64,000 nt of DNA, from contig CBDFLE010000005.1 of assembly GCA_965248925.1 (NCBI GenBank), positions 1,568,001-1,632,000 of the forward strand, in the 5' to 3' direction. Both the position numbers and the translations under genes were made by a program. Below the pieces are notes generated by a model. The model had not been told where the DNA came from. It saw only the letters and a list, made by a program, of their open reading frames with translations, and made no database searches. This DNA comes from Candidatus Multivoradales bacterium (GTDB taxonomy: Bacteria; Acidobacteriota; Thermoanaerobaculia; Multivoradales; J023). Positions 1 to 64,000 of this stretch are shown in pieces (within the stretch, counting starts at the first letter, position 1; every line of letters begins with the position of its first letter).

Positions 1-1149
1 CCCACAGGCCACCAAGCGTCGCACCGTGGCAGTCTCCGGAGTAGCCTCGACAATGCGGTCTTGAGCCAAAGCCTCGGCATCAACAGGCAAAAAAACCGGC
101 TCCGTTCCGCGCTGGCCGCAGGAAACCAGCAACGTCCCTTCCGCCAGCCCGTAGACCGGGCGCAGCGCCCCCCGTTTCAGTCCACACGATGCAAAACGGT
201 CGCCGAACTCCTCCACGGTTTCGGCGAACACCGGCTCAGCGCCATTGAATGCGGTTCTCCAACTACTAAGATCCAGACCTGAACACCGACCAGCAGTAGC
301 CTTGCGGCCGCAGAGTTCATAAGCAAAATTCGGCCCACCACTAATGGTTACTCGATAGCGAGAGATACCCTCCAGCCAGCGCAACGGGCGCTGCAAGAAA
401 GCCAGCGGTGACATCAGATAGGAAGGAAAGCCGCAGAAAACCGGCAAAAGAACGCCCTGAATCAGCCCCATGTCATGCGAGGCCGGCAGCCACGAAAAGC
501 CGACACCGGACTCATCCTCCTCCGACACCTGCGCCATATAGGAAAGATTGTGAAAGAGATTTCGGTGGCTGACCTTCACTCCCTTGGGCGAGCTGGTGGA
601 GCCAGAGGTGTATTGTAAGAAAGCGACGGAGTCCAGAGCGATCGGTTCATCGAGGCACGCGGTCGCCGATTCGCGGCCGACCTCGTCAGTCAGCAACCAG
701 GCGACACCCCGCGCCGCCTCAATCTGCCGTAACAAACGCTCGAGAATCGGCTGTTGTCGAGCCGTCGTCAGGACGATCTTAGGCGCACAATCGGCAAAGA
801 TCGTTGCCAACCTCGAGAAAGCACTTGCCGGCCTCTTCGGATGAGGCAAGAGACTCGGTACCGCGAACAGCCCAGCACGTAGACAACCAAAGAAAGCCGT
901 AACAAACTCCAAACCGGGAGGATAGAGTAGCACCGCCCGCTCACCACTCAGTCCCTTCTGCTGCAGCCAAGCACCGATCGACATCGCCCTTTGGTCTAGC
1001 TCACCATAGGTCAACCAGGCGTTTTCTTCTTCGCCATGAGCTAGAAAAGTGTAGGCCCTATCACTTTTCCGCTCGCTCGCTCTGCGTCGAAGAATACTTA
1101 GCAGGTTGTTGCCATCTCCGGTCGAGTCACCAGCCGTCTCAATTCTCAT
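1..1149 (-). CDS. Fatty acyl-AMP ligase (FAAL) or FAAL starter domain of an NRPS/PKS; runs off the left window edge
   Basis: Not in the ORF track because there is no stop in the window. Manual minus-strand translation from ATG 1149 (AGGAG upstream) gives MRIETAGDS..RAYTFL..LTYGELD..LLYPPGLEFVTAFFGCL..FLQYTSGSTSSPKGV..WLPASHDMGLI..FNGAEP..YGLAEGTL, a typical FAAL adenylation motif set. Confidence 0.9.
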   Translation of the reverse strand, partial: MRIETAGDSTGDGNNLLSILRRRASERKSDRAYTFLAHGEEENAWLTYGELDQRAMSIGAWLQQKGLSGERAVLLYPPGLEFVTAFFGCLRAGLFAVPSLLPHPKRPASAFSRLATIFADCAPKIVLTTARQQPILERLLRQIEAARGVAWLLTDEVGRESATACLDEPIALDSVAFLQYTSGSTSSPKGVKVSHRNLFHNLSYMAQVSEEDESGVGFSWLPASHDMGLIQGVLLPVFCGFPSYLMSPLAFLQRPLRWLEGISRYRVTISGGPNFAYELCGRKATAGRCSGLDLSSWRTAFNGAEPVFAETVEEFGDRFASCGLKRGALRPVYGLAEGTLLVSCGQRGTEPVFLPVDAEALAQDRIVEATPETATVRRLVACG

Positions 1150-2105
1150 TGCAGCCCGAACTCCTTGAAACTCTGTGTGGATTCCATCAAGCAACAGCGC
1201 CATCCGACGCTGGCGATACCACCTACACATACCGTCAGCACACACTCAAGTGCCGCACAGCAGTGAAACGTACTGACGCTTGCTATGTACAGAACTGGCA
1301 AACAAACCATCGTCAAGCCGCGGAAAGACAGCCTTTCGGCAACGCTATCCGGAACTCGAGGTAGCGAGTAGAAATCAGCAGAAACGAAGGGTTATCGGCC
1401 ACAGGAGCACGCTGCCGCCAGCGGTTGGCTCAAACACTCAGAGCCGCAGACTTCTGACTACCCCTCAGCCAGAACCGAGCATGAATGCCCGTTGTTATAC
1501 GACCAGATTCTAGGGAGGAACTCGGGAGGATGCCTGCTGGCCAAACGTAGCCGAAGGCACGTTCGGTAAAGGCTGATAGTCCGATCGAGGGAGGAACTGG
1601 TTTTCCCGGATGGGCGTTCGGGGAGGAGAAAAGGGCAAATCTTCAAAGGTAAATCTCATGTTGTACGAGCCTCGGTCAATATCCGCTGGGGGATCGTTGT
1701 GTAGTGCTAGGAAACATAACATACCCGCACTTCGGGCCCTCGTCGATCCGCAAAGATCAGTGAAAATCTCTGAATCTGCGTATCGCGTTAGCGATCCCAA
1801 CAGAACCCTAGGTGAACGCCAGTGAAGCTGCGGAGGCTATGAAATCGAGCCAGCAACCTCCTCGACTAGAACAACTCGGGAGCGGCATCCGTAGGCCTAC
1901 TGAGAAGAACCTCTCGCTAGGGCCAGTAGTACTCAACTGGCGGCCGAGTTGTCTGCGGTTGCAGTGCAAGACGACTCATTGATCGGAGAAATTGCTCTCC
2001 ACTCTTACACCATAGACGTCAATCTAGTGTTACACTCTCGCGCGGTTCCTCTGCTCTCACTTGAGTATGCAGGATGCCTGCTGTCGACAACTTGTGGACA
2101 ACCTA

Positions 2106-2134
2106 TTGACAACCTAACAGTTACGCAGTAAGAC
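2106..2134 (+). promoter_or_regulatory. Possible sigma70 promoter for the extender-unit cassette
   Basis: Perfect TTGACA at 2106-2111. The -10 at 17-bp spacing (TAAGAC) is weak. Confidence 0.3.
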
Positions 2135-2136
2135 AA

Positions 2137-2226
2137 CAAGAGAGCAAGAGAGCAAGAGAGCAAGAGAGCAAGAGAGCAAGAGAGCAAGAGAGCAAGAGAG
2201 CAAGAGAGCAAGAGAGCAAGAGAGCA
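2137..2226 (+). repeat. Simple sequence repeat (CAAGAGAG)x11 plus CA
   Basis: Eleven perfect 8-bp units counted at 2137-2224, ending 4-6 nt before the GTG start at 2231. Confidence 0.97.
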
Positions 2227-2230
2227 TTTC

Positions 2231-3097
2231 GTGAAAGAGAACAAACCTTTGCAGTTTCCCACCGTGGGCGTGGTTGGTGCCGGCGTCATGGGTATCGGGC
2301 TGGCTCAGAATCTGGCCCAGACCGGACACCAGGTTCTGCTCAATGACCGGACGCAAGAAGACCTCGACAAGGCTCTTCTCTCGATCCGCCAGAATCTCCG
2401 CCTGCACCGCTTCTTTACCGGCGAAGAGCCCGCCTACAGCACCGCCGACGCACTGGCCAAGATTACCTCCACAGTTGACCTCGAGGACTTGGCGCAAGCT
2501 GACTTCGTAGTCGAGAACGTCACCGAGAAGTGGGCCGCCAAAGAGCAGGTCCATGGACGTTTGAATAAGATCTGCCCCAAGTGCGTGGTCGGGGTCAACA
2601 CTTCAGCCCTCTCCATCACCCGAGTCGGTTCCCTATACGACCGCCCCGAACGGATCGTCGGCATGCACTTCATGAATCCAGTGCCACTCAAACCGGTGGT
2701 CGAGGTGATTCGCGGCCACCACACGTCTGCGCAATGTCTGGAGACTACCCACAACTTCTTGGCCGAAATCGGCAAGGAAGGCATAGTCGTCAACGACATG
2801 CCCGGCTTCGTCTCCAATCGAGTGCTCATGTTGACTGTCAACGAGGCGATTTTCCTGGTGCAAGATCAAGTCGCGCCCGCCGCCGACATCGACCGCATCT
2901 TCAAGACCTGCTTCGGACACAAGATGGGCCCTCTGGAAACCGCCGACCTGATCGGTCTCGACACCATTCTCTACTCGCTCGAGGTTCTCTACGAGAGCTA
3001 CTGCGACAGCAAGTACCGTCCGTCGCCGCTGTTGAAGAAGATGGTAGACGCCGGCCTGCATGGTCGAAAAAGCGGAGAGGGCTTTTACAACTACTGA
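2231..3097 (+). CDS. 3-hydroxyacyl-CoA/ACP dehydrogenase (FkbK/ZmaG-like)
   Basis: Rossmann GVVGAGVMG, ENVTE, NTS, GMHFMNP, PGFVSNR and MGPLETADLIGLD motifs. Lies next to an ACP and FkbH. Confidence 0.9.
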   Translation: MKENKPLQFPTVGVVGAGVMGIGLAQNLAQTGHQVLLNDRTQEDLDKALLSIRQNLRLHRFFTGEEPAYSTADALAKITSTVDLEDLAQADFVVENVTEKWAAKEQVHGRLNKICPKCVVGVNTSALSITRVGSLYDRPERIVGMHFMNPVPLKPVVEVIRGHHTSAQCLETTHNFLAEIGKEGIVVNDMPGFVSNRVLMLTVNEAIFLVQDQVAPAADIDRIFKTCFGHKMGPLETADLIGLDTILYSLEVLYESYCDSKYRPSPLLKKMVDAGLHGRKSGEGFYNY

Positions 3098-3207
3098 GCC
3101 GCCACCGCGAAGCTTCGAACCTGCATAGGGCGGGGTTTTATCAACTCAGCCTCATCGGGATCATGCAGAGTCAACATCAACATCCAGCCATCGCACCGTG
3201 AGGATCA

Positions 3208-3456
3208 ATGGACAGAAAGAACAAGATACGAACTTTCTTGGCCGGCTTTTTTCGCAACGTAGAGGTTGCGGACGACGATGACATCTTCGCCAAGGGGTTC
3301 GTCAACTCCTTGCTCGCCTTACAGCTCGTCGGATTCCTCGAGAAGGAATTCAAGATCACCATCGAGGACGAAGATCTCGATTTCGACAATTTTCGTACAA
3401 TCTGTTCCATCGATAGTTTGATTGCTCGGAAGTTACCGCAGCCGGTGGAAGCCTGA
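3208..3456 (+). CDS. Stand-alone acyl carrier protein (FkbJ/ZmaD-like)
   Basis: 82 aa, acidic. GFVNSLLALQLV phosphopantetheine site with the NSL variant typical of glyceryl/hydroxymalonyl ACPs. Confidence 0.9.
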   Translation: MDRKNKIRTFLAGFFRNVEVADDDDIFAKGFVNSLLALQLVGFLEKEFKITIEDEDLDFDNFRTICSIDSLIARKLPQPVEA

Positions 3457-3516
3457 GGCCTCCTTCGTCTAATTTTTCAATAGTGCCGCTGCCCAATCTT
3501 CGCAATAGGTGAGAGT

Positions 3517-4599
3517 ATGAAAGCCTCCAGCGCCCGACCCGATCGCCCCCAGTCTCGCAACCCGGCCCAGCATCTCCCAGCCTTGAAAGTCCTGGTGTGG
3601 GACCTGGATCACACTCTCTGGGACGGAGTGCTCTCAGAGGGAGACGAGGTTCAACCGCGACCCGGCGTCCGTCAGGCTCTGGAGACTTTGGATGAGCGCG
3701 GCATCCTACTCTCGGTGGCGAGTAAGAATGACTTTGAGCCGACCATGACTCGACTCAAGGAAATCTCACTAGAACACTTCTTCCTCTACCCGCAAATCGG
3801 CTGGGGGCGCAAATCCGCGGCCATCGAACGAATCGCGACGGCGATCAATGTCGGTGTCGACGCGGTGGGCTTCATCGACGATCAGCCCTTCGAGCGCGAG
3901 GAGGTGAGCCATTCCTTGCCGCTGGTGAGAACCTATGATGCGAACCAGATCGAAGCGCTAGTCGCCAAGCCCGAACTCAAACCTCGTTTCATTACCGGCG
4001 ATTCGGCTAAGCGGCGTGGCATGTATCAGGCCGATCAGGTCCGCCAGTCGATAGAAGATGACTTCGACGGACCTACGGAGGAGTTCCTGGCAAGCCTCGA
4101 CATGCGATTTACTCTCGGCGCAGCCCAGCGTGAAGATCTCCAGCGGGCCGAGGAACTCACCGTCCGGACGCACCAGCTCAACACTACCGGCTACACCTAC
4201 GACTACGAGGATCTCGATCGGTTTCGCCAGTCCGACAATCATCTTCTGCTGATTGCCGGATTGGAAGACAAATACGGTACTTACGGCAATATCGGGTTGG
4301 CACTGATCGACCGGACCACCAAAATTTGGAGCCTTCGCCTGCTCTTGATGTCGTGCCGGGTGATGGCGCGAGGAGTAGGGTCGGTGATGATCCAGTACAT
4401 CCTTCGCGCGGCCAAGAGTCACGGCGCTCGCCTGCAAGCTGAATTTCTTCCCACCGACCGCAATCGGCCAATGCTAGTGACCTATAAATTTGCCGGCTTC
4501 CGGGAAGTCGGCGAGCGCGACGGCATGAAGGTCTTCGAGCATCCCCTCGAGAACTTGCAGCCCTACCCCGACTACATCGAGCTGACCACCATTGACTGA
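3517..4599 (+). CDS. fkbH: FkbH-like HAD-IIIC glyceryl transferase/phosphatase
   Basis: VWDLDHTLWDG (HAD DxDxT), ASKND, FIDDQPFER, RTHQLN and C-terminal LMSCRV acyl-transfer Cys. Confidence 0.93.
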   Translation: MKASSARPDRPQSRNPAQHLPALKVLVWDLDHTLWDGVLSEGDEVQPRPGVRQALETLDERGILLSVASKNDFEPTMTRLKEISLEHFFLYPQIGWGRKSAAIERIATAINVGVDAVGFIDDQPFEREEVSHSLPLVRTYDANQIEALVAKPELKPRFITGDSAKRRGMYQADQVRQSIEDDFDGPTEEFLASLDMRFTLGAAQREDLQRAEELTVRTHQLNTTGYTYDYEDLDRFRQSDNHLLLIAGLEDKYGTYGNIGLALIDRTTKIWSLRLLLMSCRVMARGVGSVMIQYILRAAKSHGARLQAEFLPTDRNRPMLVTYKFAGFREVGERDGMKVFEHPLENLQPYPDYIELTTID

Positions 4600-6068
4600 C
4601 CACGGTGGAGCTTGCCATCCAGCGTCGGTCGAACGTCAATCGTAGCATCGCCTGACACTCCTCTCGCGGCCGGCCGGCCTTCAGGGACGGACGCAGAGGG
4701 ATCGGCACTCGCTAGCGGCAGATCGAATATCACTTCCAGCCCCCCACCCGCCGCCCGCCGGGCGCTAACCTCCCCGCCATGGGCGGCGACCGCGCGGCGG
4801 ACGATCATCAAACCCAATCCGCCGGCTCCGGTCTGCCGTGAACGCGAGGGGTCGGCGCGGTAAAAGGGCTCGAAGAGGTGCTCCAGATGCTCCTCCTCGA
4901 CGCCCGAGCCCTGGTCGGCGACACTCAACCACAGACGCTCTGCGCGGCGCTCGCTACGCAGCGTCACCTCGCCTCGGCCGGCATGGCGGAGGGCGTTTTC
5001 GAATAGGTTGCCGAGACTGCGCACCACCAAAGCCCGGTCGACGAGGACCTCGGTGGCGTCTTTGGCAAGTTCTAACTGCAAGCTCATACCCTGGTCGGCG
5101 GCGGCCAACTCGATACGTTGCCAGGCTTCGGCAGCGAGGTCGGACAACTGCTGCGGCTGGAGATCTAGGTGTACTGAGCCGAGCTCGAAACGACTGGCCA
5201 GCAGCAGCTCTTCGACCAACTCATCGAGGTTGTCGATCTCTTTTTCCAAACCCTCGATGCGACTTTGGGGGTCACCGCTCCCGTGCCGACTATCGCGGCG
5301 CAGCAACTCTAGTTGCAGCTTCATTCGCGCCAGCGGTGACCGCAACTCGTGCGAGACCCCCGCCATCAGCTCTTTCTGGCCGGTGAACATGGCGCCGATA
5401 CGGTCGGCCATGGTGTTGAAGCTGCGCCCCATGTCGGCCACCTCGCCGCTGCCCCGAGTCTTGACCCGATACTCCAGCTGGCCGGCGGCGATGCGATCCA
5501 TCGAACGACGCATGCGGCGCAGGGGCGCTGTCAAGTACATCGCCAGGGCGATTACTGAGACCACCGACACCAGGCCGATCTGCCTCAAACCCATCATGAA
5601 AGCACTGTGGATTTGGCGACTGTGCAAGGGATCCTCAATCCGCAGCTGCCGTACCTCAACCCCCTGGTGGAGGATCGGAATCCGCACTTCGAGCACCGGC
5701 GGGCCGTCGATCCAACAATTCCGCCCGGCGACCTCAACCTCGCGACTGGAGCGAGCATGGGGCCAAAACCAAGCCAACTCCCGCGGCGCCGCCCCGGCCG
5801 GTATCAGCCCCAGGTGCAAACCGCTCTTCCCCACCTGGCGACCGACCAGCTCGGCCACGGCTTCGCCCTCAACGGACTGGCCGCTGGCGATCAGACCCTC
5901 GACTTCCTCGGCTATCGCCACTCCTTGATGGGCCATCAGCAGAGCGACCTCGCGCATCGTGTCGCGCCCCGCCACACGCAGAAAGAGCAGCAGGGTCAAC
6001 ACCAGCGCGGTCAGCAGTACGGCGGTGAAAACAGCGGCGATCTTGGCCGCCAGCAGGAATGACTTCAC
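4572..6068 (-). CDS. Sensor histidine kinase (2 TM, HAMP, HisKA, HATPase), CpxA/BaeS-like
   Basis: SHELRSPLARM H-box, NLFENALRH N-box, DQGSG and GAGGLGL G-boxes. Confidence 0.92.
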   Translation of the reverse strand: MKSFLLAAKIAAVFTAVLLTALVLTLLLFLRVAGRDTMREVALLMAHQGVAIAEEVEGLIASGQSVEGEAVAELVGRQVGKSGLHLGLIPAGAAPRELAWFWPHARSSREVEVAGRNCWIDGPPVLEVRIPILHQGVEVRQLRIEDPLHSRQIHSAFMMGLRQIGLVSVVSVIALAMYLTAPLRRMRRSMDRIAAGQLEYRVKTRGSGEVADMGRSFNTMADRIGAMFTGQKELMAGVSHELRSPLARMKLQLELLRRDSRHGSGDPQSRIEGLEKEIDNLDELVEELLLASRFELGSVHLDLQPQQLSDLAAEAWQRIELAAADQGMSLQLELAKDATEVLVDRALVVRSLGNLFENALRHAGRGEVTLRSERRAERLWLSVADQGSGVEEEHLEHLFEPFYRADPSRSRQTGAGGLGLMIVRRAVAAHGGEVSARRAAGGGLEVIFDLPLASADPSASVPEGRPAARGVSGDATIDVRPTLDGKLHRGQSMVVSSM

Positions 6069-6769
6069 TCTGACTCTCCACGGCTCAGCTGATAGCCGAC
6101 GCCGCGCACTGTCTTGAGCAGCTCGGGCTGTTTGGGATCGCGCTCGATCTTGTGCCGCAAGCGGCTGACGTGGACATCGATCGAGCGGTCGTAAGCGGCC
6201 CAGCCGGGACCGTGCAGGTGTTCCAAGATCTGCTCGCGCGACAGCACCCGGCCGGCGCTCTCAGCCAACACCCGAAGGAGGTCGAATTCGGCGCTGGTCA
6301 GTTCCACCGGGCGGCCGTGGGCTTTGACCGAACGGGCTCCGGGATCGATCACCAAAGGTCCAACGGTCAATGCCGCCGGCACCGAAGCCGCAGCCGATGG
6401 TGCCTCCAACCGCCGCAGGATGGCGCGAATCCGGGCCAGTAGCTCGCGCGGGTTGAAGGGCTTCGGCAGATAGTCGTCGGCGCCGATCTCCAGACCAACG
6501 ATGCGGTCGGTTTCGTCGCCGCGCGCGGTCAGCATCAAAATCGGCACCCGGCTGCTGGCACGGATGCGGCGGCAGACCTCCAGCCCGTCAATTCCCGGCA
6601 GCATCAGGTCGAGGATCACCAGATCAGGGGCCGAAGACTCGACCGCTGCCAAGCCCTTGGGACCATCGTGAGCCGCCGCCAAGACGAAGCCCTCCTCACC
6701 CAGATACTCTCGCATCAGGGCAACCAGTTCTTGGTCGTCGTCGATCATCAACAGCTGCATGGTGGGCAT
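6065..6769 (-). CDS. OmpR-family response regulator (CpxR-like)
   Basis: MIDDD, DLMLPG, GADDYLPKPF and winged-helix RSIDVHVSRLR..TVRGVGY. Start reassigned to ATG 6769 (or 6760), because the longer ORF overlaps the upstream gene. Confidence 0.92.
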   Translation of the reverse strand: MPTMQLLMIDDDQELVALMREYLGEEGFVLAAAHDGPKGLAAVESSAPDLVILDLMLPGIDGLEVCRRIRASSRVPILMLTARGDETDRIVGLEIGADDYLPKPFNPRELLARIRAILRRLEAPSAAASVPAALTVGPLVIDPGARSVKAHGRPVELTSAEFDLLRVLAESAGRVLSREQILEHLHGPGWAAYDRSIDVHVSRLRHKIERDPKQPELLKTVRGVGYQLSRGESE

Positions 6770-6842
6770 TCTCGCACGCACCCTGGCGCCGCCCGGCGAG
6801 GCGGCGCCAGGGAAGCTGAGGGGCCCCCTGCTCGGAGCGGCC

Positions 6843-7406
6843 TCAAGGGTGCGAGCCGCGGCCCCCATGCCGGTGGTGCTCGCCCGATGCCTGGCCGCCG
6901 TCCCGGCCGAGCAACATCTGATGCGCCTCGCGCAGGGTGTCGAAATGCTCGACCAGCAGCGCCCGTTGCTGCTCATCGAGGCTATTCATCAGCGCCGCCA
7001 AGTCGTCGCTGATCTGGTAGCCCGCCGTGCGTAGATGCTCGATGTGCTGATCGACCATGGCGCGCCCCTCGGCCGGATCCAGGTCACCAGCGGTGATCCG
7101 TTGCAGCACCTGGTGCAGGTGCTCAGGGCCGTGCTCGGCGCGGGCATGGTGCAGGCTGCTCAGGGTTTCGTGCAATGAGTCGACGAAAACCTGCTGGTCG
7201 TGGCGCAAATCCAGCTTGGCGATCAAGTTGGCGGCCATCGCGTGAATATCGTGGCCGCCACCGCGGCCATGGCCGGCAAACCAACCACCGCCGCCTGCTC
7301 CGGCGGCAACGCTGAAGCCGATCAGGGTCAAAGCCAGCAGTGCCAAGCCCAGCAGGGCGGCCTTCAGCCCGCCCCTCTTCGAGTTGTTGTCGTTGTTCTG
7401 GATCAT
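6843..7406 (-). CDS. Secreted helical protein, Spy/CpxP-like, His-rich
   Basis: Signal-like hydrophobic segment, Gly/His linker, LDLRHDQQ and LDEQQRA motifs resembling LTxxQ. First gene upstream of the RR/HK pair. Confidence 0.6.
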   Translation of the reverse strand: MIQNNDNNSKRGGLKAALLGLALLALTLIGFSVAAGAGGGGWFAGHGRGGGHDIHAMAANLIAKLDLRHDQQVFVDSLHETLSSLHHARAEHGPEHLHQVLQRITAGDLDPAEGRAMVDQHIEHLRTAGYQISDDLAALMNSLDEQQRALLVEHFDTLREAHQMLLGRDGGQASGEHHRHGGRGSHP

Positions 7407-7514
7407 CAGGATTCTCCTCGTCGCGGCAGACGACCGTCAAATCGATCGTCGCTCGAGGAGAAGAATCCCCTGGTGGTCTTGCCAGCTGATGTGGGAACTG
7501 TTGGCGCCGATGAA

Positions 7515-7539
7515 GAGATGTTGCGAGATGTTGCGAGAT
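7515..7539 (-). promoter_or_regulatory. 10-bp tandem direct repeat (GAGATGTTGC x2.5), putative OmpR-family binding box
   Basis: Perfect 10-bp periodic repeat about 110 bp upstream of the Spy/CpxP-like gene. Confidence 0.45.
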
Positions 7540-7574
7540 CACGGTCAGCTATCGTCGCTGCCGACCCGATGCGG

Positions 7575-9203
7575 TCAGGGGGCGGCGGGATCTGCCTGGC
7601 CGGTCACCTGGATCTGGCCGGCGACGGGGTTCTCGAAGGACTCCACCGTGCCGTCGAGGTAGGTCACCTCAAGCTTGGCGGCCGCCCCGGCAGGACCCAG
7701 GCCGAAGGTCAGCAGCGGCGCGGAATCGCTGCCCAGGCCCTCGCCCACCACGTAGAGGTCCGTGAGAATCTCACCGCTCAGCGTGGTGAGCTCGGCGCGG
7801 GCGCCGGCAAAGTGAGCACGCTCAGGAAATCGCACCTGGATGGAATGTTGCCCACCGCCGCGGCTGAGGAATGCCTTGGGCCGGCCACCGAGATTGGTAT
7901 ACACCAGATCCGGGTAGCCATCGGCGTTGAAATCGGCGGTGATCGGTGCAATCGCGAAGCTCTCGTTGACCACCCCGGCCTGCTCCTCGACCGCGGCAAA
8001 GGTACCGTCGGGCCGCTGCACCAGGAAGCGACAAGGAAGTCTGAAGAGCTGGTGTGCCGGAAAAGCGATGTAGTTCTCAGCCACTACCAGATCCTGCCGG
8101 CCATCGAGGCTGAAGTCTTCGAGCAGCGCACCCCAGCCGAACTCAAAATGCGCCACCTTGGTCTCTCTCGCGGTGTTGGAGAAGCGGAAATCCCCGCGAC
8201 TGTTCAGCAAGATCCAGTCGGTCACCAGCTGCTGCCCCGGGCGCAGATCACCCTTGGCCAGGAACCGTGGCACGGTGCTGCCGGTGTTGCTGAAGAAAAG
8301 ATCGACCCGGCGATCATTGTCGTAGTCGCCAACCGCGATCCCCATCGGATAAGCGAACTGACCGCTCAGCGGATTGACCTCGACGCTGAACCTTTCGCCA
8401 CGATGATTCTGATAGATACGCGGCTCGCCGGTGTCGTAGGCCACCACCAAGTCTAGCCAACCATCAGCATCTAGATCGACAAAAACACCTTGGAAGGTGT
8501 TGTGGGTGTACTGCAATCCGACTTCTTGAGTGACATCGGTAAAGTGCAGCGCACCATCGTTTCTGAGCAGTAGGCTGTTCGAGCCATAGCCCTGCTGATT
8601 GAAGATCGTCTGCCCCTCCATCAGCTCCTGCTTGAGGTAGGTAGCGAGGAATATGTCGCCGTCGCCATCGCGGTCGTAGTCACCAACGGTCAGGGTGGCT
8701 GGGCTCGACTTGTCGTCTGGCTCGATGGGCAAGCGCAGCGACTCGAAGTGGCCACCGAGATTGTGCAGCAAGAAAACCCCATCGCGGCGAGTCACCAGCA
8801 AGTCGGTGGGGCCATCCTCATCGAGATCGAAGGAAACCGCTCCAATAGAGGGCGCTGCCACCTTGCCGCCAATCCCCACCAGCTGGGAGATATCCTCGAA
8901 ACCACCATCGATATACCGGAAGAGGGCATCCGCCTGGCCGGCACCACCGCCAAAGAACAGCTCATCGAGTCCATCGCCATCGATATCGATCACCGCTCCG
9001 GCCATCATTGGCAAGTCGCGGGTGGCGTCGAAGAAGTGCTCGAAGGCGATGTCGACCTCGGTGAATAGCGGAATCTCCTCAGCCGGCACCGTGTAGTCGC
9101 AATCCTCGACATAGGGATCGCGGGTGTCATCGTAGGCCAGCCAGAGCAAGAAACCGATGATCGCGGCCAAGCCGATCACCGCAACAGCCACCAGTCTCTT
9201 CAT
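7575..9203 (-). CDS. CRTAC1-family FG-GAP/VCBS repeat protein with ASPIC/UnbV-like C-terminus
   Basis: Repeated DxDxDGxxD motifs (DIDGDGLDE, DYDRDGDGD, DLDADGWLD, DFNADGYPD) and an N-terminal anchor. Probable start MKRLVAV at 9203. Confidence 0.85.
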   Translation of the reverse strand: MKRLVAVAVIGLAAIIGFLLWLAYDDTRDPYVEDCDYTVPAEEIPLFTEVDIAFEHFFDATRDLPMMAGAVIDIDGDGLDELFFGGGAGQADALFRYIDGGFEDISQLVGIGGKVAAPSIGAVSFDLDEDGPTDLLVTRRDGVFLLHNLGGHFESLRLPIEPDDKSSPATLTVGDYDRDGDGDIFLATYLKQELMEGQTIFNQQGYGSNSLLLRNDGALHFTDVTQEVGLQYTHNTFQGVFVDLDADGWLDLVVAYDTGEPRIYQNHRGERFSVEVNPLSGQFAYPMGIAVGDYDNDRRVDLFFSNTGSTVPRFLAKGDLRPGQQLVTDWILLNSRGDFRFSNTARETKVAHFEFGWGALLEDFSLDGRQDLVVAENYIAFPAHQLFRLPCRFLVQRPDGTFAAVEEQAGVVNESFAIAPITADFNADGYPDLVYTNLGGRPKAFLSRGGGQHSIQVRFPERAHFAGARAELTTLSGEILTDLYVVGEGLGSDSAPLLTFGLGPAGAAAKLEVTYLDGTVESFENPVAGQIQVTGQADPAAP

Positions 9204-9635
9204 CGGACAAGATACCTCGAGAAATTCATTGTGAGCGCTGGATAGCCTATACGAAAGTCCACCGCTGACCATCTCCGAGCCAGGGTCGCCGCACTCGCCC
9301 GGGTGCAGCCGGACCCGCGCCTCACTGAGCCAAGACTCGTTGGTTTACAGAAGAGCCTACGCGAGTCTCACCGCACCGGATCACTCGAGGGTCCTCTCCA
9401 TCGGCAACAGTGTAACACTCCGGCTTGGCGATCGCGGCCTGCTCGAAAGAGCTGCCCGCTGACCACAGTAGATCGATCAGGTTGCAAGCCATTCGCCGCG
9501 TCGGACCGCCGGCCGGCGGAGCGTTCTGGCGATGCTCGAAGGTAGCCCACAGCCACTGCGGCGCTCAAAAAGTCTTGTGGATCACATGCTGTGCGGGTGC
9601 CAGCTCGGTTTTATCGAGGACTGCTCGAGACTTAC

Positions 9636-11039
9636 CTACGACTCCGAGGCTTGGTCGAGGAAGATCTTGCCCGGATTCATCAGTCCGGCGGGATCGAGGG
9701 CCTGCTTGAGCGAGCGCATCACCGCCAGCGCTTCACCGTGCTCGGCGGCCAAGAAACGGCTTTTGCCGATACCAACCCCATGCTCCCCGGTGCAGGTGCC
9801 AGACATCTCTTGGGCGCGCTCCACCAGCCGCTGATTGAAGCTCTGCGCCGCCTTCACCTCGGCCGCATTGGCGGGGTTGATGACGATGATGCAGTGGAAG
9901 TTACCATCGCCGACATGGCCGATGATCGGCGCCACCAGTGCCGCCCGCCCGAGGTCGCGCTTGGTCTCGAGCAAGCACTCGGCGAGCCGCGACAGGGGCA
10001 CGCAAACATCGGTCGACATCGCCCTGCAGCCAGGGCGCAAGGCCAGGGCGGCGAAGTAGGCTTGGTGGCGAGCGTGCCACAGCTGGGCGCGTTCGGCGCC
10101 GTCGTCGGACCAGCGGAAGTCCTCGCCGCCGTGATCGCCAGCTACCTGCCCAGCTTCTTCAGCCTCCTCGGCCACCGACGAGGGACTGCCATGAAGCTCC
10201 AAGAAAAGGGTCGGTCGCAGCGGGTTGTCGAGGCCCGAGTGACGATTCACCGCGTCGACAGCAACCTCGTCGAGCAGCTCGACCCGGGCCACCGGAATAC
10301 CCTGCTGAATCAGCTCGCTAGCGGCCTCGACCGCGTTCTCCAAGCTGGGGAAGGAGACCACCGCCGCCGACATCGCCTCGGGCAGCCCCCACACCTTGAC
10401 GGTGACTTCGGTGATCACCCCCAGAGTGCCTTCCGAACCGATGAACAGACGGGTCAGATCGTAGCCCGCCGAAGACTTGCGCGCTCGCCCACCGGTGTGG
10501 ATCAGGCGGCCATCGGCCAGCACCACCTGCAGGGCCAGCACGTTCTCCCGCAAGGTGCCGTAGCGCACCGCGGTGGTGCCGCTAGCACCGGTCGCCGCCA
10601 TCCCGCCGAAGGTGGCATCGGCGCCCGGATCGACCGGAAAAAACAGCCCGTGGTCTTCCAGCCGCCTACCCAGCTGCCGGCGGGTGACGCCGGCCTCGAC
10701 GGTCGCATCGAGATCTCCGGGCCGGATCGCCAGCACCCGATCCAGCCGCGACATGTCGAGCGACAGGCCACCGTGGACGGCCAGCACATGTCCCTCTAAC
10801 GAGGTGCCGGCACCATAGGGGATGACCGGCAACCGGTGCTCGGCACAGATGCGGACGATCGCTTGCACCTCGTCGGTCGAAGTCGGAAAGGCCACCGCAT
10901 CAGGCGGTTGCTGGGGATACCAGGACTCGTCGCGGCCATGCTCCTCGACGATCGACGGGCCGGTCGACAGGCGGTCGCCGAGCAGCCGGGTCAGCTGTTC
11001 AAGGGCGGACGCTGTCTGGGTAGGCTGAAGTCTCACCAT
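9636..11039 (-). CDS. FAD-linked oxidase (D-lactate dehydrogenase/GlcD family)
   Basis: PYGAGTSLEG, GSEGTLG, GHVGDGNFH, GEHGVG and DPAGLMNPGK motifs. Confidence 0.92.
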   Translation of the reverse strand: MVRLQPTQTASALEQLTRLLGDRLSTGPSIVEEHGRDESWYPQQPPDAVAFPTSTDEVQAIVRICAEHRLPVIPYGAGTSLEGHVLAVHGGLSLDMSRLDRVLAIRPGDLDATVEAGVTRRQLGRRLEDHGLFFPVDPGADATFGGMAATGASGTTAVRYGTLRENVLALQVVLADGRLIHTGGRARKSSAGYDLTRLFIGSEGTLGVITEVTVKVWGLPEAMSAAVVSFPSLENAVEAASELIQQGIPVARVELLDEVAVDAVNRHSGLDNPLRPTLFLELHGSPSSVAEEAEEAGQVAGDHGGEDFRWSDDGAERAQLWHARHQAYFAALALRPGCRAMSTDVCVPLSRLAECLLETKRDLGRAALVAPIIGHVGDGNFHCIIVINPANAAEVKAAQSFNQRLVERAQEMSGTCTGEHGVGIGKSRFLAAEHGEALAVMRSLKQALDPAGLMNPGKIFLDQASES

Positions 11040-11102
11040 GCCCTACCCTGACCGATCCAGCGGTGAGCGGTCAACAACCCGACGCCGACAGGACTCTGGA
11101 AC

Positions 11103-11480
11103 CTAGCCAGCCGAGACCTGTAATAACGTCTGCTCGGCGATCCGCGAGAAGATCTTATCCCGCGTCAACAATGGAGCATTGCGATCCAGAGCACACTGTG
11201 CAATATGCGCATCGGGTGTCGAGACCGAGATCCCTACCCCCCTGAGCTGGCGCCGCAGATGGCCGACTCGGATCCAATGTTGCAGTGAGGCCGAATGACA
11301 CGGCAGCCTGGCCAGCAGAGCGAGCAGCTCTGCCCGCAGCCCCTTATTCCTAGCGCCGCTGATCAGCTCGGCAGCAACGACCGGAGTCAGCGTTGCAAGA
11401 CCGAGGCGCAAGGCCTCTTCGAGGCCATCAACCCTCTCCCCGGCGAAGAAGTCTATCCACACAGAGGTATCAACGATCAT
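11103..11480 (-). CDS. vapC: PIN-domain toxin (VapC family)
   Basis: MIVDTSVWIDFF..EL..DAHIAQCA..LLTRDKIF. Start reassigned to ATG 11480. Confidence 0.88.
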   Translation of the reverse strand: MIVDTSVWIDFFAGERVDGLEEALRLGLATLTPVVAAELISGARNKGLRAELLALLARLPCHSASLQHWIRVGHLRRQLRGVGISVSTPDAHIAQCALDRNAPLLTRDKIFSRIAEQTLLQVSAG

Positions 11481-11679
11481 GCCGTTGCCGCGACTGATCG
11501 AGGTCGACATCGAGCTTCAGCCGGCCACGAAGAGCCACCGCTTGCTCGAAGGCACCTCCTCTGCAAACCCTGTCGAGCCCTTGGATCAGGGTCTCGGTAA
11601 TACCCTTGCCAGTGACCTCCATGGCCATCTGCAATCGGTCGCGGGGGATATTCGCGGTAATCCGCTTGATCTCGTTCAT
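11470..11679 (-). CDS. Probable VapB-type antitoxin
   Basis: 69 aa upstream of and overlapping vapC. KRITANIP..AMEVTGKGITETL resembles a ribbon-helix-helix N-terminus. Confidence 0.75.
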   Translation of the reverse strand: MNEIKRITANIPRDRLQMAMEVTGKGITETLIQGLDRVCRGGAFEQAVALRGRLKLDVDLDQSRQRHDR

Positions 11680-12007
11680 ACACTGATATTGACAGTCGTC
11701 CTGATCGCGAGTCAAGCGCGGCGCCTTGCTTCTTCAACTACTCACGACTCCCAGTTCCGTTCGCCGAAGCGGGTTAGTGGGTCTACCGTCTGGAGCAGGG
11801 TGAAGCGCGCTGGTTGGCGCAGATGAACGGCGGTCACGGCGAACGGCTGCTGTGGGCCAAGGACCACAGCCGGCGGCACCTCGACGTCGACGCGGTGAGA
11901 TTCATCCGCCGCTGAGCCTCTCGCTCATTCCAGTGAGGGCATCCCCGGCCAGACGGGACGCCCTCACCACCGGCGCATCGGCGGCTGCTCTGCTTTCAGC
12001 GTCTCGC

Positions 12008-13450
12008 CTACTGCTCGCTCAGCACGTAGAGCGAGCGCTCGCCGCGCAGGATCAGATCCCCGCCAACCGCCAGCGGCGAGGCTGAGAAAGCGTCGTCTAG
12101 ATGATTGACCGCAAGCACTTCGGGGGTCGCCGCCAGCCGCAACACCACCACCGTGCCAGAGCGGTCGGCGATGTAGATCCGTCCTGCCGCGCCTAACGGC
12201 GAGGCGAAGACCTGGCGCAGGCCGGGAAGGCGAAGGGGCCCCAGGAAAGGCTCTCCAGTTGCCGCCTGCAAGCAGGTCAAGATTCCTTGCAGATGGCGCA
12301 GGAAGCAGAGCTTGCCGTCATAGAGCAGCGGCGAAGGCACGTAGGGGGTCAGCCGATCGATCGACCAGGCGACGGCATCGGTGCCGGTGATCTCGCCGCT
12401 AGCTTGGTCGAGCTTGATCGCCAACAATGCCTGATGGTCGTAGCTGTTACCGACGAAGACCAGGCCGTCCCCGGCCACCGGCGAGGCCACCACGTTGCGC
12501 GACAAGCCGGCCAACTGCCAGACCACCTCGCCAGTGGCCAGGTCATAGGCGCGTACCCGGTCGGTGGCGGCGATAACCACCTGCGCGCCACATGGCCGCG
12601 GCACGATCAGCGGTGTCGACCAGGAGGTGATCTCCTGGCGACTCACCCGCCAGCGCTCCTCGCCAGTATTTTTGTCGAGGGCAACGACGAAAGATTCGCC
12701 TTGATGATCCCAATTGACCACCAGTGCGTCCCCCCACAAAGCTGGCGACGAGCCCTCACCATGGCTGTGGCGAACCAGCATGTCGCCGAAGTCTTTCTGC
12801 CAACGGATCTTGCCCGCCTGATCGAGGGCGTAGAGTCCCTGAGAACCGAAAAAAGCCCACACCATCCGCCCGTCGGTCAGCGGCGAAGCCGAGGCCCAGC
12901 TAGCGGTGGCGTGGGTCGCGTCGTGCGGCTGTTGGTCGCGCACCGTGGTTTGCCACAATACCTTGCCGTCGCCGCGGTCGACAGCCATGACAATGAAACG
13001 CAGCCGGCGATCCGGCGCCAAGTTGTGGTGGGCGCCGTGGGCCTCCTCGGTCGCTACCTCTACGGTACCGCCGTGGGCCACCGCGGCGGTGAGGTAGATC
13101 CGCTGCCCCCACGCCACCGGCGTCGAATGGCCCAGCCCCGGCAGTTTCACTTTCAGTCGAATATGCCGCTCCTCGGACCATTCGACCGGTGGCTCGGCGG
13201 TCGGCGCCACCCCATTGGCAGCCGGGCCGCGCCATTGCGGCCACTGCTCGGCACCAGGAAAGTCTGCCACCGACCGACTCTCACAAGGAGACTTGGCCGC
13301 TGCCTCAGACGAACGCGGAGTGGCGGGCTGAGCTTCAGCTCGACCCACTGCCAACAGCAGCAAACAGCCAAGCAGGAGGGGCGAGCCGCGCTCCATGCTG
13401 CACTTGCTCACTGACCAACGCCGGCTGGCCAGGCTAATTTTTCCCTTCAT
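12008..13450 (-). CDS. PQQ-binding-like (BamB-like) beta-propeller protein, secreted
   Basis: WPQWRGP, GHSTPV, GEGSSP, SWSTP and ASP repeats with a signal peptide. The start may lie slightly downstream (MERG..). Confidence 0.88.
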   Translation of the reverse strand: MKGKISLASRRWSVSKCSMERGSPLLLGCLLLLAVGRAEAQPATPRSSEAAAKSPCESRSVADFPGAEQWPQWRGPAANGVAPTAEPPVEWSEERHIRLKVKLPGLGHSTPVAWGQRIYLTAAVAHGGTVEVATEEAHGAHHNLAPDRRLRFIVMAVDRGDGKVLWQTTVRDQQPHDATHATASWASASPLTDGRMVWAFFGSQGLYALDQAGKIRWQKDFGDMLVRHSHGEGSSPALWGDALVVNWDHQGESFVVALDKNTGEERWRVSRQEITSWSTPLIVPRPCGAQVVIAATDRVRAYDLATGEVVWQLAGLSRNVVASPVAGDGLVFVGNSYDHQALLAIKLDQASGEITGTDAVAWSIDRLTPYVPSPLLYDGKLCFLRHLQGILTCLQAATGEPFLGPLRLPGLRQVFASPLGAAGRIYIADRSGTVVVLRLAATPEVLAVNHLDDAFSASPLAVGGDLILRGERSLYVLSEQ

Positions 13451-13789
13451 CAGTTACCTCTTGGCTCCCTTGGCATCATTGCAGTCCGAGGGTGGCACGA
13501 ATCGACCCGGAGAGCGCAGCAGGTCCAGGCCCTCGAGCCGCGAACCTATTTTCCTGTTCACCGCATCTTCCAGCAGCCAAATCCGTAGGAGCAAACAACA
13601 GACTTCAGCGAATCTCGGCGTCGCCACGGAAATCGCAGCGAGTAGACTATGCACACGCTACGAATAAGACCTGGCAAAGTCGCGTAACCACTTCTATCCC
13701 CGAGGCTCCCAGCCTTTGGGATCGAGCGAAACAAGCCCTCGGGCGCAGAGCCCCTGGCACAAATCACCAGAAACAGACGAGGAATTCCC

Positions 13790-14566
13790 ATGAGTCGCAA
13801 CTCGCGAGCCTTGCACAAGATCGCCCTAGCCGCTGGCGCCAGCCTGCTCCTGCTGACCCCTTTAGTCGCCGAAGACGCCCTGACTCTCGACCAAATCCTG
13901 GCCAAGAATTACGAGGCTCGCGGCGGCGTCGACCAGCTGCGAGCGCTCAAAAGCATGCGCACCACCGGCACCCTGGCCATGCAGGGCATGGTGATGCCGA
14001 TGACCATCGAAGCCAAGTCGGAGCAGTTCCGCCTTGAGATCAGCGTCCAGGGCAACAGCATCGTACAGGTGATTGATGTTGATAGCGGCTGGATGATCAA
14101 TCCGATGATGGGAAGCTCGGAGCCGCAGAAAATGCCCGACGACATGCTAAATGCGATGAGTGACCAGACCGATCTCTCCGGGCCGCTGGTCGATTGGCAA
14201 GAGAAGGGGCACACCGTCGAGCTGATCGGCCGCGAAGAGGTCGCAGGCACCGACGCCTATCACTTGAGGATCACCCTCAAGAGCGGCAACGTCACCGACC
14301 TCTATCTCGACGCCGAGCACTTCATCGAATTCCAGAGTGTCGGCAAGCGCACGATCAACGGCCAGGAACTCGAGAACACCACCACTCTCGGCGACTACAA
14401 AGAGGTCGACGGTCTGATGGTGGCACACTCGATCGAGGTCAAGACCGCCGGCATACCGGCCTCGCAGAGCATGACGCTGGAGAAGATCGAACTCAATGTC
14501 GATATCGCAGCAGACCGCTTCACCATGCCCGAGCCCACCCCGGCCGCCACTGGCACCGACGGCTAG
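13790..14566 (+). CDS. Secreted LolA-like/lipoprotein-sorting family protein
   Basis: Signal peptide, EARGG, DYKEVDGLMVAH and C-terminal NVDIAADRFTMP. Co-oriented 18 bp upstream of the VPS10 protein. Confidence 0.7.
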   Translation: MSRNSRALHKIALAAGASLLLLTPLVAEDALTLDQILAKNYEARGGVDQLRALKSMRTTGTLAMQGMVMPMTIEAKSEQFRLEISVQGNSIVQVIDVDSGWMINPMMGSSEPQKMPDDMLNAMSDQTDLSGPLVDWQEKGHTVELIGREEVAGTDAYHLRITLKSGNVTDLYLDAEHFIEFQSVGKRTINGQELENTTTLGDYKEVDGLMVAHSIEVKTAGIPASQSMTLEKIELNVDIAADRFTMPEPTPAATGTDG

Positions 14567-14584
14567 AACGCGGAGCGCGAGACC

Positions 14585-17500
14585 ATGGACCGATCGATCA
14601 GCTGGCTGCGCCCCGCATTCTTGGCGGCAACTCTCTTAACTCCTGCCGTGTTGGCTCCGGTGACGCTCTACGCTACCGCCGGCTTCGATTCCAACACCTT
14701 CGGCGCCTTGCGAGCCCGGCCGATCGGCCCAGCGGTGATGGGTGGCCGGGTGGCATCGCTCGATGCCATTCCCGGCGATCCTCTCACCCTCTATGTTGGC
14801 GCTGCCGGTGGCGGTCTGTGGAAATCCGCCGACGGTGGCATCAGCTTCACCGCCATCTTTGACGATCACAATCAGTCGATTGGCGCCATCAAGGTCGACC
14901 CCTCAGCTAGCGATACTCTGTGGGTAGGTACCGGCGAGTCCTGGACCCGCAACAGCGTGTCGGTCGGCGAAGGGGTGTTCAAAAGCACCGACGGCGGCGA
15001 CAGCTGGAACTTGGTGGGACTCGAGAATAGCGAGCGCATCAGCGAAATCTTGGTCCATCCCGAAGACAGCGCCACGGTTTGGGTGTGCGCCACCGGCCAG
15101 CTGTGGAGCGGTAACGAGGAACGCGGCGTCTTCCGCACCACCGATGGCGGCGAGACTTGGAAGAAAGCCCTCTACGTCGATGCCGACACCGGCTGCGCCG
15201 ACCTCGACATCGATCCCCAAGATCCGTCGATCCTCTACGCCTCCATGTGGCAATTCCGCCGCTCACCCGACTTCTTCAACTCCGGCGGCCCTGGAAGCGG
15301 TCTCTACAAGTCGGTCGATAGCGGCGAATCTTGGCGCCGGCTCGAGCAAGGTTTGCCTAGCGGCGAGTTGGGGCGCATCGCCATCGCAGTCGCCCCCTCG
15401 CGGCCGAATCTGGTCTACGCCACCATCGAGGCCGAGCACAGCGCCCTCTATCGCTCCGACGATCTGGGCGAGAGTTGGAGAATGGTCAACGACTCCACGA
15501 TAGTGACTCTGCGACCGTTCTACTTCGGCCTTCTACGGGTCGACCCCAGCGACTACCGGCGGCTCTACAAACCAGGTTTCTTTCTGGCGGTTAGTACGGA
15601 CAGCGGTGAGAGCTTCAACATGCAGATTGGCGGCACCCACCCCGACCACCACGCCCTGTGGATCGACCCTGGCAACGCCAAACATCTGCTCCTCGGCACC
15701 GATGGCGGAGTCTACGAGTCCTTCGACCACGGCACTGGATGGCGCCATCTCAACCAGTTGCCTATCAGCCAGTTCTACCGTGTTTCCCACGACCTCGAAG
15801 AGCCCTACAACGTCTACGGTGGTCTGCAAGACAACGGTACTTGGACCGCACCCTCACGCGGGGCGGGCGGGATCTTCGCCCGAGATTGGCAGAATATTGG
15901 CTTTGGCGACGGTTTTTGGGCCTTTGCCGATCCCCAGGATCCGCGGATCAACTTTGTCGAATTCCAGGGTGGCCAACTGCTACGGGTAGACCGCGAAACT
16001 CAAGAGACGAAGTGGATCCAGCCCTTTGCCGAAGGCGAGCAGGAGCGCTTGCGCTTCAACTGGAACACCCCGATCCACCTCAGCCCCAACGACCCCAAGA
16101 CTCTCTACTACGGCTCCCAGCACCTCCACCGTTCCCGTGATCGGGGGGATTCGTGGTCGACCATCTCGCCGGATCTGACCACCGACGACCCGGCCAAGCA
16201 GCGTCAGCACGAGTCTGGCGGTTTGTCGATCGACAACTCGACGGCCGAGAATCATTGCTCGATCTACACCATCTCAGAGTCGCCAAAAGACCCCAAGGTT
16301 CTGTGGGTAGGTACCGACGACGGCAACCTCCAGCTCAGCCGCGACGCCGGCCAGAGTTGGACCAACGTCACCCAGGAGATACCCGACCTGCCACCAAACA
16401 CCTGGGTTTCCTTCGTTAGCGCCAGCCCGCACGACGCCGGCACGGCCTTTGTCACCTTCGATGGTCATCGCAGCGGCGACCCAACGCCGCGGCTCTATCG
16501 CACCACCGATTTCGGCGCCACCTGGCACTCGTTGATCGGCCACGATGCGGAGAGCCAATCCCCCGAAGTCAAAGGCTACACCCACGTCATCAAGCAAGAT
16601 CCGGTGAATCCTGACCTGCTCTTCCTGGGCACCGAATTCGGCCTCTACCTAAGCCTCGACGGCGGCCAAGATTGGGCTCGTTTCAAGGAGAACCTGCCGC
16701 CGGTGTCGGTGCGCGATCTGTCGATCCACCCCACCGAGCACGATCTGATTCTCGCCACCCACGGACGCGGCATCTACATCATTGACGACATCACCCCGCT
16801 GCGCGCCCTGCGTCCGGAGATGCTCGACGAAAAGCTAGTCCTGTTGCCATCACGGCCAACCAAGATGCCCCTCGGCGGCGGCCTACAGCTATTCGGCGGC
16901 TCGGGAGAGTTCGTCGGTGAAAACCCACCGGCCGACGCCGCGATTACTTACTACTTAAAGAAACGCCATCTCTTCGGCGATTTCAAGATCGAGATTTTCA
17001 GCCAGGATGGGGAACTCATCACCACCCTGCCAGCGAAAAAGCGACCGGGCCTCAACCGGGTTGGCTGGCCGATGCGGCTGAAACCCCCCAAGCTAGCCCG
17101 CGCCACCAATCTGGTGCCGGTTTTTGGCGGCCCGCGAGTCCCCGAAGGGACCTATCGAGTGAAGTTGATCAAGGGCAAGCAGACCGTCGAGGGCGAAGTG
17201 CAACTGGTCGCCGATCCACGCTCGCCGCACGCGGCCGCAGATCGTGCCCTACAGCAGAGCAAGGCGCTCGAGATCTACCACGCTCTGGCGGATCTGACTT
17301 ACCTGACCGAAAGCCTCGACGAACTCGACCAGGCAATGACGAAGCGCCGAGAAGGCCTGGCTGAGAAAGGCCGCCTGGCCCGCGACCTCGATCAGCTGAG
17401 CGAACACCTGGAGGAAACGCTCGGTCAGCTGGTGTCACGCTCCAAGGCCGGCCGCCTATCGGGCGATGTGCAGCTGCGCGAGAAGCTCGGCGCCCTATTC

Positions 17501-17806
17501 GGCGCGGTCAGCACCTACGATGGCCGGCCCACCGATTCTCAGCTCGGCCGCACAGATACTCTGCTCCGCCAGATGCAGCAGCTCGGCGAGACCGCCGACA
17601 GCTACCTTGCCGAAGCCCTGCCGGCACTCAACAGACAGCTCGAGCGCAAGCAGCTGCAACCCTTGGAACGGCTTTCACGCCGAGCCTGGGAAGAGCGAGA
17701 CGATGGGAGTGGCACCTCGACGGCTGGAAGCACGGCCGGAGTGCTCAATCGTCAGCAACGTAGGCTGCTAGCGGCAGCCACCAAGCTGGCTTGGTTAGCT
17801 TTTTAG
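14585..17806 (+). CDS. VPS10/BNR (Asp-box) repeat glycosyl hydrolase-like protein
   Basis: RPIGPAVMGGRV and many SxDGGxTW Asp-boxes, GGLQDNG, RFNWNTP, ATHGRG. Signal peptide. Confidence 0.9.
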   Translation: MDRSISWLRPAFLAATLLTPAVLAPVTLYATAGFDSNTFGALRARPIGPAVMGGRVASLDAIPGDPLTLYVGAAGGGLWKSADGGISFTAIFDDHNQSIGAIKVDPSASDTLWVGTGESWTRNSVSVGEGVFKSTDGGDSWNLVGLENSERISEILVHPEDSATVWVCATGQLWSGNEERGVFRTTDGGETWKKALYVDADTGCADLDIDPQDPSILYASMWQFRRSPDFFNSGGPGSGLYKSVDSGESWRRLEQGLPSGELGRIAIAVAPSRPNLVYATIEAEHSALYRSDDLGESWRMVNDSTIVTLRPFYFGLLRVDPSDYRRLYKPGFFLAVSTDSGESFNMQIGGTHPDHHALWIDPGNAKHLLLGTDGGVYESFDHGTGWRHLNQLPISQFYRVSHDLEEPYNVYGGLQDNGTWTAPSRGAGGIFARDWQNIGFGDGFWAFADPQDPRINFVEFQGGQLLRVDRETQETKWIQPFAEGEQERLRFNWNTPIHLSPNDPKTLYYGSQHLHRSRDRGDSWSTISPDLTTDDPAKQRQHESGGLSIDNSTAENHCSIYTISESPKDPKVLWVGTDDGNLQLSRDAGQSWTNVTQEIPDLPPNTWVSFVSASPHDAGTAFVTFDGHRSGDPTPRLYRTTDFGATWHSLIGHDAESQSPEVKGYTHVIKQDPVNPDLLFLGTEFGLYLSLDGGQDWARFKENLPPVSVRDLSIHPTEHDLILATHGRGIYIIDDITPLRALRPEMLDEKLVLLPSRPTKMPLGGGLQLFGGSGEFVGENPPADAAITYYLKKRHLFGDFKIEIFSQDGELITTLPAKKRPGLNRVGWPMRLKPPKLARATNLVPVFGGPRVPEGTYRVKLIKGKQTVEGEVQLVADPRSPHAAADRALQQSKALEIYHALADLTYLTESLDELDQAMTKRREGLAEKGRLARDLDQLSEHLEETLGQLVSRSKAGRLSGDVQLREKLGALFGAVSTYDGRPTDSQLGRTDTLLRQMQQLGETADSYLAEALPALNRQLERKQLQPLERLSRRAWEERDDGSGTSTAGSTAGVLNRQQRRLLAAATKLAWLAF

Positions 17807-17828
17807 CAGCCACCGCGGCCATCGAAGC

Positions 17829-17849
17829 GGGGCGCAGGTTTTGCGCCCC
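17829..17849. terminator. GC-rich hairpin after the VPS10 gene, possible terminator
   Basis: GGGGCGCA-GGTTT-TGCGCCCC, 22 bp after the stop. No canonical U-tract follows it on either strand. Confidence 0.3.
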
Positions 17850-18064
17850 AAAAAAGCCCCCTTCCCACCAAAAAGTGTCAATCATATTTTGGGGAAAGTG
17901 GGTAGTGGGCCTCCAGAGTTCGAAAACCGCTAGTCCATGCATTCCGTGAGGCAATCTGGGAAAATCAACTAGGCCCGATTTGCTGATTTGCGGCCGCGGA
18001 TCCTGAGAGGATTCAAAGTGGCCGCTTTCCGGGCGGTCCGTGGCAACAGTCAACCGCTTGGCAT

Positions 18065-18092
18065 TGGAGCTACCCCGGTTTGGTGGACAGTT
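18065..18092. mobile_element. Orphan IS3-family-like terminal inverted repeat
   Basis: TGGAGCTACCCCGGTTTGGTGGACAGTT resembles IS3-family ends (TG..CCCCGG.TT.GTGGACA) as recalled. No partner end was seen. Confidence 0.35.
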
Positions 18093-18279
18093 AATCTCTT
18101 CGAACCTCCGTCGCCTTCGGGGGTGTTTGGAGCTGTGGGAAACGCGTAGCGTTTTCCAAGCAGATGCGGTGATCGCTCAGCGATTTCCGCAGGAGCGGCA
18201 GCATGCGGCCTTGCAAGATACGGCAGGTGGTTTCGACGAGGGTTCCCGGTTCTGCGATGTAGCGAAATCTGCTTGGCAT
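18091..18279 (-). pseudogene. N-terminal remnant of a Y1/RAYT-like (IS200-fold) transposase
   Basis: Strong RBS (AAGGAG). MPSRFRYIAEPGTLVETTCRILQGRML resembles RAYT N-termini (R-x-R..G..V.T.R..QG..L), then the sequence degenerates. Confidence 0.45.
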
Positions 18280-18361
18280 TGGGTGTCTCCTTATTCGAAA
18301 GGAGAGGTGAAACGCTTGGGCAATCTTGTCCTGAGGTTGAAGAAACTTCGGCCGCGCGGCC

Positions 18362-19840
18362 TCAGAAGCCAGCGGTTTCCGGGCGCTGGTAGGTCATCAA
18401 TCGCTGTAGCACCTTGAGTTCCAGCGGCAAGGCGTAGATCCGCGTGTGGTAGCGCCAGCCGGCGGCCGCCTTGAGAATCCATCGCCAAGCTCCAGAGAGG
18501 CGAATATCGGTGGAAGTCGGATAGTAGGCGTTGAGCACTTTCTCGAAGTTGCGAATGCGGCGGTGGATCGGGTCGCGCATCCAGGGCAGGCCCTCCGCGC
18601 GGCGCTGCGAAAACTCCCGCCATTGCGGGTCGACCCAGCCCTCTAAGGTGTCGGGAAAAGCAAAGCCGGACGCCTTGGCCCGGTCATAGAGTTCCCCCGA
18701 CAGTGGCACCGGCGTGTAGAGATAGAAGATGATCTCGGTCGCCGGATTGATCTTCTTCAACCGGCGAATCAGCTTCAAAGTGGCAGCGGCATCGGCTTCT
18801 GGGTCGGGTGGGTTGCCGAGCACGAAAGAGAGTTCTGGAACGATACCGAGACGCTTCATCTTGGCGACGATTTCGAGCGTCTTCGCCACCGACGCGGTGC
18901 CCCCCTTGTCCATTCGCTGCAAGGTAGCGTCGGAGCCGGATTCGGCACCCAAGAAGACCATTCTCAGCCCACTGCGACGCATCAGCTGCCACGACTTGTC
19001 GCTGTATTTGAGCAAGGTGTCGATGCGCGCCTCGCCCCACCACTGGATGCCAAGGTCCATGATGCGCTCGCAGAACTCGGTGGTACGCGCTTGGTGAACG
19101 AAGAAATTATTGTCGAAGAATTCCACCGAGTCGGCGCCAAATTCTTCCACCAAACGGCGAGTCGCTGCGGCGGTGCGCTTGGCCGACTGCGGCAGCCAAC
19201 CACCCTTGACCATGTTTACCACGGCGCAGAAGTTGCACAAGAACGGGCAACCGTAGGACGAGTGGTGCGACATCGTGCGCTCGCCCATGAAAGTGCGGCG
19301 AGCGTAGCGCCTCATCTCTACTCGATGGTAGGGAAAGTCGGGCAGTTCTTCAGGCTCGGGAATCACCGGCATGCCGGTGGTGGTGGGCTCGCCGCTGGTG
19401 GCATCACGGAACGCCAGCCCTTTCAAGTCAATCAGCTCGGCACCTCCATCGAGCCGGCAGAGCAGGTCACGGAAGACGCACTCGCCATGACCGCGCACCA
19501 CGTAGTCGACGTAGCTCGCCCGCAGCACGACCTGCCAATGCTGGGTGGGGAAATAACCGCCCCAGACAATGATCAAGTCTGGGAATAGCGCCTTGAGCTG
19601 GCGGCAGAGCGGGACCGCGTGCTCAAGCTGAGGTCCAGGCATCACGGTGAGCGCCAAGATGCGGACCTCGTCGCGGCGAATCTGCCGGCTGAGTTCCGCC
19701 TCACCGTCGGTAAGCAAATTGCCATCGACTATCCGGTAGGCAACGTCCGAATCCTCCAACAGCGCCCCCAGGGCGAGCAGCGACATCGGCAAAATAGGTT
19801 TCTTGTTGGCTGAACTCGGCGGGTTGTAGAGCAGCAGCAT
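18362..19840 (-). CDS. Cobalamin-binding radical SAM protein (paralog type A)
   Basis: N-terminal B12-binding Rossmann (LLYNP..MSLLALGA..VWGGYFP..GHGE), GCPFLCNFC CxxxCxxC, GAESGS. Confidence 0.92.
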   Translation of the reverse strand: MLLLYNPPSSANKKPILPMSLLALGALLEDSDVAYRIVDGNLLTDGEAELSRQIRRDEVRILALTVMPGPQLEHAVPLCRQLKALFPDLIIVWGGYFPTQHWQVVLRASYVDYVVRGHGECVFRDLLCRLDGGAELIDLKGLAFRDATSGEPTTTGMPVIPEPEELPDFPYHRVEMRRYARRTFMGERTMSHHSSYGCPFLCNFCAVVNMVKGGWLPQSAKRTAAATRRLVEEFGADSVEFFDNNFFVHQARTTEFCERIMDLGIQWWGEARIDTLLKYSDKSWQLMRRSGLRMVFLGAESGSDATLQRMDKGGTASVAKTLEIVAKMKRLGIVPELSFVLGNPPDPEADAAATLKLIRRLKKINPATEIIFYLYTPVPLSGELYDRAKASGFAFPDTLEGWVDPQWREFSQRRAEGLPWMRDPIHRRIRNFEKVLNAYYPTSTDIRLSGAWRWILKAAAGWRYHTRIYALPLELKVLQRLMTYQRPETAGF

Positions 19841-20022
19841 GGCACCAGGCTAAGTTGCGATCAGGTTGCGATCCGAAATTGCGGTCAAGTTGCGCGGCGA
19901 CCAGGAGGGCTATCGGCGATCACACCGTGCGATCCTCCTCCGCGCTAGCATAAGTTACCAGGAACCGGTAGATTCGGCGGCGTTTTCTGCTTCTGGACGG
20001 CCGACATGCCGATTGCGACACC

Positions 20023-21642
20023 ATGTTTCTCGATGCCCTAAAAGAGTTCAGCTGGGTACTGCGTGCACGTCTGCGTGATCGCGGCTCCGAGGTCTGCCTG
20101 ACCGACGGCTGGCACGGCCTGGAAGTTGGCCGGGTGGGCTTCTTTCGTTGGTCCTCCAAACTCGCCAAGCTAGAACTCGAGGGACCGCGGCTGGGCCGTG
20201 TCCGCCTCCACCTCTACTCCCAAGTGCCCACCCACTGCACAGTCCGAATCGGCGGCGAACCAGCGGCCGAGGCCGAAGTGGAAGGCTTCGCCAAAGTAGA
20301 ACTCGAGGTCGGTGGCGCCGACCGCGCCGAACTCGAGATCGAAGTCGATCGCACCTGGAGTTCGGGCGACCCCACCGAACGAGAGTTGGGGATCTCGTTG
20401 GTCGAGCTTCGGTTCGACAGCGCCCGCGGCGAGCGTCGGGCCAGCCTGCGGCAAACCCGCACGAGCGTTCGCACCGTCGTCGTTGCGACTTCGCGAGCCC
20501 CGTTCGAAGACAGTGGCGGCAACGTTTATATGGCTGAGACACTGGTCCGCCAACTACGCCTGGCCGGCTTCAGGGCGACGGTGTTCTACACCCCGCAGAA
20601 CGCCCATCACTTATTTTGGCCACTGCTCGGCGGCTACCTCGCCAACGCCGCCACCGACCTGGGTCACTATGACGACATCGACCTAGTGATCAGCCTGCGC
20701 TATCCGAGCTACGCCGTCCGCCATCCCAATCACGTCACCTGGCTGACCCATCGGCAGCGTGAATTCTACGATCTCTGGCAGTCCCGCGAACCCCTTTGGC
20801 CGGCCCGGGCGCGGCTGTTGCGGCGCTTGCAGCGGCCGTTGATCCACGCCCTCGACCGCCATTTGCTGCGCCGACGGCCGCGGCGGGTTTTCGCCCTGTC
20901 GGCCAACGTCCAGGCTCGCTTACAGCGCTGGGGCAAGATCGACTCACGGATCCTGCACATGCCACCGGTCGGAGATCAGCTTTACAGCGGACGCAACGAA
21001 CCCTACATCCTGACGGTCTCCAGATTGGCCGAGCTAAAACGCATCCATCTGCTGATCGCAGCGATGGCCCGACTCAACGACCGCGAGATGCGCTGCATCA
21101 TTGTCGGCACCGGCCCCCAACACCAGCACCTTGCCCGCTTGATCAGCGAGCACCATCTAGATGACCGCGTCGAGTTAGTCGGCTTTGCCGAGGATGCCCA
21201 GCTGACCGAGCTTTACGCCCACTGCCGAGCAGTGTTCTTCGGCCCCTATGACGAGGATTTCGGCTTGGTGACGGTCGAGGCGATGAAGAGCCGCAAGCCA
21301 GTGATCACTTGCACCGACAGCGGCGGCCCCCTCGAGTTGGTGCGCCACCAAGTCAACGGCTTGGTGGTCGAACCCGAGGCCGCCGCCATCGCCGCTGCCA
21401 TCGACCATCTGGCCAGCGAACCCCACAGCGCCCAGGCGCTCGGTGAGCAAGGTTACGAAACGGTCCGCTGTATCACTTGGCAGCGGGTGATCGAGCAGCT
21501 GACCAGCACCGAGAGTGAGGCTTGGGCCACCAGCCCTGCCCAACGCGCCAGCAGTGAGGCCAACAGCGAGGCCAACAGTGAGGCCAACAGTGATTCCGCC
21601 TCCCCCCTAAAGCCAGCGATCCTGAGTCGGAAAGATGCCTGA
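20023..21642 (+). CDS. Glycosyltransferase family 4 with an N-terminal beta-sandwich module
   Basis: SRLAELKR, DEDFGLVTVEAM and DSGGPLE GT-B motifs. Confidence 0.88.
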   Translation: MFLDALKEFSWVLRARLRDRGSEVCLTDGWHGLEVGRVGFFRWSSKLAKLELEGPRLGRVRLHLYSQVPTHCTVRIGGEPAAEAEVEGFAKVELEVGGADRAELEIEVDRTWSSGDPTERELGISLVELRFDSARGERRASLRQTRTSVRTVVVATSRAPFEDSGGNVYMAETLVRQLRLAGFRATVFYTPQNAHHLFWPLLGGYLANAATDLGHYDDIDLVISLRYPSYAVRHPNHVTWLTHRQREFYDLWQSREPLWPARARLLRRLQRPLIHALDRHLLRRRPRRVFALSANVQARLQRWGKIDSRILHMPPVGDQLYSGRNEPYILTVSRLAELKRIHLLIAAMARLNDREMRCIIVGTGPQHQHLARLISEHHLDDRVELVGFAEDAQLTELYAHCRAVFFGPYDEDFGLVTVEAMKSRKPVITCTDSGGPLELVRHQVNGLVVEPEAAAIAAAIDHLASEPHSAQALGEQGYETVRCITWQRVIEQLTSTESEAWATSPAQRASSEANSEANSEANSDSASPLKPAILSRKDA

Positions 21643-23617
21643 GCCCCTCTCACCCTTGATCGACGAGTTGCTGCTCAAAGTAGATCGGGAAGCCGAACAG
21701 CACCGGCGCGACAAGCCGGGAATCGATACCGACGGGCCGCGCGGCCGCACCCGGCCGGTGGACGGCCGGGCGGTGACCGCGGCGCTCAATCGCGCCCTGG
21801 CGACCCGCCTCGGCGTCGAGATTCAAGACCTGCCGCAGCCATTGGGCGCCTGGCCCGACGAAGGCGGCGACATTGAAGCCTACCTCCACGCCGCTTATGC
21901 TCTGCTGGTGGGTCGCGAACCTGATGCGGCCGGTCTGGAGTTCCACAGCCGTGAAATCGCCAGTGGCCGGCGACCCCGAGAGGCGGTGCTCAGCGACCTG
22001 GAAACCTCGGCCGAAGCCGCCGCGATGGCCGCCCGCGCCGCCCCCTGGCCACTCGATTTCCTGGCCCGCCAGGCAGCCGGCGAGGGGCCGACCCGCGAAC
22101 CTTCTCCTCCTCCCCCAGCCACCCTCCGCGTGCCCCGCGCAACCCCCGCCACCGAGCCCCTATCCGCGCCCGGCTCGTCAGTCGCTGCCGGCGAAATACT
22201 ATGCGGTGAGCGCAACGCCTTCGTCCGCCGTGCCTACCGCATGGTGCTCGGGCGCGAAGCGGGGGCAGCAGGCCACAAGCTCTACTACCGCAAGCTGGCG
22301 GCGGGTCGGCTGTCGCGCGGCGAGTTGCTGTGGCACCTCCGCCATTCGCCAGAAGGCGAAGCGCACGGGGTCGAGATCCGCGGCCTGGTCGCCCACCGCT
22401 TCCACGGCCGCTGTGGTCGGCTGCCCGTACTCGGGCCGCTCTATCGCTGGCTGCGGACGCTGATCGAACTACCGCGGCGGCTGCGGCAACTCGAGCACAC
22501 CACCGCTGACTCGCAACAGAGTGAGCAACGCCTAGCCGCCCTCGAGCAAAGCCTGACGGAGCTAGGAACCGAGATCGAACGCTGGACAACTCTCTCTAGC
22601 GAGCATGCCGAAACCTTGAGCACGACCGTGGCCAGCGAAGCGGCCGCCCGTCGGCGCTCGGTAGCCACCCTCTATCGCCGCGCCCTCGAAGCACTGGCCG
22701 TCGAACGCCGCACCGCCGACAACGCCTTGGAACGCGCCACCCAACGTCTACGTCGCGGCGAGTTGACAGCGTTGCGCGGTGCCCTCCAAAGTCTCGACAG
22801 CGAACTCAAGAGTGAATCCCAGAGCCGCGGGACGCTCGCCAGCTTCGCCGACCAGCTGTTCAGCGAGCAACAGGAACAAGCCGCAGCGCTCGCCGACCTA
22901 CGCCAGCAAACCACCCGCCTCGATCCGGCAAGAGTGCTCGCCGACGCGGACAGCAACGACGATTTCTACGTCGCCCTTGAAGAGCGCTTCCGCGGTCCTA
23001 GAGAGGCAATCCGTGAGCATCTGAAGGTCTATCTGCCCCATCTGCACACCGCCCTGAAGGATACCTCGGGCCCCTTGCTCGACCTCGGCTGCGGCCGCGG
23101 CGAGTGGTTACAGCTGCTGCACGATGAGGGTTGGGGGGCTAGCGGCGTCGATCTCAATCGCCGCTTCGTCGAACAGTGCCGCGACCACGATCTCGACGTC
23201 GAGCAGGGCGACGCCCTGCGTGTGCTGGCGGCTCGGCCGGCCGGCTCCCTAGCCGCCGTCACCGCCTTCCACCTGGCCGAGCACCTGCCGACCACCGACT
23301 TGTTGAGCCTGCTCGACCAGGCCCACCGAGTGCTGGCTCCGGGCGGCCTGCTGCTGCTCGAAACACCCAATCCGGAAAATCTCTTGGTGGGAGCCTGCAA
23401 CTTCCATCTCGATCCCACCCACCGTCAACCCCTGCCGCCGCTGCTGCTGGAGTTCTTGCTCCAAGCGCGGGGATTCGAAGAAGTCGAAGTCCTGCGCTTG
23501 CTGACCCAGCCTGAAGGCACTCAGATCGTGCCCAGAATCGACCGTGCCCCCGGCGGGGAGCTGTGGCTGGACTTCTTCGGCGCCATGAACTACGCCGTGC
23601 TGGGGCGCCGTCGATGA
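21635..23617 (+). CDS. DUF4214-like repeats + coiled coil + class I SAM methyltransferase (WbdD-like chain-end modifier)
   Basis: Two AYxxxxGRExxxAG units, a long heptad region, then FY..LEERFRG, LDLGCGRGEW, FHLAEHL, ETPNPEN and DPTH. Confidence 0.85.
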   Translation: MPEPLSPLIDELLLKVDREAEQHRRDKPGIDTDGPRGRTRPVDGRAVTAALNRALATRLGVEIQDLPQPLGAWPDEGGDIEAYLHAAYALLVGREPDAAGLEFHSREIASGRRPREAVLSDLETSAEAAAMAARAAPWPLDFLARQAAGEGPTREPSPPPPATLRVPRATPATEPLSAPGSSVAAGEILCGERNAFVRRAYRMVLGREAGAAGHKLYYRKLAAGRLSRGELLWHLRHSPEGEAHGVEIRGLVAHRFHGRCGRLPVLGPLYRWLRTLIELPRRLRQLEHTTADSQQSEQRLAALEQSLTELGTEIERWTTLSSEHAETLSTTVASEAAARRRSVATLYRRALEALAVERRTADNALERATQRLRRGELTALRGALQSLDSELKSESQSRGTLASFADQLFSEQQEQAAALADLRQQTTRLDPARVLADADSNDDFYVALEERFRGPREAIREHLKVYLPHLHTALKDTSGPLLDLGCGRGEWLQLLHDEGWGASGVDLNRRFVEQCRDHDLDVEQGDALRVLAARPAGSLAAVTAFHLAEHLPTTDLLSLLDQAHRVLAPGGLLLLETPNPENLLVGACNFHLDPTHRQPLPPLLLEFLLQARGFEEVEVLRLLTQPEGTQIVPRIDRAPGGELWLDFFGAMNYAVLGRRR

Positions 23618-24672
23618 AGGTCGCGGTCTGCGCGCTGGATCCGCCGACCAGCGGCATCGGCGGCGCCGAGCTGCTCACCCGCGGCTTGTGCCGGGCGCTG
23701 CGGACCGCGGATCACCAGGTCGAACTGATCCGGCGGCCCTTTCACTACCAGCCCCCTGAAGCGGTCAGCAGCAGCATGGCGGCCTGGCAGGGAGCCCTCG
23801 ATGAAGTCGAGGCGGAACGGGTTGTCTGCCTGCAATTCCCGACCTACCTGGCAGCCCACCCGCGGCGCGTGCTGTGGCTCCTGCATCAACACCGCGCGGT
23901 TTACGAACTGTGGGACACCCCGCTCGGTGGCAGCCTGTCGAGCCACCACGCGGGCCGCCAGCTGCGCCGGACCATCCACCAAACAGACCACCGAGTCTTG
24001 CCCCAGATCAACCCACGATTCACCATCGGCGCTCGGGTGTCGGCGCGACTCGAAGAATTCACCCAACTCAGCAGCCAAGTCCTGTGGCACCCACCACCAG
24101 CCGCCGACAAGTTCTACCGCCGACCTGCCGAGCCCTTCATTTTCGCCCCCAGCCGACTGGAAGATCACAAGCGGCAGCATCTGTTGATCGACGCCATGCG
24201 CCATGTGCGTAGCCCGGTAGTGGCCTTGCTGGCCGGCGAAGGAGGGCAGCGCCTGGCTCTCGAGCAGCGGATCGAGCGCTACGGATTGGGCGACCGCGTG
24301 CGGCTGCTCGGCGAGGTCGACTCCGATACCCTGCGGGCCCTCTACTCCCTCTGCCTGGCGGTCTTCTTCGCCCCTTTCGACGAGGACTATGGCTACGTCA
24401 CGCTGGAGGCCATGCTGGCGTCGAAACCGGTTCTGACCACCCTCGACGCCGGCGGGCCGCTAGAATTCGTCGTTGCCAACGAGACCGGCTGGGTGGTCGC
24501 CCCCGAAGCCAAAGCCATCGCCGATCAGATCGATCGCTTGGCCGGCAATCGGCGTTTGTCAGAGGAGCTGGGAAGCGCCGGCCGGCAGCACTACGACTCG
24601 CTAGGGATCTCCTGGCAACGAGTAGTGAGCACCTTGCTGGCGAAGGCGCCACCCGCGGCTGACCTGCGATAG
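23614..24672 (+). CDS. Glycosyltransferase family 4
   Basis: ATGA overlap with the upstream stop. GGAE, SRLEDHKRQ, DEDYGYVTLEAM and DAGGPLE motifs. Confidence 0.9.
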   Translation: MKVAVCALDPPTSGIGGAELLTRGLCRALRTADHQVELIRRPFHYQPPEAVSSSMAAWQGALDEVEAERVVCLQFPTYLAAHPRRVLWLLHQHRAVYELWDTPLGGSLSSHHAGRQLRRTIHQTDHRVLPQINPRFTIGARVSARLEEFTQLSSQVLWHPPPAADKFYRRPAEPFIFAPSRLEDHKRQHLLIDAMRHVRSPVVALLAGEGGQRLALEQRIERYGLGDRVRLLGEVDSDTLRALYSLCLAVFFAPFDEDYGYVTLEAMLASKPVLTTLDAGGPLEFVVANETGWVVAPEAKAIADQIDRLAGNRRLSEELGSAGRQHYDSLGISWQRVVSTLLAKAPPAADLR

Positions 24673-24703
24673 GTTCGCTAAGATAGGTCTCAGCCTCAAC
24701 ACC

Positions 24704-27187
24704 ATGAAAATCGCCATCCTAGCTCCCAGCCCCGTGCCCTTCACCGTAGGTGGCGCCGAGCGTTTCGTCTGGGGCTTGCTCGACCACTTCAATCGGGCAA
24801 CACCGCACCGCGCCGAGCTGATCAAGCTGCCGCTGCACGAGAGTGGTTTCTGGCAGCTGGTCGGCTCCTATCGGGCGTTCTCGCGCCTCGATCTGGACCA
24901 CTTCGATCTGGTGGTGTCGACCAAGTATCCGAGCTGGATGGTTCATCACCGCCACCATCGGGTGTTGATGCTGCACAAGCTGCGCGGGCTCTACGACACC
25001 TATCCGAACCCTCCAGCAGACCCGGCCGACCTTCACCCGGCGGTCAGCAAGGTCCGCGAACTGCTGCATCAGCCGCCGAATCGCGAGTCGCTGGCGGTGC
25101 TTTTCGACCACCTTGATCGGGCACGTCGCGATCGCTCCCTGCCGCTGGCTGCCCTGCGCTTCCCCGGCCCCTTGGCTCGCGAGGTGGTGCACTTTCTCGA
25201 CGCCGTGGGCCTGGCGCCGCCAGCGATCAGCGGCTACGCGGCGATCTCGCACAACGTGCGCCAGCGGCAGGACTATTTCCCCGCCGGCAGTGAGGTCACA
25301 GTCTGCCATCCACCGCCAGCCCATCGCTGCCCCGATAGCGACGGCGGACAGGGCTACTTCCTCACCCTGGCGCGCTTCGACAACGGCAAGCGAGTTCGCT
25401 TGATGGCTGAAGCCTACCGCTTGGCGAGCACCGAGCTGCCCTTCAAGATCGTCGGCAGTGGACCCCAAGAGGCCGAGTTGCGCGCCATGGCGGCGGCGGA
25501 TCCGCGCCTGGAATTGCTCGGCGCGGTAGCCGAGGCAGCCGTACCAGCCCTCTATGCGGGCGCGCTGGCGGTGCTTTACACCCCTTACGACGAGGACTAT
25601 GGGCTGGTGGCGGCCGAGGCCCTGGCGACCGGCAAACCGGTGATCACCACCGCCGATGCAGGGGGTCCGTTGGAACTGGTCGAGCATGGAGTCAATGGCC
25701 TGGTGGCAGCGCCCGAGGCGACCGCCCTGGCCGCTGAAATCGACCTCCTGGCCAGCACCCCGGAACTGGCCGCCGAACTCGGCGCCGCCGGCCTGAGGGT
25801 CGCCGCCGAACTCACTTGGGAACGTCTGACGGAAGACCTGTTGAGAACTTCGCCAGGCGCCAGCGCCGCCGTCCAGCGCCAGCGACGACCCAAGCTCACC
25901 GTCGCTACCACCTACCCTATTTATCCACCGCGGGGCGGCGGCCAGAGCCGCGTTTTTCACCTCTACCGCCACTTGGCGGAGCACTGGGACATCGAAGTGG
26001 TGAGCTTCACCGACCATGGCGAGGCAGCTTTCGCAGGCCCCATCGCCGCCGGCCTGAGGGAGATCCGATTGCCTAAATCGGCGGTGCATGAGCATCGCGA
26101 GCGGCTGATCGCCGAAACCCTCGGTGGCTTGCCGGCCACTGATCTGCTGATGCCTGAGCTGTGGTCGTTGACCCCTGAATATGGCGAGCGGCTGCGCGCT
26201 TCAGGTCAGGACGCCGAAGCGGTCGTCGCTTGCCAACCCTACTTGTGGCCGGCAATCGACGGCTGTCTGGCCAACAAGCCGCTGTTTTATGACTCACAGA
26301 ACGTCGAAGCGAATCTCAAGGCCGCCGTGCTGCCGGACAACCCGCTCGGCCAACACTGGCTCGCCGAGGTTCGCCGAGTCGAAGGCGAGTGCTGCCGGCA
26401 AGCCCTCCTGACCTTGGTTTGCAGCCTCGACGAAGGCACCGAGATGGCGACCCTCTACGGCCTCGACGCGGACCGTTTTAGACTGGTGGCCAACGGTACC
26501 GACCTCGATTCGGTCACCTACGTCGATCTCGAAGAACGCCTCCTAGCAAGGCTCCGTGGCGGCCTCGAAGACACCTTCTGCGCCCTCTTCATGGGCAGCT
26601 GGCATCCTCCCAATCTGAAAGCACTGGAAGTGATCCTCGCCCTGGCAGAGTCCACGCCCGATATCTGTTTTCTGGTCATGGGCAGTGTTGGTCAAGCGGT
26701 GCGACGTGACGCCCTGCCCGGCAATGTGGCACTGCTCGGAGTGGTCGACAACCCAACCAAAGATCTGCTGCTGGGCATCGCCGATGTGGCGCTAAACCCT
26801 ATGTCCAATGGCGCCGGCACAAATCTGAAAATGCTCGATTATCTGGCCGCCGGCCTGCCGCTGCTGTCGACCCCTTTCGGCGCCCGCGGCCTCGACCTCG
26901 ACCCCGAGCGCCATCTCTGGTTAGCCGATCTCGACGACCTCGGCGAGGCTCTCGCCCAGTTGCGTTCAAGCAGTGACGAGGAACGAGCCAAGCGCGCCGC
27001 CGCCGGCTACCAGCAGGTCCGCCAGCACTACAGCTGGCGCTCCATCGCCGAGCACTATCACCGCGCTTTGCGGCTGGCGCTGGGGCTCGCCGAAGAGTCC
27101 TCCAGCCTTCCCGCCGCGCCGATCCGCACCAACTCCAGTCGCTCCACCGCCAGCGCCAACAGGCGCTCGTCATCGGCGGTCCGCTGA
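24704..27187 (+). CDS. Tandem two-domain glycosyltransferase family 4
   Basis: Domain 1 has GGAE..DEDYGLVAAEA. Domain 2 has PPRGGGQSR..GTNLKMLDYLAAGLP. Confidence 0.88.
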   Translation: MKIAILAPSPVPFTVGGAERFVWGLLDHFNRATPHRAELIKLPLHESGFWQLVGSYRAFSRLDLDHFDLVVSTKYPSWMVHHRHHRVLMLHKLRGLYDTYPNPPADPADLHPAVSKVRELLHQPPNRESLAVLFDHLDRARRDRSLPLAALRFPGPLAREVVHFLDAVGLAPPAISGYAAISHNVRQRQDYFPAGSEVTVCHPPPAHRCPDSDGGQGYFLTLARFDNGKRVRLMAEAYRLASTELPFKIVGSGPQEAELRAMAAADPRLELLGAVAEAAVPALYAGALAVLYTPYDEDYGLVAAEALATGKPVITTADAGGPLELVEHGVNGLVAAPEATALAAEIDLLASTPELAAELGAAGLRVAAELTWERLTEDLLRTSPGASAAVQRQRRPKLTVATTYPIYPPRGGGQSRVFHLYRHLAEHWDIEVVSFTDHGEAAFAGPIAAGLREIRLPKSAVHEHRERLIAETLGGLPATDLLMPELWSLTPEYGERLRASGQDAEAVVACQPYLWPAIDGCLANKPLFYDSQNVEANLKAAVLPDNPLGQHWLAEVRRVEGECCRQALLTLVCSLDEGTEMATLYGLDADRFRLVANGTDLDSVTYVDLEERLLARLRGGLEDTFCALFMGSWHPPNLKALEVILALAESTPDICFLVMGSVGQAVRRDALPGNVALLGVVDNPTKDLLLGIADVALNPMSNGAGTNLKMLDYLAAGLPLLSTPFGARGLDLDPERHLWLADLDDLGEALAQLRSSSDEERAKRAAAGYQQVRQHYSWRSIAEHYHRALRLALGLAEESSSLPAAPIRTNSSRSTASANRRSSSAVR

Positions 27188-29394
27188 GCATCGGGGAGGT
27201 CGAAGGCAATGATGTTCGGGGTCCGGACGCTGAGTATTGCCGCCGGCACCAGCAAGCTTCGATCACTGGCGTCGAAACCCTCGAACCACAACTCGCCGAG
27301 GTCTTTCCCGTTGATCTGCACCCGCACCCGCTGACTACCGAGAGCGCGGGCACGCAGCTGCAATCGATGGTCCCAGCCTGCCGCGCCCTTAGGCAGCGGA
27401 TAAGCCAGCCGGGAGCGTTCGCCATCGGTCCACCGCCAACCAGCCTCGGCACGGCTAAAGCCATCCAGGAAGTAAGGCTCGGCATCGAAGCCCAGCCCGG
27501 CCCGCGGCGCCTCGAGCGGTGAGATCCACAGCGAACGCAAGGCAATCCCCACTACCCGACCATCTAGGGCGCTGGCCGGAGCCGCACCCGGCACCAGAAC
27601 CTGCAGAGAGTGGCTCGCTGGGGAACCGCCAGCCGCAGCCTCGGCACTGCTCAGGAAGGCTTCTCTGGAGAAGGCAAAACGGCCGATCTGAGGCTCGAAA
27701 CCAGCGTAGACCCAGCGGCCTAGGGTCGTGCCATCCAGGCGCAACTCGACCTCCTGCCGCCCATTCCCGCTGGCTTCCAAATGGAGCACATAGCTCGACC
27801 CGCGCGGCGCCTTCTGCAAGCGAAAATGCAAAGAGGAAGTCCCGTCCGACCACTGCCATTGTCGTTCCGGATGATGCCAGCCATCAAACACCGCCCGCTC
27901 GCCCCCGGGCTCGATCGCTTCGCCAAAGGAGTAGGGCAGCAACTCAAGCCACTGGTGTTTGAGATAGCGCGCCTCCAGATTGCCGAGCCGGGCCAAGAAC
28001 TGCGGGTGACGCCAATCGAAGAGCAGATGTGGGTTGCGCTCCAAATCGGGCATCACGCTCCACAGCCGCGGCGCTGGATTGAACAGCCCCTGCCAGACAT
28101 GGATCCAAATGGCGACAACCCCGAGCAGCAGATAGGCGAAAGCCCACCCGCGAGCCACCGTCGACGATTGGCCAGGGCCGCGCAAGCGCTCCCAAACCAA
28201 AGCCGCCAGCAGCGCGACAGGAGGCATCATTTCGGTCAAGAGCCGCGGCCCAAAAGAGTATCCGCCCCACCAATAGCCCTTGATCGAAGCGCCCAGCAAA
28301 TGACTACCCCACCACACCGCCAGCAGCCAAAAGAGCGGCTGCTGGACCAGCTGCCGCAGCTTGAAAACCACTCCCGCAAGCACCACGATCACAAACGGAC
28401 AGAAGATCAGCAACCCGCGGGACGGACTGATCAGATTGCCCTGCAAGCCGTGCAACAGCGGCGTCCAGGCAGTCAGCCGTCGCGGCGAGTAGTACTCGGG
28501 GATTTGCTCACCCAACAGCCACCATCCAGCGACCGCCGCGAGAGCCACCACCACCGCCGCAGCAGCTGCCCACCAAAGGGCCCGGCGCGTCTGCGACCGG
28601 GCGTAAAGAAGGGCGCCATAAACCACCACGGCGACCACGAAAAATCCCGCCGTCGGCCGACAGGCGTAAGCTGCGACCAGCAAGATCCCGACATAGAGCG
28701 GCCGCGAGCGGGCGCCCGGCAGGCGCCGCGCCCGCACCAACTGGCGCAACGCCAACAACAGGAAAACCAAAACAAAGTCAATGCTCCACAAACCCGTGGC
28801 CAGGGTGCTTATCAGCATGCTGCCGAGGGTGCTCAGCAGAGCGATCACCAAGCCAGCACGGTGGCCTACGAGCAGTCGGCAAATCTGGTAGAGCAGCACG
28901 AAGATCCAAGCCGTCAGCAGCGCCGAGAACACATCCTGCAACGCCGCCTCGTCAGCCAACAACAGCATGTTGAAGCCCAGCCGACGTGCTAGCCATACCG
29001 CCGGCACGGACAGTAGCGGCACGACCGGCGAAAAATAGAAACTGCCTCCATCACGATGCCGAATCCGGTAGTCCCCATCGAGATCATAGGTCAGCAGCGG
29101 ATGGTCGCGGTAGACCTCCAGATCGGGGCTGTGGTGTTCGAGCCAGGCTTGGGAGGCGAGTAACAGCAGGGCCGAGTCGGAGTTCGCGGTCTCGATCGGC
29201 GTACCCCAAGCCAACGCGGCGATCAACAACCCCAAGACAAAGGTACGCAGGGGGTGCTCGGCAAACCAGATCGGAGGTGGTTTGCAAACCACCGGGACTG
29301 CTGTACCATCGGGGCCTGACGAATCAGGGTTCCTGCTGCTCGAATGTGCCTTGTTTGACGTTCGGCCGCTTATTGAAGATGTTTTTGAACTCAT
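27058..29394 (-). CDS. Polytopic membrane protein, GT-C-like, with two C-terminal periplasmic beta-sandwich repeats
   Basis: About 11 hydrophobic segments, LISPSRGLLIFCP, WWGGYSFGPRLL, and repeats GWHHPE..WQWSDG / GFSRAE..WRWTDG. Start uncertain. Confidence 0.72.
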   Translation of the reverse strand: MSSKTSSISGRTSNKAHSSSRNPDSSGPDGTAVPVVCKPPPIWFAEHPLRTFVLGLLIAALAWGTPIETANSDSALLLLASQAWLEHHSPDLEVYRDHPLLTYDLDGDYRIRHRDGGSFYFSPVVPLLSVPAVWLARRLGFNMLLLADEAALQDVFSALLTAWIFVLLYQICRLLVGHRAGLVIALLSTLGSMLISTLATGLWSIDFVLVFLLLALRQLVRARRLPGARSRPLYVGILLVAAYACRPTAGFFVVAVVVYGALLYARSQTRRALWWAAAAAVVVALAAVAGWWLLGEQIPEYYSPRRLTAWTPLLHGLQGNLISPSRGLLIFCPFVIVVLAGVVFKLRQLVQQPLFWLLAVWWGSHLLGASIKGYWWGGYSFGPRLLTEMMPPVALLAALVWERLRGPGQSSTVARGWAFAYLLLGVVAIWIHVWQGLFNPAPRLWSVMPDLERNPHLLFDWRHPQFLARLGNLEARYLKHQWLELLPYSFGEAIEPGGERAVFDGWHHPERQWQWSDGTSSLHFRLQKAPRGSSYVLHLEASGNGRQEVELRLDGTTLGRWVYAGFEPQIGRFAFSREAFLSSAEAAAGGSPASHSLQVLVPGAAPASALDGRVVGIALRSLWISPLEAPRAGLGFDAEPYFLDGFSRAEAGWRWTDGERSRLAYPLPKGAAGWDHRLQLRARALGSQRVRVQINGKDLGELWFEGFDASDRSLLVPAAILSVRTPNIIAFDLPDAQRTADDERLLALAVERLELVRIGAAGRLEDSSASPSASRKAR

Positions 29395-29474
29395 TGGAAA
29401 GTCTATGGCGCGCCGATCCCGAACATCTTACACTCGTTGGCAGCCCACCCCCGGGCAGCCCCACCCGAGCTGAT

Positions 29475-30503
29475 ATGGCACATCCTCACTCGGTCCCGTC
29501 CTTTCTCACGGCGGGGCTGCTGGTGATAGTGCTGTTCGCATTGCTGCCTGGAGTCGAGCCCGAAGCTCAGACCGAGGTCACCGACTCGAACGCTGCCACG
29601 GCCCCTGCGGAAGACCTGCCCGCGGAAAGCTTGCCCGCAGCCTTTTTCCTCGGCCCGCAAGCCTGCTTGCAATGCCACTTCGAGCGCTTTGAAAGCTACG
29701 AGAACAGCCCCCACGGGCTGATCAACGATCCCCGCACTCCGGCGTCGCGTAACGGCTGCGAGACTTGCCACAACCCCGGCAGCAACCACGTCGGAGGGGG
29801 TGGCGGCCGCGGCATCGGCGAAATGCAGAACTTCACCGACGCGACACCGGTGGGGGTGCGCAACGGGGTCTGCCTGCAATGCCACAACCGCGGCTATCCG
29901 GCGCTGTGGATGGGCAGCATGCACGAGACCCGGCAACTCGCCTGCACCGACTGCCACAGCATTCACAAGGGCCATCGCAAACTGCTAGTCGAAGCCAGCC
30001 AACCGCAGGTCTGCACTCGCTGCCACCAGCTGATTCGCGCTCAACTGCTGCGCCCCTCTCGCCATCCAATCCGTGAAGAAAAGCTGGTCTGCACCGACTG
30101 CCACAATCCCCACGGCACCCTCACCGAGCGGCTGATCGACGCCAATACGGTGAACGAGAAGTGCTACGACTGCCATGCCGAAAAGCGTGGCCCGTTCCTC
30201 TGGGACCATCCGCCGGTGCGCGAGAGCTGCCTCAATTGCCATGAGCCCCACGGCTCAACCCACGAGCCGCTGCTCAAGCTCAAACGCCCCTTCCTCTGCC
30301 AGCGTTGTCACGCCGACCCGGACCACGCCAACGTTCTGTGGGCGCTGAGCGAGGAAGAAGCCGCCGCCGGCCTGTCGCCCTACGAACTGCCGGACCGCCG
30401 CAGCGGCCGTCCGGCGGCGCAGCTCTTCAACCGGAGCTGTACCAATTGTCACGTCAACTTCCACGGCAGCAACCACCCCTCCGGGCGTTGGTTCCATCGC
30501 TAG
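29475..30503 (+). CDS. mtrA: Decaheme c-type cytochrome, DmsE/MtrA/PioA/MtoA family
   Basis: Ten CxxCH motifs counted (CLQCH, CETCH, CLQCH, CTDCH, CTRCH, CTDCH, CYDCH, CLNCH, CQRCH, CTNCH), plus EKRGPFLWDHPPV and HGSNHPSG. Signal peptide from ATG 29475. Confidence 0.95.
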   Translation: MAHPHSVPSFLTAGLLVIVLFALLPGVEPEAQTEVTDSNAATAPAEDLPAESLPAAFFLGPQACLQCHFERFESYENSPHGLINDPRTPASRNGCETCHNPGSNHVGGGGGRGIGEMQNFTDATPVGVRNGVCLQCHNRGYPALWMGSMHETRQLACTDCHSIHKGHRKLLVEASQPQVCTRCHQLIRAQLLRPSRHPIREEKLVCTDCHNPHGTLTERLIDANTVNEKCYDCHAEKRGPFLWDHPPVRESCLNCHEPHGSTHEPLLKLKRPFLCQRCHADPDHANVLWALSEEEAAAGLSPYELPDRRSGRPAAQLFNRSCTNCHVNFHGSNHPSGRWFHR

Positions 30504-30517
30504 GCGAGGAGGCTAAG

Positions 30518-33031
30518 ATGCTCAAGTCCTTGAATTGCCCGCCGCTCCTAGCCACCCTCTGGCTGCTCGCCGCGGTCTGGCCAGCTTTGATCGTCGCCGA
30601 GGAAGAACACCAGCTAGAGACCGAGGCCCCCAACATCGAGGCCGAGGCCGAAGTCGAGAGTCCGCCCACTGAAGAACAAGTGATCGACATCGAACAACGC
30701 TGGCGGCTAACCCCGCGGCGCGACTTCGAGTTTCGCCTGAGCCCCAACGTTGGCCTGCGCACTCCCCTGTTGAGCCCCCTCTACAGCAAGACCCAACCCG
30801 ACTATCTCGGCACCCCGCGAGAGCGCCCCAATAATTGGGCGTTGGCGGCGTCGCTGACTACTTTGACCGCCTCGGGAGAGCGTGATTCGGGCAAGGCCCA
30901 GGAATTCCGCGACCTCAGCGACGGAGTGGCGGTGGGAGTCGACGCCCAGCTGCGCACCGCCAAGAGCTGGCTGCGGCTCAGCGGTCGCCACTTGCTGCGC
31001 GACGACCACGATGTACGTCTGGAATTGCGCCATTTCGGTGTCTTCAAGACCAGCCTCTACCTCAACGCGATTCCCCACAACTACGTCTTCGACACGCCGT
31101 CGCTCTACCGCGGTGTCGGCAGCGGTCGGCTGACTATCGACGACGCCACCCGCACCAGCTTGCAGGGCTCGACCTCATTGCAAGACGCCGCCCAGCGCGC
31201 CGAGGCGGCGGTGGCGGCGGCACCACGGGTCGATCTCGGCCACACCCGCGACCGCTTGCGCTTCGATCTCGACTTCACTCTGCTGCACCCGCTGACTGTG
31301 CAACTGCGTTTCGATCGCGAATCGCGCCAAGGGACCCGGCCGTGGAGCGGTAGCTTCGGCTTCAGCAACTTCGTCGAGATCCCCTGGCCGGTGGACTACG
31401 ACACCGAGAGCGCCCGCTTGACTGTCGAGTACGCCAACAAGAAATCCTTCTTCAAAGCGAGCTATCGGGCGAGTTCCTTCGACAACAACATCAGCAGCGT
31501 GCAGTTCGACAATCCCTGGCGACTGACCGACCAGAGCGGTTCGCCGCCAGCAATTTTAGCGAGCTATCAGAATGGCCCGGCGAGCGGTCTGATCGACCTC
31601 TATCCGACCAACGAGAGCCACGATCTGAGCTTCACCGGCCTGCTGCGCGAGCTGCCGTGGAAGGGCAATCTGTCGGCCACCGTGGCCTGGGGGCGGATGG
31701 AGCAAGACGACCCCCTGCTGCCCTTCACCACCAACACCACTATCGTGCCGGGGCAGGCGGGCAATCCTCCCTTCGACGCCTCAGACCCGGCCAACCAAGT
31801 GATCGACCGGGTGCGCAGCCAATTCGACACCCGGCTGATTCACCTCCGCTACACCGCCAAGCCGAAGCCCTTCATGCGCTTGAAGTTGCAGTTCCGCGAC
31901 TATCAAGTCAACAACGAGTCCGATCGGGTCCTCTTCCCCGGCTTCGTGGTCGAGGACGCGGCCTACCGGGCACCGGCTACCGGTTCCGACGGCTTTACTA
32001 ATGTGCCGATCGCTTGGCAACGCTCGCGGCTGAGTGGCGAACTAGCCTTCGATGTGGCCAAGAAGAGCCGGCTGACTTTCTTGCTCGAACACCGCGAGAC
32101 CGACCGCGAGTTTCGCGAAGTGGCCAAGTCGGAAGAAGACCGGTTCAAAGTCTCCTATGACTCCAAGCCCCACGACTGGCTGGAACTCAAACTCTCCTAC
32201 TTGCTTTCCGAGCGCCGCATCGACACCTACGACTTCGCCCAATTCTTCAGCGAACAAGGCAGAACCCGCTTCATCCCGGTGTTGCCGCTGCTGCGCAAAT
32301 TCGACCAGGCCGAGCGCGACCGCGATCGCTGGCAACTGATCGTCTCGTTCTACCCCAATGACTCGTTGCAAATCGTCACCTCGGCGATTGTCGGCAACGA
32401 CACCTATCCGGATTCCGAATTCGGCCTACAGAGTTCCGATCACCGCATCTATTCGGCCGATCTGGCGTGGACCGCCAACCCTCGCTTCAGCCTCTACAGC
32501 TCGCTCAGCTGGGAGAACTTCGACAAAACCCAGCGCTCACGGCAGTGGCAGTTCTTCCAAGCCGGCGACCCCTTCAATCTGGAACCTGGAGTGGCGTCGA
32601 ACAGCAATTGGCGGGCCGATCACAGCGACGATATTCAGACCTTCACCGCTGGGCTGGAGGCGGTCCTGGTGCCTGACAAAGTGAAGTTCGAATGTGTTCT
32701 GACTTGGGTCGAGACCGATGGTGAGATCCTGCTGTCGAGCCCCATCGGCGAGGTCGATGCCAATCCCTTTGATCCGGCCGATTTTCGCTCGGTCGACGAT
32801 GTTGAGATCCTCACCCTGCAACCCAAGCTCGAACTCACCCTGGGCGAGCATCTGGCCCTTGAAGCTTCTTACTTCCGCGAGGAATACAGCATTGACGACA
32901 TCGGTACTCAGGGCTATCGCCTGGTGCCGGTGACCCGCGACGGTGCGTTCAACGGCGCCATTCTGATGGGCAGCCAACCCACCAACTACGATCTCGACGT
33001 GGTCTACCTGACTTTGAAGCTGGGTCTGTGA
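30518..33031 (+). CDS. mtrB: MtrB/PioB-family outer-membrane beta-barrel
   Basis: GAGGAGG RBS and signal peptide. About 840 aa of amphipathic beta-strands (KAQEFRD, EIPWPVDY, FDNP, LRKFDQAERDR), directly after the decaheme gene. Confidence 0.9.
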   Translation: MLKSLNCPPLLATLWLLAAVWPALIVAEEEHQLETEAPNIEAEAEVESPPTEEQVIDIEQRWRLTPRRDFEFRLSPNVGLRTPLLSPLYSKTQPDYLGTPRERPNNWALAASLTTLTASGERDSGKAQEFRDLSDGVAVGVDAQLRTAKSWLRLSGRHLLRDDHDVRLELRHFGVFKTSLYLNAIPHNYVFDTPSLYRGVGSGRLTIDDATRTSLQGSTSLQDAAQRAEAAVAAAPRVDLGHTRDRLRFDLDFTLLHPLTVQLRFDRESRQGTRPWSGSFGFSNFVEIPWPVDYDTESARLTVEYANKKSFFKASYRASSFDNNISSVQFDNPWRLTDQSGSPPAILASYQNGPASGLIDLYPTNESHDLSFTGLLRELPWKGNLSATVAWGRMEQDDPLLPFTTNTTIVPGQAGNPPFDASDPANQVIDRVRSQFDTRLIHLRYTAKPKPFMRLKLQFRDYQVNNESDRVLFPGFVVEDAAYRAPATGSDGFTNVPIAWQRSRLSGELAFDVAKKSRLTFLLEHRETDREFREVAKSEEDRFKVSYDSKPHDWLELKLSYLLSERRIDTYDFAQFFSEQGRTRFIPVLPLLRKFDQAERDRDRWQLIVSFYPNDSLQIVTSAIVGNDTYPDSEFGLQSSDHRIYSADLAWTANPRFSLYSSLSWENFDKTQRSRQWQFFQAGDPFNLEPGVASNSNWRADHSDDIQTFTAGLEAVLVPDKVKFECVLTWVETDGEILLSSPIGEVDANPFDPADFRSVDDVEILTLQPKLELTLGEHLALEASYFREEYSIDDIGTQGYRLVPVTRDGAFNGAILMGSQPTNYDLDVVYLTLKLGL

Positions 33032-33042
33032 GGAGGTCACCG

Positions 33043-34032
33043 ATGCGCTACCTACCGACCCCCGCAGGCCTACTAAAGGCCCTCGTCGCAGTCTTGCTGC
33101 TGCTTCATCTGGCAGCCACGGCGACCGCCCAGGACGATTGGGGCGACGAGAGCGACAGCGCCTGCGGCGGCCTGCTCGACGATCCCCAAAGACTGGCCGA
33201 AGTGCTGGCGCAAGTGCCCAAGTACGGCACCTCCTGGGCCTTGGTCTTCTCCGACCAGCTCGGCGACCGCGCGCCAAGCGCCGAGCAGCAAGATCTGTCG
33301 TCGCTTTCGGTAGCCACCTTGGCCGACAGCCCGGCGCTGGCGATGGCCGCCGAACTCGGCCAGCCGAACACCACCCCCTACCCACAGGCCAACGCCGGCA
33401 GCGCCGTCGAAGACGTGCTGGCGGGGACGATCGACAGCGCCCTACTATGGGCCCCCTTGGCCGGTCTGGCGGTGCTCGAACTCGACTTCGACTACACCTT
33501 GAGCCTGCTCGGCGTCGGCCCACCGGCTGGACCCGGCGCGGCAAATGCTGGCGCTAGTGCCGCCGCGGCAGCGCCCCTCGACCCTTGTGCCGAAGAAATC
33601 CTCATTACCCTCGAATCCTACGGCGTGGTGCCAGCTGAAAAACGCCAACCGGTCTACATCCGTGACTTGATCCTGTTGCCGGCCCCCGAGCGCAGCCTCG
33701 ACAGCGCCCATTTGGGGGCGCCGATCTACGCCCTGCAATGCGCCAAATGTCATGGCGTCGAAGGGATCGCCGCCAGCGACTCCCTAGCGCCGGTCGATCT
33801 GCAGATCTCGGTGCGCCGCTTCAGTTGGCCAGGCTTTCTCTACATCGCGCTCAACGGCCGGCCGCAGAACGGCATGCCGGGCTTCCGTGGCGCCATCGAG
33901 CGCCAGCAGCTGGAGGAGATCTATCAGTACGTCCGCGAGCGTAGCTACGGTACCCTGACGGTCACCGGCAACTACCCGGTACCCGGCAGCGAGTCAGCAG
34001 CAGTCGCCCAAGACTCGTCATCCGACCCCTAG
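33043..34032 (+). CDS. Periplasmic fusion: MxaJ/XoxJ-like binding-protein segment + monoheme cytochrome c
   Basis: Signal peptide. YGTSWALVF and DVLAGTIDSALLWAPLAG resemble MxaJ/XoxJ motifs. C-terminal CAKCH with GMPGF axial Met. Confidence 0.7.
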   Translation: MRYLPTPAGLLKALVAVLLLLHLAATATAQDDWGDESDSACGGLLDDPQRLAEVLAQVPKYGTSWALVFSDQLGDRAPSAEQQDLSSLSVATLADSPALAMAAELGQPNTTPYPQANAGSAVEDVLAGTIDSALLWAPLAGLAVLELDFDYTLSLLGVGPPAGPGAANAGASAAAAAPLDPCAEEILITLESYGVVPAEKRQPVYIRDLILLPAPERSLDSAHLGAPIYALQCAKCHGVEGIAASDSLAPVDLQISVRRFSWPGFLYIALNGRPQNGMPGFRGAIERQQLEEIYQYVRERSYGTLTVTGNYPVPGSESAAVAQDSSSDP

Positions 34033-34054
34033 TCCAGAAACAAGGAGCGCAGAT

Positions 34055-34858
34055 ATGACCTCCCGACCCACCCTCCACCGGCGCCTGCTGCAAACTGCGC
34101 TAGTGCTGATTTTGACCGCCGGCTTCCTCGCCCCGACCACCGCCAGCGCCGATGGCACCATCGAAGGCAAGGTGGTCTTCAGCGGCAAACCGCGGCGCAA
34201 CCCGCTGATCCGCATGGGCGCCGATCCCAACTGCCTGGAGATCAACCAGGGCAAGAAAGTCGTGAACCACATCGTCAAACTCGGCGAAGGCGGTGCGGTC
34301 GGCGAGGTCTTCGTCCACCTCACCGGTGAAGTAACCTACAGCGGCGGCGTGCCAACCAAGCCCGTGGTGATCGTTCAAGAAGGCTGCATCTACCATCCCA
34401 AGGTCAGCGGTGGCATGGTCGGCCAGACCCTCAAGGTGATCAACAAAGACGCTACCTTGCACAACATCCATGCGATCTCCGACAAACGCAACAACTTCAA
34501 CGTCGGCCAGCCCAAAGCGGGCATGGAATACGAGACCAAGCTCGCTTCCGCGGAAGTCATGCTAAAGGTGAAATGCGACGTCCACCCGTGGATGCAGGGC
34601 TACATCGGTGTGCTCTCCCATCCCTACTTCGCAGTCACTAACGACGACGGTACTTTCCGCATCGAGAACGTGCCGGCTGGCAGCTACTCCCTACAAGCCC
34701 TGCAAGCCCGCCTGGGCACCGAAGACCAGCAGATCGAGGTCAAGGACGGCGAAACCGTGACCGTCGAATTCACCTACGGCCCGCCCACCTCCGCCGAGCT
34801 TTTCGACGGCGGCTTGCCGGTTAAAGAGCTGACCGTCCACACCGCCGCGGCACGCTAG
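34055..34858 (+). CDS. Secreted cupredoxin-like protein with carboxypeptidase-regulatory-like domain
   Basis: Signal peptide. LHNIH and KCDVHPWM give a His/Cys/His/Met type-1 copper ligand pattern. FAVTNDDGTFRIENVPAGSY is a CarboxypepD_reg-like motif. Confidence 0.75.
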   Translation: MTSRPTLHRRLLQTALVLILTAGFLAPTTASADGTIEGKVVFSGKPRRNPLIRMGADPNCLEINQGKKVVNHIVKLGEGGAVGEVFVHLTGEVTYSGGVPTKPVVIVQEGCIYHPKVSGGMVGQTLKVINKDATLHNIHAISDKRNNFNVGQPKAGMEYETKLASAEVMLKVKCDVHPWMQGYIGVLSHPYFAVTNDDGTFRIENVPAGSYSLQALQARLGTEDQQIEVKDGETVTVEFTYGPPTSAELFDGGLPVKELTVHTAAAR

Positions 34859-34903
34859 GGTCGTAGAGAGGCCGACCGCCGGTAGCTTGAGCGCAAACCC
34901 CGG

Positions 34904-36007
34904 ATGAGCCTCACTATCGGCATCGACGGCCGCTACCTTGAGCCGAGCTACCCAGGAATCGGCCGTTACTTGCGCGGGTTATTAAGCGCACTGCCCGCCG
35001 CCGCCGAAGGCGAACGCTTGCGGCTGCTACAGCACCCTGGAGCCGGCCCAGCGCCAGCCGGATTCGAGCCCGTGCCCTGCCCCACCCCACTCCGTGGTCT
35101 GGGGCACCAATTTAGCCTGCCAGCCGCCGCGCGGAGTCTGGACTTGGATCTCTTTCACGCTCCCTTCTATCTCACCGCCTATCGCATGCCCTGCCCCTGG
35201 GTGGTGACGGTTTACGACGCCATCCCGGCGCGCTGGCCCTTGCCAACGCTGAGCGCTCGCTTAGCCTGGCGACTGGCGATGCGTCTTGCCCTGCGCCGCG
35301 CCCGCCACATTTTGACCTTGACGCAGGCCGCCAAGGACGAGCTGGCAACACACTTCGGCATCTCGTCGCAGAAGATAACCGTCACCCCGGCGGCCGCCAG
35401 CAAGCAGTTCGCCCCCCAATCACCGACTGCCATCGAGGCGCTGCGCCAACGCCTGCGGCTAGACCAGCCCTACGTTCTCTATGTCGGTGTCGACCGGCCA
35501 CATAAGAACCTGCCGAGACTGATCGAGGCGTGGGCCGAACTGCGCCGCTCGGGAGTCTTCCACGGCGAGTTGGTGCTGGCCGGCCAGCGTGATCCACGCT
35601 TTCCCCAGAGCGAACAGACCGTCCGCCGGCTGGGACTCAACGACGTGCGCTTCCTCGGACCGGTCGATGAGACCGACTTGCCGGCTCTCTATGCCGGTGC
35701 CGAGCTATTCGTCCTGCCCTCCCTGCACGAGGGCTTTGGCCTGCCAGTGATCGAGGCCATGGCCTGCGGCACTGCGGTGGCTTGTGCCAACGGCTCCAGC
35801 CTGCCCGAAGTCGCAGGCAGCGCGGCACGGTTGTTCGACGGCGAGCGACCTGCAGCTATCGCCGAGGCCCTGGCCGATGTGTTGAGCGCTCCAGATCTGC
35901 GCCAAGAACTCGAGCGCCGCGGCCAACAACGCGCCGCGGCCCTATCCTGGAACAACACCGCCCGACTGACCGTCGAGGTCTACCGCCGAGTGGCCGCTGG
36001 AATCTAA
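34904..36007 (+). CDS. Glycosyltransferase family 4 (mannosyltransferase-like)
   Basis: GIGRY, HKNL, PSLHEGFGLPVIEAMACG and SLPEV motifs. Confidence 0.92.
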   Translation: MSLTIGIDGRYLEPSYPGIGRYLRGLLSALPAAAEGERLRLLQHPGAGPAPAGFEPVPCPTPLRGLGHQFSLPAAARSLDLDLFHAPFYLTAYRMPCPWVVTVYDAIPARWPLPTLSARLAWRLAMRLALRRARHILTLTQAAKDELATHFGISSQKITVTPAAASKQFAPQSPTAIEALRQRLRLDQPYVLYVGVDRPHKNLPRLIEAWAELRRSGVFHGELVLAGQRDPRFPQSEQTVRRLGLNDVRFLGPVDETDLPALYAGAELFVLPSLHEGFGLPVIEAMACGTAVACANGSSLPEVAGSAARLFDGERPAAIAEALADVLSAPDLRQELERRGQQRAAALSWNNTARLTVEVYRRVAAGI

Positions 36008-36010
36008 GCG

Positions 36011-37129
36011 GTGCGCATCCTGCACGTCTACAAAGACTACCCACCGGTGCTCGGTGGCATCGAAGGCCATCTCCAGCTGCTCGCCGAAGGCCAGGCCAGG
36101 CTCGGTCATCAGGTCACCGTACTGGTCACCGCGCGCGGCCCGCGCACCACCGTTCGCCACGAAAACGGCGTCGAAGTCATCCGCGCCGCCCGCCTAGCCA
36201 CCCTCGCCTCGACCCCCCTCAGCCTGAGCTTGCCTCGCCAGTTGGCGACACTGCGTCCCGACCTGACCCATCTACAATTCCCCTATCCACCGGGCGAGCT
36301 GGCCCAGCTGCTGCTCGGCCGTTCGCGAGCCACGGTAGTGACCTACCAGAGCGACATCGTCCGTCAGCGCCTGCTCGGCTGGCTCTACCGGCCGCTGATG
36401 TGGCGTCTGCTGCGTCGTGCCGACGCGATCCTCGCCACCAGCGCGGCCTACCGCGACAGCTCGCCGGTGCTGAGCCGGCTCGGTGAGCGGTGCCGGGTCG
36501 TGCCCCTGGGCATCGATGTCGAGCGCTTTAGCCAGTCAGACCCACGGTCCGTCACGGACTTCGAGAGACGATTCCCAGAGCCAAGGATTCTGTTTGTCGG
36601 CAGGCTGCGTTACTACAAAGGAGTCGAGCATCTGATCGATGCCATGGCCCAGCTCGGTAAAGCGAGCCTGTTGATCGCCGGCCGCGGCCCACTCGAAGAC
36701 AAATTACATCGTCAGGCAGCGGCTTCACCGGTCGCGGATCGCATCCATTTCCTCGGCGACATTCCGGCCGCCGACCTACCGGCCCTCTATCAAGCCGCCG
36801 ATATCTTTGTCCTACCAGCCACCCGCCGCAGCGAAGCCTTCGGCTTGGTACAAGTCGAAGCCATGGCCGCCGGCCTGCCGGTGATCTCCACCGAACTCGG
36901 CACCGGCACCAGCTTCGTCAACCGCCACGGCGAAACCGGCCTGGTCGTGCCGCCGGCAGATACCGACGCGCTGGCGACAGCGCTGAGCGAGCTGCTCGGC
37001 TCGGTTGAGGAACGGCGACGGCTAGGGGACGGGGCTCGACGCCGCGCTTGGCAACGCTTTGATGTTCGGCAGATGATTGAGAGGACTCTGGAGGTTTATT
37101 CTGAAGTGCTGACAGACCACACTCACTGA
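36011..37129 (+). CDS. Glycosyltransferase family 4
   Basis: KDYPPVLGGIE, GRLRYYKG and SEAFGLVQVEAM motifs. Confidence 0.92.
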   Translation: MRILHVYKDYPPVLGGIEGHLQLLAEGQARLGHQVTVLVTARGPRTTVRHENGVEVIRAARLATLASTPLSLSLPRQLATLRPDLTHLQFPYPPGELAQLLLGRSRATVVTYQSDIVRQRLLGWLYRPLMWRLLRRADAILATSAAYRDSSPVLSRLGERCRVVPLGIDVERFSQSDPRSVTDFERRFPEPRILFVGRLRYYKGVEHLIDAMAQLGKASLLIAGRGPLEDKLHRQAAASPVADRIHFLGDIPAADLPALYQAADIFVLPATRRSEAFGLVQVEAMAAGLPVISTELGTGTSFVNRHGETGLVVPPADTDALATALSELLGSVEERRRLGDGARRRAWQRFDVRQMIERTLEVYSEVLTDHTH

Positions 37130-37240
37130 CCGCCGACCTCGTACCCCGCTCCCGCAGCAAGATCGCGTGGGCATTGGTGGCCCCTCGCTCCCTTCTGAAT
37201 GGCTCGATCACGGTCTTGAAGGTTGCTTCGTGACTGCGGC

Positions 37241-37735
37241 TCAGGACTGTGATCCCAGGACGAAGCGCGCCCGCTCACCGCGCAGCATAGCGTATGGCGT
37301 CATGCACTTGATCCCGAGGCCGATACAGGCATCGGGGATCTTGATCCTGCGCTCGCTGGCCGATGGTATCTCGTGAGTCACCACGGTATGGCCGTAGGCG
37401 TGGGCCTGGGGGACCAAGTAGTAGTCCGCCACCTGCAGGAAGGTGTTGACCGCGGAGGGAAAGTAGCTCTGGCTGGTGGCCCAGACACTGACCACGGACA
37501 GGGAAGACAGCAAGGCCGACTCGGGCTGCAGAAAGAAACCCGCGCCGCGCTCGGCCGCCCAGAGCGACAGCTCGTCTGCCCCTGCTTGCACTTCGTCGCC
37601 CACTTTCTCCACGCTGTAGACAGTACCGGCCGTATTCTGCTCGATCAACCACTCCCAGAACGCCGGACAGAAGTCCAGCCCATAGTGCAGGTTCTTGGCC
37701 CGGATGAAAACGTCGGCATCGAGAAGGTAAGCCAT
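37241..37735 (-). CDS. DUF4411-family PIN-like protein
   Basis: YLLDADVFI, FW.WL, ADYYLV, VVTHE and KIPDAC motifs. Coupled to the upstream gene by a TAATG overlap. Confidence 0.88.
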   Translation of the reverse strand: MAYLLDADVFIRAKNLHYGLDFCPAFWEWLIEQNTAGTVYSVEKVGDEVQAGADELSLWAAERGAGFFLQPESALLSSLSVVSVWATSQSYFPSAVNTFLQVADYYLVPQAHAYGHTVVTHEIPSASERRIKIPDACIGLGIKCMTPYAMLRGERARFVLGSQS

Positions 37736-38880
37736 TACACCGGAATCCCCAAACTGTGGCCGAGTTCCCGGAAAGTGGCCATCTTCTTGAAGCCCAGCAG
37801 CCGAAAGGACTCAGTGAACGACGAGCGCCCTTCGAGGGTGCTGACCACCAGCGCCCGTGCGAAGCGCCGGCTCACCCGCGCTCCCAGGGTGAGGTAGAAG
37901 TTGCCGCCGCTGCCGCGAGGCAGGCTGTGTAGCCGTTCTAGCTCAGCGTGGAAGGCGGTCCAGTAGGTCGAGTCTTCGAACCCGCCAGCATCGTGGATCC
38001 GGCGGAGAATCACCAGCGTGCTCACTTTGAACCGTCGTGCCAAGCGATGGATCTCGCCCGCCAGTTCAGCGCCTGAATCAAAGGCTTCACGAACGGCAAC
38101 CAGCGGCACGAGGACTTCGGCAGCCACCTGATTGCACCAACGTTCGACCCGGTGTTTCGGCGGGCTCGAAGCCTGGGAATCCGAAAGGGCCGATTGGCCG
38201 AGCCAGAGGTGAACGAGTTCATGGGCCAAGGTGAACATCTGGGCAGCCTTGGTGTCGCTGCCGTTGATGAACACCAGCGGCGCCAGCTCGTCGACCAAGG
38301 CGAAGCCGCGGAACTCTCGCGGGTCGAGTTTGCGCCGGTTGTTGCTGCCCACCACTCCGCTCACCATGACCAAGATTCCCGCGGCGTCCGCCAATCGGAT
38401 AAAACGGCGCAGGGCTTCGGTCCAGGTCCCTAGCTGACGGCGTTCTTCGAGGTCGAGTCCAAGCTCCTGACGAATACGGGCAGCTGTCGACACGACATCG
38501 TCCAAGATTTCGACCGAGCCGACGAAGCCCAGTGGAGTTTCGCCCATGGTGCGAGCAAAGTCTCGATACCACTCCTGGCGTTGCTGGCAAAGGTAGAGCG
38601 TCTCCAAAAGATCCGCACTCGGCTTGGCGACCGGCTGGTCGGCTATGGTACGGAAATCAGGGATGGGGACGGACTCAGCCGGCGGCTCCGGGAGGAATAG
38701 CAAGCCGATCGGGGTATGAGTGCTGTTGGCAAACTTCTCGAGCTGCTTCAAAGTCGGTAGCCGCTCGCCCCGCTCCCAAGCGGCTAGCTGCGGAATCCGC
38801 CGGGTCAACTCGGCCGGCTCGATGCGGGAACGCTCGCAGGCCCAGCGCAATAGCTCCGGGCGAATACGGACGCGATTCAT
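37735..38880 (-). CDS. XRE-type HTH + ImmA/IrrE metallo-endopeptidase fusion
   Basis: N-terminal HTH (WERGERLPTLKQL), FRGFAL, FTLAHELVH (HExxH) and E.WCN.VAAE. Confidence 0.9.
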   Translation of the reverse strand: MNRVRIRPELLRWACERSRIEPAELTRRIPQLAAWERGERLPTLKQLEKFANSTHTPIGLLFLPEPPAESVPIPDFRTIADQPVAKPSADLLETLYLCQQRQEWYRDFARTMGETPLGFVGSVEILDDVVSTAARIRQELGLDLEERRQLGTWTEALRRFIRLADAAGILVMVSGVVGSNNRRKLDPREFRGFALVDELAPLVFINGSDTKAAQMFTLAHELVHLWLGQSALSDSQASSPPKHRVERWCNQVAAEVLVPLVAVREAFDSGAELAGEIHRLARRFKVSTLVILRRIHDAGGFEDSTYWTAFHAELERLHSLPRGSGGNFYLTLGARVSRRFARALVVSTLEGRSSFTESFRLLGFKKMATFRELGHSLGIPV

Positions 38881-39084
38881 TCAGCTTGCTCCCCAAGGTC
38901 AACAATGGCGAATGGATCGGTGCAGACGGCGACAATGACGAGAATCGTACAGTAATTCTCAAGGATGAGGAAAAGGCTGCAAAATGCATACACCGCGGGC
39001 ACTTTGTCATGCAAAGTGCCCGCGGTATGAGCAGAATGCACGATTTCGGTTGGCTCGAACGGATGGCTACAGCTCAAGACCACC

Positions 39085-39262
39085 CAGTCGTCACCCTGGC
39101 GGCGCTGGAACTCCACCACCCAGCGCAACGTCTCGTCGAACCCCAGCGACGGTCGCCAGCCGACCAGCTCACCGATCTTGCTGATCGACGGCAGCCGGCG
39201 GCGCATATCTCCGAAGCCAGGTCCGTCGGCATCTTCATAGGGCACCCGACGGATGATCGCCA
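39085..39262 (-). repeat. Diverged direct copy of the 3' end of the epimerase gene (40099-40270)
   Basis: Encodes IRRVPYEDADGPGFGDMRRRLPSISKIGELVGWRPSLGFDETLRWVVEFQRR, 45/52 aa identical to the epimerase C-terminus by manual count. The TGA stop position reads TGG here. Confidence 0.9.
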
Positions 39263-39271
39263 TGGTCCACG

Positions 39272-39619
39272 CTATTCGCGGTCGATCGCTGCCAGAAGAG
39301 CTTTCAGCTGAGGCAAGAGCTGCCGCAGCTCGTCGTTCGCAGTCTTCCAAACCATGTCGTGATTGATGTCGAAGTAGGCGTGGATCAGGCGGTTGCGCAT
39401 CGATACGATCAGCGGCCAAGGAATGTCGGGCGCCTCACTTCTGGTCGCCTCAGACAGCTGGCCCGCTGCCTCACCGATAACCTCGATCGCCCTGATCAGG
39501 GCGAAGAGGAGCATGCGATCGGAATCTAGATCAGCGCGTTCTCGACCCGATACGAATTCAAGCGCTGTCTCCGCGGCTTCGATGATGTGTAGCACCCGGA
39601 CTCGATCGTCAGGCTGCAT
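39272..39619 (-). CDS. hepT: HEPN/DUF86 ribonuclease toxin (HepT-like)
   Basis: IEVIGEAA, IPW and MRNRLIHAY (RX4H motif with adjacent Tyr). Confidence 0.9.
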   Translation of the reverse strand: MQPDDRVRVLHIIEAAETALEFVSGRERADLDSDRMLLFALIRAIEVIGEAAGQLSEATRSEAPDIPWPLIVSMRNRLIHAYFDINHDMVWKTANDELRQLLPQLKALLAAIDRE

Positions 39620-39908
39620 ACTGCACCTCAGCCTGCCGTACCACCTCTTCTCGAAAGTGGCGGCTCAGGTCTTGCGCCGTTCGCAGGTCTACGCGGCGAC
39701 CGCGCAACAAAGCCGACAACTCCGCTTCGATCGCCGCCAAGCCCAGGAGTCCTGGGACCGCACCGGGCTCGAATTCCACCAATAGGTCAACATCGCTTTC
39801 GAGCCTATCCTCGCCTTTGAGAACGGAGCCGAAAAGAGACAGTTGGGCGATGCGATGACGGCGGCAAAGCCTCTCCAAGTCTTCCTTGTCCAGTGGAAGT
39901 CGTGTCAT
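39609..39908 (-). CDS. mntA: Minimal nucleotidyltransferase antitoxin (MntA-like)
   Basis: LFGSVLKGEDRLESDVDLLVEF (GSx10DxD) and RVDL. Overlaps hepT. Confidence 0.9.
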   Translation of the reverse strand: MTRLPLDKEDLERLCRRHRIAQLSLFGSVLKGEDRLESDVDLLVEFEPGAVPGLLGLAAIEAELSALLRGRRVDLRTAQDLSRHFREEVVRQAEVQYAA

Positions 39909-40098
39909 TTTTTCGGCGGCTCCTGGTCACCTTCCATGGCGATGTCGGCAGGCGCCACCTACACGACGGCGCCGTCTCGGCACGTTGCAACAGGATTCTC
40001 TGCCTGCTCTCTACCGGATCCTACCCAAGGCTACCAGCGAAATCTGATCTCTCAGGCTCTTGCTCGAGACAACCTGAAAGACCGCTCTCGCCGACCCC

Positions 40099-41130
40099 TC
40101 AGTCGCCACTGTGGCGGCGCTGGAACTCCACCACTGTGCGCAGTGTTTCATCAAGCCCCAGCGACGGTCGCCAACCGACCAGCTCAGCGATCTTGTCGAT
40201 CGACGGTAGCCGGCGGCGCATATCCTCGAAGCCGGGTCCATAAGCCTCTTCGTAGGGCACTCGGCGAATCGCCGTTGCCGGGTCGGCCTCTGGGCGCACC
40301 AGCTGCAGAACCCGACGGGCCAACTCGATGACTGAGATTTCCTCGGTCGAGCCAATATTAAACACTTCGCCGACCGCATCTGGATGCTCGGCCAACGCCA
40401 GAATACCGCGCACGGCGTCGCTCACATGGCAGAAGCAGCGGCACTGCTCACCGTCGTCATAGACGGTCAACGGCTCCCCGGCCAGCGCTTGCTGCACGAA
40501 GCGTGGAATCACCATGCCGTAGCGACCCCGTTGGCGCGGGCCGACAGTGTTGAATAAACGCACGATCACCACCGGCAGATCGTGCTGCCGGTGATAGGCC
40601 AGCGACAAGTGCTCGGCGGCGACTTTGGAGGAAGCGTAGCTCCACCGCGCCTTCGAGGTCGGCCCCAACATCAGATCATCGCCCTCGCTAAACGGCACCT
40701 GGTCGCTCTTGCCATAGACCTCGGAGGTAGAAGTCAGCAAGAAGCGCTTGCGGTAGCGAGTACACATGCTGAGCACTGATTGGCTGCCCAGGATGTTGTT
40801 CTCCAGCGCATGCACCGGATCCTGGACCACCAGCTCTACCCCAACCGCCGACGCCAGGTGGAAGACCATGTCCGAGTCGCGCACCAGATGATCGAGCACC
40901 ACCTCATGAGTGATGCTGTCGATGGCGAGGGTGAAGCGCGGGTGACCTTCCAGATGGGCGATATTCTCCAGCCTGCCGGTGGAGAGATCGTCAATCACCG
41001 CCACCTGGCAGCCGCGTTCGAGCAGCTCTTCCACCAGGTAGCTACCGACGAAACCAGCACCGCCGGTGACCAGTACGCGGCACCCCGCTGCAAGCCGCAG
41101 GGAGGACCGCTCGGGCTCTGCTTCATCCAT
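40099..41130 (-). CDS. NAD-dependent nucleotide-sugar epimerase/dehydratase
   Basis: TGGAGFVG, TSTSEVYG, YASSK and RLFNTVGPRQ motifs. Confidence 0.92.
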   Translation of the reverse strand: MDEAEPERSSLRLAAGCRVLVTGGAGFVGSYLVEELLERGCQVAVIDDLSTGRLENIAHLEGHPRFTLAIDSITHEVVLDHLVRDSDMVFHLASAVGVELVVQDPVHALENNILGSQSVLSMCTRYRKRFLLTSTSEVYGKSDQVPFSEGDDLMLGPTSKARWSYASSKVAAEHLSLAYHRQHDLPVVIVRLFNTVGPRQRGRYGMVIPRFVQQALAGEPLTVYDDGEQCRCFCHVSDAVRGILALAEHPDAVGEVFNIGSTEEISVIELARRVLQLVRPEADPATAIRRVPYEEAYGPGFEDMRRRLPSIDKIAELVGWRPSLGLDETLRTVVEFQRRHSGD

Positions 41131-42209
41131 CAGCTAACGCCTCCGGAATCCACCGGCGTTTCGACTAGGGAACTTTCGAGGGTGCCATGAATCAGGCCAG
41201 GCCGCCGCTCGAGCCTCCAGATCGTCAGCCCGGCGCTGAACAACGCGACACCCAGTACCCAGCGGGTCGCCCCGCCGCCGCTGCGCCCCAACACCACGCC
41301 GGCCACCGCCGCCATTGCCGCCACCGCGTAGAGCAATCGGGCGGCGCCGGCAACCGGCCAACCAAGGCGCAGTATGCGGTGCGCCAAGTGGTCGGTGCCC
41401 GAGTGGGTCATAGGATTGAGCCCACGACGCAAGCGCGACACCACAACCAAGGTGGTATCGAAGAGGGGCACGGCCAGCACCACCAACGGTGCTAGCCAAC
41501 TCGTGTCGCCGCCGCCGCCGCCGGCCCGCTGTGCTTCGATCGCCAACACCGCCAGCAAGAGACCGATCAGCAAACTTCCCGAATCGCCCATGAAGAGCCG
41601 AGCCGGTGAGAAGTTTAAACACAAGAATCCAAGACAAGCGCCGCACAGAACCAAGGAGAGGGCTGACGGTAAGCCCGCCGGCAGGAGCAGGAAAAGGCCG
41701 CAAGCAGCGATCGCGGCCACCCCGGCGGCTACTCCGTCCATGTTGTCGAGCAGATTCAGCGCGTTGGTCACTCCGACCATCCACAAGCCTGACAAAGCCA
41801 GATCGGCCCAACCGGGCAAGCCGGTGTTGATCACCGCTCCGGCCACGAGCGCCATCCCTACCACTGCCCCTTGAGCCAGCAGCTTGCCCACCACCGGCAA
41901 ACGCCGGAAGTCATCCCACAAACCGACTGCAAAGACCAGCAAAGCAGCGGCTAGCAGCCCCAAGGGCTGCACCACTCCAGCCTTGGCTTCGCCAAAACTC
42001 GGTGCCAGGGCCAAAGCAATAGCCGCCAGCATCGCCGCGCCGCCGAGCAACGGAGTCGGCTGACGATGCAACTTGCCCTGAGCAGGTCGGTCGAGGAGGC
42101 CAATCCGGCCTGCTAAGCGCGCCGCAACCAACGATCCACAGACCGCGAAGCCAAAGGAGGCACCGAGCAGCCAGAGCAGCCGTGGCAAGGCAAGTAGGGG
42201 AGCTTCCAT
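41130..42209 (-). CDS. wecA: Undecaprenyl-phosphate sugar-1-phosphate transferase (WecA/MraY family)
   Basis: PTPLLGG, GLWDD, NALNLLDNMDG, FMGDSGS and DHLAHR motifs. Probable start at 42209. Confidence 0.88.
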   Translation of the reverse strand: MEAPLLALPRLLWLLGASFGFAVCGSLVAARLAGRIGLLDRPAQGKLHRQPTPLLGGAAMLAAIALALAPSFGEAKAGVVQPLGLLAAALLVFAVGLWDDFRRLPVVGKLLAQGAVVGMALVAGAVINTGLPGWADLALSGLWMVGVTNALNLLDNMDGVAAGVAAIAACGLFLLLPAGLPSALSLVLCGACLGFLCLNFSPARLFMGDSGSLLIGLLLAVLAIEAQRAGGGGGDTSWLAPLVVLAVPLFDTTLVVVSRLRRGLNPMTHSGTDHLAHRILRLGWPVAGAARLLYAVAAMAAVAGVVLGRSGGGATRWVLGVALFSAGLTIWRLERRPGLIHGTLESSLVETPVDSGGVS

Positions 42210-42463
42210 ATCGGCCTGGATCTTAAAACATCTGCCGCCATCGCTCGGCGAAAAATCCCAGGACAGTCGAGGAAAACCCGCCAGAAGACGGCGCCAGTAG
42301 ACGGCGCCAGCCGCCACTAGCCGCTAGCCGCCCGACCAGCGATTGGACAGCCCAGCCCATCGCCCGTAGAATCCACTGAGTTTGTTCTCTGCCCCCAGCG
42401 GCCACATCAGGAGGCCGCGTCTTCTACCACGGCTCACCGGCAACCACTGCTTTGGGAGACTCT

Positions 42464-43522
42464 ATGGAGCCCCTGGCTTCCACCGCTACAGCCATGCTTC
42501 CGGAGATCGTCGGGGGTCAACTGCGGCGGGCCGTGCTGCTGACCTTGCTCTACAGCGACCTGTTCGACTTTCCCTTGGACGAGGCAGAGCTCTACCGCTT
42601 CCTGGTAGCACCGTGCGACAGCCCGGAACAGCTTCGCCACGCTTTGGCAGAACTCGAGGCCGAAGATCGGGTCAGCCGGGTGGATAGCTGGTGGTTCCTG
42701 GCCGGCAGTGAGGCCAACATAGAACTGCGCCAGCAACGCCAACAGCTGGCGGCGCGGCGCTGGCCACCGGCGCGGCGCTTCGGCCGCTGGTTGAGCTGGG
42801 TACCCTTCCTGCGCATGGTCGGAGTCTGCGGCTCGCAAGCGGTGGAGAACGGCGGCGCTGACGGTGATGTCGATCTGGTGTTGATCACCGCTCCGCGGCG
42901 CTTGTGGATCGCCCAGGCGACGGTGATGCTGCTGCGCCGCCTTGGCGGCCTATTAGGTATTGAGATCTGCCCTAATTTTCTGCTGAGCGCCGACCAGCTG
43001 GTGCTCCAAAACCGCAATCTCTATGTCGCCCGCGAAGTAGCCCAAGTAGTGCCCTTGTGGGGTGAGGACGCCTACCAAGACTTCCTCGCCGCCAATCGCT
43101 GGATCCACACTTTCCTGCCCCAAATCGCCAACGGCGACCGACAACGTTTTCTCGAGCCGCGGCCTCAACACCTGGCCACTCGATGGGTCGAGAAGCTGCT
43201 CGGCGGCAGGCTGGGGACACTGCTCGATGGCGCCATCCATCGCCTCTCGCTGACCTACTACGCACTCCGCTTGCGCCGTCACGGCTGGAGCAGGCAAGAG
43301 ATCGAGCAAGCCTACCGGCCCGAGCGTCAAACCGTGATGCGCGGCGGCTTTCTCGGCGCGGTACGGCGCCGTTTCCTCGACCGCGCCGCCGAGCTGCTGG
43401 ACGATGAGGACGTCTTGCCAGAAGCGACGGCGTTGTTCGAGAGCGGCGCTCTGGACGACGCCGACCCGCTCTATGCCAACCTCTTCACCAGCCGCTACGG
43501 CAGCGCGGATCCGCCGCGATGA
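42464..43522 (+). CDS. Conserved hypothetical protein with a nucleotidyltransferase-like motif
   Basis: LLYSDLFDFPL..E and VGVCGSQAVENGGADGDVDLVLIT (GSx10DxD). ATGA-coupled to the next radical SAM gene. Confidence 0.7.
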   Translation: MEPLASTATAMLPEIVGGQLRRAVLLTLLYSDLFDFPLDEAELYRFLVAPCDSPEQLRHALAELEAEDRVSRVDSWWFLAGSEANIELRQQRQQLAARRWPPARRFGRWLSWVPFLRMVGVCGSQAVENGGADGDVDLVLITAPRRLWIAQATVMLLRRLGGLLGIEICPNFLLSADQLVLQNRNLYVAREVAQVVPLWGEDAYQDFLAANRWIHTFLPQIANGDRQRFLEPRPQHLATRWVEKLLGGRLGTLLDGAIHRLSLTYYALRLRRHGWSRQEIEQAYRPERQTVMRGGFLGAVRRRFLDRAAELLDDEDVLPEATALFESGALDDADPLYANLFTSRYGSADPPR

Positions 43523-45069
43523 GTGGTGTCCTCTTCGGCCATTCTTACTTCCTGCGCTTTGATCCCAAGCTGTGGCAGGCGATGCAGCCGTACCCGCCCC
43601 TGGGCACCCTGTTTGCCGCCGCTTACTTGCGCCAACGGGGCTTCGAAGTGGCCCTCTTCGATGCCATGCTGGCCGCATCAGAAGAGGAATTCGCCAGCGC
43701 CCTCGACCGACATCAGCCCGACTATGCCGTGCTCTACGAAGACAACTTCAACTACCTGTCGAAGATGTGTCTGCTGCGGATGCGCGAGGCGGCCTGGCGG
43801 ATGATCGACCTCGCTAGACAGCGGGGAGCGACGGTGATCGTCTGTGGTGCCGATGCTACCGATCACAGCGCTGAATACCTCGAACGCGGCGCCCATTTCG
43901 TGCTCAACGGCGAAGGCGAGGCCACTCTCGCCGAGTTGCTCGAACGACTGCAAGCGGGAGGAGAGCGCTTCGACGACATCCTCGGTCTCACTGCAGCAGC
44001 AGAGTTCGCCGGCACCGATGAGCCCCTGCGCACCCCGCCGCGGCCGGTGCTGCGCGATCTCGACGCTCTGCCTTTTCCAGCTTGGGACCTGGTGGACATG
44101 GAGCACTATCGCCGCTTGTGGCGCCAGCGCCACGGCTACTTCTCGATAAATATGGTCACCACTCGCGGCTGCCCCTTTCATTGCAACTGGTGCGCCAAAC
44201 CGATCTGGGGACAGACCTATCACCAGCGCAGCCCAGCCCTGGTCGCCGCCGAGCTGAGCGAACTTCAACAGCGCTATCAACCCGACCACATTTGGTTTTG
44301 CGACGACATTCTCGGGCTGAAGAAAGGGTGGTTGGAGGATTTCGCCGCTGAAGTCGAGCGGCGCGGCGTGCGCACGCCGTTCAAATGCCTGAGCCGCGCC
44401 GATCTGCTGCTACGCCCGGGCGAGATCGAAGCGTTGGCCAAGGCCGGCTGCCGGGTGGTGTGGATCGGCGCCGAGTCCGGCTCCCAAAGAGTGCTCGACG
44501 CCATGGACAAAGGGACCAAAGTAGAGCAGATCCACCGCGCCGCCGAACTCTTGCACCAGGCTGGGGTGAAGGTCGGCTTCTTTCTCCAATTCGGCTACCC
44601 CGGCGAAAGCCGCGAAGAGATCGAACTCACCCGAACTCTGGTGCGCGACTGCCAGCCCGACGAGATTGGCATGTCGGTGTCCTATCCCCTACCCGGCACA
44701 AAGTTCTACGATTTGGTCAAGCAAGAACTCGGCGAGAAGCGCAACTGGGTCGATTCCAACGATTTCGACATGATGTACCGTGGTCCCTTCACCACCGCCT
44801 TCTACCGTCAACTCTACAAAGTGGTGAACAAAGAGTTTCGCGCCCAGCTGGCCGCCAACGCTCTCAGGCGCCTGGGGCATCACCCCACCGATCTCCGTCT
44901 CGGCCATTTGCGCCGCGCCGCCGCCTTGCTCTATCACCGGCTCACCCTGCCCGGCGAGCGCCGCAAGCTCAACCGCCGCGAAAAAGACCAGCATCAGGGG
45001 CTAGGCCCATTGAGCACCGGCATGAGCCACGAGGAAGCCTCCCGACCGACATCGCAAGCCAGCAGCTAG
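43519..45069 (+). CDS. Cobalamin-binding radical SAM protein (paralog type B)
   Basis: PYPPLGTL, GEGE, RGCPFHCNWC, WIGAESGSQ and SYPLPGT motifs. Confidence 0.92.
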   Translation: MSGVLFGHSYFLRFDPKLWQAMQPYPPLGTLFAAAYLRQRGFEVALFDAMLAASEEEFASALDRHQPDYAVLYEDNFNYLSKMCLLRMREAAWRMIDLARQRGATVIVCGADATDHSAEYLERGAHFVLNGEGEATLAELLERLQAGGERFDDILGLTAAAEFAGTDEPLRTPPRPVLRDLDALPFPAWDLVDMEHYRRLWRQRHGYFSINMVTTRGCPFHCNWCAKPIWGQTYHQRSPALVAAELSELQQRYQPDHIWFCDDILGLKKGWLEDFAAEVERRGVRTPFKCLSRADLLLRPGEIEALAKAGCRVVWIGAESGSQRVLDAMDKGTKVEQIHRAAELLHQAGVKVGFFLQFGYPGESREEIELTRTLVRDCQPDEIGMSVSYPLPGTKFYDLVKQELGEKRNWVDSNDFDMMYRGPFTTAFYRQLYKVVNKEFRAQLAANALRRLGHHPTDLRLGHLRRAAALLYHRLTLPGERRKLNRREKDQHQGLGPLSTGMSHEEASRPTSQASS

Positions 45070-45092
45070 GCGCCGCGCTGGTCAACATCTAG

Positions 45093-45404
45093 AACAGAGC
45101 TGGGAGGAGAGTCAATCTATCTCTTGCCCACCTGGGAGTTCTCCTGAACCTGTACGAGGCGGACCTCGAAGAGGCAAACTTCGAATTGACTAACCTCTTC
45201 AAGGCGGACCTCCATTGCGCGAATCTTCAAGGGGCAAACCTTCAAGGCACGCAGCTGCTAGGGGCGGACCTCGCTGGAGCAGACCTCAACGGGGCGCGCA
45301 ACCTGACGCAAGAACAAATCGCCTCAGCCCACGGCGATGAAGAGACCCTCTTCCCCGAGGGCCTAGAGCGCCCGGCGCACTGGACAAGCGACCCGAAGCC
45401 CTGA
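45093..45404 (+). pseudogene. 5'-truncated pentapeptide-repeat protein fragment
   Basis: The frame is open from a TAG at 45090 with no ATG. It reads ADLEE ANFEL TNLFK ADLHC ANLQG ANLQG..ARNLTQEQI..GDEETLFP, a typical pentapeptide C-terminal cap. Confidence 0.7.
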
Positions 45405-45561
45405 ATTCGCAGCCGGGCGGATTCCGTCGCTAGCCTAGAAGGCGCAGGCCGGACGAGGCTCCCAGGAGGGGCCTCAAGAACTCTCTTCGCGGTTCCCACG
45501 TCGCTATTCTACTGCGCCTGAGGGGCTCTCGCCTCGCATCGATTGGCCAAGTCGGTGCTGC

Positions 45562-47055
45562 CTACGAAACCGGAAGCACCACATCCGTAGTCAGCAGCCA
45601 CTCGGCGATCTGGAACACCGCGGCTGTCAGGCCGGCGATCGGCACGTACTGCAAGAAGTAGGCGTGCAGTCGATAGACCCAGAAGTATTCGGCAAGCCGC
45701 GGAGAGTAGCCGCCGCGGGTCTCTGCATCTCTCAAGCCGGACACGTAGTAGGTCAGGATGCCTCGGCTGATGTTGTACAAGATCAGCGCCACCGCCAGAA
45801 GGCGCAGAATGAGGTGCTCGCCTGGCTGGTGGAGGCCGACTAAAGGACGCCAGATGGGTTGTGGGGAGCCGCAGTTCTTCCGGGCCTCAAGGCAAAGGCC
45901 GAGCTCGTTGACGGGCGTTAGCGTCCGGACGGCAATGCTAGCGAGTGCTTGATCTCGGAGGCGCAGAGTTTCCTCCTCGATGACCTGGCGGCCGCGGTCG
46001 ATGTCGAGGCCTTCCCGGTTCCATAGAGCGATGGCTTCGGCTAGGGCGCCCGGTGAGCTGGCCAGCTGCTGGAGTCGAGCCTCGCTCTGCTGTCGACGGT
46101 TGTCTGCGGCGACCTGCACCGCCGAGCTCGCTTCCTGGGCTGCGTTCACGCCCTTCCAGTACCCGGCGCGGCTGATGTGAGGTACGAGGAACAGGAGTAG
46201 GAACAGGAGGTTGAACAGGAGGGCGGGGCCGGAGTAGGCGCTGCGGACTACGGACCAGGGGTCTTGGGAGCCAGGAGCGAAGCGGGCGTTGAGGATTCTG
46301 GTGTCGTCGAGGAGCAGACTGGCTTCCTCCCTGCGATCCTTCAACTGTAACCACTTGGGCCTCCGCAGTCGCAGATCTGCCCCCGAAAGATCTGCTTGGT
46401 GCCAGATACTACCCTTCACCCATGCGCCGCTCAGGTTGGCGGTCTTCAGGCGCGCGCCGCTCAGGTTGGCCAACTCCAGGTGCGCGCCGCTCAGGTTGGC
46501 GTTCTCCAGGCGCGCGCCGCTCAGGTCGGCGTTCTCCAGGCGCGCGTCGGCCAGGATGGCACTCTCCAGACGCGCGCCGAGCAGGTTGGCGTTCTCCAGG
46601 TGCGCGCCGCTCAGGTTGGCGTTCTCCAGGCGCGCGCCGCTCAGGTCGGCGTTCTCCAGGCGCGCGTCGGCCAGGTTGGCGTTCTCCAGGTGCGCGCCGC
46701 TCAGGTTGGCTTTCTCCAGGCGCGCGCCGCTCAGGTCGGCTTTCTCCAGGCGCGCGCCGCTCAGGTTGGCTTTCTCCAGGCGCGCGTCGCTCAGGTCGGC
46801 GTTCTCCAGGTTGGCGTTCTCCAGGCGCGCACCGTGGAGGTCGGCGTTCCATCTACCACCAACCTTCAACCAAAGGCTGCCGAGCGCAAGCTCTTCCCGA
46901 GCCGAGAGGTCAAGTCTTACCAGATGCGGCCGCTCGTCCTTCGCTTCCGATCGCCAGGTGTTCCAAGCGTCGACCCCTTCGAGGAGTTTCCGCAGATGAT
47001 CGAGGTTGCCTTCGAACGTCGGGAACTCCGCCTTTAGCTGTTCATCCGTGACCAT
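45562..47055 (-). CDS. Pentapeptide-repeat protein with C-terminal TM segments and coiled coil
   Basis: GAGGAG RBS, GVDAWNTWR N-terminal motif, about 30 A(N/D/R/H)Lxx pentapeptides, then about 3 hydrophobic helices. Confidence 0.88.
   Translation of the reverse strand: MVTDEQLKAEFPTFEGNLDHLRKLLEGVDAWNTWRSEAKDERPHLVRLDLSAREELALGSLWLKVGGRWNADLHGARLENANLENADLSDARLEKANLSGARLEKADLSGARLEKANLSGAHLENANLADARLENADLSGARLENANLSGAHLENANLLGARLESAILADARLENADLSGARLENANLSGAHLELANLSGARLKTANLSGAWVKGSIWHQADLSGADLRLRRPKWLQLKDRREEASLLLDDTRILNARFAPGSQDPWSVVRSAYSGPALLFNLLFLLLFLVPHISRAGYWKGVNAAQEASSAVQVAADNRRQQSEARLQQLASSPGALAEAIALWNREGLDIDRGRQVIEEETLRLRDQALASIAVRTLTPVNELGLCLEARKNCGSPQPIWRPLVGLHQPGEHLILRLLAVALILYNISRGILTYYVSGLRDAETRGGYSPRLAEYFWVYRLHAYFLQYVPIAGLTAAVFQIAEWLLTTDVVLPVS
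46423..46840 (-). repeat. Intragenic 15/30-bp tandem repeats with a 120-bp higher-order duplication
   Basis: Unit GTTCTCCAGGCGCGCGCCGCTCAGGT(T/C)GGC. 46501-46555 is identical to 46621-46675. Confidence 0.9.
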
Positions 47056-47096
47056 TCATCCGCTCCTCTCTATGAAGTGATCTCGCCCAAGACGAG

Positions 47097-47411
47097 CTAC
47101 CGTAGCAAAGGGCTGCGCCTCTCGACCCTGAACCGAGCCATCCGGCAGCCGATTTCGAAGGCGGCAGCCAGAGTCGCTGACTTGGCGGGGCCGACGCCTG
47201 GTTGGTCCTTGAGCTGGCCGTTGGCGCTCAACAGCGATCTGAGGTCGCCATGCTCCTTGAGCAGCTCCTGCGCGACATCCAAGGCAGACTTGCCGGCACC
47301 GCCCGTTCGCAGCAGGACGGCGACTAGCTCAGCATTGGACAGCGACTCTGGCCCATGATGTAGGATGCGGCCACGCGCTTCCTCATCGCTAGGCTTCTGA
47401 GACCGGCTCAT
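47097..47411 (-). pseudogene. radC: RadC (UPF0758) N-terminal region only; JAB domain absent
   Basis: GPESLSNAELVAVLLRTG and GVGPAKSATLAAAFEIG, with the stop before any HxH JAB motif. Confidence 0.8.
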
Positions 47412-47625
47412 CGCCGTGAAGCGGCCATCAGAAGGCAGCCGACGGCGTTGCGCAGGCCATCGATCTGGGCCGCTGCGATGGCGCCGGAGAGGTCTTCATT
47501 GAAGCAGCAGGTAGCCGCGATCTTGGAGAGGTTAGATCCAGCCACAAGAGGCGAAGAGCTATGATTTGGAGCGCGGTTTGAGGGTCTTGAGGGTTCGGGT
47601 TGGTATGCTTCGGGCGGTCCTGCAT
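47408..47625 (-). pseudogene. Frameshifted small hypothetical gene, paralog of 50279-50572
   Basis: Frame 1 reads ..QTALQIIALRLLWLD and shifts near 47535 into NLSKIAATCCFNEDLSGAIAAAQIDGLRNAVGCLLMAASRR*. Its TGA overlaps the radC ATG (ATGA). Confidence 0.5.
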
Positions 47626-47855
47626 CGGGGCTTTTCCGGTGTTGGATAGGCTCGATGGGCGGCTCGTAACTGCTCGCCGGGCCGGATTGGGGTGGCAGGG
47701 CCTGGTGGGGCCTGCTGACTCGACTGGTGAGAATGGCTATATGAGACTTGAATTGAATGTCAACGAATATTCTTGGAAATCAGCTGATAGATTTGCCCAC
47801 ACCTATCTGCGCCGAGACGATTTGTAACATGTAGATTCTGCGTCACGCAGAGGGA

Positions 47856-48398
47856 TTGCCGATGACACCGATCAGTCAATGGATACTAGAAAATCAGTAC
47901 TGGCTCCGAGTTATCGGACACGCCTTTGTACTACTAGGAATTGTATTGACTGGAGTCGCAGGCACACGCATACTTAGGATCTTGGAAAGCTTCGGCGAGA
48001 AGCTCTATATGCTGACACTAATCACCATTGGACTGTCGCTCCAAATCCTCCCCTTTGCGCTTGGCTGGTTGCTTTACTATATCAATGAGCGCTTTGGCAT
48101 CCTTGAGTTCTTGATTCCCAACGCCCGCCAGAATACGAGCGCGATGTCTCGCGGTGAAGCGATATGGGAGCTGATGCGCTGGGCACCATTCTTTCTCATC
48201 TGCCTATACTTGACTGGAGGAATCGTTTCCCTATCAAGTGAGCTGCACAAGAAGTACAGAAAATTGCTCGCCCCCTTCACCAACAAGATCGAACGCATCA
48301 AGGCGACTGTGGCGGCCGACAGATTCCTACATGGGAGCGGTGTTGCATTTGCCGCAGCTGGCGTTTTGATGCATCTGGCAGTGGACGCGAATCAGTAG
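47856..48398 (+). CDS. Hypothetical membrane protein (about 4 TM), AT-richer than its flanks
   Basis: Four hydrophobic stretches and atypical codon usage. No motif recognised. Confidence 0.6.
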   Translation: MPMTPISQWILENQYWLRVIGHAFVLLGIVLTGVAGTRILRILESFGEKLYMLTLITIGLSLQILPFALGWLLYYINERFGILEFLIPNARQNTSAMSRGEAIWELMRWAPFFLICLYLTGGIVSLSSELHKKYRKLLAPFTNKIERIKATVAADRFLHGSGVAFAAAGVLMHLAVDANQ

Positions 48399-48449
48399 AG
48401 CACAGTGCTACCCTTTCGTTCGGCAACACGGCGACGACGCCTGGCTGAT

Positions 48450-48852
48450 CTCGGAAGGTGCAGCAGCACCGCTGTCTCGTAAGGACTGATCCAGAATGCC
48501 GATCGCGTCGCCGTCTTGATCCACGGCTCGCCATAGGTAGTGCTACTGGCCTTGGATCTTTACGAACATCTCGTCAAGATACCAGAAGTCGCCGAGCTGG
48601 CTCTGCTTCCACTTCAGCCGGCGGGCGTACTCACCGCCAAACTTCCCACTCCACTGGCGAATCGTCTCGCAGGATACAATCACCCCGCGTTCAGCGAGCA
48701 GATCTTCGACGTCGCGAAAGCTCAAGCAGAAGCGGTAGTAGAGCAATACGGCGTGGTTGATGATCTCGGGCGGGAAGCGGTAGACGCGGTAGCTTAGAGC
48801 GAGATTGTTTGAGGGACTACTTTACCATGCTCGGGCTCAATCTGACAGTCCC
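48450..48852 (-). mobile_element. IS6-family transposase remnant with putative left IR
   Basis: YRFPPEIINHAVLLYYRFCLSFRDVEDLLAERG..ETIRQW..WYLDEMFVKIQGQ*HYLWRAVDQDG with an in-frame TAG. GGGACTGTCAGATTGAG at 48852-48836 resembles an IS6 end. Confidence 0.85.
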
Positions 48853-48993
48853 CTCGGCAGCACCACTGCCCGGCTCATTGCTGATCTTGTCTGGGAGGGG
48901 CAGTTGTTAGATTCCAGCAAACGACACACGACAGGCCCTGCACGCCCTCAGCCAAGAACCTTGAAGTAACACACGTAAAGAGGTTTCACAGAA

Positions 48994-49734
48994 GTGAATA
49001 CTACGACGGCCCTGGATAAACTCGAAATACTCCTCGAAGAGGCCCACCGAACGAGCCTCGCCATTCGTTTCGACAAGAACAAGCTCCTTCATAGATCCTT
49101 GATGGCGCTCAACGGAACAGTCCTAGAGCTATCGGGAGGTTGCAGCACGCTCCTAAGGAGCGGTGACGCGACTTGTACACCTGTTGTTCTTCGAAGCTTG
49201 CTCGAAGCTTATGTCGACGTGGTGAACTTGAGTAGTTCCGAAGATTATTTGCACAAGATGTCCGCCGCGCATCTGACGCAGTCGCTCAGATTGGCGGCCA
49301 ACGCTAACGAGGCCAAAGAGAATCCCTACTTAGAAGACCTCGCCGGCCGCGACACACTTAAAACTGATATCGCAGCAATGAAGAATAGCTTGTCGAAGCT
49401 GAAACAGCAGGGGTTTAGTAGCTTGAGCATTTATCAGAGATTTCGATTAGCTGACGAAGTCGAGAGATACGTCAGCGTATACGCTCACTTATGCATGCAT
49501 TCTCACAGCAATCTTAACGCACTTGAGCAACGGCACATAGCCAAGTGCGACGACGACTTCCAGATTGTCTATTGCCGACCGACTACAGAAGACGAGTCCG
49601 CAAGGTACATCGACACGGTCGCCGGTATCGTTGCGAACTCGGTCCTTTTCGTCAAGGAACGTATCGAGGGAGTACGTCCTAGCACAACGCGAATTGAGAC
49701 CGCCCTGGCGAGCCTGAGGAGACTCTATGAATGA
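48994..49734 (+). CDS. DUF5677-like protein
   Basis: LRSLLEAY..Y..LCMHSHSN pattern typical of this helical HEPN-like family. AT-richer codon usage. Confidence 0.6.
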   Translation: MNTTTALDKLEILLEEAHRTSLAIRFDKNKLLHRSLMALNGTVLELSGGCSTLLRSGDATCTPVVLRSLLEAYVDVVNLSSSEDYLHKMSAAHLTQSLRLAANANEAKENPYLEDLAGRDTLKTDIAAMKNSLSKLKQQGFSSLSIYQRFRLADEVERYVSVYAHLCMHSHSNLNALEQRHIAKCDDDFQIVYCRPTTEDESARYIDTVAGIVANSVLFVKERIEGVRPSTTRIETALASLRRLYE

Positions 49735-50278
49735 ACACCGACGCAAAGAACGCCGGGCCCCTCACCTGCCGCATGAAGGTAGGGTTACCGAGGGGGATCA
49801 GGCCTCCGCCTACAGCTCCCTCTAAGTCTCCTCCTCTTCCTCCGGCAGCTCCACCCCCCGCCACTCCCACCTCTTCCCCATCACCAGCTCAAACACCCGA
49901 GAAAACGCCCCCAGCTGCGCCAGTCCCTCCTGACTCAAGAACTCCTGACCTACCTCCTTCCGGAAATGTCCGGTTGAGCCTCTCCAGAGCTTCCCGGAGG
50001 CCCTGGAAAGGCCAGGCTCTGGGGTGGTTCTGGCTAGATCGCAAACCGCATCCGAAGCTTGGTGCTTAGCGGGGCCGAGCCTCTCACCCCATCCACTGCC
50101 CAAGCGCTTCCCAAGCCTTCACCGCGCTCTTCACAATCCGCCCCGCCTCCCGGGTGGTGTCCTAAGGCTGTGTTGGTCCGATAGGGGCGGGTCACGGCCT
50201 GGCGGGCGGGTTGTACGTTCGCCGCGAAGCCGAGGCGGTGAACGTCGCCAGAGCCTAGCCACGCAGAGGACAGACCCT

Positions 50279-50572
50279 ATGCGCGACCAACGCAAGTGCA
50301 CCGTCTGGGATGTGCAGAGAGAGCTAGCGGGCCTAGCCACCAGCCTAGAATCCGTTGACCTCCGTCTCGGCAAGATCGTCAAGGCGATCCAGCCATCCCC
50401 GCATCTCCTGCCCGCAGAGCTCCATGGGCGCGCGGATGCTGTGCGCGTCGATCTGATCGGCGATGCCGTTGGCACGCTCAAGGAGCCTTCCCAGCTCACC
50501 GAGGACGACGCGCTACGCCACCGGGTGCAGCTGCTCGACCTGGCCTTGAGGCTGGCCGATGCCGAAGGCTGA
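50279..50572 (+). CDS. Small helical hypothetical protein
   Basis: AGAGGA RBS before ATG 50279, 97 aa. Similar to the frameshifted gene at 47408-47625. Confidence 0.55.
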   Translation: MRDQRKCTVWDVQRELAGLATSLESVDLRLGKIVKAIQPSPHLLPAELHGRADAVRVDLIGDAVGTLKEPSQLTEDDALRHRVQLLDLALRLADAEG

Positions 50573-50594
50573 GCTACAGCCGAGGGAGCGGCTG

Positions 50595-51416
50595 CTACGC
50601 CATGGCGCGGCCGGTCTGACGGATGCTGAGTTGCTTAGTGCCTATCAGGCAAGCGCAGCCAATACGTACTTGAGAGCCTGAACCAGCCGCTCGCCAACCA
50701 AGAAGATGGCGAGCATTCCCCCCGATGATCGTACAAGCGGCGGTCACCTCCTGGAGTAGCCGGCGGCTCAGCCTCTTGCTCAGGTATTGGAGCCGGGGAT
50801 GACCGTGCTCCTCAACCCACGAGATCTCCGAGAACTCCTGAACACGGGCTGGACAGCTCACCCGGTAGAGGGTGCTGCCGGCAACCAACAAAAGGGAGTC
50901 GAGCTAGATCAACATCATCCGCCTGGGGATTGGGATCGGGTACGTCATGCCTTCGAAGACCGGCGAGCCAGCGGCGGCCGCGCTGTTCAAGAAGCCCAGG
51001 ACATTGACCACCAGGATTGAAATCGTCAGCGCTGACCAGGAAACGCTGAAGAGCGGGAAGCGGCCGATGAAGCGGAGGATCGACCAGTTGAGCACTCGAT
51101 CCCGCATCGGGTACTTGAGTCGATCCGTACCGTCGTGCATGACGTTGTGGTTAGCATCGAACCGAATGGCGTCCAGGTTGGTTCTGCCGAGCAGAGCACC
51201 GTCCCACCGCGAGGCGTTGAGGCTCGCGCGCTGGAGTTTGGCTCTGCGGAGGTCGGCGTCATGGAAGTCAATCCCACGGAAGTTGACGTGACTGAAGCCG
51301 TTCCGGAAATCGACTCCGCTGAGGTCTGGCCGTTCTTTCGGAATGCCTTCCCTCCAGGCGCTCCATTGTGCATGGCCTAGCTCCGTCAGGATCTTCAGAT
51401 GCTCTTCGTTTGCCAT
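50595..51416 (-). pseudogene. Pentapeptide-repeat + TM protein interrupted by an in-frame TAG
   Basis: MANEEHLKIL..WSAWR..ADLRR AKLQR ASLNA. ORFs 50904-51416 and 50595-50891 share a frame across the TAG at 50904-50906 (MMLI*LDSLLLVAG). Confidence 0.75.
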
Positions 51417-51604
51417 CGCTGAATGCTGCCTCCTTCAGAACCGCCTATAGACCTACTCTCGATCCGCCCCCTCCCACCACCACCCCGCAGGGATCCCGGT
51501 CAGCGTCTCGACCGCGCGCCTGCCTCGCACCCGCCGCTATCGGACCAACACACTGTTAGGACACCACCAGGCGCCGCCGCGGCAGCGACGTGCTGAGCTG
51601 CGCC

Positions 51605-51613
51605 TGCTAGAAT
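51605..51613 (+). promoter_or_regulatory. Extended -10 element (TGCTAGAAT) upstream of the second radical SAM block
   Basis: TGnTAGAAT ends 46 bp before the TTG start at 51660. Confidence 0.35.
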
Positions 51614-51659
51614 ACTGCTTCGTCCTCGAACCTCAGCCTCCTTTGCGAGAGCACCTGTC

Positions 51660-53072
51660 TTGAAGAAGCACAAAGTCGTCCTCTACAACCCGCGAGCGGT
51701 GTTCTACACCATGCCTTTAGCTCTAGTGGCGGTGGGCTCGGCGCTGGACCGCGAACGCTTCGAAGTGGTGTTGATCGACGGCCGCCTGGAGAACGATGCC
51801 GAGCGGCGGGTCGCTGAAGAGGCTGCTGATGCCCTCTGTCTGGGAATTTCGGTACTGACCGGAGCACCGATTCGTGACGCCCTGGCCGTCGGCCGGGCGG
51901 CCAAACGACGCTCGCCCCAGCTGCCGGTGGTGTGGGGCGGCTGGCATCCTTCGTTGTTTCCGCTGCCGGTCCTCGACGAGCCGCTGATCGACATCACCAT
52001 CCAGGGCCAGGGAGAGCGCACCTTCGCCGAACTGGTCGAACGCCTCGCCGCGGGCCAGGACCTGGAGGGCGTTCAGGGCCTGTCCTGGCGCCGTGACGGC
52101 CAAGCGGTGCGCAACCCACCGCGACAGCTGGAAGAAATGGAAGACCTGCCGCAGCACGACTACAGCTTGATGCCGGTGGAACGCTACTTCGATCTCAAGG
52201 GCCAGCGCCAACTCGACTACATATCCTCCACCGGCTGCCTCTTCCGCTGCGCCTTCTGCGCTGACCCCTTCGTTTACCAGCGGCGCTGGAAAGCGATTTC
52301 GCCCGCACGCCTGGGAACCGAGATCGAAGAACATTGGCGACGCTACCGGTTCACCGAGCTGGCCTTCCAGGATGAGACCTTCTTCACCTACCGCGAGCGG
52401 GTGGCGGAGATTGCCGAGCAATTCTTGTCTCGCGGCCTCGATTTCCACTGGACTGCCACACTGCGCGCCGACCAAGGGGTGCGGCTGACGCCTGAGACCT
52501 TCGCCCTCTGTGTGCGCTCCGGCATGCGCCGGGTCATGGTGGGGGTCGAATCGGGTTCGCAGGAAATGATGGACTGGATGAAGAAGGACATCAAGATCGA
52601 GCAGGTGTTGGAAACCGCTGAACTCTGCCGCCGCCACGGCGTCGGCGTGATCTTTCCCTTCATCGTCGGCTTCCCCAACGAGACCGAGGCCAGCGTCCAG
52701 GCCACCATGGACCTGATGAAGCGCCTCAAGGCGATGAGCCCATCCTTCGACACGCCGCTGTTCTACTTCAAGCCCTATCCCGGCTCGCCGATCACTCAAG
52801 AGATGGTGGCTAACGGCTACCACCTGCCCGAGACCCTCGACGATTGGGCCGATTTCGACTTCGTTGGCACCTCCAACGAGTGGGTGCCACGGGAGCAAGA
52901 GCGCAAGCTAGAGCGTTTCAAGTTCTACAACCGCTTCGCCTGGGGCCCCGAACGCTGGTTCAAGCGCCCGCTACAGACCGTCTGTCGCTGGCGTTGCCGG
53001 CGGGACTTCTACCGCTGGCCGTTCGAAAAACTAGTGGTCGAGCGGCTGTTCCCGCAAGCCGAACTGTCGTAG
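51660..53072 (+). CDS. Cobalamin-binding radical SAM protein (paralog type A)
   Basis: VLYNP..MPLAL, VWGGWHP, GQGE, GCLFRCAFC and GVESGS motifs. Confidence 0.92.
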   Translation: MKKHKVVLYNPRAVFYTMPLALVAVGSALDRERFEVVLIDGRLENDAERRVAEEAADALCLGISVLTGAPIRDALAVGRAAKRRSPQLPVVWGGWHPSLFPLPVLDEPLIDITIQGQGERTFAELVERLAAGQDLEGVQGLSWRRDGQAVRNPPRQLEEMEDLPQHDYSLMPVERYFDLKGQRQLDYISSTGCLFRCAFCADPFVYQRRWKAISPARLGTEIEEHWRRYRFTELAFQDETFFTYRERVAEIAEQFLSRGLDFHWTATLRADQGVRLTPETFALCVRSGMRRVMVGVESGSQEMMDWMKKDIKIEQVLETAELCRRHGVGVIFPFIVGFPNETEASVQATMDLMKRLKAMSPSFDTPLFYFKPYPGSPITQEMVANGYHLPETLDDWADFDFVGTSNEWVPREQERKLERFKFYNRFAWGPERWFKRPLQTVCRWRCRRDFYRWPFEKLVVERLFPQAELS

Positions 53073-53095
53073 ACCGGAGCGGTGGAGACGGAACC

Positions 53096-54502
53096 TTGGA
53101 CTTATTGCTGACTCACGGCTACTTCTTGGCCCACGACGAGCATGAGCAGGACATCATGCGGCCCTACCCGCCGCTGGGCCTGCTCTACGTTTCGTCGCAC
53201 CTCAAGGCCCGGGGATTCGAAGTCGCCGTCTTCGACTCCACCCTGAGCCGCAAGAGCGAACTCGAGGCGCACATCGCCGCCCAGCGCCCGCCAGTGGTTG
53301 GCATTTACGTCAACATGCTGACCCGCGCCAACGTGCTAGAGATCATCCGCTGGTCGAAGGCGGCCGGGGCCAAGGTGGTGTTGGGCGGCCCGGAAGCCGC
53401 CAACTACCCGCGCCAATACCTCGAACGCGGCGCCGACGTGGTGGCCTTTGGCGAAGGTGAACTCACCCTCGAGGCGCTGCTGCCCCATTTCGCCCACCAC
53501 GGCCGCCGCGGACTCGAGGGGGTGGCGGGCATCTACTATCTCGACGACGAGGGCGAGCTGTGCCAGACCGAGGCGCGAGAACAGATCGCCGATCTCGATG
53601 CCCAGCCCTTCCCCGATCGCCAAGCGATCGACATCCCCGGCTACATGGATATCTGGCGCACTCACCACGGCATGGGCTCGGTATCGTTGATCACCGCCCG
53701 CGGCTGCCCCTTCAGGTGCAAATGGTGCAGCCACGCGGTGTTCGGCTACACCCACCGTCGACGCTCGCCGGAGAATGTGGTGGCAGAAGTGGCGCAGATC
53801 ATCGAGCGCTACGATCCGGAGCTGCTGTGGTACGCCGACGACGTCTTCACCATTCAACATAAATGGCTCTATCAATACGCCGATGCGATGCGCGCCCGTG
53901 GTTTCCGCGTGCCCTTCGAGACCATTTCGCGAGAGGACCGGCTGAACGAAAAAGTGGTGAAGACCCTCGCCGACATGGGCTGCTTCAGACTCTGGATCGG
54001 CGCCGAATCCGGCTCGCAAGCAGTTCTCGACGCGATGGATCGGCGGACCGACGCGAGCCGCGTGGTGGAGATGGTGAAACTCCTGCAACAGCACGGTATC
54101 GAGGCCGGGATGTTCATCATGCTGGGCTACCACGGCGAGCGCCAAAGTGATCTGCTGGAGACCGTCGAGCGGCTCAAGGCGGCGCTGCCCGACGTCTTCC
54201 TGACCACCGTCGCCTACCCCATCAAGGGCACCAAATACCACGCCGAAGTCGCCGACCAGGTGGTCTCGCTCAGCGACTCCTGGGAAACCGGCTCCGACCG
54301 CTTGCAGACCATCCTCGGGCGCCATTCTCGACGCTATTACGACCACACCACCCGCTGGATGGTCAACGAAGTCGCCCTGCATCGGCAGCGGGTGCGGCAC
54401 AAGGGCAACCTGCTCGGCCGCGCCCGCCACTACCTCAAGGCGCGCTACGGCCGCCTCGGCATGGCACTGACCCAGCGCCAAGTGGAGCGCGGCAAGCCTT
54501 GA
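53096..54502 (+). CDS. Cobalamin-binding radical SAM protein (paralog type B)
   Basis: PYPPLGLL, GEGE, RGCPFRCKWC, WIGAESGSQ and AYPIKGT motifs. Start reassigned to TTG 53096. Confidence 0.92.
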   Translation: MDLLLTHGYFLAHDEHEQDIMRPYPPLGLLYVSSHLKARGFEVAVFDSTLSRKSELEAHIAAQRPPVVGIYVNMLTRANVLEIIRWSKAAGAKVVLGGPEAANYPRQYLERGADVVAFGEGELTLEALLPHFAHHGRRGLEGVAGIYYLDDEGELCQTEAREQIADLDAQPFPDRQAIDIPGYMDIWRTHHGMGSVSLITARGCPFRCKWCSHAVFGYTHRRRSPENVVAEVAQIIERYDPELLWYADDVFTIQHKWLYQYADAMRARGFRVPFETISREDRLNEKVVKTLADMGCFRLWIGAESGSQAVLDAMDRRTDASRVVEMVKLLQQHGIEAGMFIMLGYHGERQSDLLETVERLKAALPDVFLTTVAYPIKGTKYHAEVADQVVSLSDSWETGSDRLQTILGRHSRRYYDHTTRWMVNEVALHRQRVRHKGNLLGRARHYLKARYGRLGMALTQRQVERGKP

Positions 54503-55329
54503 GCCAGCTCGCCTCGCATCCCTTCGACAACGCCGCAGGGGCCTACGACTCGGATTTCACTCACCGCCCCTTGGGGCGGATGTTGCGAGCCCGGGTTTGG
54601 GAAGCAATGGACCAGCTCTTCGCCCCCGGCGAGCGCATCTTGGAACTTGGCTGCGGCACCGGCGAGGATGCTCTCTACCTGGCACGGCGTGGGCTCCAGG
54701 TCACTGCCACCGATGCCGCCGCCGGCATGCTCGAGGTCACCGCCAACAAGCTGCGCCACGCCGACTTGACCTCCCGGGTAGAAATCGAACAGCTCGATTT
54801 GACGGCGGTGGCGGCTAACAGTCCTCCGCCGGGCCAAGGATCGACGCTCTTCGACGGTGCCTTCTCCAACTTCGGCGCTTTAAATTGCCAGCCTTCCTGG
54901 CAGCAGCTGGGCGGCGCTCTGAACCATTGGGTTCGCCCCGGCGGCAAGGTGTTGCTGGTGGTGATGGGGCCTTGGTGCCCGTGGGAGGTCGCCGCCTTCC
55001 TAATCCGTGGCCAGCCCGGCAAAGCGGCGCGGCGCTGGCGCGCTGGCCAACCGGCGCAAGTTGGAGATGGCCACACCCTGCCGGTCTGGTACCCCTCGCC
55101 GGGCCGGCTGCGGCGCCAGCTCACCGCCGGCGGTCTTCGCTGGCTGGGCTGCGCCGGCCTGGGAGTGCTCCTGCCACCTTCCTTTCTCGCCGGCCTGGTA
55201 GAGCGCCATTTGCCCACTTTCGAGAATCTCGACCGCTGGGAACGCCGCCTGGCCAAGCGTTTTCCCTTCCCTTGGTTAGGCGATCACTACTTGATGATCC
55301 TCGAACGTCCCGGCGAGACTGCGCCGTGA
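54499..55329 (+). CDS. Class I SAM-dependent methyltransferase
   Basis: LELGCGTGED, FDGAFSNFGALNC and PGG motifs. Overlaps the upstream stop. Confidence 0.9.
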   Translation: MSQLASHPFDNAAGAYDSDFTHRPLGRMLRARVWEAMDQLFAPGERILELGCGTGEDALYLARRGLQVTATDAAAGMLEVTANKLRHADLTSRVEIEQLDLTAVAANSPPPGQGSTLFDGAFSNFGALNCQPSWQQLGGALNHWVRPGGKVLLVVMGPWCPWEVAAFLIRGQPGKAARRWRAGQPAQVGDGHTLPVWYPSPGRLRRQLTAGGLRWLGCAGLGVLLPPSFLAGLVERHLPTFENLDRWERRLAKRFPFPWLGDHYLMILERPGETAP

Positions 55330-57290
55330 AGGTGCCGAGCTTCCTTCGCGGGCCGCGTCGTGAGCAAGTGATCTGGGCGCTGCTGGCCACCTTGTTGGCC
55401 TGGTCGTTGGTACATCTACCCCGCCATCTGCGGCCCCAGCTCAAGCCGGCGATAGAGGCCGCGGCACGGTGGCACGATCCAGCCAGCCAGCTGGAGATCC
55501 TCGACCCCAGCCCCCATCGCCTGCTGTGGCAAGCAGCCGGCCACCTGCCAGAGAACGCCCGCGTCTTGCTGATCACCGCCGGCAAAGACCCCAAGCAGAG
55601 CGAGTACCGCACCTTCCACCGCGCGCTCTACGCACTGGCGCCGCGGCCGCTCTATTGGCGCTCGCCGGCGCCGGCCGACGGCACCTGGGAGTCCCGTAGC
55701 TGGCGCAGTGGCCCGATCGATTCAGAGTCGGTGCTCGCCGATGCTGCCACCCTCGAGATCAGCCATATCCTGACCCTCGATCCCGTATCCCGTCTGCGGC
55801 TTGGCCCGCAGAACGTGGATCTCGCCGCGGGTCAGCTAGTGGCCCTCGGGGATGCCCGCTTTCGCACCTTCCGCAACACCGCACCAGGCCCTCCGGCGCG
55901 CTGGTGGCCACTCGCCCTAATCGCCGCCCTGGGAGTTCCTTTGCTGTTGGGAGCAGCGGTCTTAAGTTTGCTGGCTGCCCCCTGCGGCGGTGGCGAGCGG
56001 TGGGCATTGGCCATGCTGATCGGCACCGGACTCCTGACCTGGGCCATGTTCGGTCTCGGCCTGGCCGGCTTGGGGCTCGACTTGCAAGTGGCGCTACTAA
56101 CCAGTCTCACTCTCGCTCTGGCAGTGCTCGGCCGCTGGCTGCGCCGCCCGGCGGCTGCCCTAGGGAGTCCTCTCTTTGCCACCCCGCCGCGGCCCGGCGT
56201 CGCCGCCAGCGGCCTGCGCTTCGGGCTGTGGGTAGTGATCGGAAGCTACTTTCTGCTCTCCATTCTGCTCGCCGTCGGCCGGCCGCTGAGCACCTGGGAC
56301 AGTTGGGTCACCTGGGGCATGAAGGCCCGCATCCTATTCTTGGACGGCGGCATTGGTGAGACCATTCTCGGCGATCCGTCGCGGACCGCCACCCACCTCG
56401 ACTATCCACTGCAGCTACCACTGGCCGAGGCTTGGCTCTACTCCTGGCTCGGGCAGCCCGACGAGCGCCTGGTCGGCAGTTGGTCAGTGCTCTATTTGGC
56501 GGCCTTGCTGGCCTTGCTTTTCAGCGCGGTGACGAGCCACGGCGGTAGTCGACGTCTGGCGCTGATGACCACCGCCGTGGTGGCCGCCACCGCCCACGTC
56601 TGGACCCTGGCCGGCATGGTCTTCGCCGACCTGCCGCTAGCCGCCCTGATGCTGGGCACCGCCCACCAACTGTCACGCTTTGTTGGCCGTGGCGAACGAG
56701 CGGCCTTAGTGTTGACCGCGCTCTGTGGCGGACTGCTACCGTGGATGAAGCGCGAAGGCTTGGTGCTGGTCGCTTGCTTGGCCCTGGCCGCACTGTGGAG
56801 CTACGGCCGATCGCGACGCACTTGGACCGCGGTCGCCGCCTTGGCCAGTGGGTGTGTGGTGCTCAGCGGCCCCTGGTGGCTCACGGTCAAGCTAGCCGGC
56901 GCGACCACCAGCGACTTCGCTAGCAGCAGCTTTGCGGCCATGCCGCTGGAGCAAGCAGTGAAGATCTTCTGCCAAACCGCCCGCAGCTTGAGCAGCCCTT
57001 GGGCCTCGGCGGTTTGGTGGCTGCTGCCGCCACTCCTCCTGTGGCGGATCTGGCGGCGCCAGCAGCCACTGGCCGCCACTCCCCACAGCCTGCTGCCAGC
57101 CACTGCCCTGCTTTACCTCGCAGCCATGTCGGCCAGCTATCTGTGGAGCCGCTACACCCCGATCGAAGCCCACATCGGCCACTCCTTCTGGCGCTTGGCG
57201 GTCCATATCTTGCCCCTCGTCGTGCTATGGATAGCTCTATTGGCCAATACCTCCAAAATCGCCCTCAGCGATCGGGGAAAAGCGGCTTGA
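55326..57290 (+). CDS. Polytopic membrane protein, GT-C (ArnT/PMT-like), with an extra N-terminal periplasmic domain
   Basis: GTGA overlap, more than 10 TM segments, WDSWVTWGMKA, HLDYPL, ADLPLA and KREG motifs. Confidence 0.7.
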   Translation: MKVPSFLRGPRREQVIWALLATLLAWSLVHLPRHLRPQLKPAIEAAARWHDPASQLEILDPSPHRLLWQAAGHLPENARVLLITAGKDPKQSEYRTFHRALYALAPRPLYWRSPAPADGTWESRSWRSGPIDSESVLADAATLEISHILTLDPVSRLRLGPQNVDLAAGQLVALGDARFRTFRNTAPGPPARWWPLALIAALGVPLLLGAAVLSLLAAPCGGGERWALAMLIGTGLLTWAMFGLGLAGLGLDLQVALLTSLTLALAVLGRWLRRPAAALGSPLFATPPRPGVAASGLRFGLWVVIGSYFLLSILLAVGRPLSTWDSWVTWGMKARILFLDGGIGETILGDPSRTATHLDYPLQLPLAEAWLYSWLGQPDERLVGSWSVLYLAALLALLFSAVTSHGGSRRLALMTTAVVAATAHVWTLAGMVFADLPLAALMLGTAHQLSRFVGRGERAALVLTALCGGLLPWMKREGLVLVACLALAALWSYGRSRRTWTAVAALASGCVVLSGPWWLTVKLAGATTSDFASSSFAAMPLEQAVKIFCQTARSLSSPWASAVWWLLPPLLLWRIWRRQQPLAATPHSLLPATALLYLAAMSASYLWSRYTPIEAHIGHSFWRLAVHILPLVVLWIALLANTSKIALSDRGKAA

Positions 57291-58822
57291 AATCCCAGAC
57301 AGCTCAGCCCGGTCGGCGACTCAGCACGCTGAAGAGCCTGGTGCCGATCGCCCTTATCGCGCCTGCCAGCGCTTTCTTACTGTCGTTGTTCGGAGCCTTC
57401 GATGGCCTGTACGGTCAAGACGCCTATGCCTACCTCGCCTACGCCAACGGCCCCCTCCGCGAGAGCGTCCTCAGCCTGGCCCCACCCGCTGCCTTCTACT
57501 GGCCACCGGGATATCCGCTGCTAGTCCTGGGCAGTTCCCTGCTGGTCGGCAGCGGCCCCCTGGCCGGCCAACTGGTGAGCCTGGGTGCCGGCTTTGTCGT
57601 TGCCTTGTTCACCGGCCTGCTGGCGGCTGAGCTGGGCCCGAACAAAGGCACTGGCGGGTTCCCCGTGCCAGCGCTGGCGACCTTGGTAATGGCCCTGAAT
57701 GGCCAGCTATGGCTGGCCAGCAGCGTGGTGATGTCCGACGCTGCCGGCCTCGCCGCCGCCACCGTCGGTGCCTGGGCTTTGGCGCGGTTCACCCGTGGTG
57801 GCGCGTCGCGTTGGCTGCTGCTGGCCGCCGCCGCTACCGCCTGGGCGGTGCTGACCCGCTGGGCTTTTGGCCTGCCGGCAGTCCCCTTCACCCTCGCCGC
57901 CTTGGCTGCGCTTCGACATCGGGGGCCACGAGCTTGGCCAGCAGCCGGGGGCGCGGTGCTGGTGGTCGCCCTGGTGCTTGCACCGGCCTGGCTGCAACTC
58001 GCCGACGGTCCAGCAGACGGCGGCGAGACGGTGACCTACTTGGGCAACCTAAAAAACTTCGCCTGGTCGCCGGCCAACACTGTCAAGAGCAGCTTTGACA
58101 CCGTCGACGGCCACCTCGACTATCGCCTGCCGATGGGACTGTTCTTCGCCGCGGCGCCGGCCCGAAGCTTCGCCTTCGCTCCCCTGCTCGCTCTGCTGCT
58201 GCTCCCCGGAGCCTGGCTGGTGGCGCGCCAGCGGTCGGCGCCCGGGCGTTTGATTCTGCTCGGCTGGCCAACCCTCGTGCTGGGCTACCACGCCGGCTCC
58301 ACGCTGCAAAATGTGCGCTTCATCCTGGCCATCGCTCCACCGTTGGCGGTGCTGATCGCAATCGGCTCGCAACAGCTCGGCAAGCGCTGGCTGCGGGGTC
58401 CCGCGCGGCGCTCCCTCAAGGTATTTCTGGCCTGCGGCCTACTGGCCATGGCTGCTGGCGGGGTGAGGTTTCATCGGCTCTTCACCGAACAGAAACAGAA
58501 TCACCTCGAGCTGGTTCGCTGGACTACCCAGCGAATGCCAGCCAAGGCTCGCCTACTGACCTTCAACATGACCCTGGCAATGCGCCAATACAGCGACTTC
58601 GAGGTAGAAGAACTCTACGGCTTGAGCCAGGCCGAGACTCTGGCCCTGGCCACCGATGCCCTGCCCGCCTTCCTCCTTCTCGACCTCGACAGCGTCGAAC
58701 GCCAGTGGCAAGATCACCCCCCGGGAGTCAACTACCGAGCACTGCGCGACGGCCCCGGCCTAGTACCGCTCGGTCAGCTAGACGGCTGGCACCTATTTCG
58801 AGCGATAAGACATGCGAATTGA
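57287..58822 (+). CDS. ArnT/GT39-like membrane glycosyltransferase
   Basis: TTGA overlap, GQDAYAY, YWPPGYP, VMSD and NVRFIL motifs, multiple TM segments. Confidence 0.75.
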   Translation: MKSQTAQPGRRLSTLKSLVPIALIAPASAFLLSLFGAFDGLYGQDAYAYLAYANGPLRESVLSLAPPAAFYWPPGYPLLVLGSSLLVGSGPLAGQLVSLGAGFVVALFTGLLAAELGPNKGTGGFPVPALATLVMALNGQLWLASSVVMSDAAGLAAATVGAWALARFTRGGASRWLLLAAAATAWAVLTRWAFGLPAVPFTLAALAALRHRGPRAWPAAGGAVLVVALVLAPAWLQLADGPADGGETVTYLGNLKNFAWSPANTVKSSFDTVDGHLDYRLPMGLFFAAAPARSFAFAPLLALLLLPGAWLVARQRSAPGRLILLGWPTLVLGYHAGSTLQNVRFILAIAPPLAVLIAIGSQQLGKRWLRGPARRSLKVFLACGLLAMAAGGVRFHRLFTEQKQNHLELVRWTTQRMPAKARLLTFNMTLAMRQYSDFEVEELYGLSQAETLALATDALPAFLLLDLDSVERQWQDHPPGVNYRALRDGPGLVPLGQLDGWHLFRAIRHAN

Positions 58823-59567
58823 CCTGCCAGCGGCCAGTAGCGCCAACGCCCTGGCCGCTTCACAACAGGCCGTAGCAGCTAGACCAGCCCTACTTCGCAC
58901 CTTGTGGCGCCGGCTGCTGGAACTCAAATTCCGCTGCTGGCAGCGGCGGCGCTATCGGCGCCTGGCGCTGGTGCAAGTCCGCAAGCTCGAAATCTTGGTG
59001 CTCGACGAAGTCTTCAACCCAGCCATGTTCCGCACCGGGCCGTTCCTGGTCGATACCGTCCACCGAGAGGCCAGCCACCTGGCTGCTGGCGCCAGCGTCT
59101 TGGAACTCGGCAGCGGCAGCGGCATCGGCGCTCTGACTATTGCCAACAGCTGCGACGGAGCGCTGATCACCGCGGTCGACATCAACCCCCAAGCCGTGCG
59201 CTGTAGCCGAATCAATGCCCTGCTGCACGGTCACGCCCAGCAGATCGAAGTGTTGCGGGGAGATCTCTTCGCACCGGTCGCCGGCCGCCGCTTTGACCTG
59301 GTGCTCTTCCACCCTCCCTTTTGGCGCGGCGAGCCCGACAGCGATCACGACCGCGCGCTCTACTCGACCGATATCGCCGAACGCTTCGCGGCCGGTCTAC
59401 CAGCGCACCTAAGCGCCGGTGGCCGATCCTTGCTGCTGCTCTCCAGCGACGGTGACCAAGCCGCTTTCCTCAAGGCGCTGGCGAGAGCCGGATTCACCCT
59501 CCAGCTCTGCGCCAGCCGCGACCTGATCAACGAAGTGCTCACCGCCTACCTGATCCAGCGGCCGTAG
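58812..59567 (+). CDS. HemK2/PrmC-like methyltransferase
   Basis: VFNP, LELGSGSG, VDINPQAV, GDLFAPV and FHPPF (variant of NPPY). Confidence 0.85.
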   Translation: MRIDLPAASSANALAASQQAVAARPALLRTLWRRLLELKFRCWQRRRYRRLALVQVRKLEILVLDEVFNPAMFRTGPFLVDTVHREASHLAAGASVLELGSGSGIGALTIANSCDGALITAVDINPQAVRCSRINALLHGHAQQIEVLRGDLFAPVAGRRFDLVLFHPPFWRGEPDSDHDRALYSTDIAERFAAGLPAHLSAGGRSLLLLSSDGDQAAFLKALARAGFTLQLCASRDLINEVLTAYLIQRP

Positions 59568-59769
59568 CTACCGGCGTCAGGGTCCGAGGGAGCCCAGAAG
59601 GTCATGGTTGCCCCGAGATATTCCCTTCAGCTCAGCAAGTGCAATCCCTGGTTCATCGCCTCTTCGACAAAGAACGCCAATTCGAGATAAGTCTAGTTTC
59701 CGAAATAACCCGTACGGCCGACGCCGCTGCGGTCCTGCATCTGCTCCTCCTGCGAGCCTTGGAGGTATC

Positions 59770-62700
59770 TCAGATCCCACTGACGGTTTCGACCCGGCTG
59801 CGGCCTCCGCCTAGTTTGGTAACCTGCACTTGGGCACCGATCCTCTGCCCCAGGCCCTGGACGTGAGAAATAATTCCCACCTGGCGACCCGACGCTTGCA
59901 AGGCGTCAAGAGCGGACAGGGCAATTTCCAAAGTCTGCGAGTCCAAGGTGCCGAATCCCTCGTCGATAAATAGGGACTTCACCGGCGTCTTGCTGGCGGA
60001 GAGGGACGACAGACCGAGAGCCAACGCCAAAGAGGCCAAAAAAGTCTCACCACCCGAAAGACTCTTGATCGAGCGCACTTCGTCACCCATGTCTCGATCG
60101 ATCACTTGCAGCTCGAGATCTTCACCTGGCACCCGGTCCAAGCGGTAGCGCGGCGCCAGTTCGCCGAGATGGACGTTGGCGTGGCCCAGCAGAGCGTCGA
60201 GAGTCAGCCCCTGGGCGAAGTTGCGGAACTTCTGCCCATCGTTGGAGCCAATGATCTCGTTGAGAGTCTGCCAGCGACGCGATCGTGCCTCTTGGATGGC
60301 GATCTTGGCGGCGAGCGCTTCTCCGCTGGCCCGCGCTTGATCGTCCTGCCTGACCTGAACTCGCAATTCCTGTGCCTCCAACTCGGCTTGCAGGTGCTCC
60401 GCCGTGATGCTCTTTCGCTCGGCGATAGCCGCGGCCGCGGGAATCTCGGGACGGTCTGTGCTCTGGTGCTCACGGCGGCGCTCGCGGCGCTCGATGAGTA
60501 CCGATTCGGCGGTCTGCACTGCCCGATGGATCTTCTCCAGGGCTGCTGCTTCGCTGTCGCACCAGTCGAGGTCCCGCTGCAAGCGTTGCTTCAGCAGTTC
60601 GAGATCGAGGCTTTGTTCAGCGAGCTGGGCGGCCAGCTCCTGCCGCACTTCCTGCAACAAGTCGGCTTCTTTGCGCAGCTGCGTTCGAGAACCTTCCTGG
60701 CGGGCTTCAGCGGCCTTCAGATCTGCCTGGGCGGTGCGTTCGATCCGCAAGGCGGAGTCCAACTCTTGATCCGCCTTGGTGCTGGCCGCGGCGAGGGCCA
60801 ACTTGACCTCAGCGACCGGTCGACCTTCTAGCATCTCGGCCCGTTCCTGTCGTGCTTGCGCCACGGAGGCCAGCAACTTGCCCTCATCCTCTTGCTGCTC
60901 GGTGGCGGCGGAGGCGGCGGCGGAGGCCTCAGCGGCCGCTTTGGCGGCACACGGTTGGTGTTCGGCAAGACCCGCAGTGGCCTGCTCGGCAACAGCACTT
61001 TGGCTACGGAAATCAGCCAGTTCACGCTCACAGGCAGTGCGGAAGGCGTCGCTATCCGCCTCCAGCTGCCGCCGCCAATTCGGGCGCTCTCGCAACGAGG
61101 TCGCGAGGGAGTCGAGGGCCGACGATGAACGCTGCCGCGCTTCGCACAACTGGCGCTCGCCGGCGATCAGCTCTTCGCCGTCCTGCTGTTGCTGCTCCTT
61201 GGCCTGCCGCGAGCGAAGGCCGGTAGCGACTAGTTCCTGGCGTGCCGCATCCCGCGCGGCGCGACTCTCTCCCGCCTGCTGTTCACGGGCTCTGAACTCC
61301 TGCTGCTGGCGATCCAGCTCTTCCAGCGCCGTCTCGGCTACCGCCTTCGCCCGCTCCACCGACTGGCTCGCACCGGCTTCCAGAGGGTCCGTTGGCAACT
61401 CAGTCTTGGGCCCTTCGAGCCCACCCAGAGTGTCGCGAGTACGGGTCCAGGCCCGCTGCCGCGCCGCCAGCCGCTCTGCCGTGGCGACGGCTTGTTGGGC
61501 ATACCGCAAAGAGGCGCCAGCAGAGGCGTTGGCCTGCTCCCTCGCCGTCGCTAATTGGTCCGTCAGTTCCGTCTCGCGCTGCCGCAGCTGCCGCAGGCGT
61601 TGGCCTTGGGCAGTGCTTTGGTCAGCGGGGGCTCCGTCGTGGCGGTAGGGATGGGAGGTCGAACCGCAGAGGGGGCAAGGCTCACCCTGCTGCAAATCGG
61701 GTCGACGCTCGGCGAGTTCGCGGGCCGCTTGAGAGGCGCGGTGGGTCCGCTCCGCCTCGTCTAAACGGATGGCCAGATCACGCTGGGCAACCTTGGTGCT
61801 ATCCGCCTTCTCGAGGGCCGCTTGTTGGCTGCTAGTGGCGGTTGCTGCTTCGCTTTCGGCACCCTCCTGCTCAGTCCGCAAGCGCAGCGCCGTGGAGAGA
61901 ATTTCCACCGCACCCTTGACTCCATCCAATTGGCGTTGCTGCACTTGCCGACGGGCCTCGAACTTCTCCCGCCGAGCCGCGGGGACCGCCTGTTCAGCGC
62001 TCCCGACTGCCCGTTGGCAGTGATCCAGCCTAGACTCGGCAGCGGTCACCTGGTCGGCAGCGCGTTGGCTGGCTGCCGCGGCACTGGTGGCCGCTTGCTG
62101 CAGCCCAGGCAAACCTTGCTCCGCCGCCAGGGCCGCGGCCGAAGCCTGTTCGTGATCGCGCAGCGCAGCTTGCACATGCTCCCAAACACCGTGCAACGTG
62201 GAGGCGTGAGGATTGTCCGTCAGCCAAGTCTCGGCCAGATCGAGCTGTCTTCGCTGCTCCGCCACCAATCTGTCTTCGGTAGCGGACTTCTCCACCGCCT
62301 GGCGGGCATGCAGAGCCGTCTCCTTGGCAAGCTGGGATGCTCTCCCGGCCTCGCCCTCGAGCCGCGCCAAGCGATGATCGAGCAGGGTTGCCTGCTCTAG
62401 CTCAGGTGCCTTAGTGGTGAGCAGCTTCTGAGCCTGAACCTGGGCCGTGCGGGCTGCTGCGAGCTGGGTCACCGCCTGGGTCATGCCATCCCTAGCATCC
62501 TGCGAAGCATCGCCCTCTGTCGCCACCCGTCGCCGGGCTTCGTCGCGACGGCCGATCGCCACCTCTTGCATCTCCACCAGAGCACGTAGGGGTTGGACTG
62601 AACGCACCAAGTCGAGAGTCGCGGCACGCTCAGCAGCCTGCTTCCAGCGCTGCTTGGTAGCCTGCAAGTCCTGATTGCCAGCACCCTCACGCGCCTCTAG

Positions 62701-63516
62701 ATCGGCGAGCTTCCGGTACCACCGGGTGGTGGATTTGGCAACATCTAGAGCCTGCTTGGCAGCATCCAGGCGGGCCTCTGCCTGCAACTGGTGTTGCTCA
62801 AGTTCTTGCCGATCGTCCACGCTCAGCAGCCCAAGACTCTCGCGTTGGCGCTGCATGTCCTCTCCCTCTTCCCGTTCGCTCTTGGCACGGGCGAAGGAGG
62901 CCTGCGACAAGCGAGCGTAGATCTCGGTACCAGTGACCTTCTCCAGGAGTTCGGCCCGCTGCTTGGCTCCAGCGTGCAAGAAAGCGGCGAAATCACCCTG
63001 GGCCAGCAACGCCGAGCGCCGAAATTGGTCGAAGGTCAGACCGACCTGGTGGCGGATGGCGGCCAACACCTCGGTCTTTTTGCCGCCGGTACGGTCGCCA
63101 GTGTCCAGATTTTCGAGCAACAGCTCTTGATGCTGTAGCCGCCCCTCGGCCCGGTTCCGCGCCCGCCGCACCTGCCACCGAGCCCGCCACTGGTGACCGT
63201 CACGACTAGTGAAATCGACCTCGGCAAAGCCGCTGGCCCGACCCCTGCTGAGCAGTCCACGAACATCTCCTGCACTCACCCGATCGCCATCATCCTGATC
63301 GGCGCGGCCGACCTTCGCACCACCCCTGCTATCCAAGCGCGGTGTGCGGTCGAACAGAGCCAGGCAGAGGGCGTCGAGGAGGGTGCTCTTGCCCGCTCCA
63401 GTATGCCCGACAATGGCAAATAGGCCCGATGAGGCGAGTGGTTCCGCCGCCAGTTCGACCTCAAAGTCGCCGTACAGGCTCGCCAGGTTGCCACCACGAA
63501 TGGCGAGGATCTTCAC
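59770..63516 (-). CDS. sbcC: SbcC (Rad50-like) ATPase
   Basis: Walker A GHTGAGKST, LAQGDF Q-loop, CPLCG zinc hook, LSGGE, LFIDEGFG and ISH. Start GTG 63516 overlaps the sbcD stop. Confidence 0.95.
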   Translation of the reverse strand: MKILAIRGGNLASLYGDFEVELAAEPLASSGLFAIVGHTGAGKSTLLDALCLALFDRTPRLDSRGGAKVGRADQDDGDRVSAGDVRGLLSRGRASGFAEVDFTSRDGHQWRARWQVRRARNRAEGRLQHQELLLENLDTGDRTGGKKTEVLAAIRHQVGLTFDQFRRSALLAQGDFAAFLHAGAKQRAELLEKVTGTEIYARLSQASFARAKSEREEGEDMQRQRESLGLLSVDDRQELEQHQLQAEARLDAAKQALDVAKSTTRWYRKLADLEAREGAGNQDLQATKQRWKQAAERAATLDLVRSVQPLRALVEMQEVAIGRRDEARRRVATEGDASQDARDGMTQAVTQLAAARTAQVQAQKLLTTKAPELEQATLLDHRLARLEGEAGRASQLAKETALHARQAVEKSATEDRLVAEQRRQLDLAETWLTDNPHASTLHGVWEHVQAALRDHEQASAAALAAEQGLPGLQQAATSAAAASQRAADQVTAAESRLDHCQRAVGSAEQAVPAARREKFEARRQVQQRQLDGVKGAVEILSTALRLRTEQEGAESEAATATSSQQAALEKADSTKVAQRDLAIRLDEAERTHRASQAARELAERRPDLQQGEPCPLCGSTSHPYRHDGAPADQSTAQGQRLRQLRQRETELTDQLATAREQANASAGASLRYAQQAVATAERLAARQRAWTRTRDTLGGLEGPKTELPTDPLEAGASQSVERAKAVAETALEELDRQQQEFRAREQQAGESRAARDAARQELVATGLRSRQAKEQQQQDGEELIAGERQLCEARQRSSSALDSLATSLRERPNWRRQLEADSDAFRTACERELADFRSQSAVAEQATAGLAEHQPCAAKAAAEASAAASAATEQQEDEGKLLASVAQARQERAEMLEGRPVAEVKLALAAASTKADQELDSALRIERTAQADLKAAEARQEGSRTQLRKEADLLQEVRQELAAQLAEQSLDLELLKQRLQRDLDWCDSEAAALEKIHRAVQTAESVLIERRERRREHQSTDRPEIPAAAAIAERKSITAEHLQAELEAQELRVQVRQDDQARASGEALAAKIAIQEARSRRWQTLNEIIGSNDGQKFRNFAQGLTLDALLGHANVHLGELAPRYRLDRVPGEDLELQVIDRDMGDEVRSIKSLSGGETFLASLALALGLSSLSASKTPVKSLFIDEGFGTLDSQTLEIALSALDALQASGRQVGIISHVQGLGQRIGAQVQVTKLGGGRSRVETVSGI

Positions 63517-64000
63517 TCGCTCTCCTGGTGGGCTTGCTCGACCAGCTGGTGGAAGGCCGCCAGGATTTCGGCTTCGATCTCCTGCTGGTGTTTGGCTTGC
63601 CAACAACGGCGGAATACGTCTTCGACCTGCAACTCCTCAAGGCTCCGAGCACGGACTGCGTCGCCCAACGCAGCGCCGCTTCCCGAGTAGTTGGTTTGCA
63701 GGCGCACCAACCGCACCCGCCGCCCTTTGAGAGCATCTTCGATATCGCCTCGCAACGAGGGCTCGGGAGCGGGCAAACTGACCTGAACCTCAAGAAAGGG
63801 CCACCTCTCGCGCGCCTCGTCTGTCGCTTTCGGCAGCGCCCGAAGCAGAGGCAGCACCTCCCCCAAGGGCAGTGCTTCACCCTCCGGCAAGCGCAGCATC
63901 TCCACCGTTCTGGGGATCTCCAGCGGCTCAATCGAAGTCGCTTCGGCGCCCTCCAGTTGCACCAAGACCACTTGGTGCCGGTATCGCCGCTCACTCAAAG
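63513..64000 (-). CDS. sbcD: SbcD nuclease C-terminal part (5' end outside the window)
   Basis: SERRYRHQVVLV..PFLEVQV..PEPSLR..RLVRL..LEELQVEDVF, immediately upstream of sbcC. Confidence 0.85.
   Translation of the reverse strand, partial: LSERRYRHQVVLVQLEGAEATSIEPLEIPRTVEMLRLPEGEALPLGEVLPLLRALPKATDEARERWPFLEVQVSLPAPEPSLRGDIEDALKGRRVRLVRLQTNYSGSGAALGDAVRARSLEELQVEDVFRRCWQAKHQQEIEAEILAAFHQLVEQAHQESE

Follow-up and report, generated by a model that had tools for sequence, protein, structure and literature searches.

The module lies at positions 29475–34858 of the window (the whole 64,000-nucleotide stretch of DNA that was analysed) and consists of four co-oriented open reading frames on the forward strand, separated by gaps of 14, 11 and 22 bp. 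Gene 1 (29475–30503) encodes an MtrA/DmsE-family decaheme c-type cytochrome of 342 residues with ten CxxCH motifs and gene 2 (30518–33031) an MtrB/PioB-family outer-membrane porin of 837 residues. Gene 3 (33043–34032; 329 residues) fuses a single-lobe XoxJ-like domain to a His/Met monoheme cytochrome c, and gene 4 (34055–34858; 267 residues) encodes, according to its model and its homologs, a cupredoxin inserted in a carboxypeptidase-regulatory-like β-sandwich. The preliminary description of this DNA had recognized the tight spacing and common orientation, which the coordinates and gaps confirm, and had named a decaheme, a porin, a monoheme cytochrome and a cupredoxin; these identities stand, except that the XoxJ-like part comprises one lobe and that the gene 4 product has two domains. 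Signal peptides were assigned to all four products by eye, and a regular-expression search for a lipobox or twin-arginine motif found none in 40 gene 3, 39 gene 4 and 46 gene 1 homologs. A promoter and terminator scan was at chance level. Glycosyltransferase genes surround the module. The reverse strand of the window (27058–29394) encodes a 778-residue membrane protein with no Pfam match, homologs of which (36–41% identity) flank the module on the opposite side in genomes G006 and G011, so that the glycosylation-gene neighbourhood is partly conserved.

The gene 1 product passes the TIGR03508 cut-off (270 versus 192 bits) and matches chain A of PDB entry 6R2Q with an E value of 3e-60. Its first heme motif is located at residue 64, and at least ten conserved histidines outside the motifs are candidate distal ligands. 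The gene 2 product scores above the PF11854 cut-off (285 versus 23 bits) and below that of TIGR03509 (202 versus 240 bits). Throughout this family the porin positions the decaheme so that it spans the outer membrane, and the homology to 6R2Q suggests that the products of genes 1 and 2 form such a complex and transfer electrons across the membrane. The ten module porins compared contain 105–165 residues before the first family-wide porin motif, versus 50–54 in five sister porins. This N-terminal extension, which is specific to the module (approximately residues 58–105; 30689–30832), is conserved and carries a net positive charge in 10/10 porins, making it a candidate periplasmic docking segment. 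The half-J lobe of gene 3 is net negative in 42/42 homologs, and we hypothesize that the acidic lobe docks on the basic extension. The closest homolog of gene 1 (P0308; 86% identity) has an NR entry labelled as a pipefish and is probably bacterial contamination of that assembly.

A family scan of gene 3 returned PF13442 and a weak MoxJ_2 match, which at 32 bits falls short of the cut-off of 212 for TIGR03871, the model of the two-lobe XoxJ/MxaJ proteins; gene 3 has a single lobe. The predicted structure (pLDDT 83.7) has two domains. Residues ∼38–200 (33154–33642) fold as a single class II binding-protein lobe, closest by profile to XoxJ (6ONP; E value 1e-8), and model residues 64–161 superpose on the isolated domain 2 of TmArgBP with a Z score of 9.3 and an r.m.s.d. 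of 2.2 (90/92 residues aligned). This acidic lobe contains a conserved pair of cysteines (Cys41 and Cys182) that is likely to form a disulfide. The monoheme domain (33643–33957), assigned by motif, alignment and fold match, carries its CxxCH motif at residues 233–237 and the distal ligand Met278, which is replaced by His in 4/42 homologs. It resembles XoxG (6ONQ; Z score 10.0, r.m.s.d. 3.1, 97 residues aligned), a match that ties with those to other class I cytochromes. Gene 3 is colinear with a full XoxJ–cytochrome fusion (P0190) from residue 87 of the latter onwards, and a scan of the genome contigs with the gene 3 protein alone returned four weak cytochrome matches only.

Gene 4 gave a weak amicyanin match (19 bits, cut-off 110) and a match to PF13620. 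In its model (pLDDT 89.7) a cupredoxin domain (residues 101–187; 34355–34615) sits inside a transthyretin-like sandwich and superposes on amicyanin (1AAC) with a Z score of 11.2 and an r.m.s.d. of 2.1 for 85 aligned residues. His136, Cys174, His177 and Met180, the last three in a C-x2-H-x2-M loop, align with the amicyanin ligand motifs and are invariant in 120/120 aligned homologs; the full type-1 set is present in 49/49 locus-derived rows, whether from the module, cox-linked or other copies. The domain has the fold and ligands of a type-1 blue copper protein, and is predicted to bind copper. The comparison with rusticyanin in the preliminary description is a loose one, given the amicyanin-like ligand loop and the association of the family with oxidase operons. 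The surrounding β-sandwich is non-redox and matches scaffolding domains, including a chain of the hydrazine dehydrogenase complex. The family is large (1520 matches) and misannotated, with source labels that include plastocyanin and TonB-dependent receptor, and the literature searched yielded no characterized member. Pfam and NCBIfam scans of genes 3 and 4 gave no HiPIP match.

The host genome (G000; 8.0 Mb, 97% complete) contains a single MtrA and a single MtrB, and close homologs carry Thermoanaerobaculia source labels, which suggests that the host belongs to this class of Acidobacteriota. An MtrB match was found in 13/41 related genomes, five of the module type (host included; 48–51% identity) and eight of a distant type (25–32%). 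The four-gene order occurs in nine Acidobacteriota genomes (the host, G011, G012, G015, G006, G235, G271, G413 and G668), which span three families, one outside the class of the host; in G006 mtrA lies off the contig end. Synteny was counted over 43 loci with gene 3 (35 from metagenomes and eight from genomes, near-duplicates included and f28-family homologs left out). Gene 4 is directly downstream of gene 3 in 40/40 testable loci, and at these gene 3 loci mtrB is directly upstream in 24/26 and mtrA two genes upstream in 14/15. The exceptions are L040 and L041, in which mtrAB is adjacent but divergent. In L040 (L040:3059-9587) an mtrA–mtrB–gene 4 set diverges from a gene 3–gene 4 pair, giving two cupredoxin copies, and in the gene 3 of this lineage the distal Met is replaced by His. 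The conserved synteny that the preliminary description had suggested looking for is thus found in nine genomes and in metagenome loci, and because it recurs in other genomes the arrangement is not a chance one.

The module is rare, occurring in 6/401 genomes of the class and in 2/401 of the phylum (G000 and G668). Module-specific clades were recovered in trees of genes 1, 3 and 4: quick trees of gene 1 (15 module and eight non-module rows; SH-aLRT 99) and gene 3 (18 module and six non-module rows; support 99), and a gene 4 tree in which the module copies form a group of their own (27/49 rows; support 100/99). Relatedness and some redundancy among the genomes and loci mean that their counts are not independent, and the distance correlations among the four genes (0.53–0.84 over 13 loci) reflect kinship and are no proof of co-evolution. 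A sequencing-run search listed four holders, with no RNA holder among those listed, and is not evidence either way.

Sister genomes contain a second, distant MtrAB type (L025, L026, L028 and L031) that has no MtrC at the locus and adjoins a NapC/NrfH-type tetraheme cytochrome, plus a monoheme cytochrome in two cases, a layout closer to that of classic Mto.

The relatives of gene 3 are found in XoxJ/PQQ-dehydrogenase operons. In 4/4 sampled genomes of family f28, genes of its sister clade share operons with a full XoxJ and a PQQ dehydrogenase (L124 and L128–L130; the dehydrogenase was confirmed over its cut-off for L124 and L129). Sister-clade genes adjoin another β-propeller gene in L125 and L131, and in L126 a relative of gene 3 with reversed domain order follows a dehydrogenase–XoxJ pair. 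The PQQ-linked forms are basal in a gene 3 tree rooted with one long outgroup, and gene 3 may therefore have been recruited into the Mtr module from them. The f28 genomes themselves (G419, G437, G503 and G536; L124, L126 and L128–L130) are small, carry half-XoxJ/cytochrome fusions in both domain orders together with genes resembling components of the H4MPT/formylmethanofuran pathway, and are candidate methylotrophs. According to PMC8498564, XoxGJ fusions serve as electron acceptors and are postulated to supply a terminal oxidase; PMC12276312 describes MxaJ as a chaperone.

Relatives of gene 4 are found mostly at the head of CuA oxidase operons. We took the best full-length family match in each of 41 genomes (five module copies and 36 others). 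Among the non-module paralogs, 22/36 lie within 400 bp of cytochrome oxidase subunit I, 21 of them co-oriented upstream and one divergent; the count used 45 of the listed COX1 rows, and four unmatched contigs had no COX1 row among the matches listed. In the two copies of the linked subunit II that were inspected, a CuA-type motif is present and a heme motif absent. The paralog–cox pair is found in 8/9 module genomes, and G668 has the pair within ∼3 kb. In G235 the module itself is followed, after a junction of ∼80 bp with a GC stem-loop, by the genes for coxA, coxC, a small subunit, coxB and heme o synthase, and the module gene 4 fills the slot normally held by the paralog; this direct fusion occurs in that one genome. 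Both small partners derive from downstream roles, gene 3 from PQQ-dehydrogenase operons and gene 4 from CuA oxidase operons. In the host, a cupredoxin/β-sandwich gene (L033; G000:C6:3328860-3329573) heads a coxA–coxC–small subunit–coxB operon, as do its relatives in many Thermoanaerobaculia-type genomes; these operons lie near ACIII-like genes, and their subunit II carries Gln in the CuA loop and lacks a heme motif. The cupredoxin is possibly an undescribed copper donor of this oxidase type.

No protein of the host genome reaches the MtrC cut-off (best score 22.5 versus 209 bits). The family is absent from every module locus and, at that cut-off, from seven of the nine module genomes. The reported lack of MtrC therefore holds for the host and for all module loci, with the qualification that an orphan MtrC occurs elsewhere in two module genomes. 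These two, G235 and G271, are fragmented assemblies in which an MtrC-family decaheme scores over the cut-off on a contig away from mtrAB; one MtrB was detected in each, and MtrC could hence pair with it in trans. No lipobox is evident by eye in the orphan OmcA/MtrC-family decahemes (L143:3308-5467 and L144:1205-3397), and that of G271 is divergent from a multiheme cluster. A further host cluster (G000:C6:5009968-5020233) encodes 10-, 12- and 5-heme cytochromes, unrelated to MtrA by tblastn, next to FHA-like and flavoprotein genes.

There is no dmsAB or other molybdopterin enzyme at the host locus, the five PF00384 matches (subfamilies read by eye) being far away. A NapC/CymA gene is absent from every module locus and present at three sister MtrAB loci; a NapC-family match occurs somewhere in seven of the nine module genomes. 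No PQQ dehydrogenase is encoded at the host locus. TIGR03075 enzymes, for which both positive controls were detected, exceed the cut-off in one module genome (G235, with two), and the gene 3 profile found no full-length XoxJ in the host. PF03070 matched 0/9 module genomes in a search in which one of two positive controls also failed, and the pqqC search in the host was run without a responding control. With the ancestral dehydrogenase donor mostly missing, MtrA would be the obvious replacement donor to gene 3. Judged from N-termini and motifs, the host has several ACIII-like clusters and one NarGHJ-like cluster, which indicates a facultative lifestyle; one ACIII–cox cluster (G000:C6:2425001-2434186) has genes seemingly fragmented into several frames. 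An autotrophic reading was not adopted: one of the nine module genomes has a RuBisCO family match, form IV-like by our reading of the motif, and no form I or II was found. A Cyc2-like motif was found in 0 of 73,914 six-frame segments, a motif scan of a kind that does not show absence.

From the observed composition of the module, its conserved synteny, the ancestry of its partners and the oxidase linkage, we propose with moderate confidence that it is an Mto/Pio-like uptake conduit that feeds extracellular electrons to O2 respiration in heterotrophs. An uptake conduit with a monoheme and copper relay had been suggested in the preliminary description, and the synteny, the lack of a cognate MtrC in the host and the oxidase linkage support it by context. 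The direction would be inward: an extracellular reductant, for which Fe(II) complexes or minerals and reduced humics or similar compounds are candidate donors, would reduce the decaheme. In the periplasm, the likely order of transfer is from the decaheme to the cytochrome of gene 3, which would be an XoxG-type acceptor put to new use, and to the gene 4 cupredoxin, with the acidic half-XoxJ lobe probably docking gene 3 on the conduit. The cupredoxin, if loaded with copper, would then pass electrons to CuA in an A-type oxidase without a fused cytochrome. High potentials are typical of both type-1 copper and His/Met class I hemes. An aerobic or facultative heterotroph would thereby gain extra proton motive force rather than become autotrophic. 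A more specific version, which we advance only tentatively, is that the module represents a third design for multiheme uptake, in which the acceptor of a PQQ dehydrogenase and the oxidase's own copper donor were recruited and a half-XoxJ clamp on the new porin extension completes a fixed wire from the outside to O2.

The phylogeny of MtrA, MtoA and PioA proposed in the preliminary description cannot settle the direction, because MtoA and PioA form no function-specific clade (PMC8805035). Electrons might instead run outward, or both ways, from the quinol pool (by way of NapC-family proteins or alternative complex III) or a periplasmic dehydrogenase through gene 3 and gene 4 to MtrA and on to soluble acceptors (humics or chelated Fe(III)) or an MtrC encoded elsewhere. 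The descent of gene 3 from PQQ-dehydrogenase acceptors would suit such a route, but the TIGR03075 enzymes that G235 has in duplicate are missing from 8/9 module genomes and a full-length XoxJ was not detected in the host, an argument limited to this dehydrogenase class. Similarly, the orphan MtrC of two module genomes is offset by its absence from seven, whereas NapC-family matches in 7/9, the ACIII-like and NarGHJ-like clusters of a facultative host and the replacement of Met by His in 4/42 gene 3 homologs, suggestive of lower-potential variants, all fit outward flow. Against it stand the oxidase linkage of the gene 4 family and the fact that type-1 copper carriers are poorly suited to donate electrons to a low-potential decaheme. 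Export from periplasmic dehydrogenases, the alternative offered in the preliminary description, is weakened by the finding of TIGR03075 over its cut-off in one of nine module genomes, and we regard export or bidirectional flow as unlikely.

Uptake need not follow gene order either. In Sideroxydans, MtoA showed no interaction with MtoD, although the two are encoded in one operon (PMC13390432), and for this reason gene order may not equal electron order. Gene 4 could help to deliver copper to, or to assemble, the oxidase or the conduit; alternatively, genes 3 and 4 could serve parallel branches to different sinks, for instance the oxidase and nitrate or NO reduction. This non-linear arrangement would account for the second, non-redox β-sandwich of gene 4 with its scaffolding matches, for the chaperone role described for the J-family protein MxaJ (PMC12276312) and for the split, divergent L040 locus with two gene 4 copies, and it has the MtoD precedent; yet the complete type-1 ligand set in 49/49 locus-derived rows and the position of gene 4 after gene 3 in 40/40 testable loci make it distinctly unlikely. 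Still less probable, to the point of being remote, is a non-respiratory role, in which gene 4 or gene 3 would substitute for MtrC on the outer face or the module would serve metal acquisition or detoxification. No homolog scanned has a lipobox, no transporter or metal-regulator neighbour is conserved across loci as inspected by eye, and the gene 4 paralogs are oxidase-operon genes, even though the β-sandwich fold of gene 4 is common in surface proteins and Sideroxydans responds to magnetite by inducing cupredoxin-domain proteins with a predicted extracellular location (PMC12016527).

MtrAB-type homologs in Acidobacteria have been noted before (PMC10654088, PMC8805035 and PMC9671151). The four-gene arrangement was not found in the open-access full texts searched; supplements and subscription journals lay outside this search, and an earlier mention in a neighbourhood table is possible. 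The module is a conserved variant of the MtrAB-only conduits with unusually informative partners. Because the core proteins do not cluster by function, it is a persistent problem to tell which way electrons run through MtrAB-only conduits found in metagenomes; here, the ancestry of the partners together with the operon fusion to a cytochrome oxidase offers a marker of direction. With four genes, the module is also compact enough to be expressed and tested as a unit. If the uptake reading is correct, uncultured Acidobacteriota heterotrophs gain an unrecognized part in the oxidation of Fe(II) or humics, and the gene 4 family, now misannotated, becomes a candidate class of oxidase donors. Under the more tentative third design, several heterotrophic Acidobacteriota lineages would be aerobic lithoheterotrophs on solid or humic donors, and a very large unannotated cupredoxin family would gain a function as CuA donor.

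Among known systems, MtoAB of Sideroxydans lithotrophicus, with MtoD/PmcA and ImoA(CymA), shares with the module a decaheme and porin without MtrC and a co-encoded periplasmic monoheme cytochrome; a high-potential branch from MtoD to the terminal oxidase is proposed in PMC13390432. The module differs in that its operon lacks a NapC-family quinone reductase and adds a cupredoxin, its monoheme protein is a His/Met XoxJ-lobe fusion of unrelated architecture and its hosts have no detected form I or II RuBisCO. PioABC of Rhodopseudomonas palustris TIE-1 also combines a decaheme and a porin with a co-encoded high-potential periplasmic carrier, which is a HiPIP rather than a cupredoxin and a cytochrome; its sink is the reaction centre, whereas that of the module is presumably O2, and PioA has a heme-free N-terminal extension of ∼270 residues (PMC10654088) compared with ∼60 residues before the first heme in gene 1. 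MtrCAB and DmsEFAB of Shewanella have a homologous MtrA/DmsE and MtrB/DmsF core, but no MtrC or DmsAB gene occurs in any module locus examined. The XoxGJ fusion of Methylacidiphilum and the accessory proteins XoxJ and XoxG likewise join a periplasmic binding-protein fold to a class I cytochrome c; the module retains one J lobe, and its partner locus is a porin–cytochrome conduit instead of a PQQ dehydrogenase. The Cyc2–Cyc1–rusticyanin–Cup/AcoP–aa3 chain of Acidithiobacillus ferrooxidans (PMC13741234) has the same logic of outer-membrane entry, a cytochrome and blue-copper relay and an aa3-type oxidase, although entry into the module is by a decaheme conduit rather than Cyc2 and its copper protein has a short amicyanin-type loop and an extra domain. 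By analogy, the module, while not a member of those operon families, would work most like MtoAB or PioABC joined to an Acidithiobacillus-style downhill chain.

Follow-up and report, generated by a model that had tools for sequence, protein, structure and literature searches.

The stretch of DNA analysed here (64,000 nucleotides of a Candidatus Multivoradales bacterium contig, hereafter the window) carries four consecutive genes on its plus strand. The first (29403..30503, probable start ATG 29475, MAHPHS...) encodes a decahaem c-type cytochrome of the DmsE/MtoA/MtrA family, with ten CXXCH motifs and a TIGR03508 score of 269.7 bits (cut-off 192). The second (30515..33031) encodes an outer-membrane beta-barrel porin of the MtrB/PioB family, whose PF11854 match (E 2e-84) spans positions 10-632 of 635. 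The third (33043..34032) is the gene under study; its product joins about half of a XoxJ/MxaJ-type domain to a cytochrome c, and we refer to it as the half-J cytochrome. The fourth (34055..34858) encodes a secreted cupredoxin with a type-1 copper site, whose C-terminal domain is of the CarboxypepD_reg (prealbumin-like) type.

A conserved four-gene cassette

The first-pass annotation had placed the half-J cytochrome inside an Mtr operon. An MtrA/MtrB-type operon is indeed present, but no MtrC-type gene adjoins the decahaem and porin genes, upstream of which lies a minus-strand PMT_2-like gene, and we therefore regard the pair as an MtoAB/PioAB-type module and not as a full MtrCAB. Operon structure is indicated by gaps of 11-45 bp and by the conserved gene order. 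A promoter and terminator scan of positions 28900-35300 gave a single weak promoter-like site within mtrB and a single minus-strand terminator-like site, neither of them exceeding shuffle expectation. A search of sequencing runs found the DNA in four runs of one study and found no RNA run.

The same cassette recurs at 35 metagenome loci and at seven loci in genomes; all those with a named source belong to Acidobacteriota MAGs. A decahaem homologue is present in all 12 related loci having at least 4 kb of upstream flank, MtrB adjoins in all 25 whose upstream flank reaches 400 bp (on the same strand in 23, divergently in 2), and the cupredoxin lies downstream in 39 of the 40 with at least 300 bp of flank. 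Outer flanks of the cassette are unrelated between loci. The four genes are probably mobile as a unit. No conserved inner-membrane partner was found in the cassette or in the scanned flanks of these loci. The flank scan also detected sigma-54 activators, near two loci only.

Architecture of the half-J cytochrome

Two starts are available to the gene: ATG at 33043, giving 329 aa, and GTG at 33028, giving 334 aa (ORF 33028..34032, plus strand). The ATG, which has GGAGG ahead of it and also starts the database copy P0001 (329 aa), is the likelier one; residues are numbered here from the GTG. All motifs quoted in the first-pass annotation occur in this ORF, namely ACGG (45-48), YGTSWALVF (66-74), AVEDVLAGTIDSALLWAPLAG (126-146), DPCAEE (185-190), CAKCH (238-242) and GMPGF (282-286), and the agreement of motifs and domains is far beyond chance. 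The architecture is confirmed: one type II binding-protein lobe is joined through an Ala/Pro linker to a cytochrome c domain of class I. The protein is predicted to be secreted, and its location would be the periplasm. A Sec signal peptide (33043..33129, plus strand) is predicted from a hydrophobic helix ending ATA|QD, the region in which the AF2 model (mean pLDDT 83.6, pTM 0.71) has a helix at residues 12-36. The linker, rich in Ala, Pro and Gly (residues about 165-184, 33520..33579, plus strand), is marked by a drop in pLDDT and varies in length across alignment A1.

Assignment of the C-terminal part (residues about 208-308, 33649..33951, plus strand) to c-type cytochromes, as the first-pass annotation had it, is borne out. 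The domain has a single CxxCH haem motif (CAKCH, 33739-33753, plus strand), a distal Met283 in GMPGF (33874-33876, plus strand) and a match to Pfam PF13442 (Cytochrome_CBB3) at 227-302 (E 3.3e-8, 34.2 bits, cut-off 27), which together make it a class I cytochrome c, and VIA superposes it on cytochrome c552 9vr0 with Z 10.8. CAKCH is invariant among the 42 aligned rows, and the distal position is Met in 37 and His in 5 of them. PDB sequence matches of the haem domain include the haem domain of quinohaemoprotein ADH (1yiq), c6 and CcoP. A specific descent from XoxG was considered and rejected as unproven, c6, c552 and CcoP scoring at least as well as XoxG 6onq (E 9.5e-5).

Ahead of it lies the half-J module (residues 41-205, 33148..33642, plus strand), a homologue of lobe II with flanking helices and an invariant WAPLAG(L). 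Its core is one Rossmann-like lobe with five strands in the AF2 model (70-75, 95-98, 115-118, 137-141 and 158-163). NCBIfam model TIGR03871 (MoxJ_2) matches residues 45-150 with its positions 57-170 of 232 (E 1.1e-7), the whole-protein score of 31.8 bits being well under the cut-off of 212.15. A profile of the N-terminal part (A2) run against the PDB retrieved XoxJ (6onp_A, E 9.8e-13) and MxaJ (9ism_B, E 2.1e-6); amino-acid binding proteins came at E 8e-4 or worse, with the exception of 5sv6 (E 6e-6, chain title 'Extracellular solute-binding protein, family 3'). By these profile comparisons, the retained lobe is homologous to XoxJ/MxaJ specifically and not just to binding proteins generally.

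The proposal of a XoxJ/MxaJ-like half-domain presupposes that the N-terminal region resembles type II binding proteins, and this resemblance was found. Such proteins are the top Foldseek matches of the model, and VIA superposes the N-terminal domain on lobe II of family-3 binding proteins (themselves about 225 residues long) over about 97 residues, with Z about 10 and rmsd about 2.1 Å. Both these searches and the profiles thus agree on a real homology in which about half of the fold is kept. Instead of the two-lobe, two-crossover fold of type II binding proteins there is a single five-stranded lobe, preceded in the model by about 28 mature residues only. The lobe-I motif (V/I)C(A/G)DPxNLP is absent from the window protein, as had been noticed for ADPNNLP, and is present in the full-length MoxJ-cytochrome fusions P0068, P0155 and P0161, which carry ADPxNLP.

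The half-J cytochrome contains exactly four Cys residues (46, 187, 238 and 241), two of them outside the haem motif. Cys46 (33163..33165, plus strand) is shared by 41 of the 42 aligned rows, the remaining one having a gap there, and aligns with a Cys of MxaJ. Cys187 (33586..33588, plus strand), which opens the helix after the linker (CAEEI..LESYGVVPAE), is Cys in all 42 rows and invariant in A1. This conservation fits the disulfide suggested by the first-pass annotation, and Cys46 and Cys187 probably form one.

In MxaJ, residues R161, N162 and Y164 of the L8 loop contact the dehydrogenase, according to the structural report (PMC12276312). The RNQY of this loop aligns, by profile alignment only, to a non-conserved 'eypl' stretch of half-J. 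Since the contact residues are not conserved, a docking role of the lobe is an analogy and not a conserved interface. None of the Pfam models that match here covers half-J, and across relatives the module is found on either side of a cytochrome, which makes it a candidate new domain family.

Relatives and phylogeny

Close homologues of the half-J cytochrome number 40, each of about 300 aa, and 21 representatives were obtained at E<=1e-30 among 1.84 billion sequences. The family has kept CxxCH, WAPLAG and the two extra Cys. Two further architectures were identified. P0068, P0155 and P0161 combine a full-length MoxJ_2 domain (TIGR03871 290-303 bits, above cut-off) with a C-terminal cytochrome c; they have the same domain order and cytochrome family as the window protein but keep both lobes where the latter keeps one. 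In P0058, P0060, P0061, P0070 and P0075 the order is permuted, a MoxG-like cytochrome being followed by the half-J module.

Distant members of the family (33-39% identity) adjoin a full-length XoxJ-like gene and PQQ dehydrogenases, not Mto genes. In genomes of family f19 and at locus L022, the genes that come after the homologue are a full-length binding protein together with a PF01011 PQQ dehydrogenase, or else a GSDH-type dehydrogenase. In a tree with the full-length fusions as outgroup, the half-J cytochromes form one group (100/99). Within it, 34 rows make up a single Mto-linked group (100/99), and the rows with PQQ context branch below that group. The root is the midpoint, which coincides with the full-length fusions; another root would alter the order of events. 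Context classes were set by neighbours, and two rows of the Mto group, L049 and L064, have no visible ones. An identity threshold of 38% was tried as a proxy for context and rejected, as it misfiled L026 (39% identity, PQQ context). The quinoprotein link of half-J cytochromes is real but ancestral, belonging to sister lineages and not to the Mto-linked clade.

Quinoprotein dehydrogenases in the host genomes

Next to the half-J cytochrome there is no PQQ dehydrogenase, as had been observed before, nor is there one elsewhere in the window, in any flank scanned or in the genome. In this genome, which is 96.9% complete, profile searches for a PQQ alcohol dehydrogenase gave a best TIGR03075 score of 33.7 bits against a cut-off of 480, the best PF01011 score was 26.5 bits, on short repeats, and neither PqqC nor another MoxJ copy was found. 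Seven Mto-linked genomes were compared in this respect. Six of them, including this one, lack both PqqC and a strong PQQ dehydrogenase; G278 shows one weak PF01011 match of 47 bits. PqqC and strong PQQ dehydrogenases occur together with the fusion in a single genome (G405, that of locus L021), which has PqqC and dozens of PQQ dehydrogenases. As a positive control, PqqC and strong PQQ dehydrogenases were present in all four f19 genomes. PF13360 (PQQ_2), the BamB-type propeller repeat, was discarded as a marker: it gave 35 matches but also rings in 11 of 14 control genomes, and was replaced by TIGR03075 and PF01011.

The adjacent cupredoxin

The cupredoxin gene matches PF13620 (E 9e-8) and, weakly, amicyanin. 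All 24 aligned rows share its type-1 copper ligands H136, C174, H177 and M180 (C-x2-H-x2-M). The ligand set H...C-x2-H-x2-M is common to amicyanin/rusticyanin-type carriers, which differ in not having the extra C-terminal CarboxypepD_reg domain. The family is present in 212 of 401 genomes of a phylum sample. A paralogue with 38% identity immediately precedes COX1-COX3, with COX2 and ACIII genes close by; among 28 non-Mto loci of the family, COX genes occur within 1.5 kb at 6, and at the other 22 no oxidase gene lies within this distance. Complex prediction for the mature half-J cytochrome with cupredoxin and haem gave a median of 0.57, but one control with an unrelated partner gave 0.39, so that the prediction favours neither binding nor its absence.

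Discussion

The homology, the domain architecture, the conserved order of the genes, the tree and the lack of PQQ enzymes point to the following role. The half-J cytochrome would be a soluble periplasmic monohaem class I cytochrome c with His/Met ligation. Its N-terminal half would be a single lobe, stapled by a disulfide and descended from a binding protein of the XoxJ/MxaJ type. The family would have originated among the dedicated cytochrome acceptors of PQQ dehydrogenases, proteins of the same kind as cytochrome cGJ, a fusion of XoxG and XoxJ, and one clade, including the window gene, would then have been recruited into a mobile four-gene cassette. There the protein most likely takes the part that MtoD or PioC play elsewhere and trades electrons with the decahaem at the latter's periplasmic end. 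The lobe that has been kept would act in docking or as a scaffold and would not bind a ligand, and the next carrier would be the adjacent cupredoxin. Blue-copper proteins acting in series with c-type cytochromes are known from methylamine oxidation and from acidophilic iron oxidation. We consider it fairly probable that the half-J cytochrome is such a cGJ-like carrier, recruited as periplasmic redox partner of an MtoAB-type conduit and handing electrons via the cupredoxin towards a terminal oxidase.

For the direction of flow, the most conjectural element of this role, we draw on two observations, the kind of the carriers and the neighbours of the paralogues. His/Met class I cytochromes and type-1 copper proteins are usually high-potential. 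Cupredoxin paralogues adjoin haem-copper oxidase genes, and we therefore lean towards inward flow, with Fe(II) or minerals outside the cell as donors and an aerobic oxidase as the end point.

Comparison with known systems helps to place the protein and its putative redox partners. In cytochrome cGJ (XoxGJ) of Methylacidiphilum fumariolicum SolV, a c-type cytochrome and XoxJ-derived sequence likewise share one polypeptide, a likeness that we draw from the published description of cGJ. XoxF has cGJ as its physiological electron acceptor, and from cGJ the electrons presumably travel on towards a terminal oxidase (PMC8498564; bioRxiv 10.1101/2023.10.26.563981); cGJ is dedicated to a periplasmic dehydrogenase, and a separate full xoxJ gene accompanies it, the same arrangement as in the PQQ-context relatives of the window gene. 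The domain order is reversed in the window protein (J, then cytochrome), the cGJ order being that of the permuted relatives. Moreover, the window protein keeps one J lobe only, and its clade resides in an MtoAB-type cassette, mostly in genomes without PQQ enzymes. Absence of a XoxF-type enzyme from the genome argues against such an enzyme as its electron donor. With XoxJ and MxaJ themselves (TIGR03870, TIGR03871; 6onp, 9ism) it has in common lobe II, the (L/V)W(G/A)P.AG turn, an aligned Cys and periplasmic location; it differs by the loss of lobe I and ADPxNLP, by its fusion to a cytochrome and by having no PQQ dehydrogenase partner.

In function, the closest parallels may be MtoD of Sideroxydans lithotrophicus and PioC of Rhodopseudomonas palustris, small soluble periplasmic carriers encoded with a porin-decahaem pair. 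MtoD was proposed as periplasmic shuttle of MtoAB (PMC4412085), and both MtoD and PioC to shuttle electrons inwards (PMC4412085; PMC10654088). Their origin is probably unrelated. They have no binding-protein lobe, and PioC is an iron-sulfur protein; no chain named MtoD is among the best 60 of 86 PDB matches to our family profile. Compared with these systems, the present cassette includes a cupredoxin as well and lacks a gene of the CymA/ImoA type.

The same protein and partners could also work outwards, passing electrons from the respiratory chain through the cytochrome and the decahaem to extracellular Fe(III), Mn(IV) or another acceptor. Porin-cytochrome conduits are reversible, and MtrAB-type ones work both ways, which counts against inward flow, as do the lack of an inner-membrane partner in the cassette and the 22 of 28 cupredoxin loci with no oxidase gene nearby. 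The decahaem scores as a member of the DmsE family, and the members of that family that have been characterised take part in reductive pathways. Mtr homologues of acidobacterial MAGs were interpreted as iron-reduction genes (PMC9671151), and iron reduction is known in the phylum (PMC8100337). Nevertheless, neither a quinol-oxidising multihaem cytochrome of the CymA/NapC type nor an MtrC-type outer cytochrome was found in the cassette or its flanks, the genome has weak PF22113 matches only, both soluble carriers would by analogy be of high-potential kinds, and a cupredoxin paralogue heads a COX1-COX3 operon. We therefore judge outward flow unlikely.

It is highly improbable that half-J retains a chaperone or assembly role like that of MxaJ, in which it would help to mature either a cofactor or one of the decahaem, porin and cupredoxin partners, with the haem domain being secondary. 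MxaJ is described in PMC12276312 as a chaperone opening MxaF for PQQ loading, and half-J is self-contained and occurs on either side of the cytochrome. PQQ-context loci, however, have a separate full-length XoxJ-like gene beside the fusion, as in Methylacidiphilum, so the fusion looks like a cytochrome partner and not a chaperone; furthermore, one lobe cannot form a two-lobe cleft, and the haem motif is invariant.

The first-pass annotation's idea of an adaptor between a quinoprotein dehydrogenase and the outer-membrane haem wire, by which a PQQ enzyme would discharge alcohol or sugar oxidation extracellularly, can appeal to the XoxJ-derived lobe, to the PQQ dehydrogenases adjoining sister proteins and to the markers in G405 and G278, but is scarcely tenable, being contradicted for this nearly complete genome by the lack of PQQ alcohol dehydrogenase, other MoxJ and PqqC, and opposed by the distribution of both markers over Mto-linked and PQQ-context genomes, by scanned flanks free of PQQ enzymes and by the non-conservation of the MxaJ residues contacting MxaF.

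The reading we prefer, a recruited periplasmic carrier of an MtoAB-type conduit, bears on several fields. In the literature searched, which lay mostly outside subscription journals and supplements, we found no description of a half-J cytochrome fusion in an Mto or Pio operon. MtoAB/PioAB conduits serve as marker genes for microbial iron oxidation. The periplasmic carriers by which such conduits reach the respiratory chain have, to our knowledge, been described in a few Proteobacteria only (MtoD, PioC), and the cassette gives acidobacterial conduits their own conserved carrier pair. It also suggests an evolutionary route, along which a cytochrome that had served PQQ alcohol dehydrogenases was put to work in a porin-cytochrome wire. 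Acidobacteriota are, as far as we know, not usually counted among iron oxidisers; inward flow, if true, would mean oxidation of minerals or Fe(II) by members of an abundant phylum. More tentatively, and with considerable doubt, the four genes might constitute an unrecognised aerobic pathway of extracellular electron uptake in soil Acidobacteriota (Thermoanaerobaculia, Vicinamibacteria and relatives), in which a portable XoxJ-derived lobe, as a partner-docking domain, has moved from PQQ dehydrogenases to a decahaem conduit. If so, half-J would be a redox 'plug' domain re-used between unrelated electron sources.

A single binding-protein lobe fused to cytochrome c

The motifs from which the first-pass annotation had proposed an MxaJ/XoxJ-like half-domain fused to cytochrome c all lie within the ORF 33028..34032 (+), at residues 45-48, 66-74, 126-146, 185-190, 238-242 and 282-286 (numbered from GTG 33028). 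ATG 33043, where the first-pass annotation began the gene, appears the likelier start, because GGAGG precedes it and the database copy P0001 begins there; to judge by its sequence, the N-terminal stretch resembles a Sec signal peptide with the ending ATA|QD. The protein, termed here the half-J cytochrome, has exactly four cysteines, namely the CAKCH haem pair and the two extra ones already reported, Cys46 and Cys187.

Pfam recognized only Cytochrome_CBB3 (residues 227-302), and NCBIfam TIGR03871 (MoxJ_2) matched residues 45-150 to profile positions 57-170 of 232 with 31.8 bits (cut-off 212). Forty close homologues of about 300 aa each were found. The 35-row alignment comprises the window protein and 34 homologues, without P0008, P0014, P0015, P0019, P0023 and P0001 (the database copy of the window protein itself). 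Every row keeps CxxCH, WAPLAGL and Cys187, and almost every row Cys46. Against the PDB, the whole-family profile retrieved XoxJ (6onp_A, E 9.7e-9), MxaJ (9ism_B, E 1.5e-3) and many class I cytochromes. When near-duplicates were removed, 32 of the 40 available rows remained for a profile restricted to the N-terminal part; it gave E 9.8e-13 for XoxJ and 2.1e-6 for MxaJ, ordinary amino-acid binding proteins scoring 8e-4 or worse.

The AF2 model (mean pLDDT 83.6, pTM 0.71) contains a single five-stranded alpha/beta lobe at residues 63-168. Foldseek placed type II binding proteins at the top, with E values of 1.3e-4 and weaker; in VIA-align about 97 residues fit lobe II of such proteins (Z ~10, rmsd ~2.1 A) and the C-terminal domain fits cytochrome c552 9vr0 (Z 10.8). 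The partial TIGR03871 match, the profile matches and the one-lobe model thus uphold the half-domain description, and we hold this homology and architecture with high confidence. Of lobe I there remain a short segment at the N-terminus and a single post-linker helix, each bearing one conserved cysteine, and a Cys46-Cys187 disulfide is plausible. The lobe-I motif ADPNNLP is indeed missing, as had been noted; full-length MoxJ-cytochrome fusions carry VCADPDNLPFS and variants of it.

In one subclade (5 of 35 Mto-type rows, that is, half-J cytochromes in the cassette described below; loci L020 and L043-L046, proteins P0037-P0040) the distal haem ligand Met283 (33874-33876) is replaced by His, which would mean bis-His ligation and probably a lower potential.

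A conserved four-gene cassette

The half-J gene follows the genes for a DmsE-family decahaem cytochrome with ten CXXCH motifs (29403..30503; TIGR03508, 269.7 bits) and for an MtrB/PioB porin (30515..33031; PF11854, E 2e-84), with gaps of 11-45 bp within the cassette. The Mtr operon proposed earlier therefore stands as regards MtrA- and MtrB-type genes, but no MtrC-type gene adjoins the cassette, the gene before the decahaem being a minus-strand PMT_2-like glycosyltransferase. This places the conduit module in the MtoAB/PioAB class.

We collected 50 loci from genome contigs (7 loci, the named records all being Acidobacteriota MAGs or 'uncultured bacterium'), metagenome contigs (35 loci) and 401 genomes sampled from the window's phylum (matches in 6 genomes, none of the window's own order). 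Neighbours were called with Pfam and with tblastn searches that used the window's proteins as queries. Where identity is at least 38% and the upstream flank reaches 400 bp or more, MtrB adjoins in all 25 loci, divergently in 2 and in the same orientation in 23. MtrA was found in 12/12 loci whose upstream flank reaches 4 kb or more, and the cupredoxin gene in 39 of the 40 with at least 300 bp downstream, L026 being the exception. Several loci are near-copies (L018/L042, L065/L066, L022/L025), so these counts overstate independence. The outer flanks of eight Mto-type loci had nothing in common; the conserved unit is therefore the four-gene cassette.

Around the cassette (20023-29394 and 34904-37129) lie glycosyltransferase genes, including several of GT4 type, a methyltransferase and the PMT_2-like protein (778 aa, minus). 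L016 has a 41% identical homologue of the PMT_2-like protein 1.6 kb beyond the cassette's downstream end, and L018 and L042 have upstream GT homologues (~31% identity). Two overlapping minus-strand pairs, at 37241-38880 (a 381-aa HELVH-motif protein, then 164 aa) and 39272-39908 (115 and 99 aa), look like toxin-antitoxin or addiction modules from their ORF translations. B12-binding radical SAM enzymes occur on both sides (18362-19840, minus; 43519-45069, plus), together with a 497-aa pentapeptide-repeat protein (45562-47055, minus) and a 480-aa BamB-like PQQ_2 propeller (12008-13450, minus) that is not a PQQ dehydrogenase.

The last cassette gene (34055-34858, +) encodes a secreted protein with a C-terminal CarboxypepD_reg domain, which we read as a type-1-copper cupredoxin. 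Its ligands H136, C174, H177 and M180 (C-x2-H-x2-M) are invariant in 24/24 rows, aligned out of 29 available. Two paralogues in the window's genome keep the copper ligands. One (38% identity, minus strand; C6:3327204-3329573, L079:5717-10628) heads a COX1-COX3 row with COX2 and ACIII genes (ActD, NrfD-like) nearby; the other lies at C6:4028757-4029380. The family is present in 212 of the 401 phylum-sample genomes, a tally that takes in the unpublished G024, G152 and G049. The 30 best loci divide into 2 linked to Mto, 6 whose COX genes lie no more than 1.5 kb away, and 22 with neither. The closest orthologues (E ~1e-115) in f19, a family of genomes with half-J homologues beside PQQ dehydrogenases, follow a COX3-like gene (L082, L083).

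Relatives beside PQQ dehydrogenases

L026, L022 and all f19 loci (33-39% identity) have a context different from the cassette. In these PQQ-context loci two arrangements occur after the homologue: a full-length XoxJ-like gene (SBP_bac_3) plus a PQQ dehydrogenase (PF01011), or a dehydrogenase of GSDH type. L037 (7582-9954, genome G006), L030 and L031 hold a second half-J paralogue, paired with a HEAT-repeat protein and a beta-propeller of GSDH type (glucose/sorbosone dehydrogenase-like), which suggests that half-J proteins work with at least two classes of PQQ enzyme. The f19 genomes also carry a separate MtrB/PioB porin (~334 bits) without an adjoining J-cytochrome (G006:C1:334137-336251, with counterparts in G096 and G132).

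Among 1.84 billion representatives, HMMER found 21 proteins at E<=1e-30, the family proper. Further relatives have full-length MoxJ_2 above cut-off followed by cytochrome c (P0068, P0155, P0161) or a weaker full binding protein with a cytochrome (P0096, P0184). Others are permuted, with a MoxG-like cytochrome first and the half-J module last (~320 aa; P0058, P0060, P0061, P0070, P0075), and keep the module's Cys, WAPLAG and the C-terminal LESYGVVP helix. Since both orders occur, the half-J module is a self-contained unit found on either side of a cytochrome. At L038 (5807-9928, G006) a PQQ dehydrogenase, a full-length XoxJ-like binding protein and a permuted fusion are encoded in series; L039 (G025) has a permuted relative too.

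A maximum-likelihood tree of 45 rows (the window, 40 loci with near-full coverage and 5 full-length fusions; 9 partial loci and 2 exact duplicates left out) united all half-J cytochromes (support 100/99), with two PQQ-context lineages at the base and 34 Mto-type rows in one group (100/99), two of which, L049 and L064, lack visible neighbours. Taking the full-length fusions as outgroup, where a midpoint root happens to fall, and with long branches flagged, we read the tree as an origin beside PQQ dehydrogenases followed by a single recruitment into the Mto cassette.

The proposed quinoprotein partner

An adaptor between a quinoprotein dehydrogenase and the outer-membrane haem wire, as first proposed, is not borne out. 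In the window's genome (G000, 96.9% complete) the best TIGR03075 match for a PQQ alcohol dehydrogenase reached 33.7 bits (cut-off 480), the best PF01011 match 26.5 bits, to single propeller repeats, and we found neither a second MoxJ nor PqqC. The PqqC search matched 0/14 control genomes and was then checked on genomes expected to carry the gene: all four f19 genomes had PqqC (~300 bits) and PQQ dehydrogenases (160-250 bits). By comparison, only one of seven Mto-type genomes (G000, G278, G401-G405; the genome of L016 lies outside this tally) had both, namely G405, with dozens of PQQ dehydrogenases. The other six, among which completeness figures exist for G000 and G278 (99%), had neither PqqC nor a strong PQQ dehydrogenase, G278 giving one weak PF01011 match of 47 bits. 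Moreover, the L8-loop residues with which MxaJ is reported to grip MxaF (PMC12276312) align with a non-conserved stretch of the half-J profile. The missing PQQ enzymes and PqqC and the unconserved contacts point to a quinoprotein link that is ancestral, not current, in the Mto clade.

A probable periplasmic partner of the conduit

XoxG-XoxJ fusions (PMC8498564) and MtoAB-type modules in Acidobacteria (PMC10654088; PMC9671151) have been published. The literature searched held no description of an MtoAB cassette with cupredoxin whose third, conserved gene encodes a single-lobe J-cytochrome and which occurs in genomes devoid of PQQ enzymes; what would be new is this combination of separately known parts.

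Among characterised proteins, cytochrome cGJ of Methylacidiphilum is the nearest analogue: a XoxG-XoxJ fusion described as taking electrons from XoxF, coexisting with a separate xoxJ and thought to feed a terminal oxidase (PMC8498564; bioRxiv 10.1101/2023.10.26.563981). PQQ-context relatives match this description, and the permuted relatives share the domain order of cGJ, cytochrome first and J last. MtoD and PioC have been proposed as periplasmic carriers exchanging electrons with the decahaem (PMC4412085; PMC10654088). For the Mto clade we propose the cGJ job with a new electron donor: the half-J cytochrome, probably the conduit's periplasmic partner, would trade electrons with the decahaem in the same manner as MtoD and PioC, its lobe would help docking or act as a scaffold, and the cupredoxin would come next. 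Pairing of MtoA with cupredoxin is plausible by analogy with Sideroxydans: there, MtoA was detected only when cells grew on solid magnetite, and expression of a set of cupredoxin-domain proteins was also higher under that condition (PMC12016527); this case has no bearing on the half-J cytochrome itself.

Outward flow, meaning metal reduction through the same conduit, is a serious rival. The kinds of carrier and the oxidase-linked cupredoxin paralogue lead us to favour electrons running inward to O2, a direction that stands about an even chance of being right.

Follow-up and report, generated by a model that had tools for sequence, protein, structure and literature searches.

Genes that lie scattered in this acidobacterial genome are joined, by gene order in other genomes, in a single operon, X356-rSAM1-(rSAM2)-rSAM3-MT1-MT2-rSAM4-...-GT-C, which is a new finding; this cassette recurs in several bacterial phyla without a studied member, and full-text literature searches found no paper on it. 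On balance, and by a modest degree, we favor the view that the local genes are a fragmented copy of this conserved, uncharacterised cassette, and that it tailors an envelope-destined, polyprenyl-phosphate-linked amino sugar.

Gene order in the window

The window is the whole stretch analysed, 64,000 nucleotides of Candidatus Multivoradales bacterium (contig CBDFLE010000005.1), and contains the following features.

18362..19840, minus strand: rSAM4, B12-binding radical SAM enzyme (PF02310 and PF04055), relocated cassette member
40099..41130, minus strand: NAD-dependent sugar epimerase/4,6-dehydratase (PF01370, 197 bits; PF16363, 193 bits)
41130..42317, minus strand: WecA/MraY-family polyprenyl-phosphate HexNAc-1-phosphate transferase (PF00953, 97 bits), divergent from X356
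42464..43522, plus strand: X356, winged-helix and Pol-beta-type nucleotidyltransferase-like protein, first cassette gene
43519..45069, plus strand: rSAM1, B12-binding radical SAM enzyme (PF02310 and PF04055), paralog of rSAM3
45100..51600, no strand: insert splitting the cassette and outside the system (pentapeptide repeats, DUF5677, RadC-like, transposase-like)
51660..53072, plus strand: rSAM2 (PF02310 and PF04055), paralog of rSAM4, optional cassette member
53096..54502, plus strand: rSAM3 (PF02310 and PF04055), most conserved cassette member
54499..55329, plus strand: MT1, class I SAM methyltransferase (Methyltransf_25/11/12)
55326..57290, plus strand: Mem1, GT-C fold membrane glycosyltransferase with an N-terminal extracytoplasmic domain
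57287..58822, plus strand: Mem2, ArnT/PMT-like (GT39/GT83-type) GT-C membrane glycosyltransferase
58812..59567, plus strand: MT2, HemK2/MTQ2-like (MTS-type) methyltransferase (PF05175)

The block 51660-59567, with two radical SAM enzymes, two methyltransferases and two GT-C transferases, is tightly packed. The translational coupling that the first-pass annotation had described for 53096-59567 is apparent at all four junctions, with TTGA joining rSAM3 and MT1, GTGA joining MT1 and Mem1, TTGA joining Mem1 and Mem2, and an 11-nt overlap joining Mem2 and MT2; protein P0121 is 511 aa long, which puts the Mem2 start at a TTG (57287) that overlaps the stop codon of Mem1. The X356 stop and rSAM1 start share an ATGA, whereas a gap of 23 nt, with GGAGA ahead of the TTG start, lies between rSAM2 and rSAM3, which therefore do not overlap. 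The larger block 42464-59567 has the genes and families proposed earlier but is not one operon, about 45.1-51.6 kb being unrelated inserted DNA. Pfam identifies pentapeptide-repeat genes (45562-47055 and 50904-51416) and a DUF5677 gene (48994-49734) in the insert; inspection of the translations by eye added RadC-like fragments and a short ORF resembling a transposase (48543-48746, minus strand), and the GC fraction dips to 0.547 at 48-50 kb. In other genomes rSAM1 runs straight into rSAM2 or rSAM3. Here this mobile-looking 6.5-kb segment splits the cassette, rSAM4 has moved elsewhere, and so, it seems, has a flippase/methyltransferase/GNAT/deacetylase/GT-C/GT2 locus.

Radical SAM enzymes

The four genes previously proposed to encode B12-radical SAM enzymes (43519, 51660, 53096 and 18362) all carry PF02310 and PF04055 (for rSAM3, by Pfam scan of ORF 52844/53096-54502), together with a CX3CX2C motif. 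They are two old paralog pairs, as had been suggested from shared motifs, which we also find: rSAM1 and rSAM3 (43519/53096) are 33% identical (E 7e-92) and rSAM2 and rSAM4 (51660/18362) 27% identical (E 1e-54), matches across the pairs being weaker (75-115 bits). A quick maximum-likelihood tree of 47 sequences recovers four orthologous clades with support of 99-100 (rSAM1 99, rSAM2 99, rSAM4 100), with rSAM2 and rSAM4 as sisters (99) and rSAM1 and rSAM3 likewise, though at a support, 83, that is not strong. The clustering is beyond chance, because the 8.0-Mb genome holds only six rSAM3 matches at E<=1e-5 and four of these lie inside 41 kb.

None of the four reaches any curated NCBIfam family cut-off (in bits, BchE 481, HpnJ 578, HpnR 650, ApyD 750, AprD4 500), the best scores being 92-138 bits against cut-offs of 481-750. 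The top match is BchE for rSAM1 (124.8 bits), rSAM3 (138) and rSAM4 (125.8), and ApyD (135) followed by HpnJ (123) for rSAM2; the AprD4 model gives 47-68 bits, although AprD4 (6fd2) is the nearest solved structure by sequence to rSAM2 and rSAM3 (E 1e-16 to 2e-16). None of the four is thus an ortholog of a characterised family, and the grouping with characterised families such as BchE or HpnP that would have spoken against a new pathway was not found. That enzymes acting on peptides (ApyD) and tetrapyrroles (BchE) stand beside sugar and lipid enzymes among the best-scoring named families runs counter to a sugar substrate.

Partner enzymes

X356 has no match above noise in Pfam or NCBIfam; its assignment as nucleotidyltransferase-like and coupled to rSAM1, made in the first-pass annotation, is upheld by fold, by the ATGA overlap and by PF01909, present in 11-25% of members of the nearest Atlas clusters. 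In its AF2 model (pLDDT 85), residues 93-214 align by VIA-align with ANT(4'), a sugar-hydroxyl nucleotidyltransferase (6nlt; Z 9.3, rmsd 3.2, 113 aligned), with G123 and D135-x-D137 unchanged across 23 aligned orthologs. The N-terminal residues 16-84 resemble winged-helix domains (Z 8-10.5, VIA-align) and, judged on the model, might serve to bind a peptide or DNA.

Both methyltransferases of the first-pass annotation are of class I by Pfam. The best NCBIfam match of MT1 is CpaM (62.8 bits, cut-off 180). MT2 passes TIGR00537 (88.8 bits, cut-off 87), and NPP[FY], the motif of amine/amide N-methyltransferases, is shared by each of 14 aligned orthologs, with HPPF in the window copy; from these motifs MT2 is probably an N-methyltransferase.

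The two GT-C-like membrane proteins of the first-pass annotation also hold up, Mem1 by fold and Mem2 through homologs with PMT/PMT_2 domains. Mem1 itself has no Pfam match, and PF13231 is found in 3 of 23 homologs; the top Foldseek matches of its AF2 model (pLDDT 87, pTM 0.91) are almost all GT-C enzymes (probability 1.00, TM 0.26-0.44), including AftA (E 1.8e-4), AglB, ArnT, PglB, STT3, ALG9 and PimE, and a WDSW motif (W324-W327) is conserved. PF13231 and/or PF02366 occur in 38 of the 120 Mem2 homologs listed, one of which (P0167) is fused to PIG-L, and a conserved FDGLYGQD motif after TM1 of Mem2 holds D39 and D45.

The WecA-like and epimerase genes, matching PF00953 and PF01370, do lie on the minus strand, divergent from the cassette start, as annotated. 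The former scores 98 bits with the TIGR02380 WecA model (cut-off 326), and the latter meets no NCBIfam equivalog cut-off. A companion locus in the same genome (C5:2158-2167 kb) encodes a flippase-like protein, a methyltransferase, a GNAT, a PIG-L deacetylase, a PMT_2 GT-C protein, a GT2 whose best match is ArnC, and a GT4. The GNAT has the Acetyltransf_9/17 architecture of Eis. Only homology ties this locus to the cassette, three adjacent genes matching genes within the cassettes of L057, L036 and L084 (41%, 33% and 27% identity).

Occurrence of the cassette in other genomes

At least 574 genome_contigs records encode an rSAM3 relative; neighborhoods were compared in 80 listed loci, with genes called by a crude longest-ORF script and unlabelled ORFs scanned if they were at least 200 aa, and flank counts were restricted to the 26 loci with full 10-kb flanks. 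The loci are labelled as Chloroflexota (57), Acidobacteriota (9) and, among others, Myxococcales, KSB1, Elusimicrobia, Bacteroidota and Gaiellaceae. The best 120 database relatives of rSAM3 are 60-70% identical over 93-100% of its length, and the identity of 53-70% across phyla in the 80 loci fits a fixed small-molecule substrate.

rSAM1 lies directly upstream of the rSAM3 ortholog in 64 of 68 loci and is itself preceded by X356 in 42 of 49, while rSAM2 intervenes between rSAM1 and rSAM3 in 24 of 72. The linkage to methyltransferase and GT-C genes on which the earlier proposal depended is conserved, to a greater degree than the window alone could show, and the proposal is supported: 47 of 68 loci have MT1 downstream of rSAM3, MT2 is linked to it in 31 of 53, and a GT-C protein (Mem1/Mem2, GT87 or YfhO) lies within 10 kb in 13 of the 26 fully flanked loci and is absent from that interval in the other 13. 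Mem2 is in the cassette of 10 loci and contiguous with MT1 in two (L062, L070); of 36 loci, only 7 have a Mem2 ortholog downstream and 2 a Mem1 ortholog. rSAM4, linked to rSAM3 in 28 of 47 loci, is paired with MT2 in other genomes, its orthologs (51-67% identity) lying just after MT2, 2-4 kb downstream of rSAM3. A SPASM radical SAM gene follows rSAM4 in L013, L016, L046 and L077; a protein similarly placed in L073 matches Radical_SAM only. Deacetylases occur in or beside the cassette as PIG-L (L059) or Amidohydro_1 (L050, L060, L063, L064, L068).

Some glycan-assembly gene (GT-C, Wzy_C, Wzx, GT4, WecA-type or PIG-L) is found in the flanks of 21 of the 26 loci; L017, L041 and L083 have no glycan gene of any kind within their 10-kb flanks. 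WecA and the epimerase are near the cassette in only 3 of the 26, L007 sharing the divergent arrangement seen here and L060 and L063 having both genes close by. Sugar-nucleotide and aminotransferase genes are nowhere a fixed part of the cassette, and within the family the cassette is patchy (8 of 18 genomes). The absence of a precursor peptide, noted in the first-pass annotation, extends to all 80 loci: no small ORF is conserved inside the cassette or up to 1.5 kb from it, the only recurring ones being antisense shadows and, in 3-4 loci, HicAB-like pairs, which argues against a RiPP.

Discussion

The gene families, their paralogy, the conserved cassette and its glycan-assembly neighbors allow a pathway to be proposed in which substrate, product, step order, type of radical chemistry and acceptor are predictions. 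A HexNAc would be loaded onto polyprenyl phosphate by the divergent WecA-like enzyme or the companion ArnC/Dpm1-like GT2, and the lipid-linked amino sugar would be de-N-acetylated in the cytoplasm, by PIG-L here and by a NagA-type amidohydrolase in others. The NPPY-type MT2 and the Eis-like GNAT may then N-methylate or N-acylate the amino sugar, MT1 possibly adding an O- or other methylation. The two B12-radical SAM pairs, joined where present by the SPASM enzyme, would repeatedly methylate unactivated carbons or rearrange the ring, and X356, being ANT(4')-like, may nucleotidylate a hydroxyl or phosphate of the intermediate. GT-C fold enzymes use polyprenyl-phosphate-linked donors outside the membrane; the finished unit, flipped by the Wzx-like permease, would be transferred there by Mem1 and Mem2 to an envelope polymer, lipid or protein. 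Against this pathway weigh the loci that lack Mem1, Mem2 or any GT-C or glycan gene nearby, the scarcity of WecA and epimerase genes, the want of a constant sugar-nucleotide or aminotransferase gene, and the HPPF motif of MT2 in the window.

One close precedent is HpnI-HpnK-HpnJ of hopanoid side chain biosynthesis, in which a GT2, a PIG-L-type deacetylase and a B12-radical SAM enzyme act, the last contracting lipid-linked glucosamine to a cyclitol. The same combination around a lipid-linked amino sugar is proposed here, with GT2 and PIG-L in the companion locus and HpnJ among the top named matches of rSAM1, rSAM2 and rSAM4; however, at 88-123 bits with TIGR03471 (cut-off 578) the cassette enzymes are not HpnJ orthologs. 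No hopanoid genes are nearby, and the cassette has four radical SAM enzymes in two pairs plus a nucleotidyltransferase, an NPPY methyltransferase and GT-C transferases. In three-component extracytoplasmic glycosylation (ArnC/ArnD/ArnEF/ArnT, GtrA/GtrB/GtrV, CsbB/GtcA/YfhO, GacI/GacK/GacL) sugars are transferred simple or lightly modified. A polyprenyl-phosphate sugar synthase-like GT2, a deacylase for lipid-linked sugar, a flippase-like permease and ArnT/PMT-like GT-C transferases recur here, but with 2-5 radical SAM enzymes and 2-3 methyltransferases between loading and transfer; to our knowledge, none of the known systems includes a radical SAM enzyme. B12-radical SAM enzymes tailor antibiotic sugars in apramycin (AprD4, C3' deoxygenation), gentamicin (GenK, C-6' methylation) and moenomycin (MoeK5, on a lipid-linked sugar) biosynthesis; AprD4 is the nearest solved structure by sequence, whereas the cassette is found outside antibiotic clusters, spans several phyla and keeps company with the machinery for envelope glycans. 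PMC11214058 relates the moenomycin methylase MoeK5 to lipid-modifying B12-radical SAM enzymes, among them GrsA/B and Gmm.

In an unlikely alternative the radical SAM enzymes would be lipid modifiers, as GrsA/B and Gmm are, adding methyl groups to an isoprenoid or alkyl chain or closing it into rings (for example in the polyprenyl carrier, a hopanoid-like lipid or one that spans the membrane), and the glycosyltransferases would add only a head group. HpnJ, HpnR and the ladderane-type TIGR04072 ('lipid biosynthesis B12-binding/radical SAM protein') are among the named matches of rSAM1-3 (about 101-120 bits), the partners are all membrane-associated, and an HMG-CoA reductase/polyprenyl synthetase fusion lies 3 kb upstream in L070. 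That fusion, however, is found in one of 26 loci, squalene-hopene cyclase, Tes/Mss and fatty-acid/isoprenoid genes are not recurrent neighbors of the cassette, lipid-family scores are 4-6 fold under cut-off, and the deacetylases, GNAT and NPPY methyltransferase need amino groups, which lipid tails lack.

Equally improbable, in our estimate, is protein or peptide modification, with the radical SAM enzymes C-methylating side chains, MT2 N-methylating Gln/Asn amides, the SPASM enzyme cross-linking or epimerising, and the PMT-like GT-C and Wzy_C (PglL-like) enzymes then glycosylating an exported protein; compare proteusins and methyl-coenzyme M reductase. Proteusin (polytheonamide-type) clusters likewise group several B12-radical SAM C-methyltransferases, an N-methyltransferase of the amide type and an additional radical SAM enzyme. 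ApyD, the top match of rSAM2, is a RiPP enzyme; scores also come from models of RiPP C-methyltransferases and of the MCR glutamine C-methyltransferase; MT2 exceeds the HemK2/MTQ2 cut-off; SPASM enzymes are often peptide maturases; the winged helix of X356 is the fold of RiPP recognition elements; and protein O-mannosyltransferases are among the families matched by Mem2 homologs, proteins being substrates of PMT-type GT-C and Wzy_C enzymes too. Against this, all peptide-family scores are far under cut-off, the 80 loci offer no precursor, no protease, LanM-type, leader-binding or export genes recur beside the cassette, glycan genes being there instead, and the winged-helix matches of X356 are DNA-binding domains, with no PqqD-type domain among the 50 listed. 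A sugar substrate is what the PIG-L/NagA-type deacetylases, the GT4/GT2 enzymes and the Wzx flippases suggest.

Least probable is a diffusible moenomycin- or aminoglycoside-like (phospho)glycolipid or pseudo-oligosaccharide, for which X356 and the GNAT would act in biosynthesis or protect the producer: it would suit the AprD4 and ANT(4') similarities, the Eis-type GNAT, the patchy distribution, and the PIG-L, GT4 and SPASM enzymes, which have counterparts in aminoglycoside pathways, but neither a cyclitol synthase nor an aminotransferase is conserved, the presence of GT-C, Wzy_C and Wzx genes speaks for transfer to a molecule on the far side of the membrane, and the number of records and the identity across them are unusual for an antibiotic cluster.

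For the cassette as a whole, the substrate would be a sugar rather than a lipid carrier or protein, the radical chemistry perhaps C-methylation rather than rearrangement, and the end product would lie at the cell surface. Across the phyla that carry it, the cassette most likely builds an unusually modified cell-surface sugar.

Gene organization in the window

Four genes of the window encode proteins that pass the Pfam cut-offs of PF02310 (B12-binding, N-terminal) followed by PF04055 (radical SAM core), and all four translations carry the CX3CX2C motif (CPFHCNWC, CLFRCAFC, CPFRCKWC and CPFLCNFC). These proteins, termed rSAM1-4, are members of the class B radical SAM superfamily and are predicted from their sequences to bind cobalamin. 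Three of them lie with methyltransferase genes (MT1, MT2), a nucleotidyltransferase (NTase)-like gene (X356) and two genes for GT-C-like membrane proteins (Mem1, Mem2); rSAM4 lies apart.

Features of the window at and around the radical SAM genes
18362-19840, minus strand: rSAM4, oriented divergently to a GT4 glycosyltransferase gene block
40099-41130, minus strand: NAD-dependent sugar epimerase/dehydratase (Pfam/NCBIfam scan)
41130-42317, minus strand: WecA/MraY-family GT4 transferase (PF00953, 97 bits against a cut-off of 27)
42464-43522, plus strand: X356, divergent from the epimerase and WecA-like genes, no family match
43519-45069, plus strand: rSAM1 (PF02310 and PF04055)
45562-47055: pentapeptide-repeat membrane protein
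47097-47411, minus strand: RadC-like N-terminal fragment
48543-48746, minus strand: short transposase-like ORF, judged by eye
48994-49734: DUF5677 protein
50559-50681: RadC-like N-terminal fragment
50904-51416: pentapeptide-repeat membrane protein
51660-53072, plus strand: rSAM2 (PF02310 and PF04055)
53096-54502, plus strand: rSAM3 (PF02310 and PF04055)
54499-55329, plus strand: MT1, class I methyltransferase
55326-57290, plus strand: Mem1
57287-58822, plus strand: Mem2, 511 aa, start at 57287
58812-59567, plus strand: MT2 (HemK2/MTQ2 model)

Reading of the junctions from the DNA gave 4-nt overlaps at X356/rSAM1, rSAM3/MT1, MT1/Mem1 and Mem1/Mem2 and an 11-nt overlap at Mem2/MT2, and rSAM3 is preceded by a 23-nt spacer containing GGAGA. 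MT2 is followed by SbcC on the opposite strand. One promoter-like site is present upstream of X356 (42344-42372); across the window, neither promoter nor terminator predictions rose above chance. Four sequencing data sets containing 51600-59600 were listed, from one study and probably from the source sample, and none of them is of RNA. The WecA-like protein belongs to the wider PF00953 family, its score with the WecA model TIGR02380 (98 bits) being below the cut-off of 326.

Unrelated DNA of ~6.5 kb (45100-51600) separates rSAM1 from rSAM2. The G+C content of the window ranges from 55 to 68%, with a dip to 0.547 at 48-50 kb, inside this insert. A 91-nt inverted repeat (50150-50240 and 51481-51571, 70% complementary) flanks the small pentapeptide-repeat gene upstream of rSAM2, and a 30-nt periodicity that extends over ~570 nt (46334-46906) in 14 overlapping copies is due to the pentapeptide repeats arrayed in tandem in the 497-aa protein.

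Two other features of the region were observed. Midway through the GT4-rich glycan locus, between rSAM4 and the cassette, are genes for a multihaem cytochrome, an outer-membrane porin of the MtrB/PioB type and a protein with a cbb3-type cytochrome c domain (27781-34032). A partial second copy of the epimerase C terminus (~39087-39254, minus strand; 82% identity over 56 aa) adjoins a DUF4411/M78-peptidase-HTH pair (37241-38880), which points to an earlier duplication or insertion event at the left end of this locus.

Relationships of the radical SAM enzymes

The first-pass annotation, made from the sequence alone, had described the four enzymes as part of an uncharacterised pathway and as forming two paralog pairs (43519/53096 and 51660/18362), and both descriptions stand. 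rSAM1 and rSAM3 are 33% identical (E 7e-92) and rSAM2 and rSAM4 27% identical (E 1e-54), with cross-pair matches at 75-115 bits. A quick maximum-likelihood tree, built from the four window proteins together with counterparts from 12 loci of other genomes and two outgroups, had four clades (support 99-100), each containing one window protein, with rSAM2 and rSAM4 (support 99) and rSAM1 and rSAM3 (support 83) as sisters; the pairs are thus ancient paralogs inside one system. The 8.0-Mb genome contains only six rSAM3 matches (E<=1e-5), four of which lie within the 41-kb part of the window that holds these genes.

Membership of the BchE and hopanoid radical SAM families was checked directly, and the scores fell several-fold under the BchE, HpnJ and HpnR cut-offs. 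For BchE (TIGR02026) rSAM1-4 scored 124.8, 119.9, 138.0 and 125.8 bits against an equivalog cut-off of 481, for HpnJ (TIGR03471) 88-123 bits against 578 and for HpnR (TIGR04367) 54-98 bits against 650. The same held for the AprD4 family diol-dehydratases (NF033070, 47.5-68.5 bits; cut-off 500), ApyD (NF050148, 92-135 bits; cut-off 750) and the RiPP C-methyltransferases of TIGR03975 (65-85 bits; cut-off 282), and matches to PhpK and a ladderane-type lipid family were likewise several-fold under their cut-offs. The best match to a solved structure, AprD4 (PDB 6fd2), reached only E ~1e-16. Since no curated cut-off was reached, rSAM1-4 are assigned to the class B superfamily and to no characterised family within it.

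Conservation of the cassette in other genomes

Relatives of rSAM3 are encoded in at least 574 genome records. The best 120 of 7,999 scored matches share 60-70% identity with it along almost their entire length, and the closest named relatives are from Thermoanaerobaculia and Chloroflexota metagenome-assembled genomes (MAGs). An rSAM3 alignment was scanned against one genome per species, and the 80 best-scoring loci, with flanks of up to 10 kb at either end, were retained. Of these, 57 carry a Chloroflexota label (many classes) and nine an Acidobacteriota label, the others being labelled Myxococcales, KSB1, Elusimicrobia, Bacteroidota/Rhodothermales, Gaiellaceae or unclassified, a taxon mix biased by the restriction to the best-scoring loci; two labels (Gracilibacteria and Enterobacteriaceae) look like binning errors.

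Searches of these loci with the window proteins (tblastn) revealed a recurrent one-strand order, X356, rSAM1, (rSAM2), rSAM3, MT1, (extra methyltransferase), MT2, rSAM4, followed 3' by variable genes, often including Mem2. Counts of linkage to rSAM3 included only loci with enough flanking DNA, and the denominators differ by gene.

Linkage of cassette genes to rSAM3 relatives
rSAM1, upstream: 64/68 loci
rSAM2, between rSAM1 and rSAM3: 24/72 loci
X356, upstream: 42/49 loci
MT1, downstream: 47/68 loci
MT2, downstream: 31/53 loci
rSAM4, downstream: 28/47 loci
Mem2 ortholog, downstream: 7/36 loci
Mem1 ortholog, downstream: 2/36 loci

Two loci (L062 and L070) have a minimal version in which X356, rSAM1, rSAM3, MT1 and Mem2 are contiguous. 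Compact versions are also found in L036 and L057, where the genes from X356 to Mem2 span ~12 kb. The window's genome, in which the ~6.5-kb insert splits the gene order, has a broken-up copy of this cassette. Occurrence among its relatives is patchy: a match to rSAM3 (E<=1e-60) is present in 8 of 18 genomes of the same family and in 1 of 12 from other families of the order, and for two of these nine genomes the match is only at ~1e-78 to 1e-87, values typical of the rSAM1 paralog. The best rSAM3 identity in family and order genomes is only 66-70%.

In some Chloroflexota loci, HicB/HicA-like toxin-antitoxin pairs (family named by eye) lie inside the cassette after rSAM3 (L050 13192-13368, L064 11472-11935, L076 5389-5821 and L081 7889-8348). 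L070 has a gene for an HMG-CoA reductase-polyprenyl synthetase fusion (1766-4087) 3 kb upstream of its minimal cassette, a possible isoprenoid link seen in this one occurrence.

Glycan-assembly neighbours and a companion locus

Genes in the loci were called by a simple longest-ORF script and clustered, and selected ORFs were scanned; for the 26 loci with full flanks every unlabelled ORF of at least 200 aa was scanned (207 proteins). By Pfam and tblastn, at least one glycan-assembly gene is present in 21 of these 26 loci and a GT-C protein in 13; Pfam identified no glycan-assembly gene in L016, L017, L022, L041 and L083. Linkage of the radical SAM genes to methyltransferase and GT-C genes, which the first-pass annotation had noted in the window, is therefore a conserved property (rSAM1 64/68, MT1 47/68, GT-C protein 13/26).

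GT4 enzymes are recurring neighbours of the cassette. Other neighbours include GT87 (L050, L064, L068, L073, L078) and YfhO (L049) proteins, Wzy_C proteins, often encoded immediately 5' of X356 (L010, L013, L023, L046, L078, also L080), Wzx-type Polysacc_synt proteins (L010, L014, L036, also L080) and WecA-type enzymes (L007, L060, L063). PIG-L (L059), an Eis-like GNAT (L036) and NagA-type amidohydrolases beside a small methyltransferase (L050, L060, L063, L064, L068) were also found. A SPASM radical SAM protein is encoded directly after rSAM4 in L013 (twice), L016, L046 and L077, the protein in L073 being a Radical_SAM match only. Just 5' of Mem2 in L057, L023 and L022 is a gene whose 400-aa product matches no family and is predicted to have 11 TM segments.

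When such additional cassette genes were searched against the window's own genome (tblastn), they matched three adjacent genes on its contig C5 (2162.8-2166.1 kb): a flippase-like gene (41% identity to that of L057), a methyltransferase gene (27% to L084) and a GNAT gene (33% to L036). The surrounding region (C5:2156000-2174000) encodes, on one strand, an AlgX-like SGNH protein, the flippase-like protein, methyltransferase and GNAT, PIG-L, a PMT_2 GT-C protein, a GT2 and a GT4. The GT2 (248 aa) best matches ArnC (60.8 bits against a cut-off of 529) and dolichyl/polyprenyl-phosphate hexose synthases, all below cut-off, and the flippase-like protein matches no family and is predicted to span the membrane with 6 TM segments (11 in its L057 ortholog). 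With respect to three-component GT2/flippase/GT-C systems, GT2 was found in the companion locus only, and GT-C proteins are present. The link of the companion locus to the cassette comes from homology and from a Mem2 homolog (P0167) that is fused with a PIG-L deacetylase, rather than from adjacency in this genome. As judged from such homology, the system of the window's genome appears to be spread over four places. Homologs of the SPASM radical SAM, GT87 and Wzy_C/Wzx proteins of other loci were not found in this genome by tblastn with the cut-offs applied.

Predicted folds of the partner proteins

The NCBIfam and Pfam collections hold no model for X356, Mem1, Mem2 or the flippase-like protein. 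The AF2 model of X356 (pLDDT 85) shows a winged helix at the N terminus, an NTase domain in the centre and a helical region at the C terminus. In VIA-align comparisons residues 93-214 match the aminoglycoside nucleotidyltransferase ANT(4') (Z 9.3 over 113 residues) and residues 16-84 many winged-helix domains (Z 8-10.5). G123 and D135-x-D137 are invariant in 23 aligned sequences, and PF01909 is annotated on 11-25% of members of the Atlas clusters nearest X356; the window protein has no Pfam match of its own. Foldseek gave weak MNT/NTase matches only, with none in the PDB at E<=0.001, so the NTase assignment draws on VIA-align, the motif and the Atlas clusters. The model, together with the G[ST]...DxD pattern, predicts a Pol-beta-type nucleotidyltransferase (PF01909 clan) fold.

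Mem1 and Mem2 are both predicted to have GT-C folds, Mem1 from its model and Mem2 from its homologs and conserved motif. The Mem1 AF2 model (pLDDT 87, pTM 0.91) matches in Foldseek almost exclusively GT-C proteins (AftA, AglB, ArnT, PglB, STT3, ALG9, PimE, Pmt4, AftB), and all of the listed matches with probability >=0.9 are GT-C enzymes or OST complexes. Mem1 has a conserved WDSW motif, and PMT_2 is annotated on 3 of 23 homologs. In Mem2, TM1 is followed by a conserved FDGLYGQD; among the 120 homologs listed, 38 have PMT_2 and/or PMT annotations and others have related GT-C families. The window proteins themselves had no Pfam match at E<=0.01, and PDB profile searches with either alignment gave nothing at E<=1. 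An hhalign probability of 7.9% means that there is no detectable homology between Mem1 and Mem2. A Mem1 paralog (37% identity over 635 aa) is encoded on contig C6 of the same genome (4309597-4311417).

MT2 scores 88.8 bits with the HemK2/MTQ2 model TIGR00537, barely over the cut-off of 87. Its motif is NPPF or NPPY in 14/14 aligned orthologs and HPPF in the window copy; as read from sequence, this genome's MT2 may have a changed catalytic motif.

Cobalamin supply

The genome (96.9% complete) has at least six genes for B12-binding radical SAM proteins; CobD/CbiB and CobS were not found in it. It thus seems unable to make cobalamin, any B12 is probably imported, and the enzymes would depend on imported corrinoid. 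One cobalamin riboswitch is present elsewhere on C5 (1378020-1378139, within 1376520-1379639). No Rfam family reached its gathering score in the window, and there is hence no cobalamin riboswitch in front of the cassette genes.

Discussion

The overall results confirm the initial observation of four B12-radical SAM genes, and support and extend its reading as a surface sugar or lipid headgroup pathway, by revealing a conserved, multi-phylum gene system. The cassette is a combination of known enzyme superfamilies that is without a characterised example. A full-text literature search found no paper on it; subscription journals were mostly outside the coverage, and a description elsewhere is possible.

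GT-C enzymes draw sugars from polyprenyl-phosphate carriers at the outward-facing side of the membrane, polyprenyl-diphosphate-linked glycans are handled by Wzx and Wzy_C proteins, and the carriers are loaded by WecA-type and ArnC/Dpm1-type enzymes. PIG-L and NagA-type enzymes are N-deacetylases of GlcNAc derivatives, and NPPY methyltransferases transfer methyl groups to amino or amide nitrogens. We lean towards a role for the cassette in envelope-glycan tailoring via a carrier-linked HexNAc. In this six-step scheme, the simplest to account for every conserved part, the carrier-linked HexNAc would be deacetylated and then N-methylated or N-acylated, X356 would nucleotidylate an intermediate, and the two radical SAM pairs, plus the SPASM enzyme in many genomes, would C-methylate or rearrange it; the finished unit would be flipped across the membrane and transferred by Mem1/Mem2 to an envelope acceptor. 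HpnJ, MoeK5, GenK and AprD4 are precedents for the action of B12-radical SAM enzymes on lipid-linked or aminoglycoside sugars. MoeK5 is mentioned in a passage of a paper on archaeal GDGT/GMGT enzymes (PMC11214058).

We consider modification of a protein or peptide unlikely. That no RiPP precursor is seen, as noted from the window alone, holds more widely: when 1,088 ORFs of 20-120 aa from the 80 loci, located inside the cassette or up to 1.5 kb from it and outside long genes, were clustered, the only families in at least three loci were antisense shadows and HicA/HicB-like toxin-antitoxin pairs (3-4 loci). No precursor candidate was thus found among the 80 loci, by a search that very short, fast-evolving/hypervariable or distantly encoded peptides could escape, and the cut-offs of RiPP families were not reached. 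Lipid-tail chemistry, by enzymes among whose matches is the ladderane-type lipid family, several-fold under its cut-off, is to be given a similarly low probability. Less probable still is a diffusible glycolipid or pseudo-oligosaccharide metabolite as the product. Synthesis of brGDGT/GMGT lipids was set aside because tes/mss/gms-type genes do not recur near the cassette.

Returning to envelope-glycan tailoring, a more specific and tentative proposal is that the product is a new class of envelope amino-sugar, built on polyprenyl phosphate, N-methylated and bearing several C-alkyl groups installed by radical chemistry or a ring that is contracted (carbocyclic), with the paralog pairs acting in turn on a lipid-linked substrate; we regard this as possible and somewhat doubtful.

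Some of biology's most difficult reactions are catalyzed by B12-radical SAM enzymes, and function is unassigned for most subfamilies. The cassette provides a shared, conserved context for four uncharacterised subfamilies, with the same partners and order in several phyla and at least 574 genome records, which narrows the substrate to something that polyprenyl-linked glycan machinery handles. Among the MAGs that carry the cassette are some labelled Sphaerobacter and Nitrolancea, two genera from which members have been cultured, and thus bench testing may be feasible.

Soils, sediments and sludge harbour abundant Chloroflexota and Acidobacteriota, on whose envelope chemistry, to our knowledge, little has been published. 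Were the product the proposed new sugar class, it would represent a widespread B12-dependent surface trait of these two phyla, with envelope chemistry that hangs on imported cobalamin. A B12-dependent surface modification would tie envelope structure to corrinoid cross-feeding.
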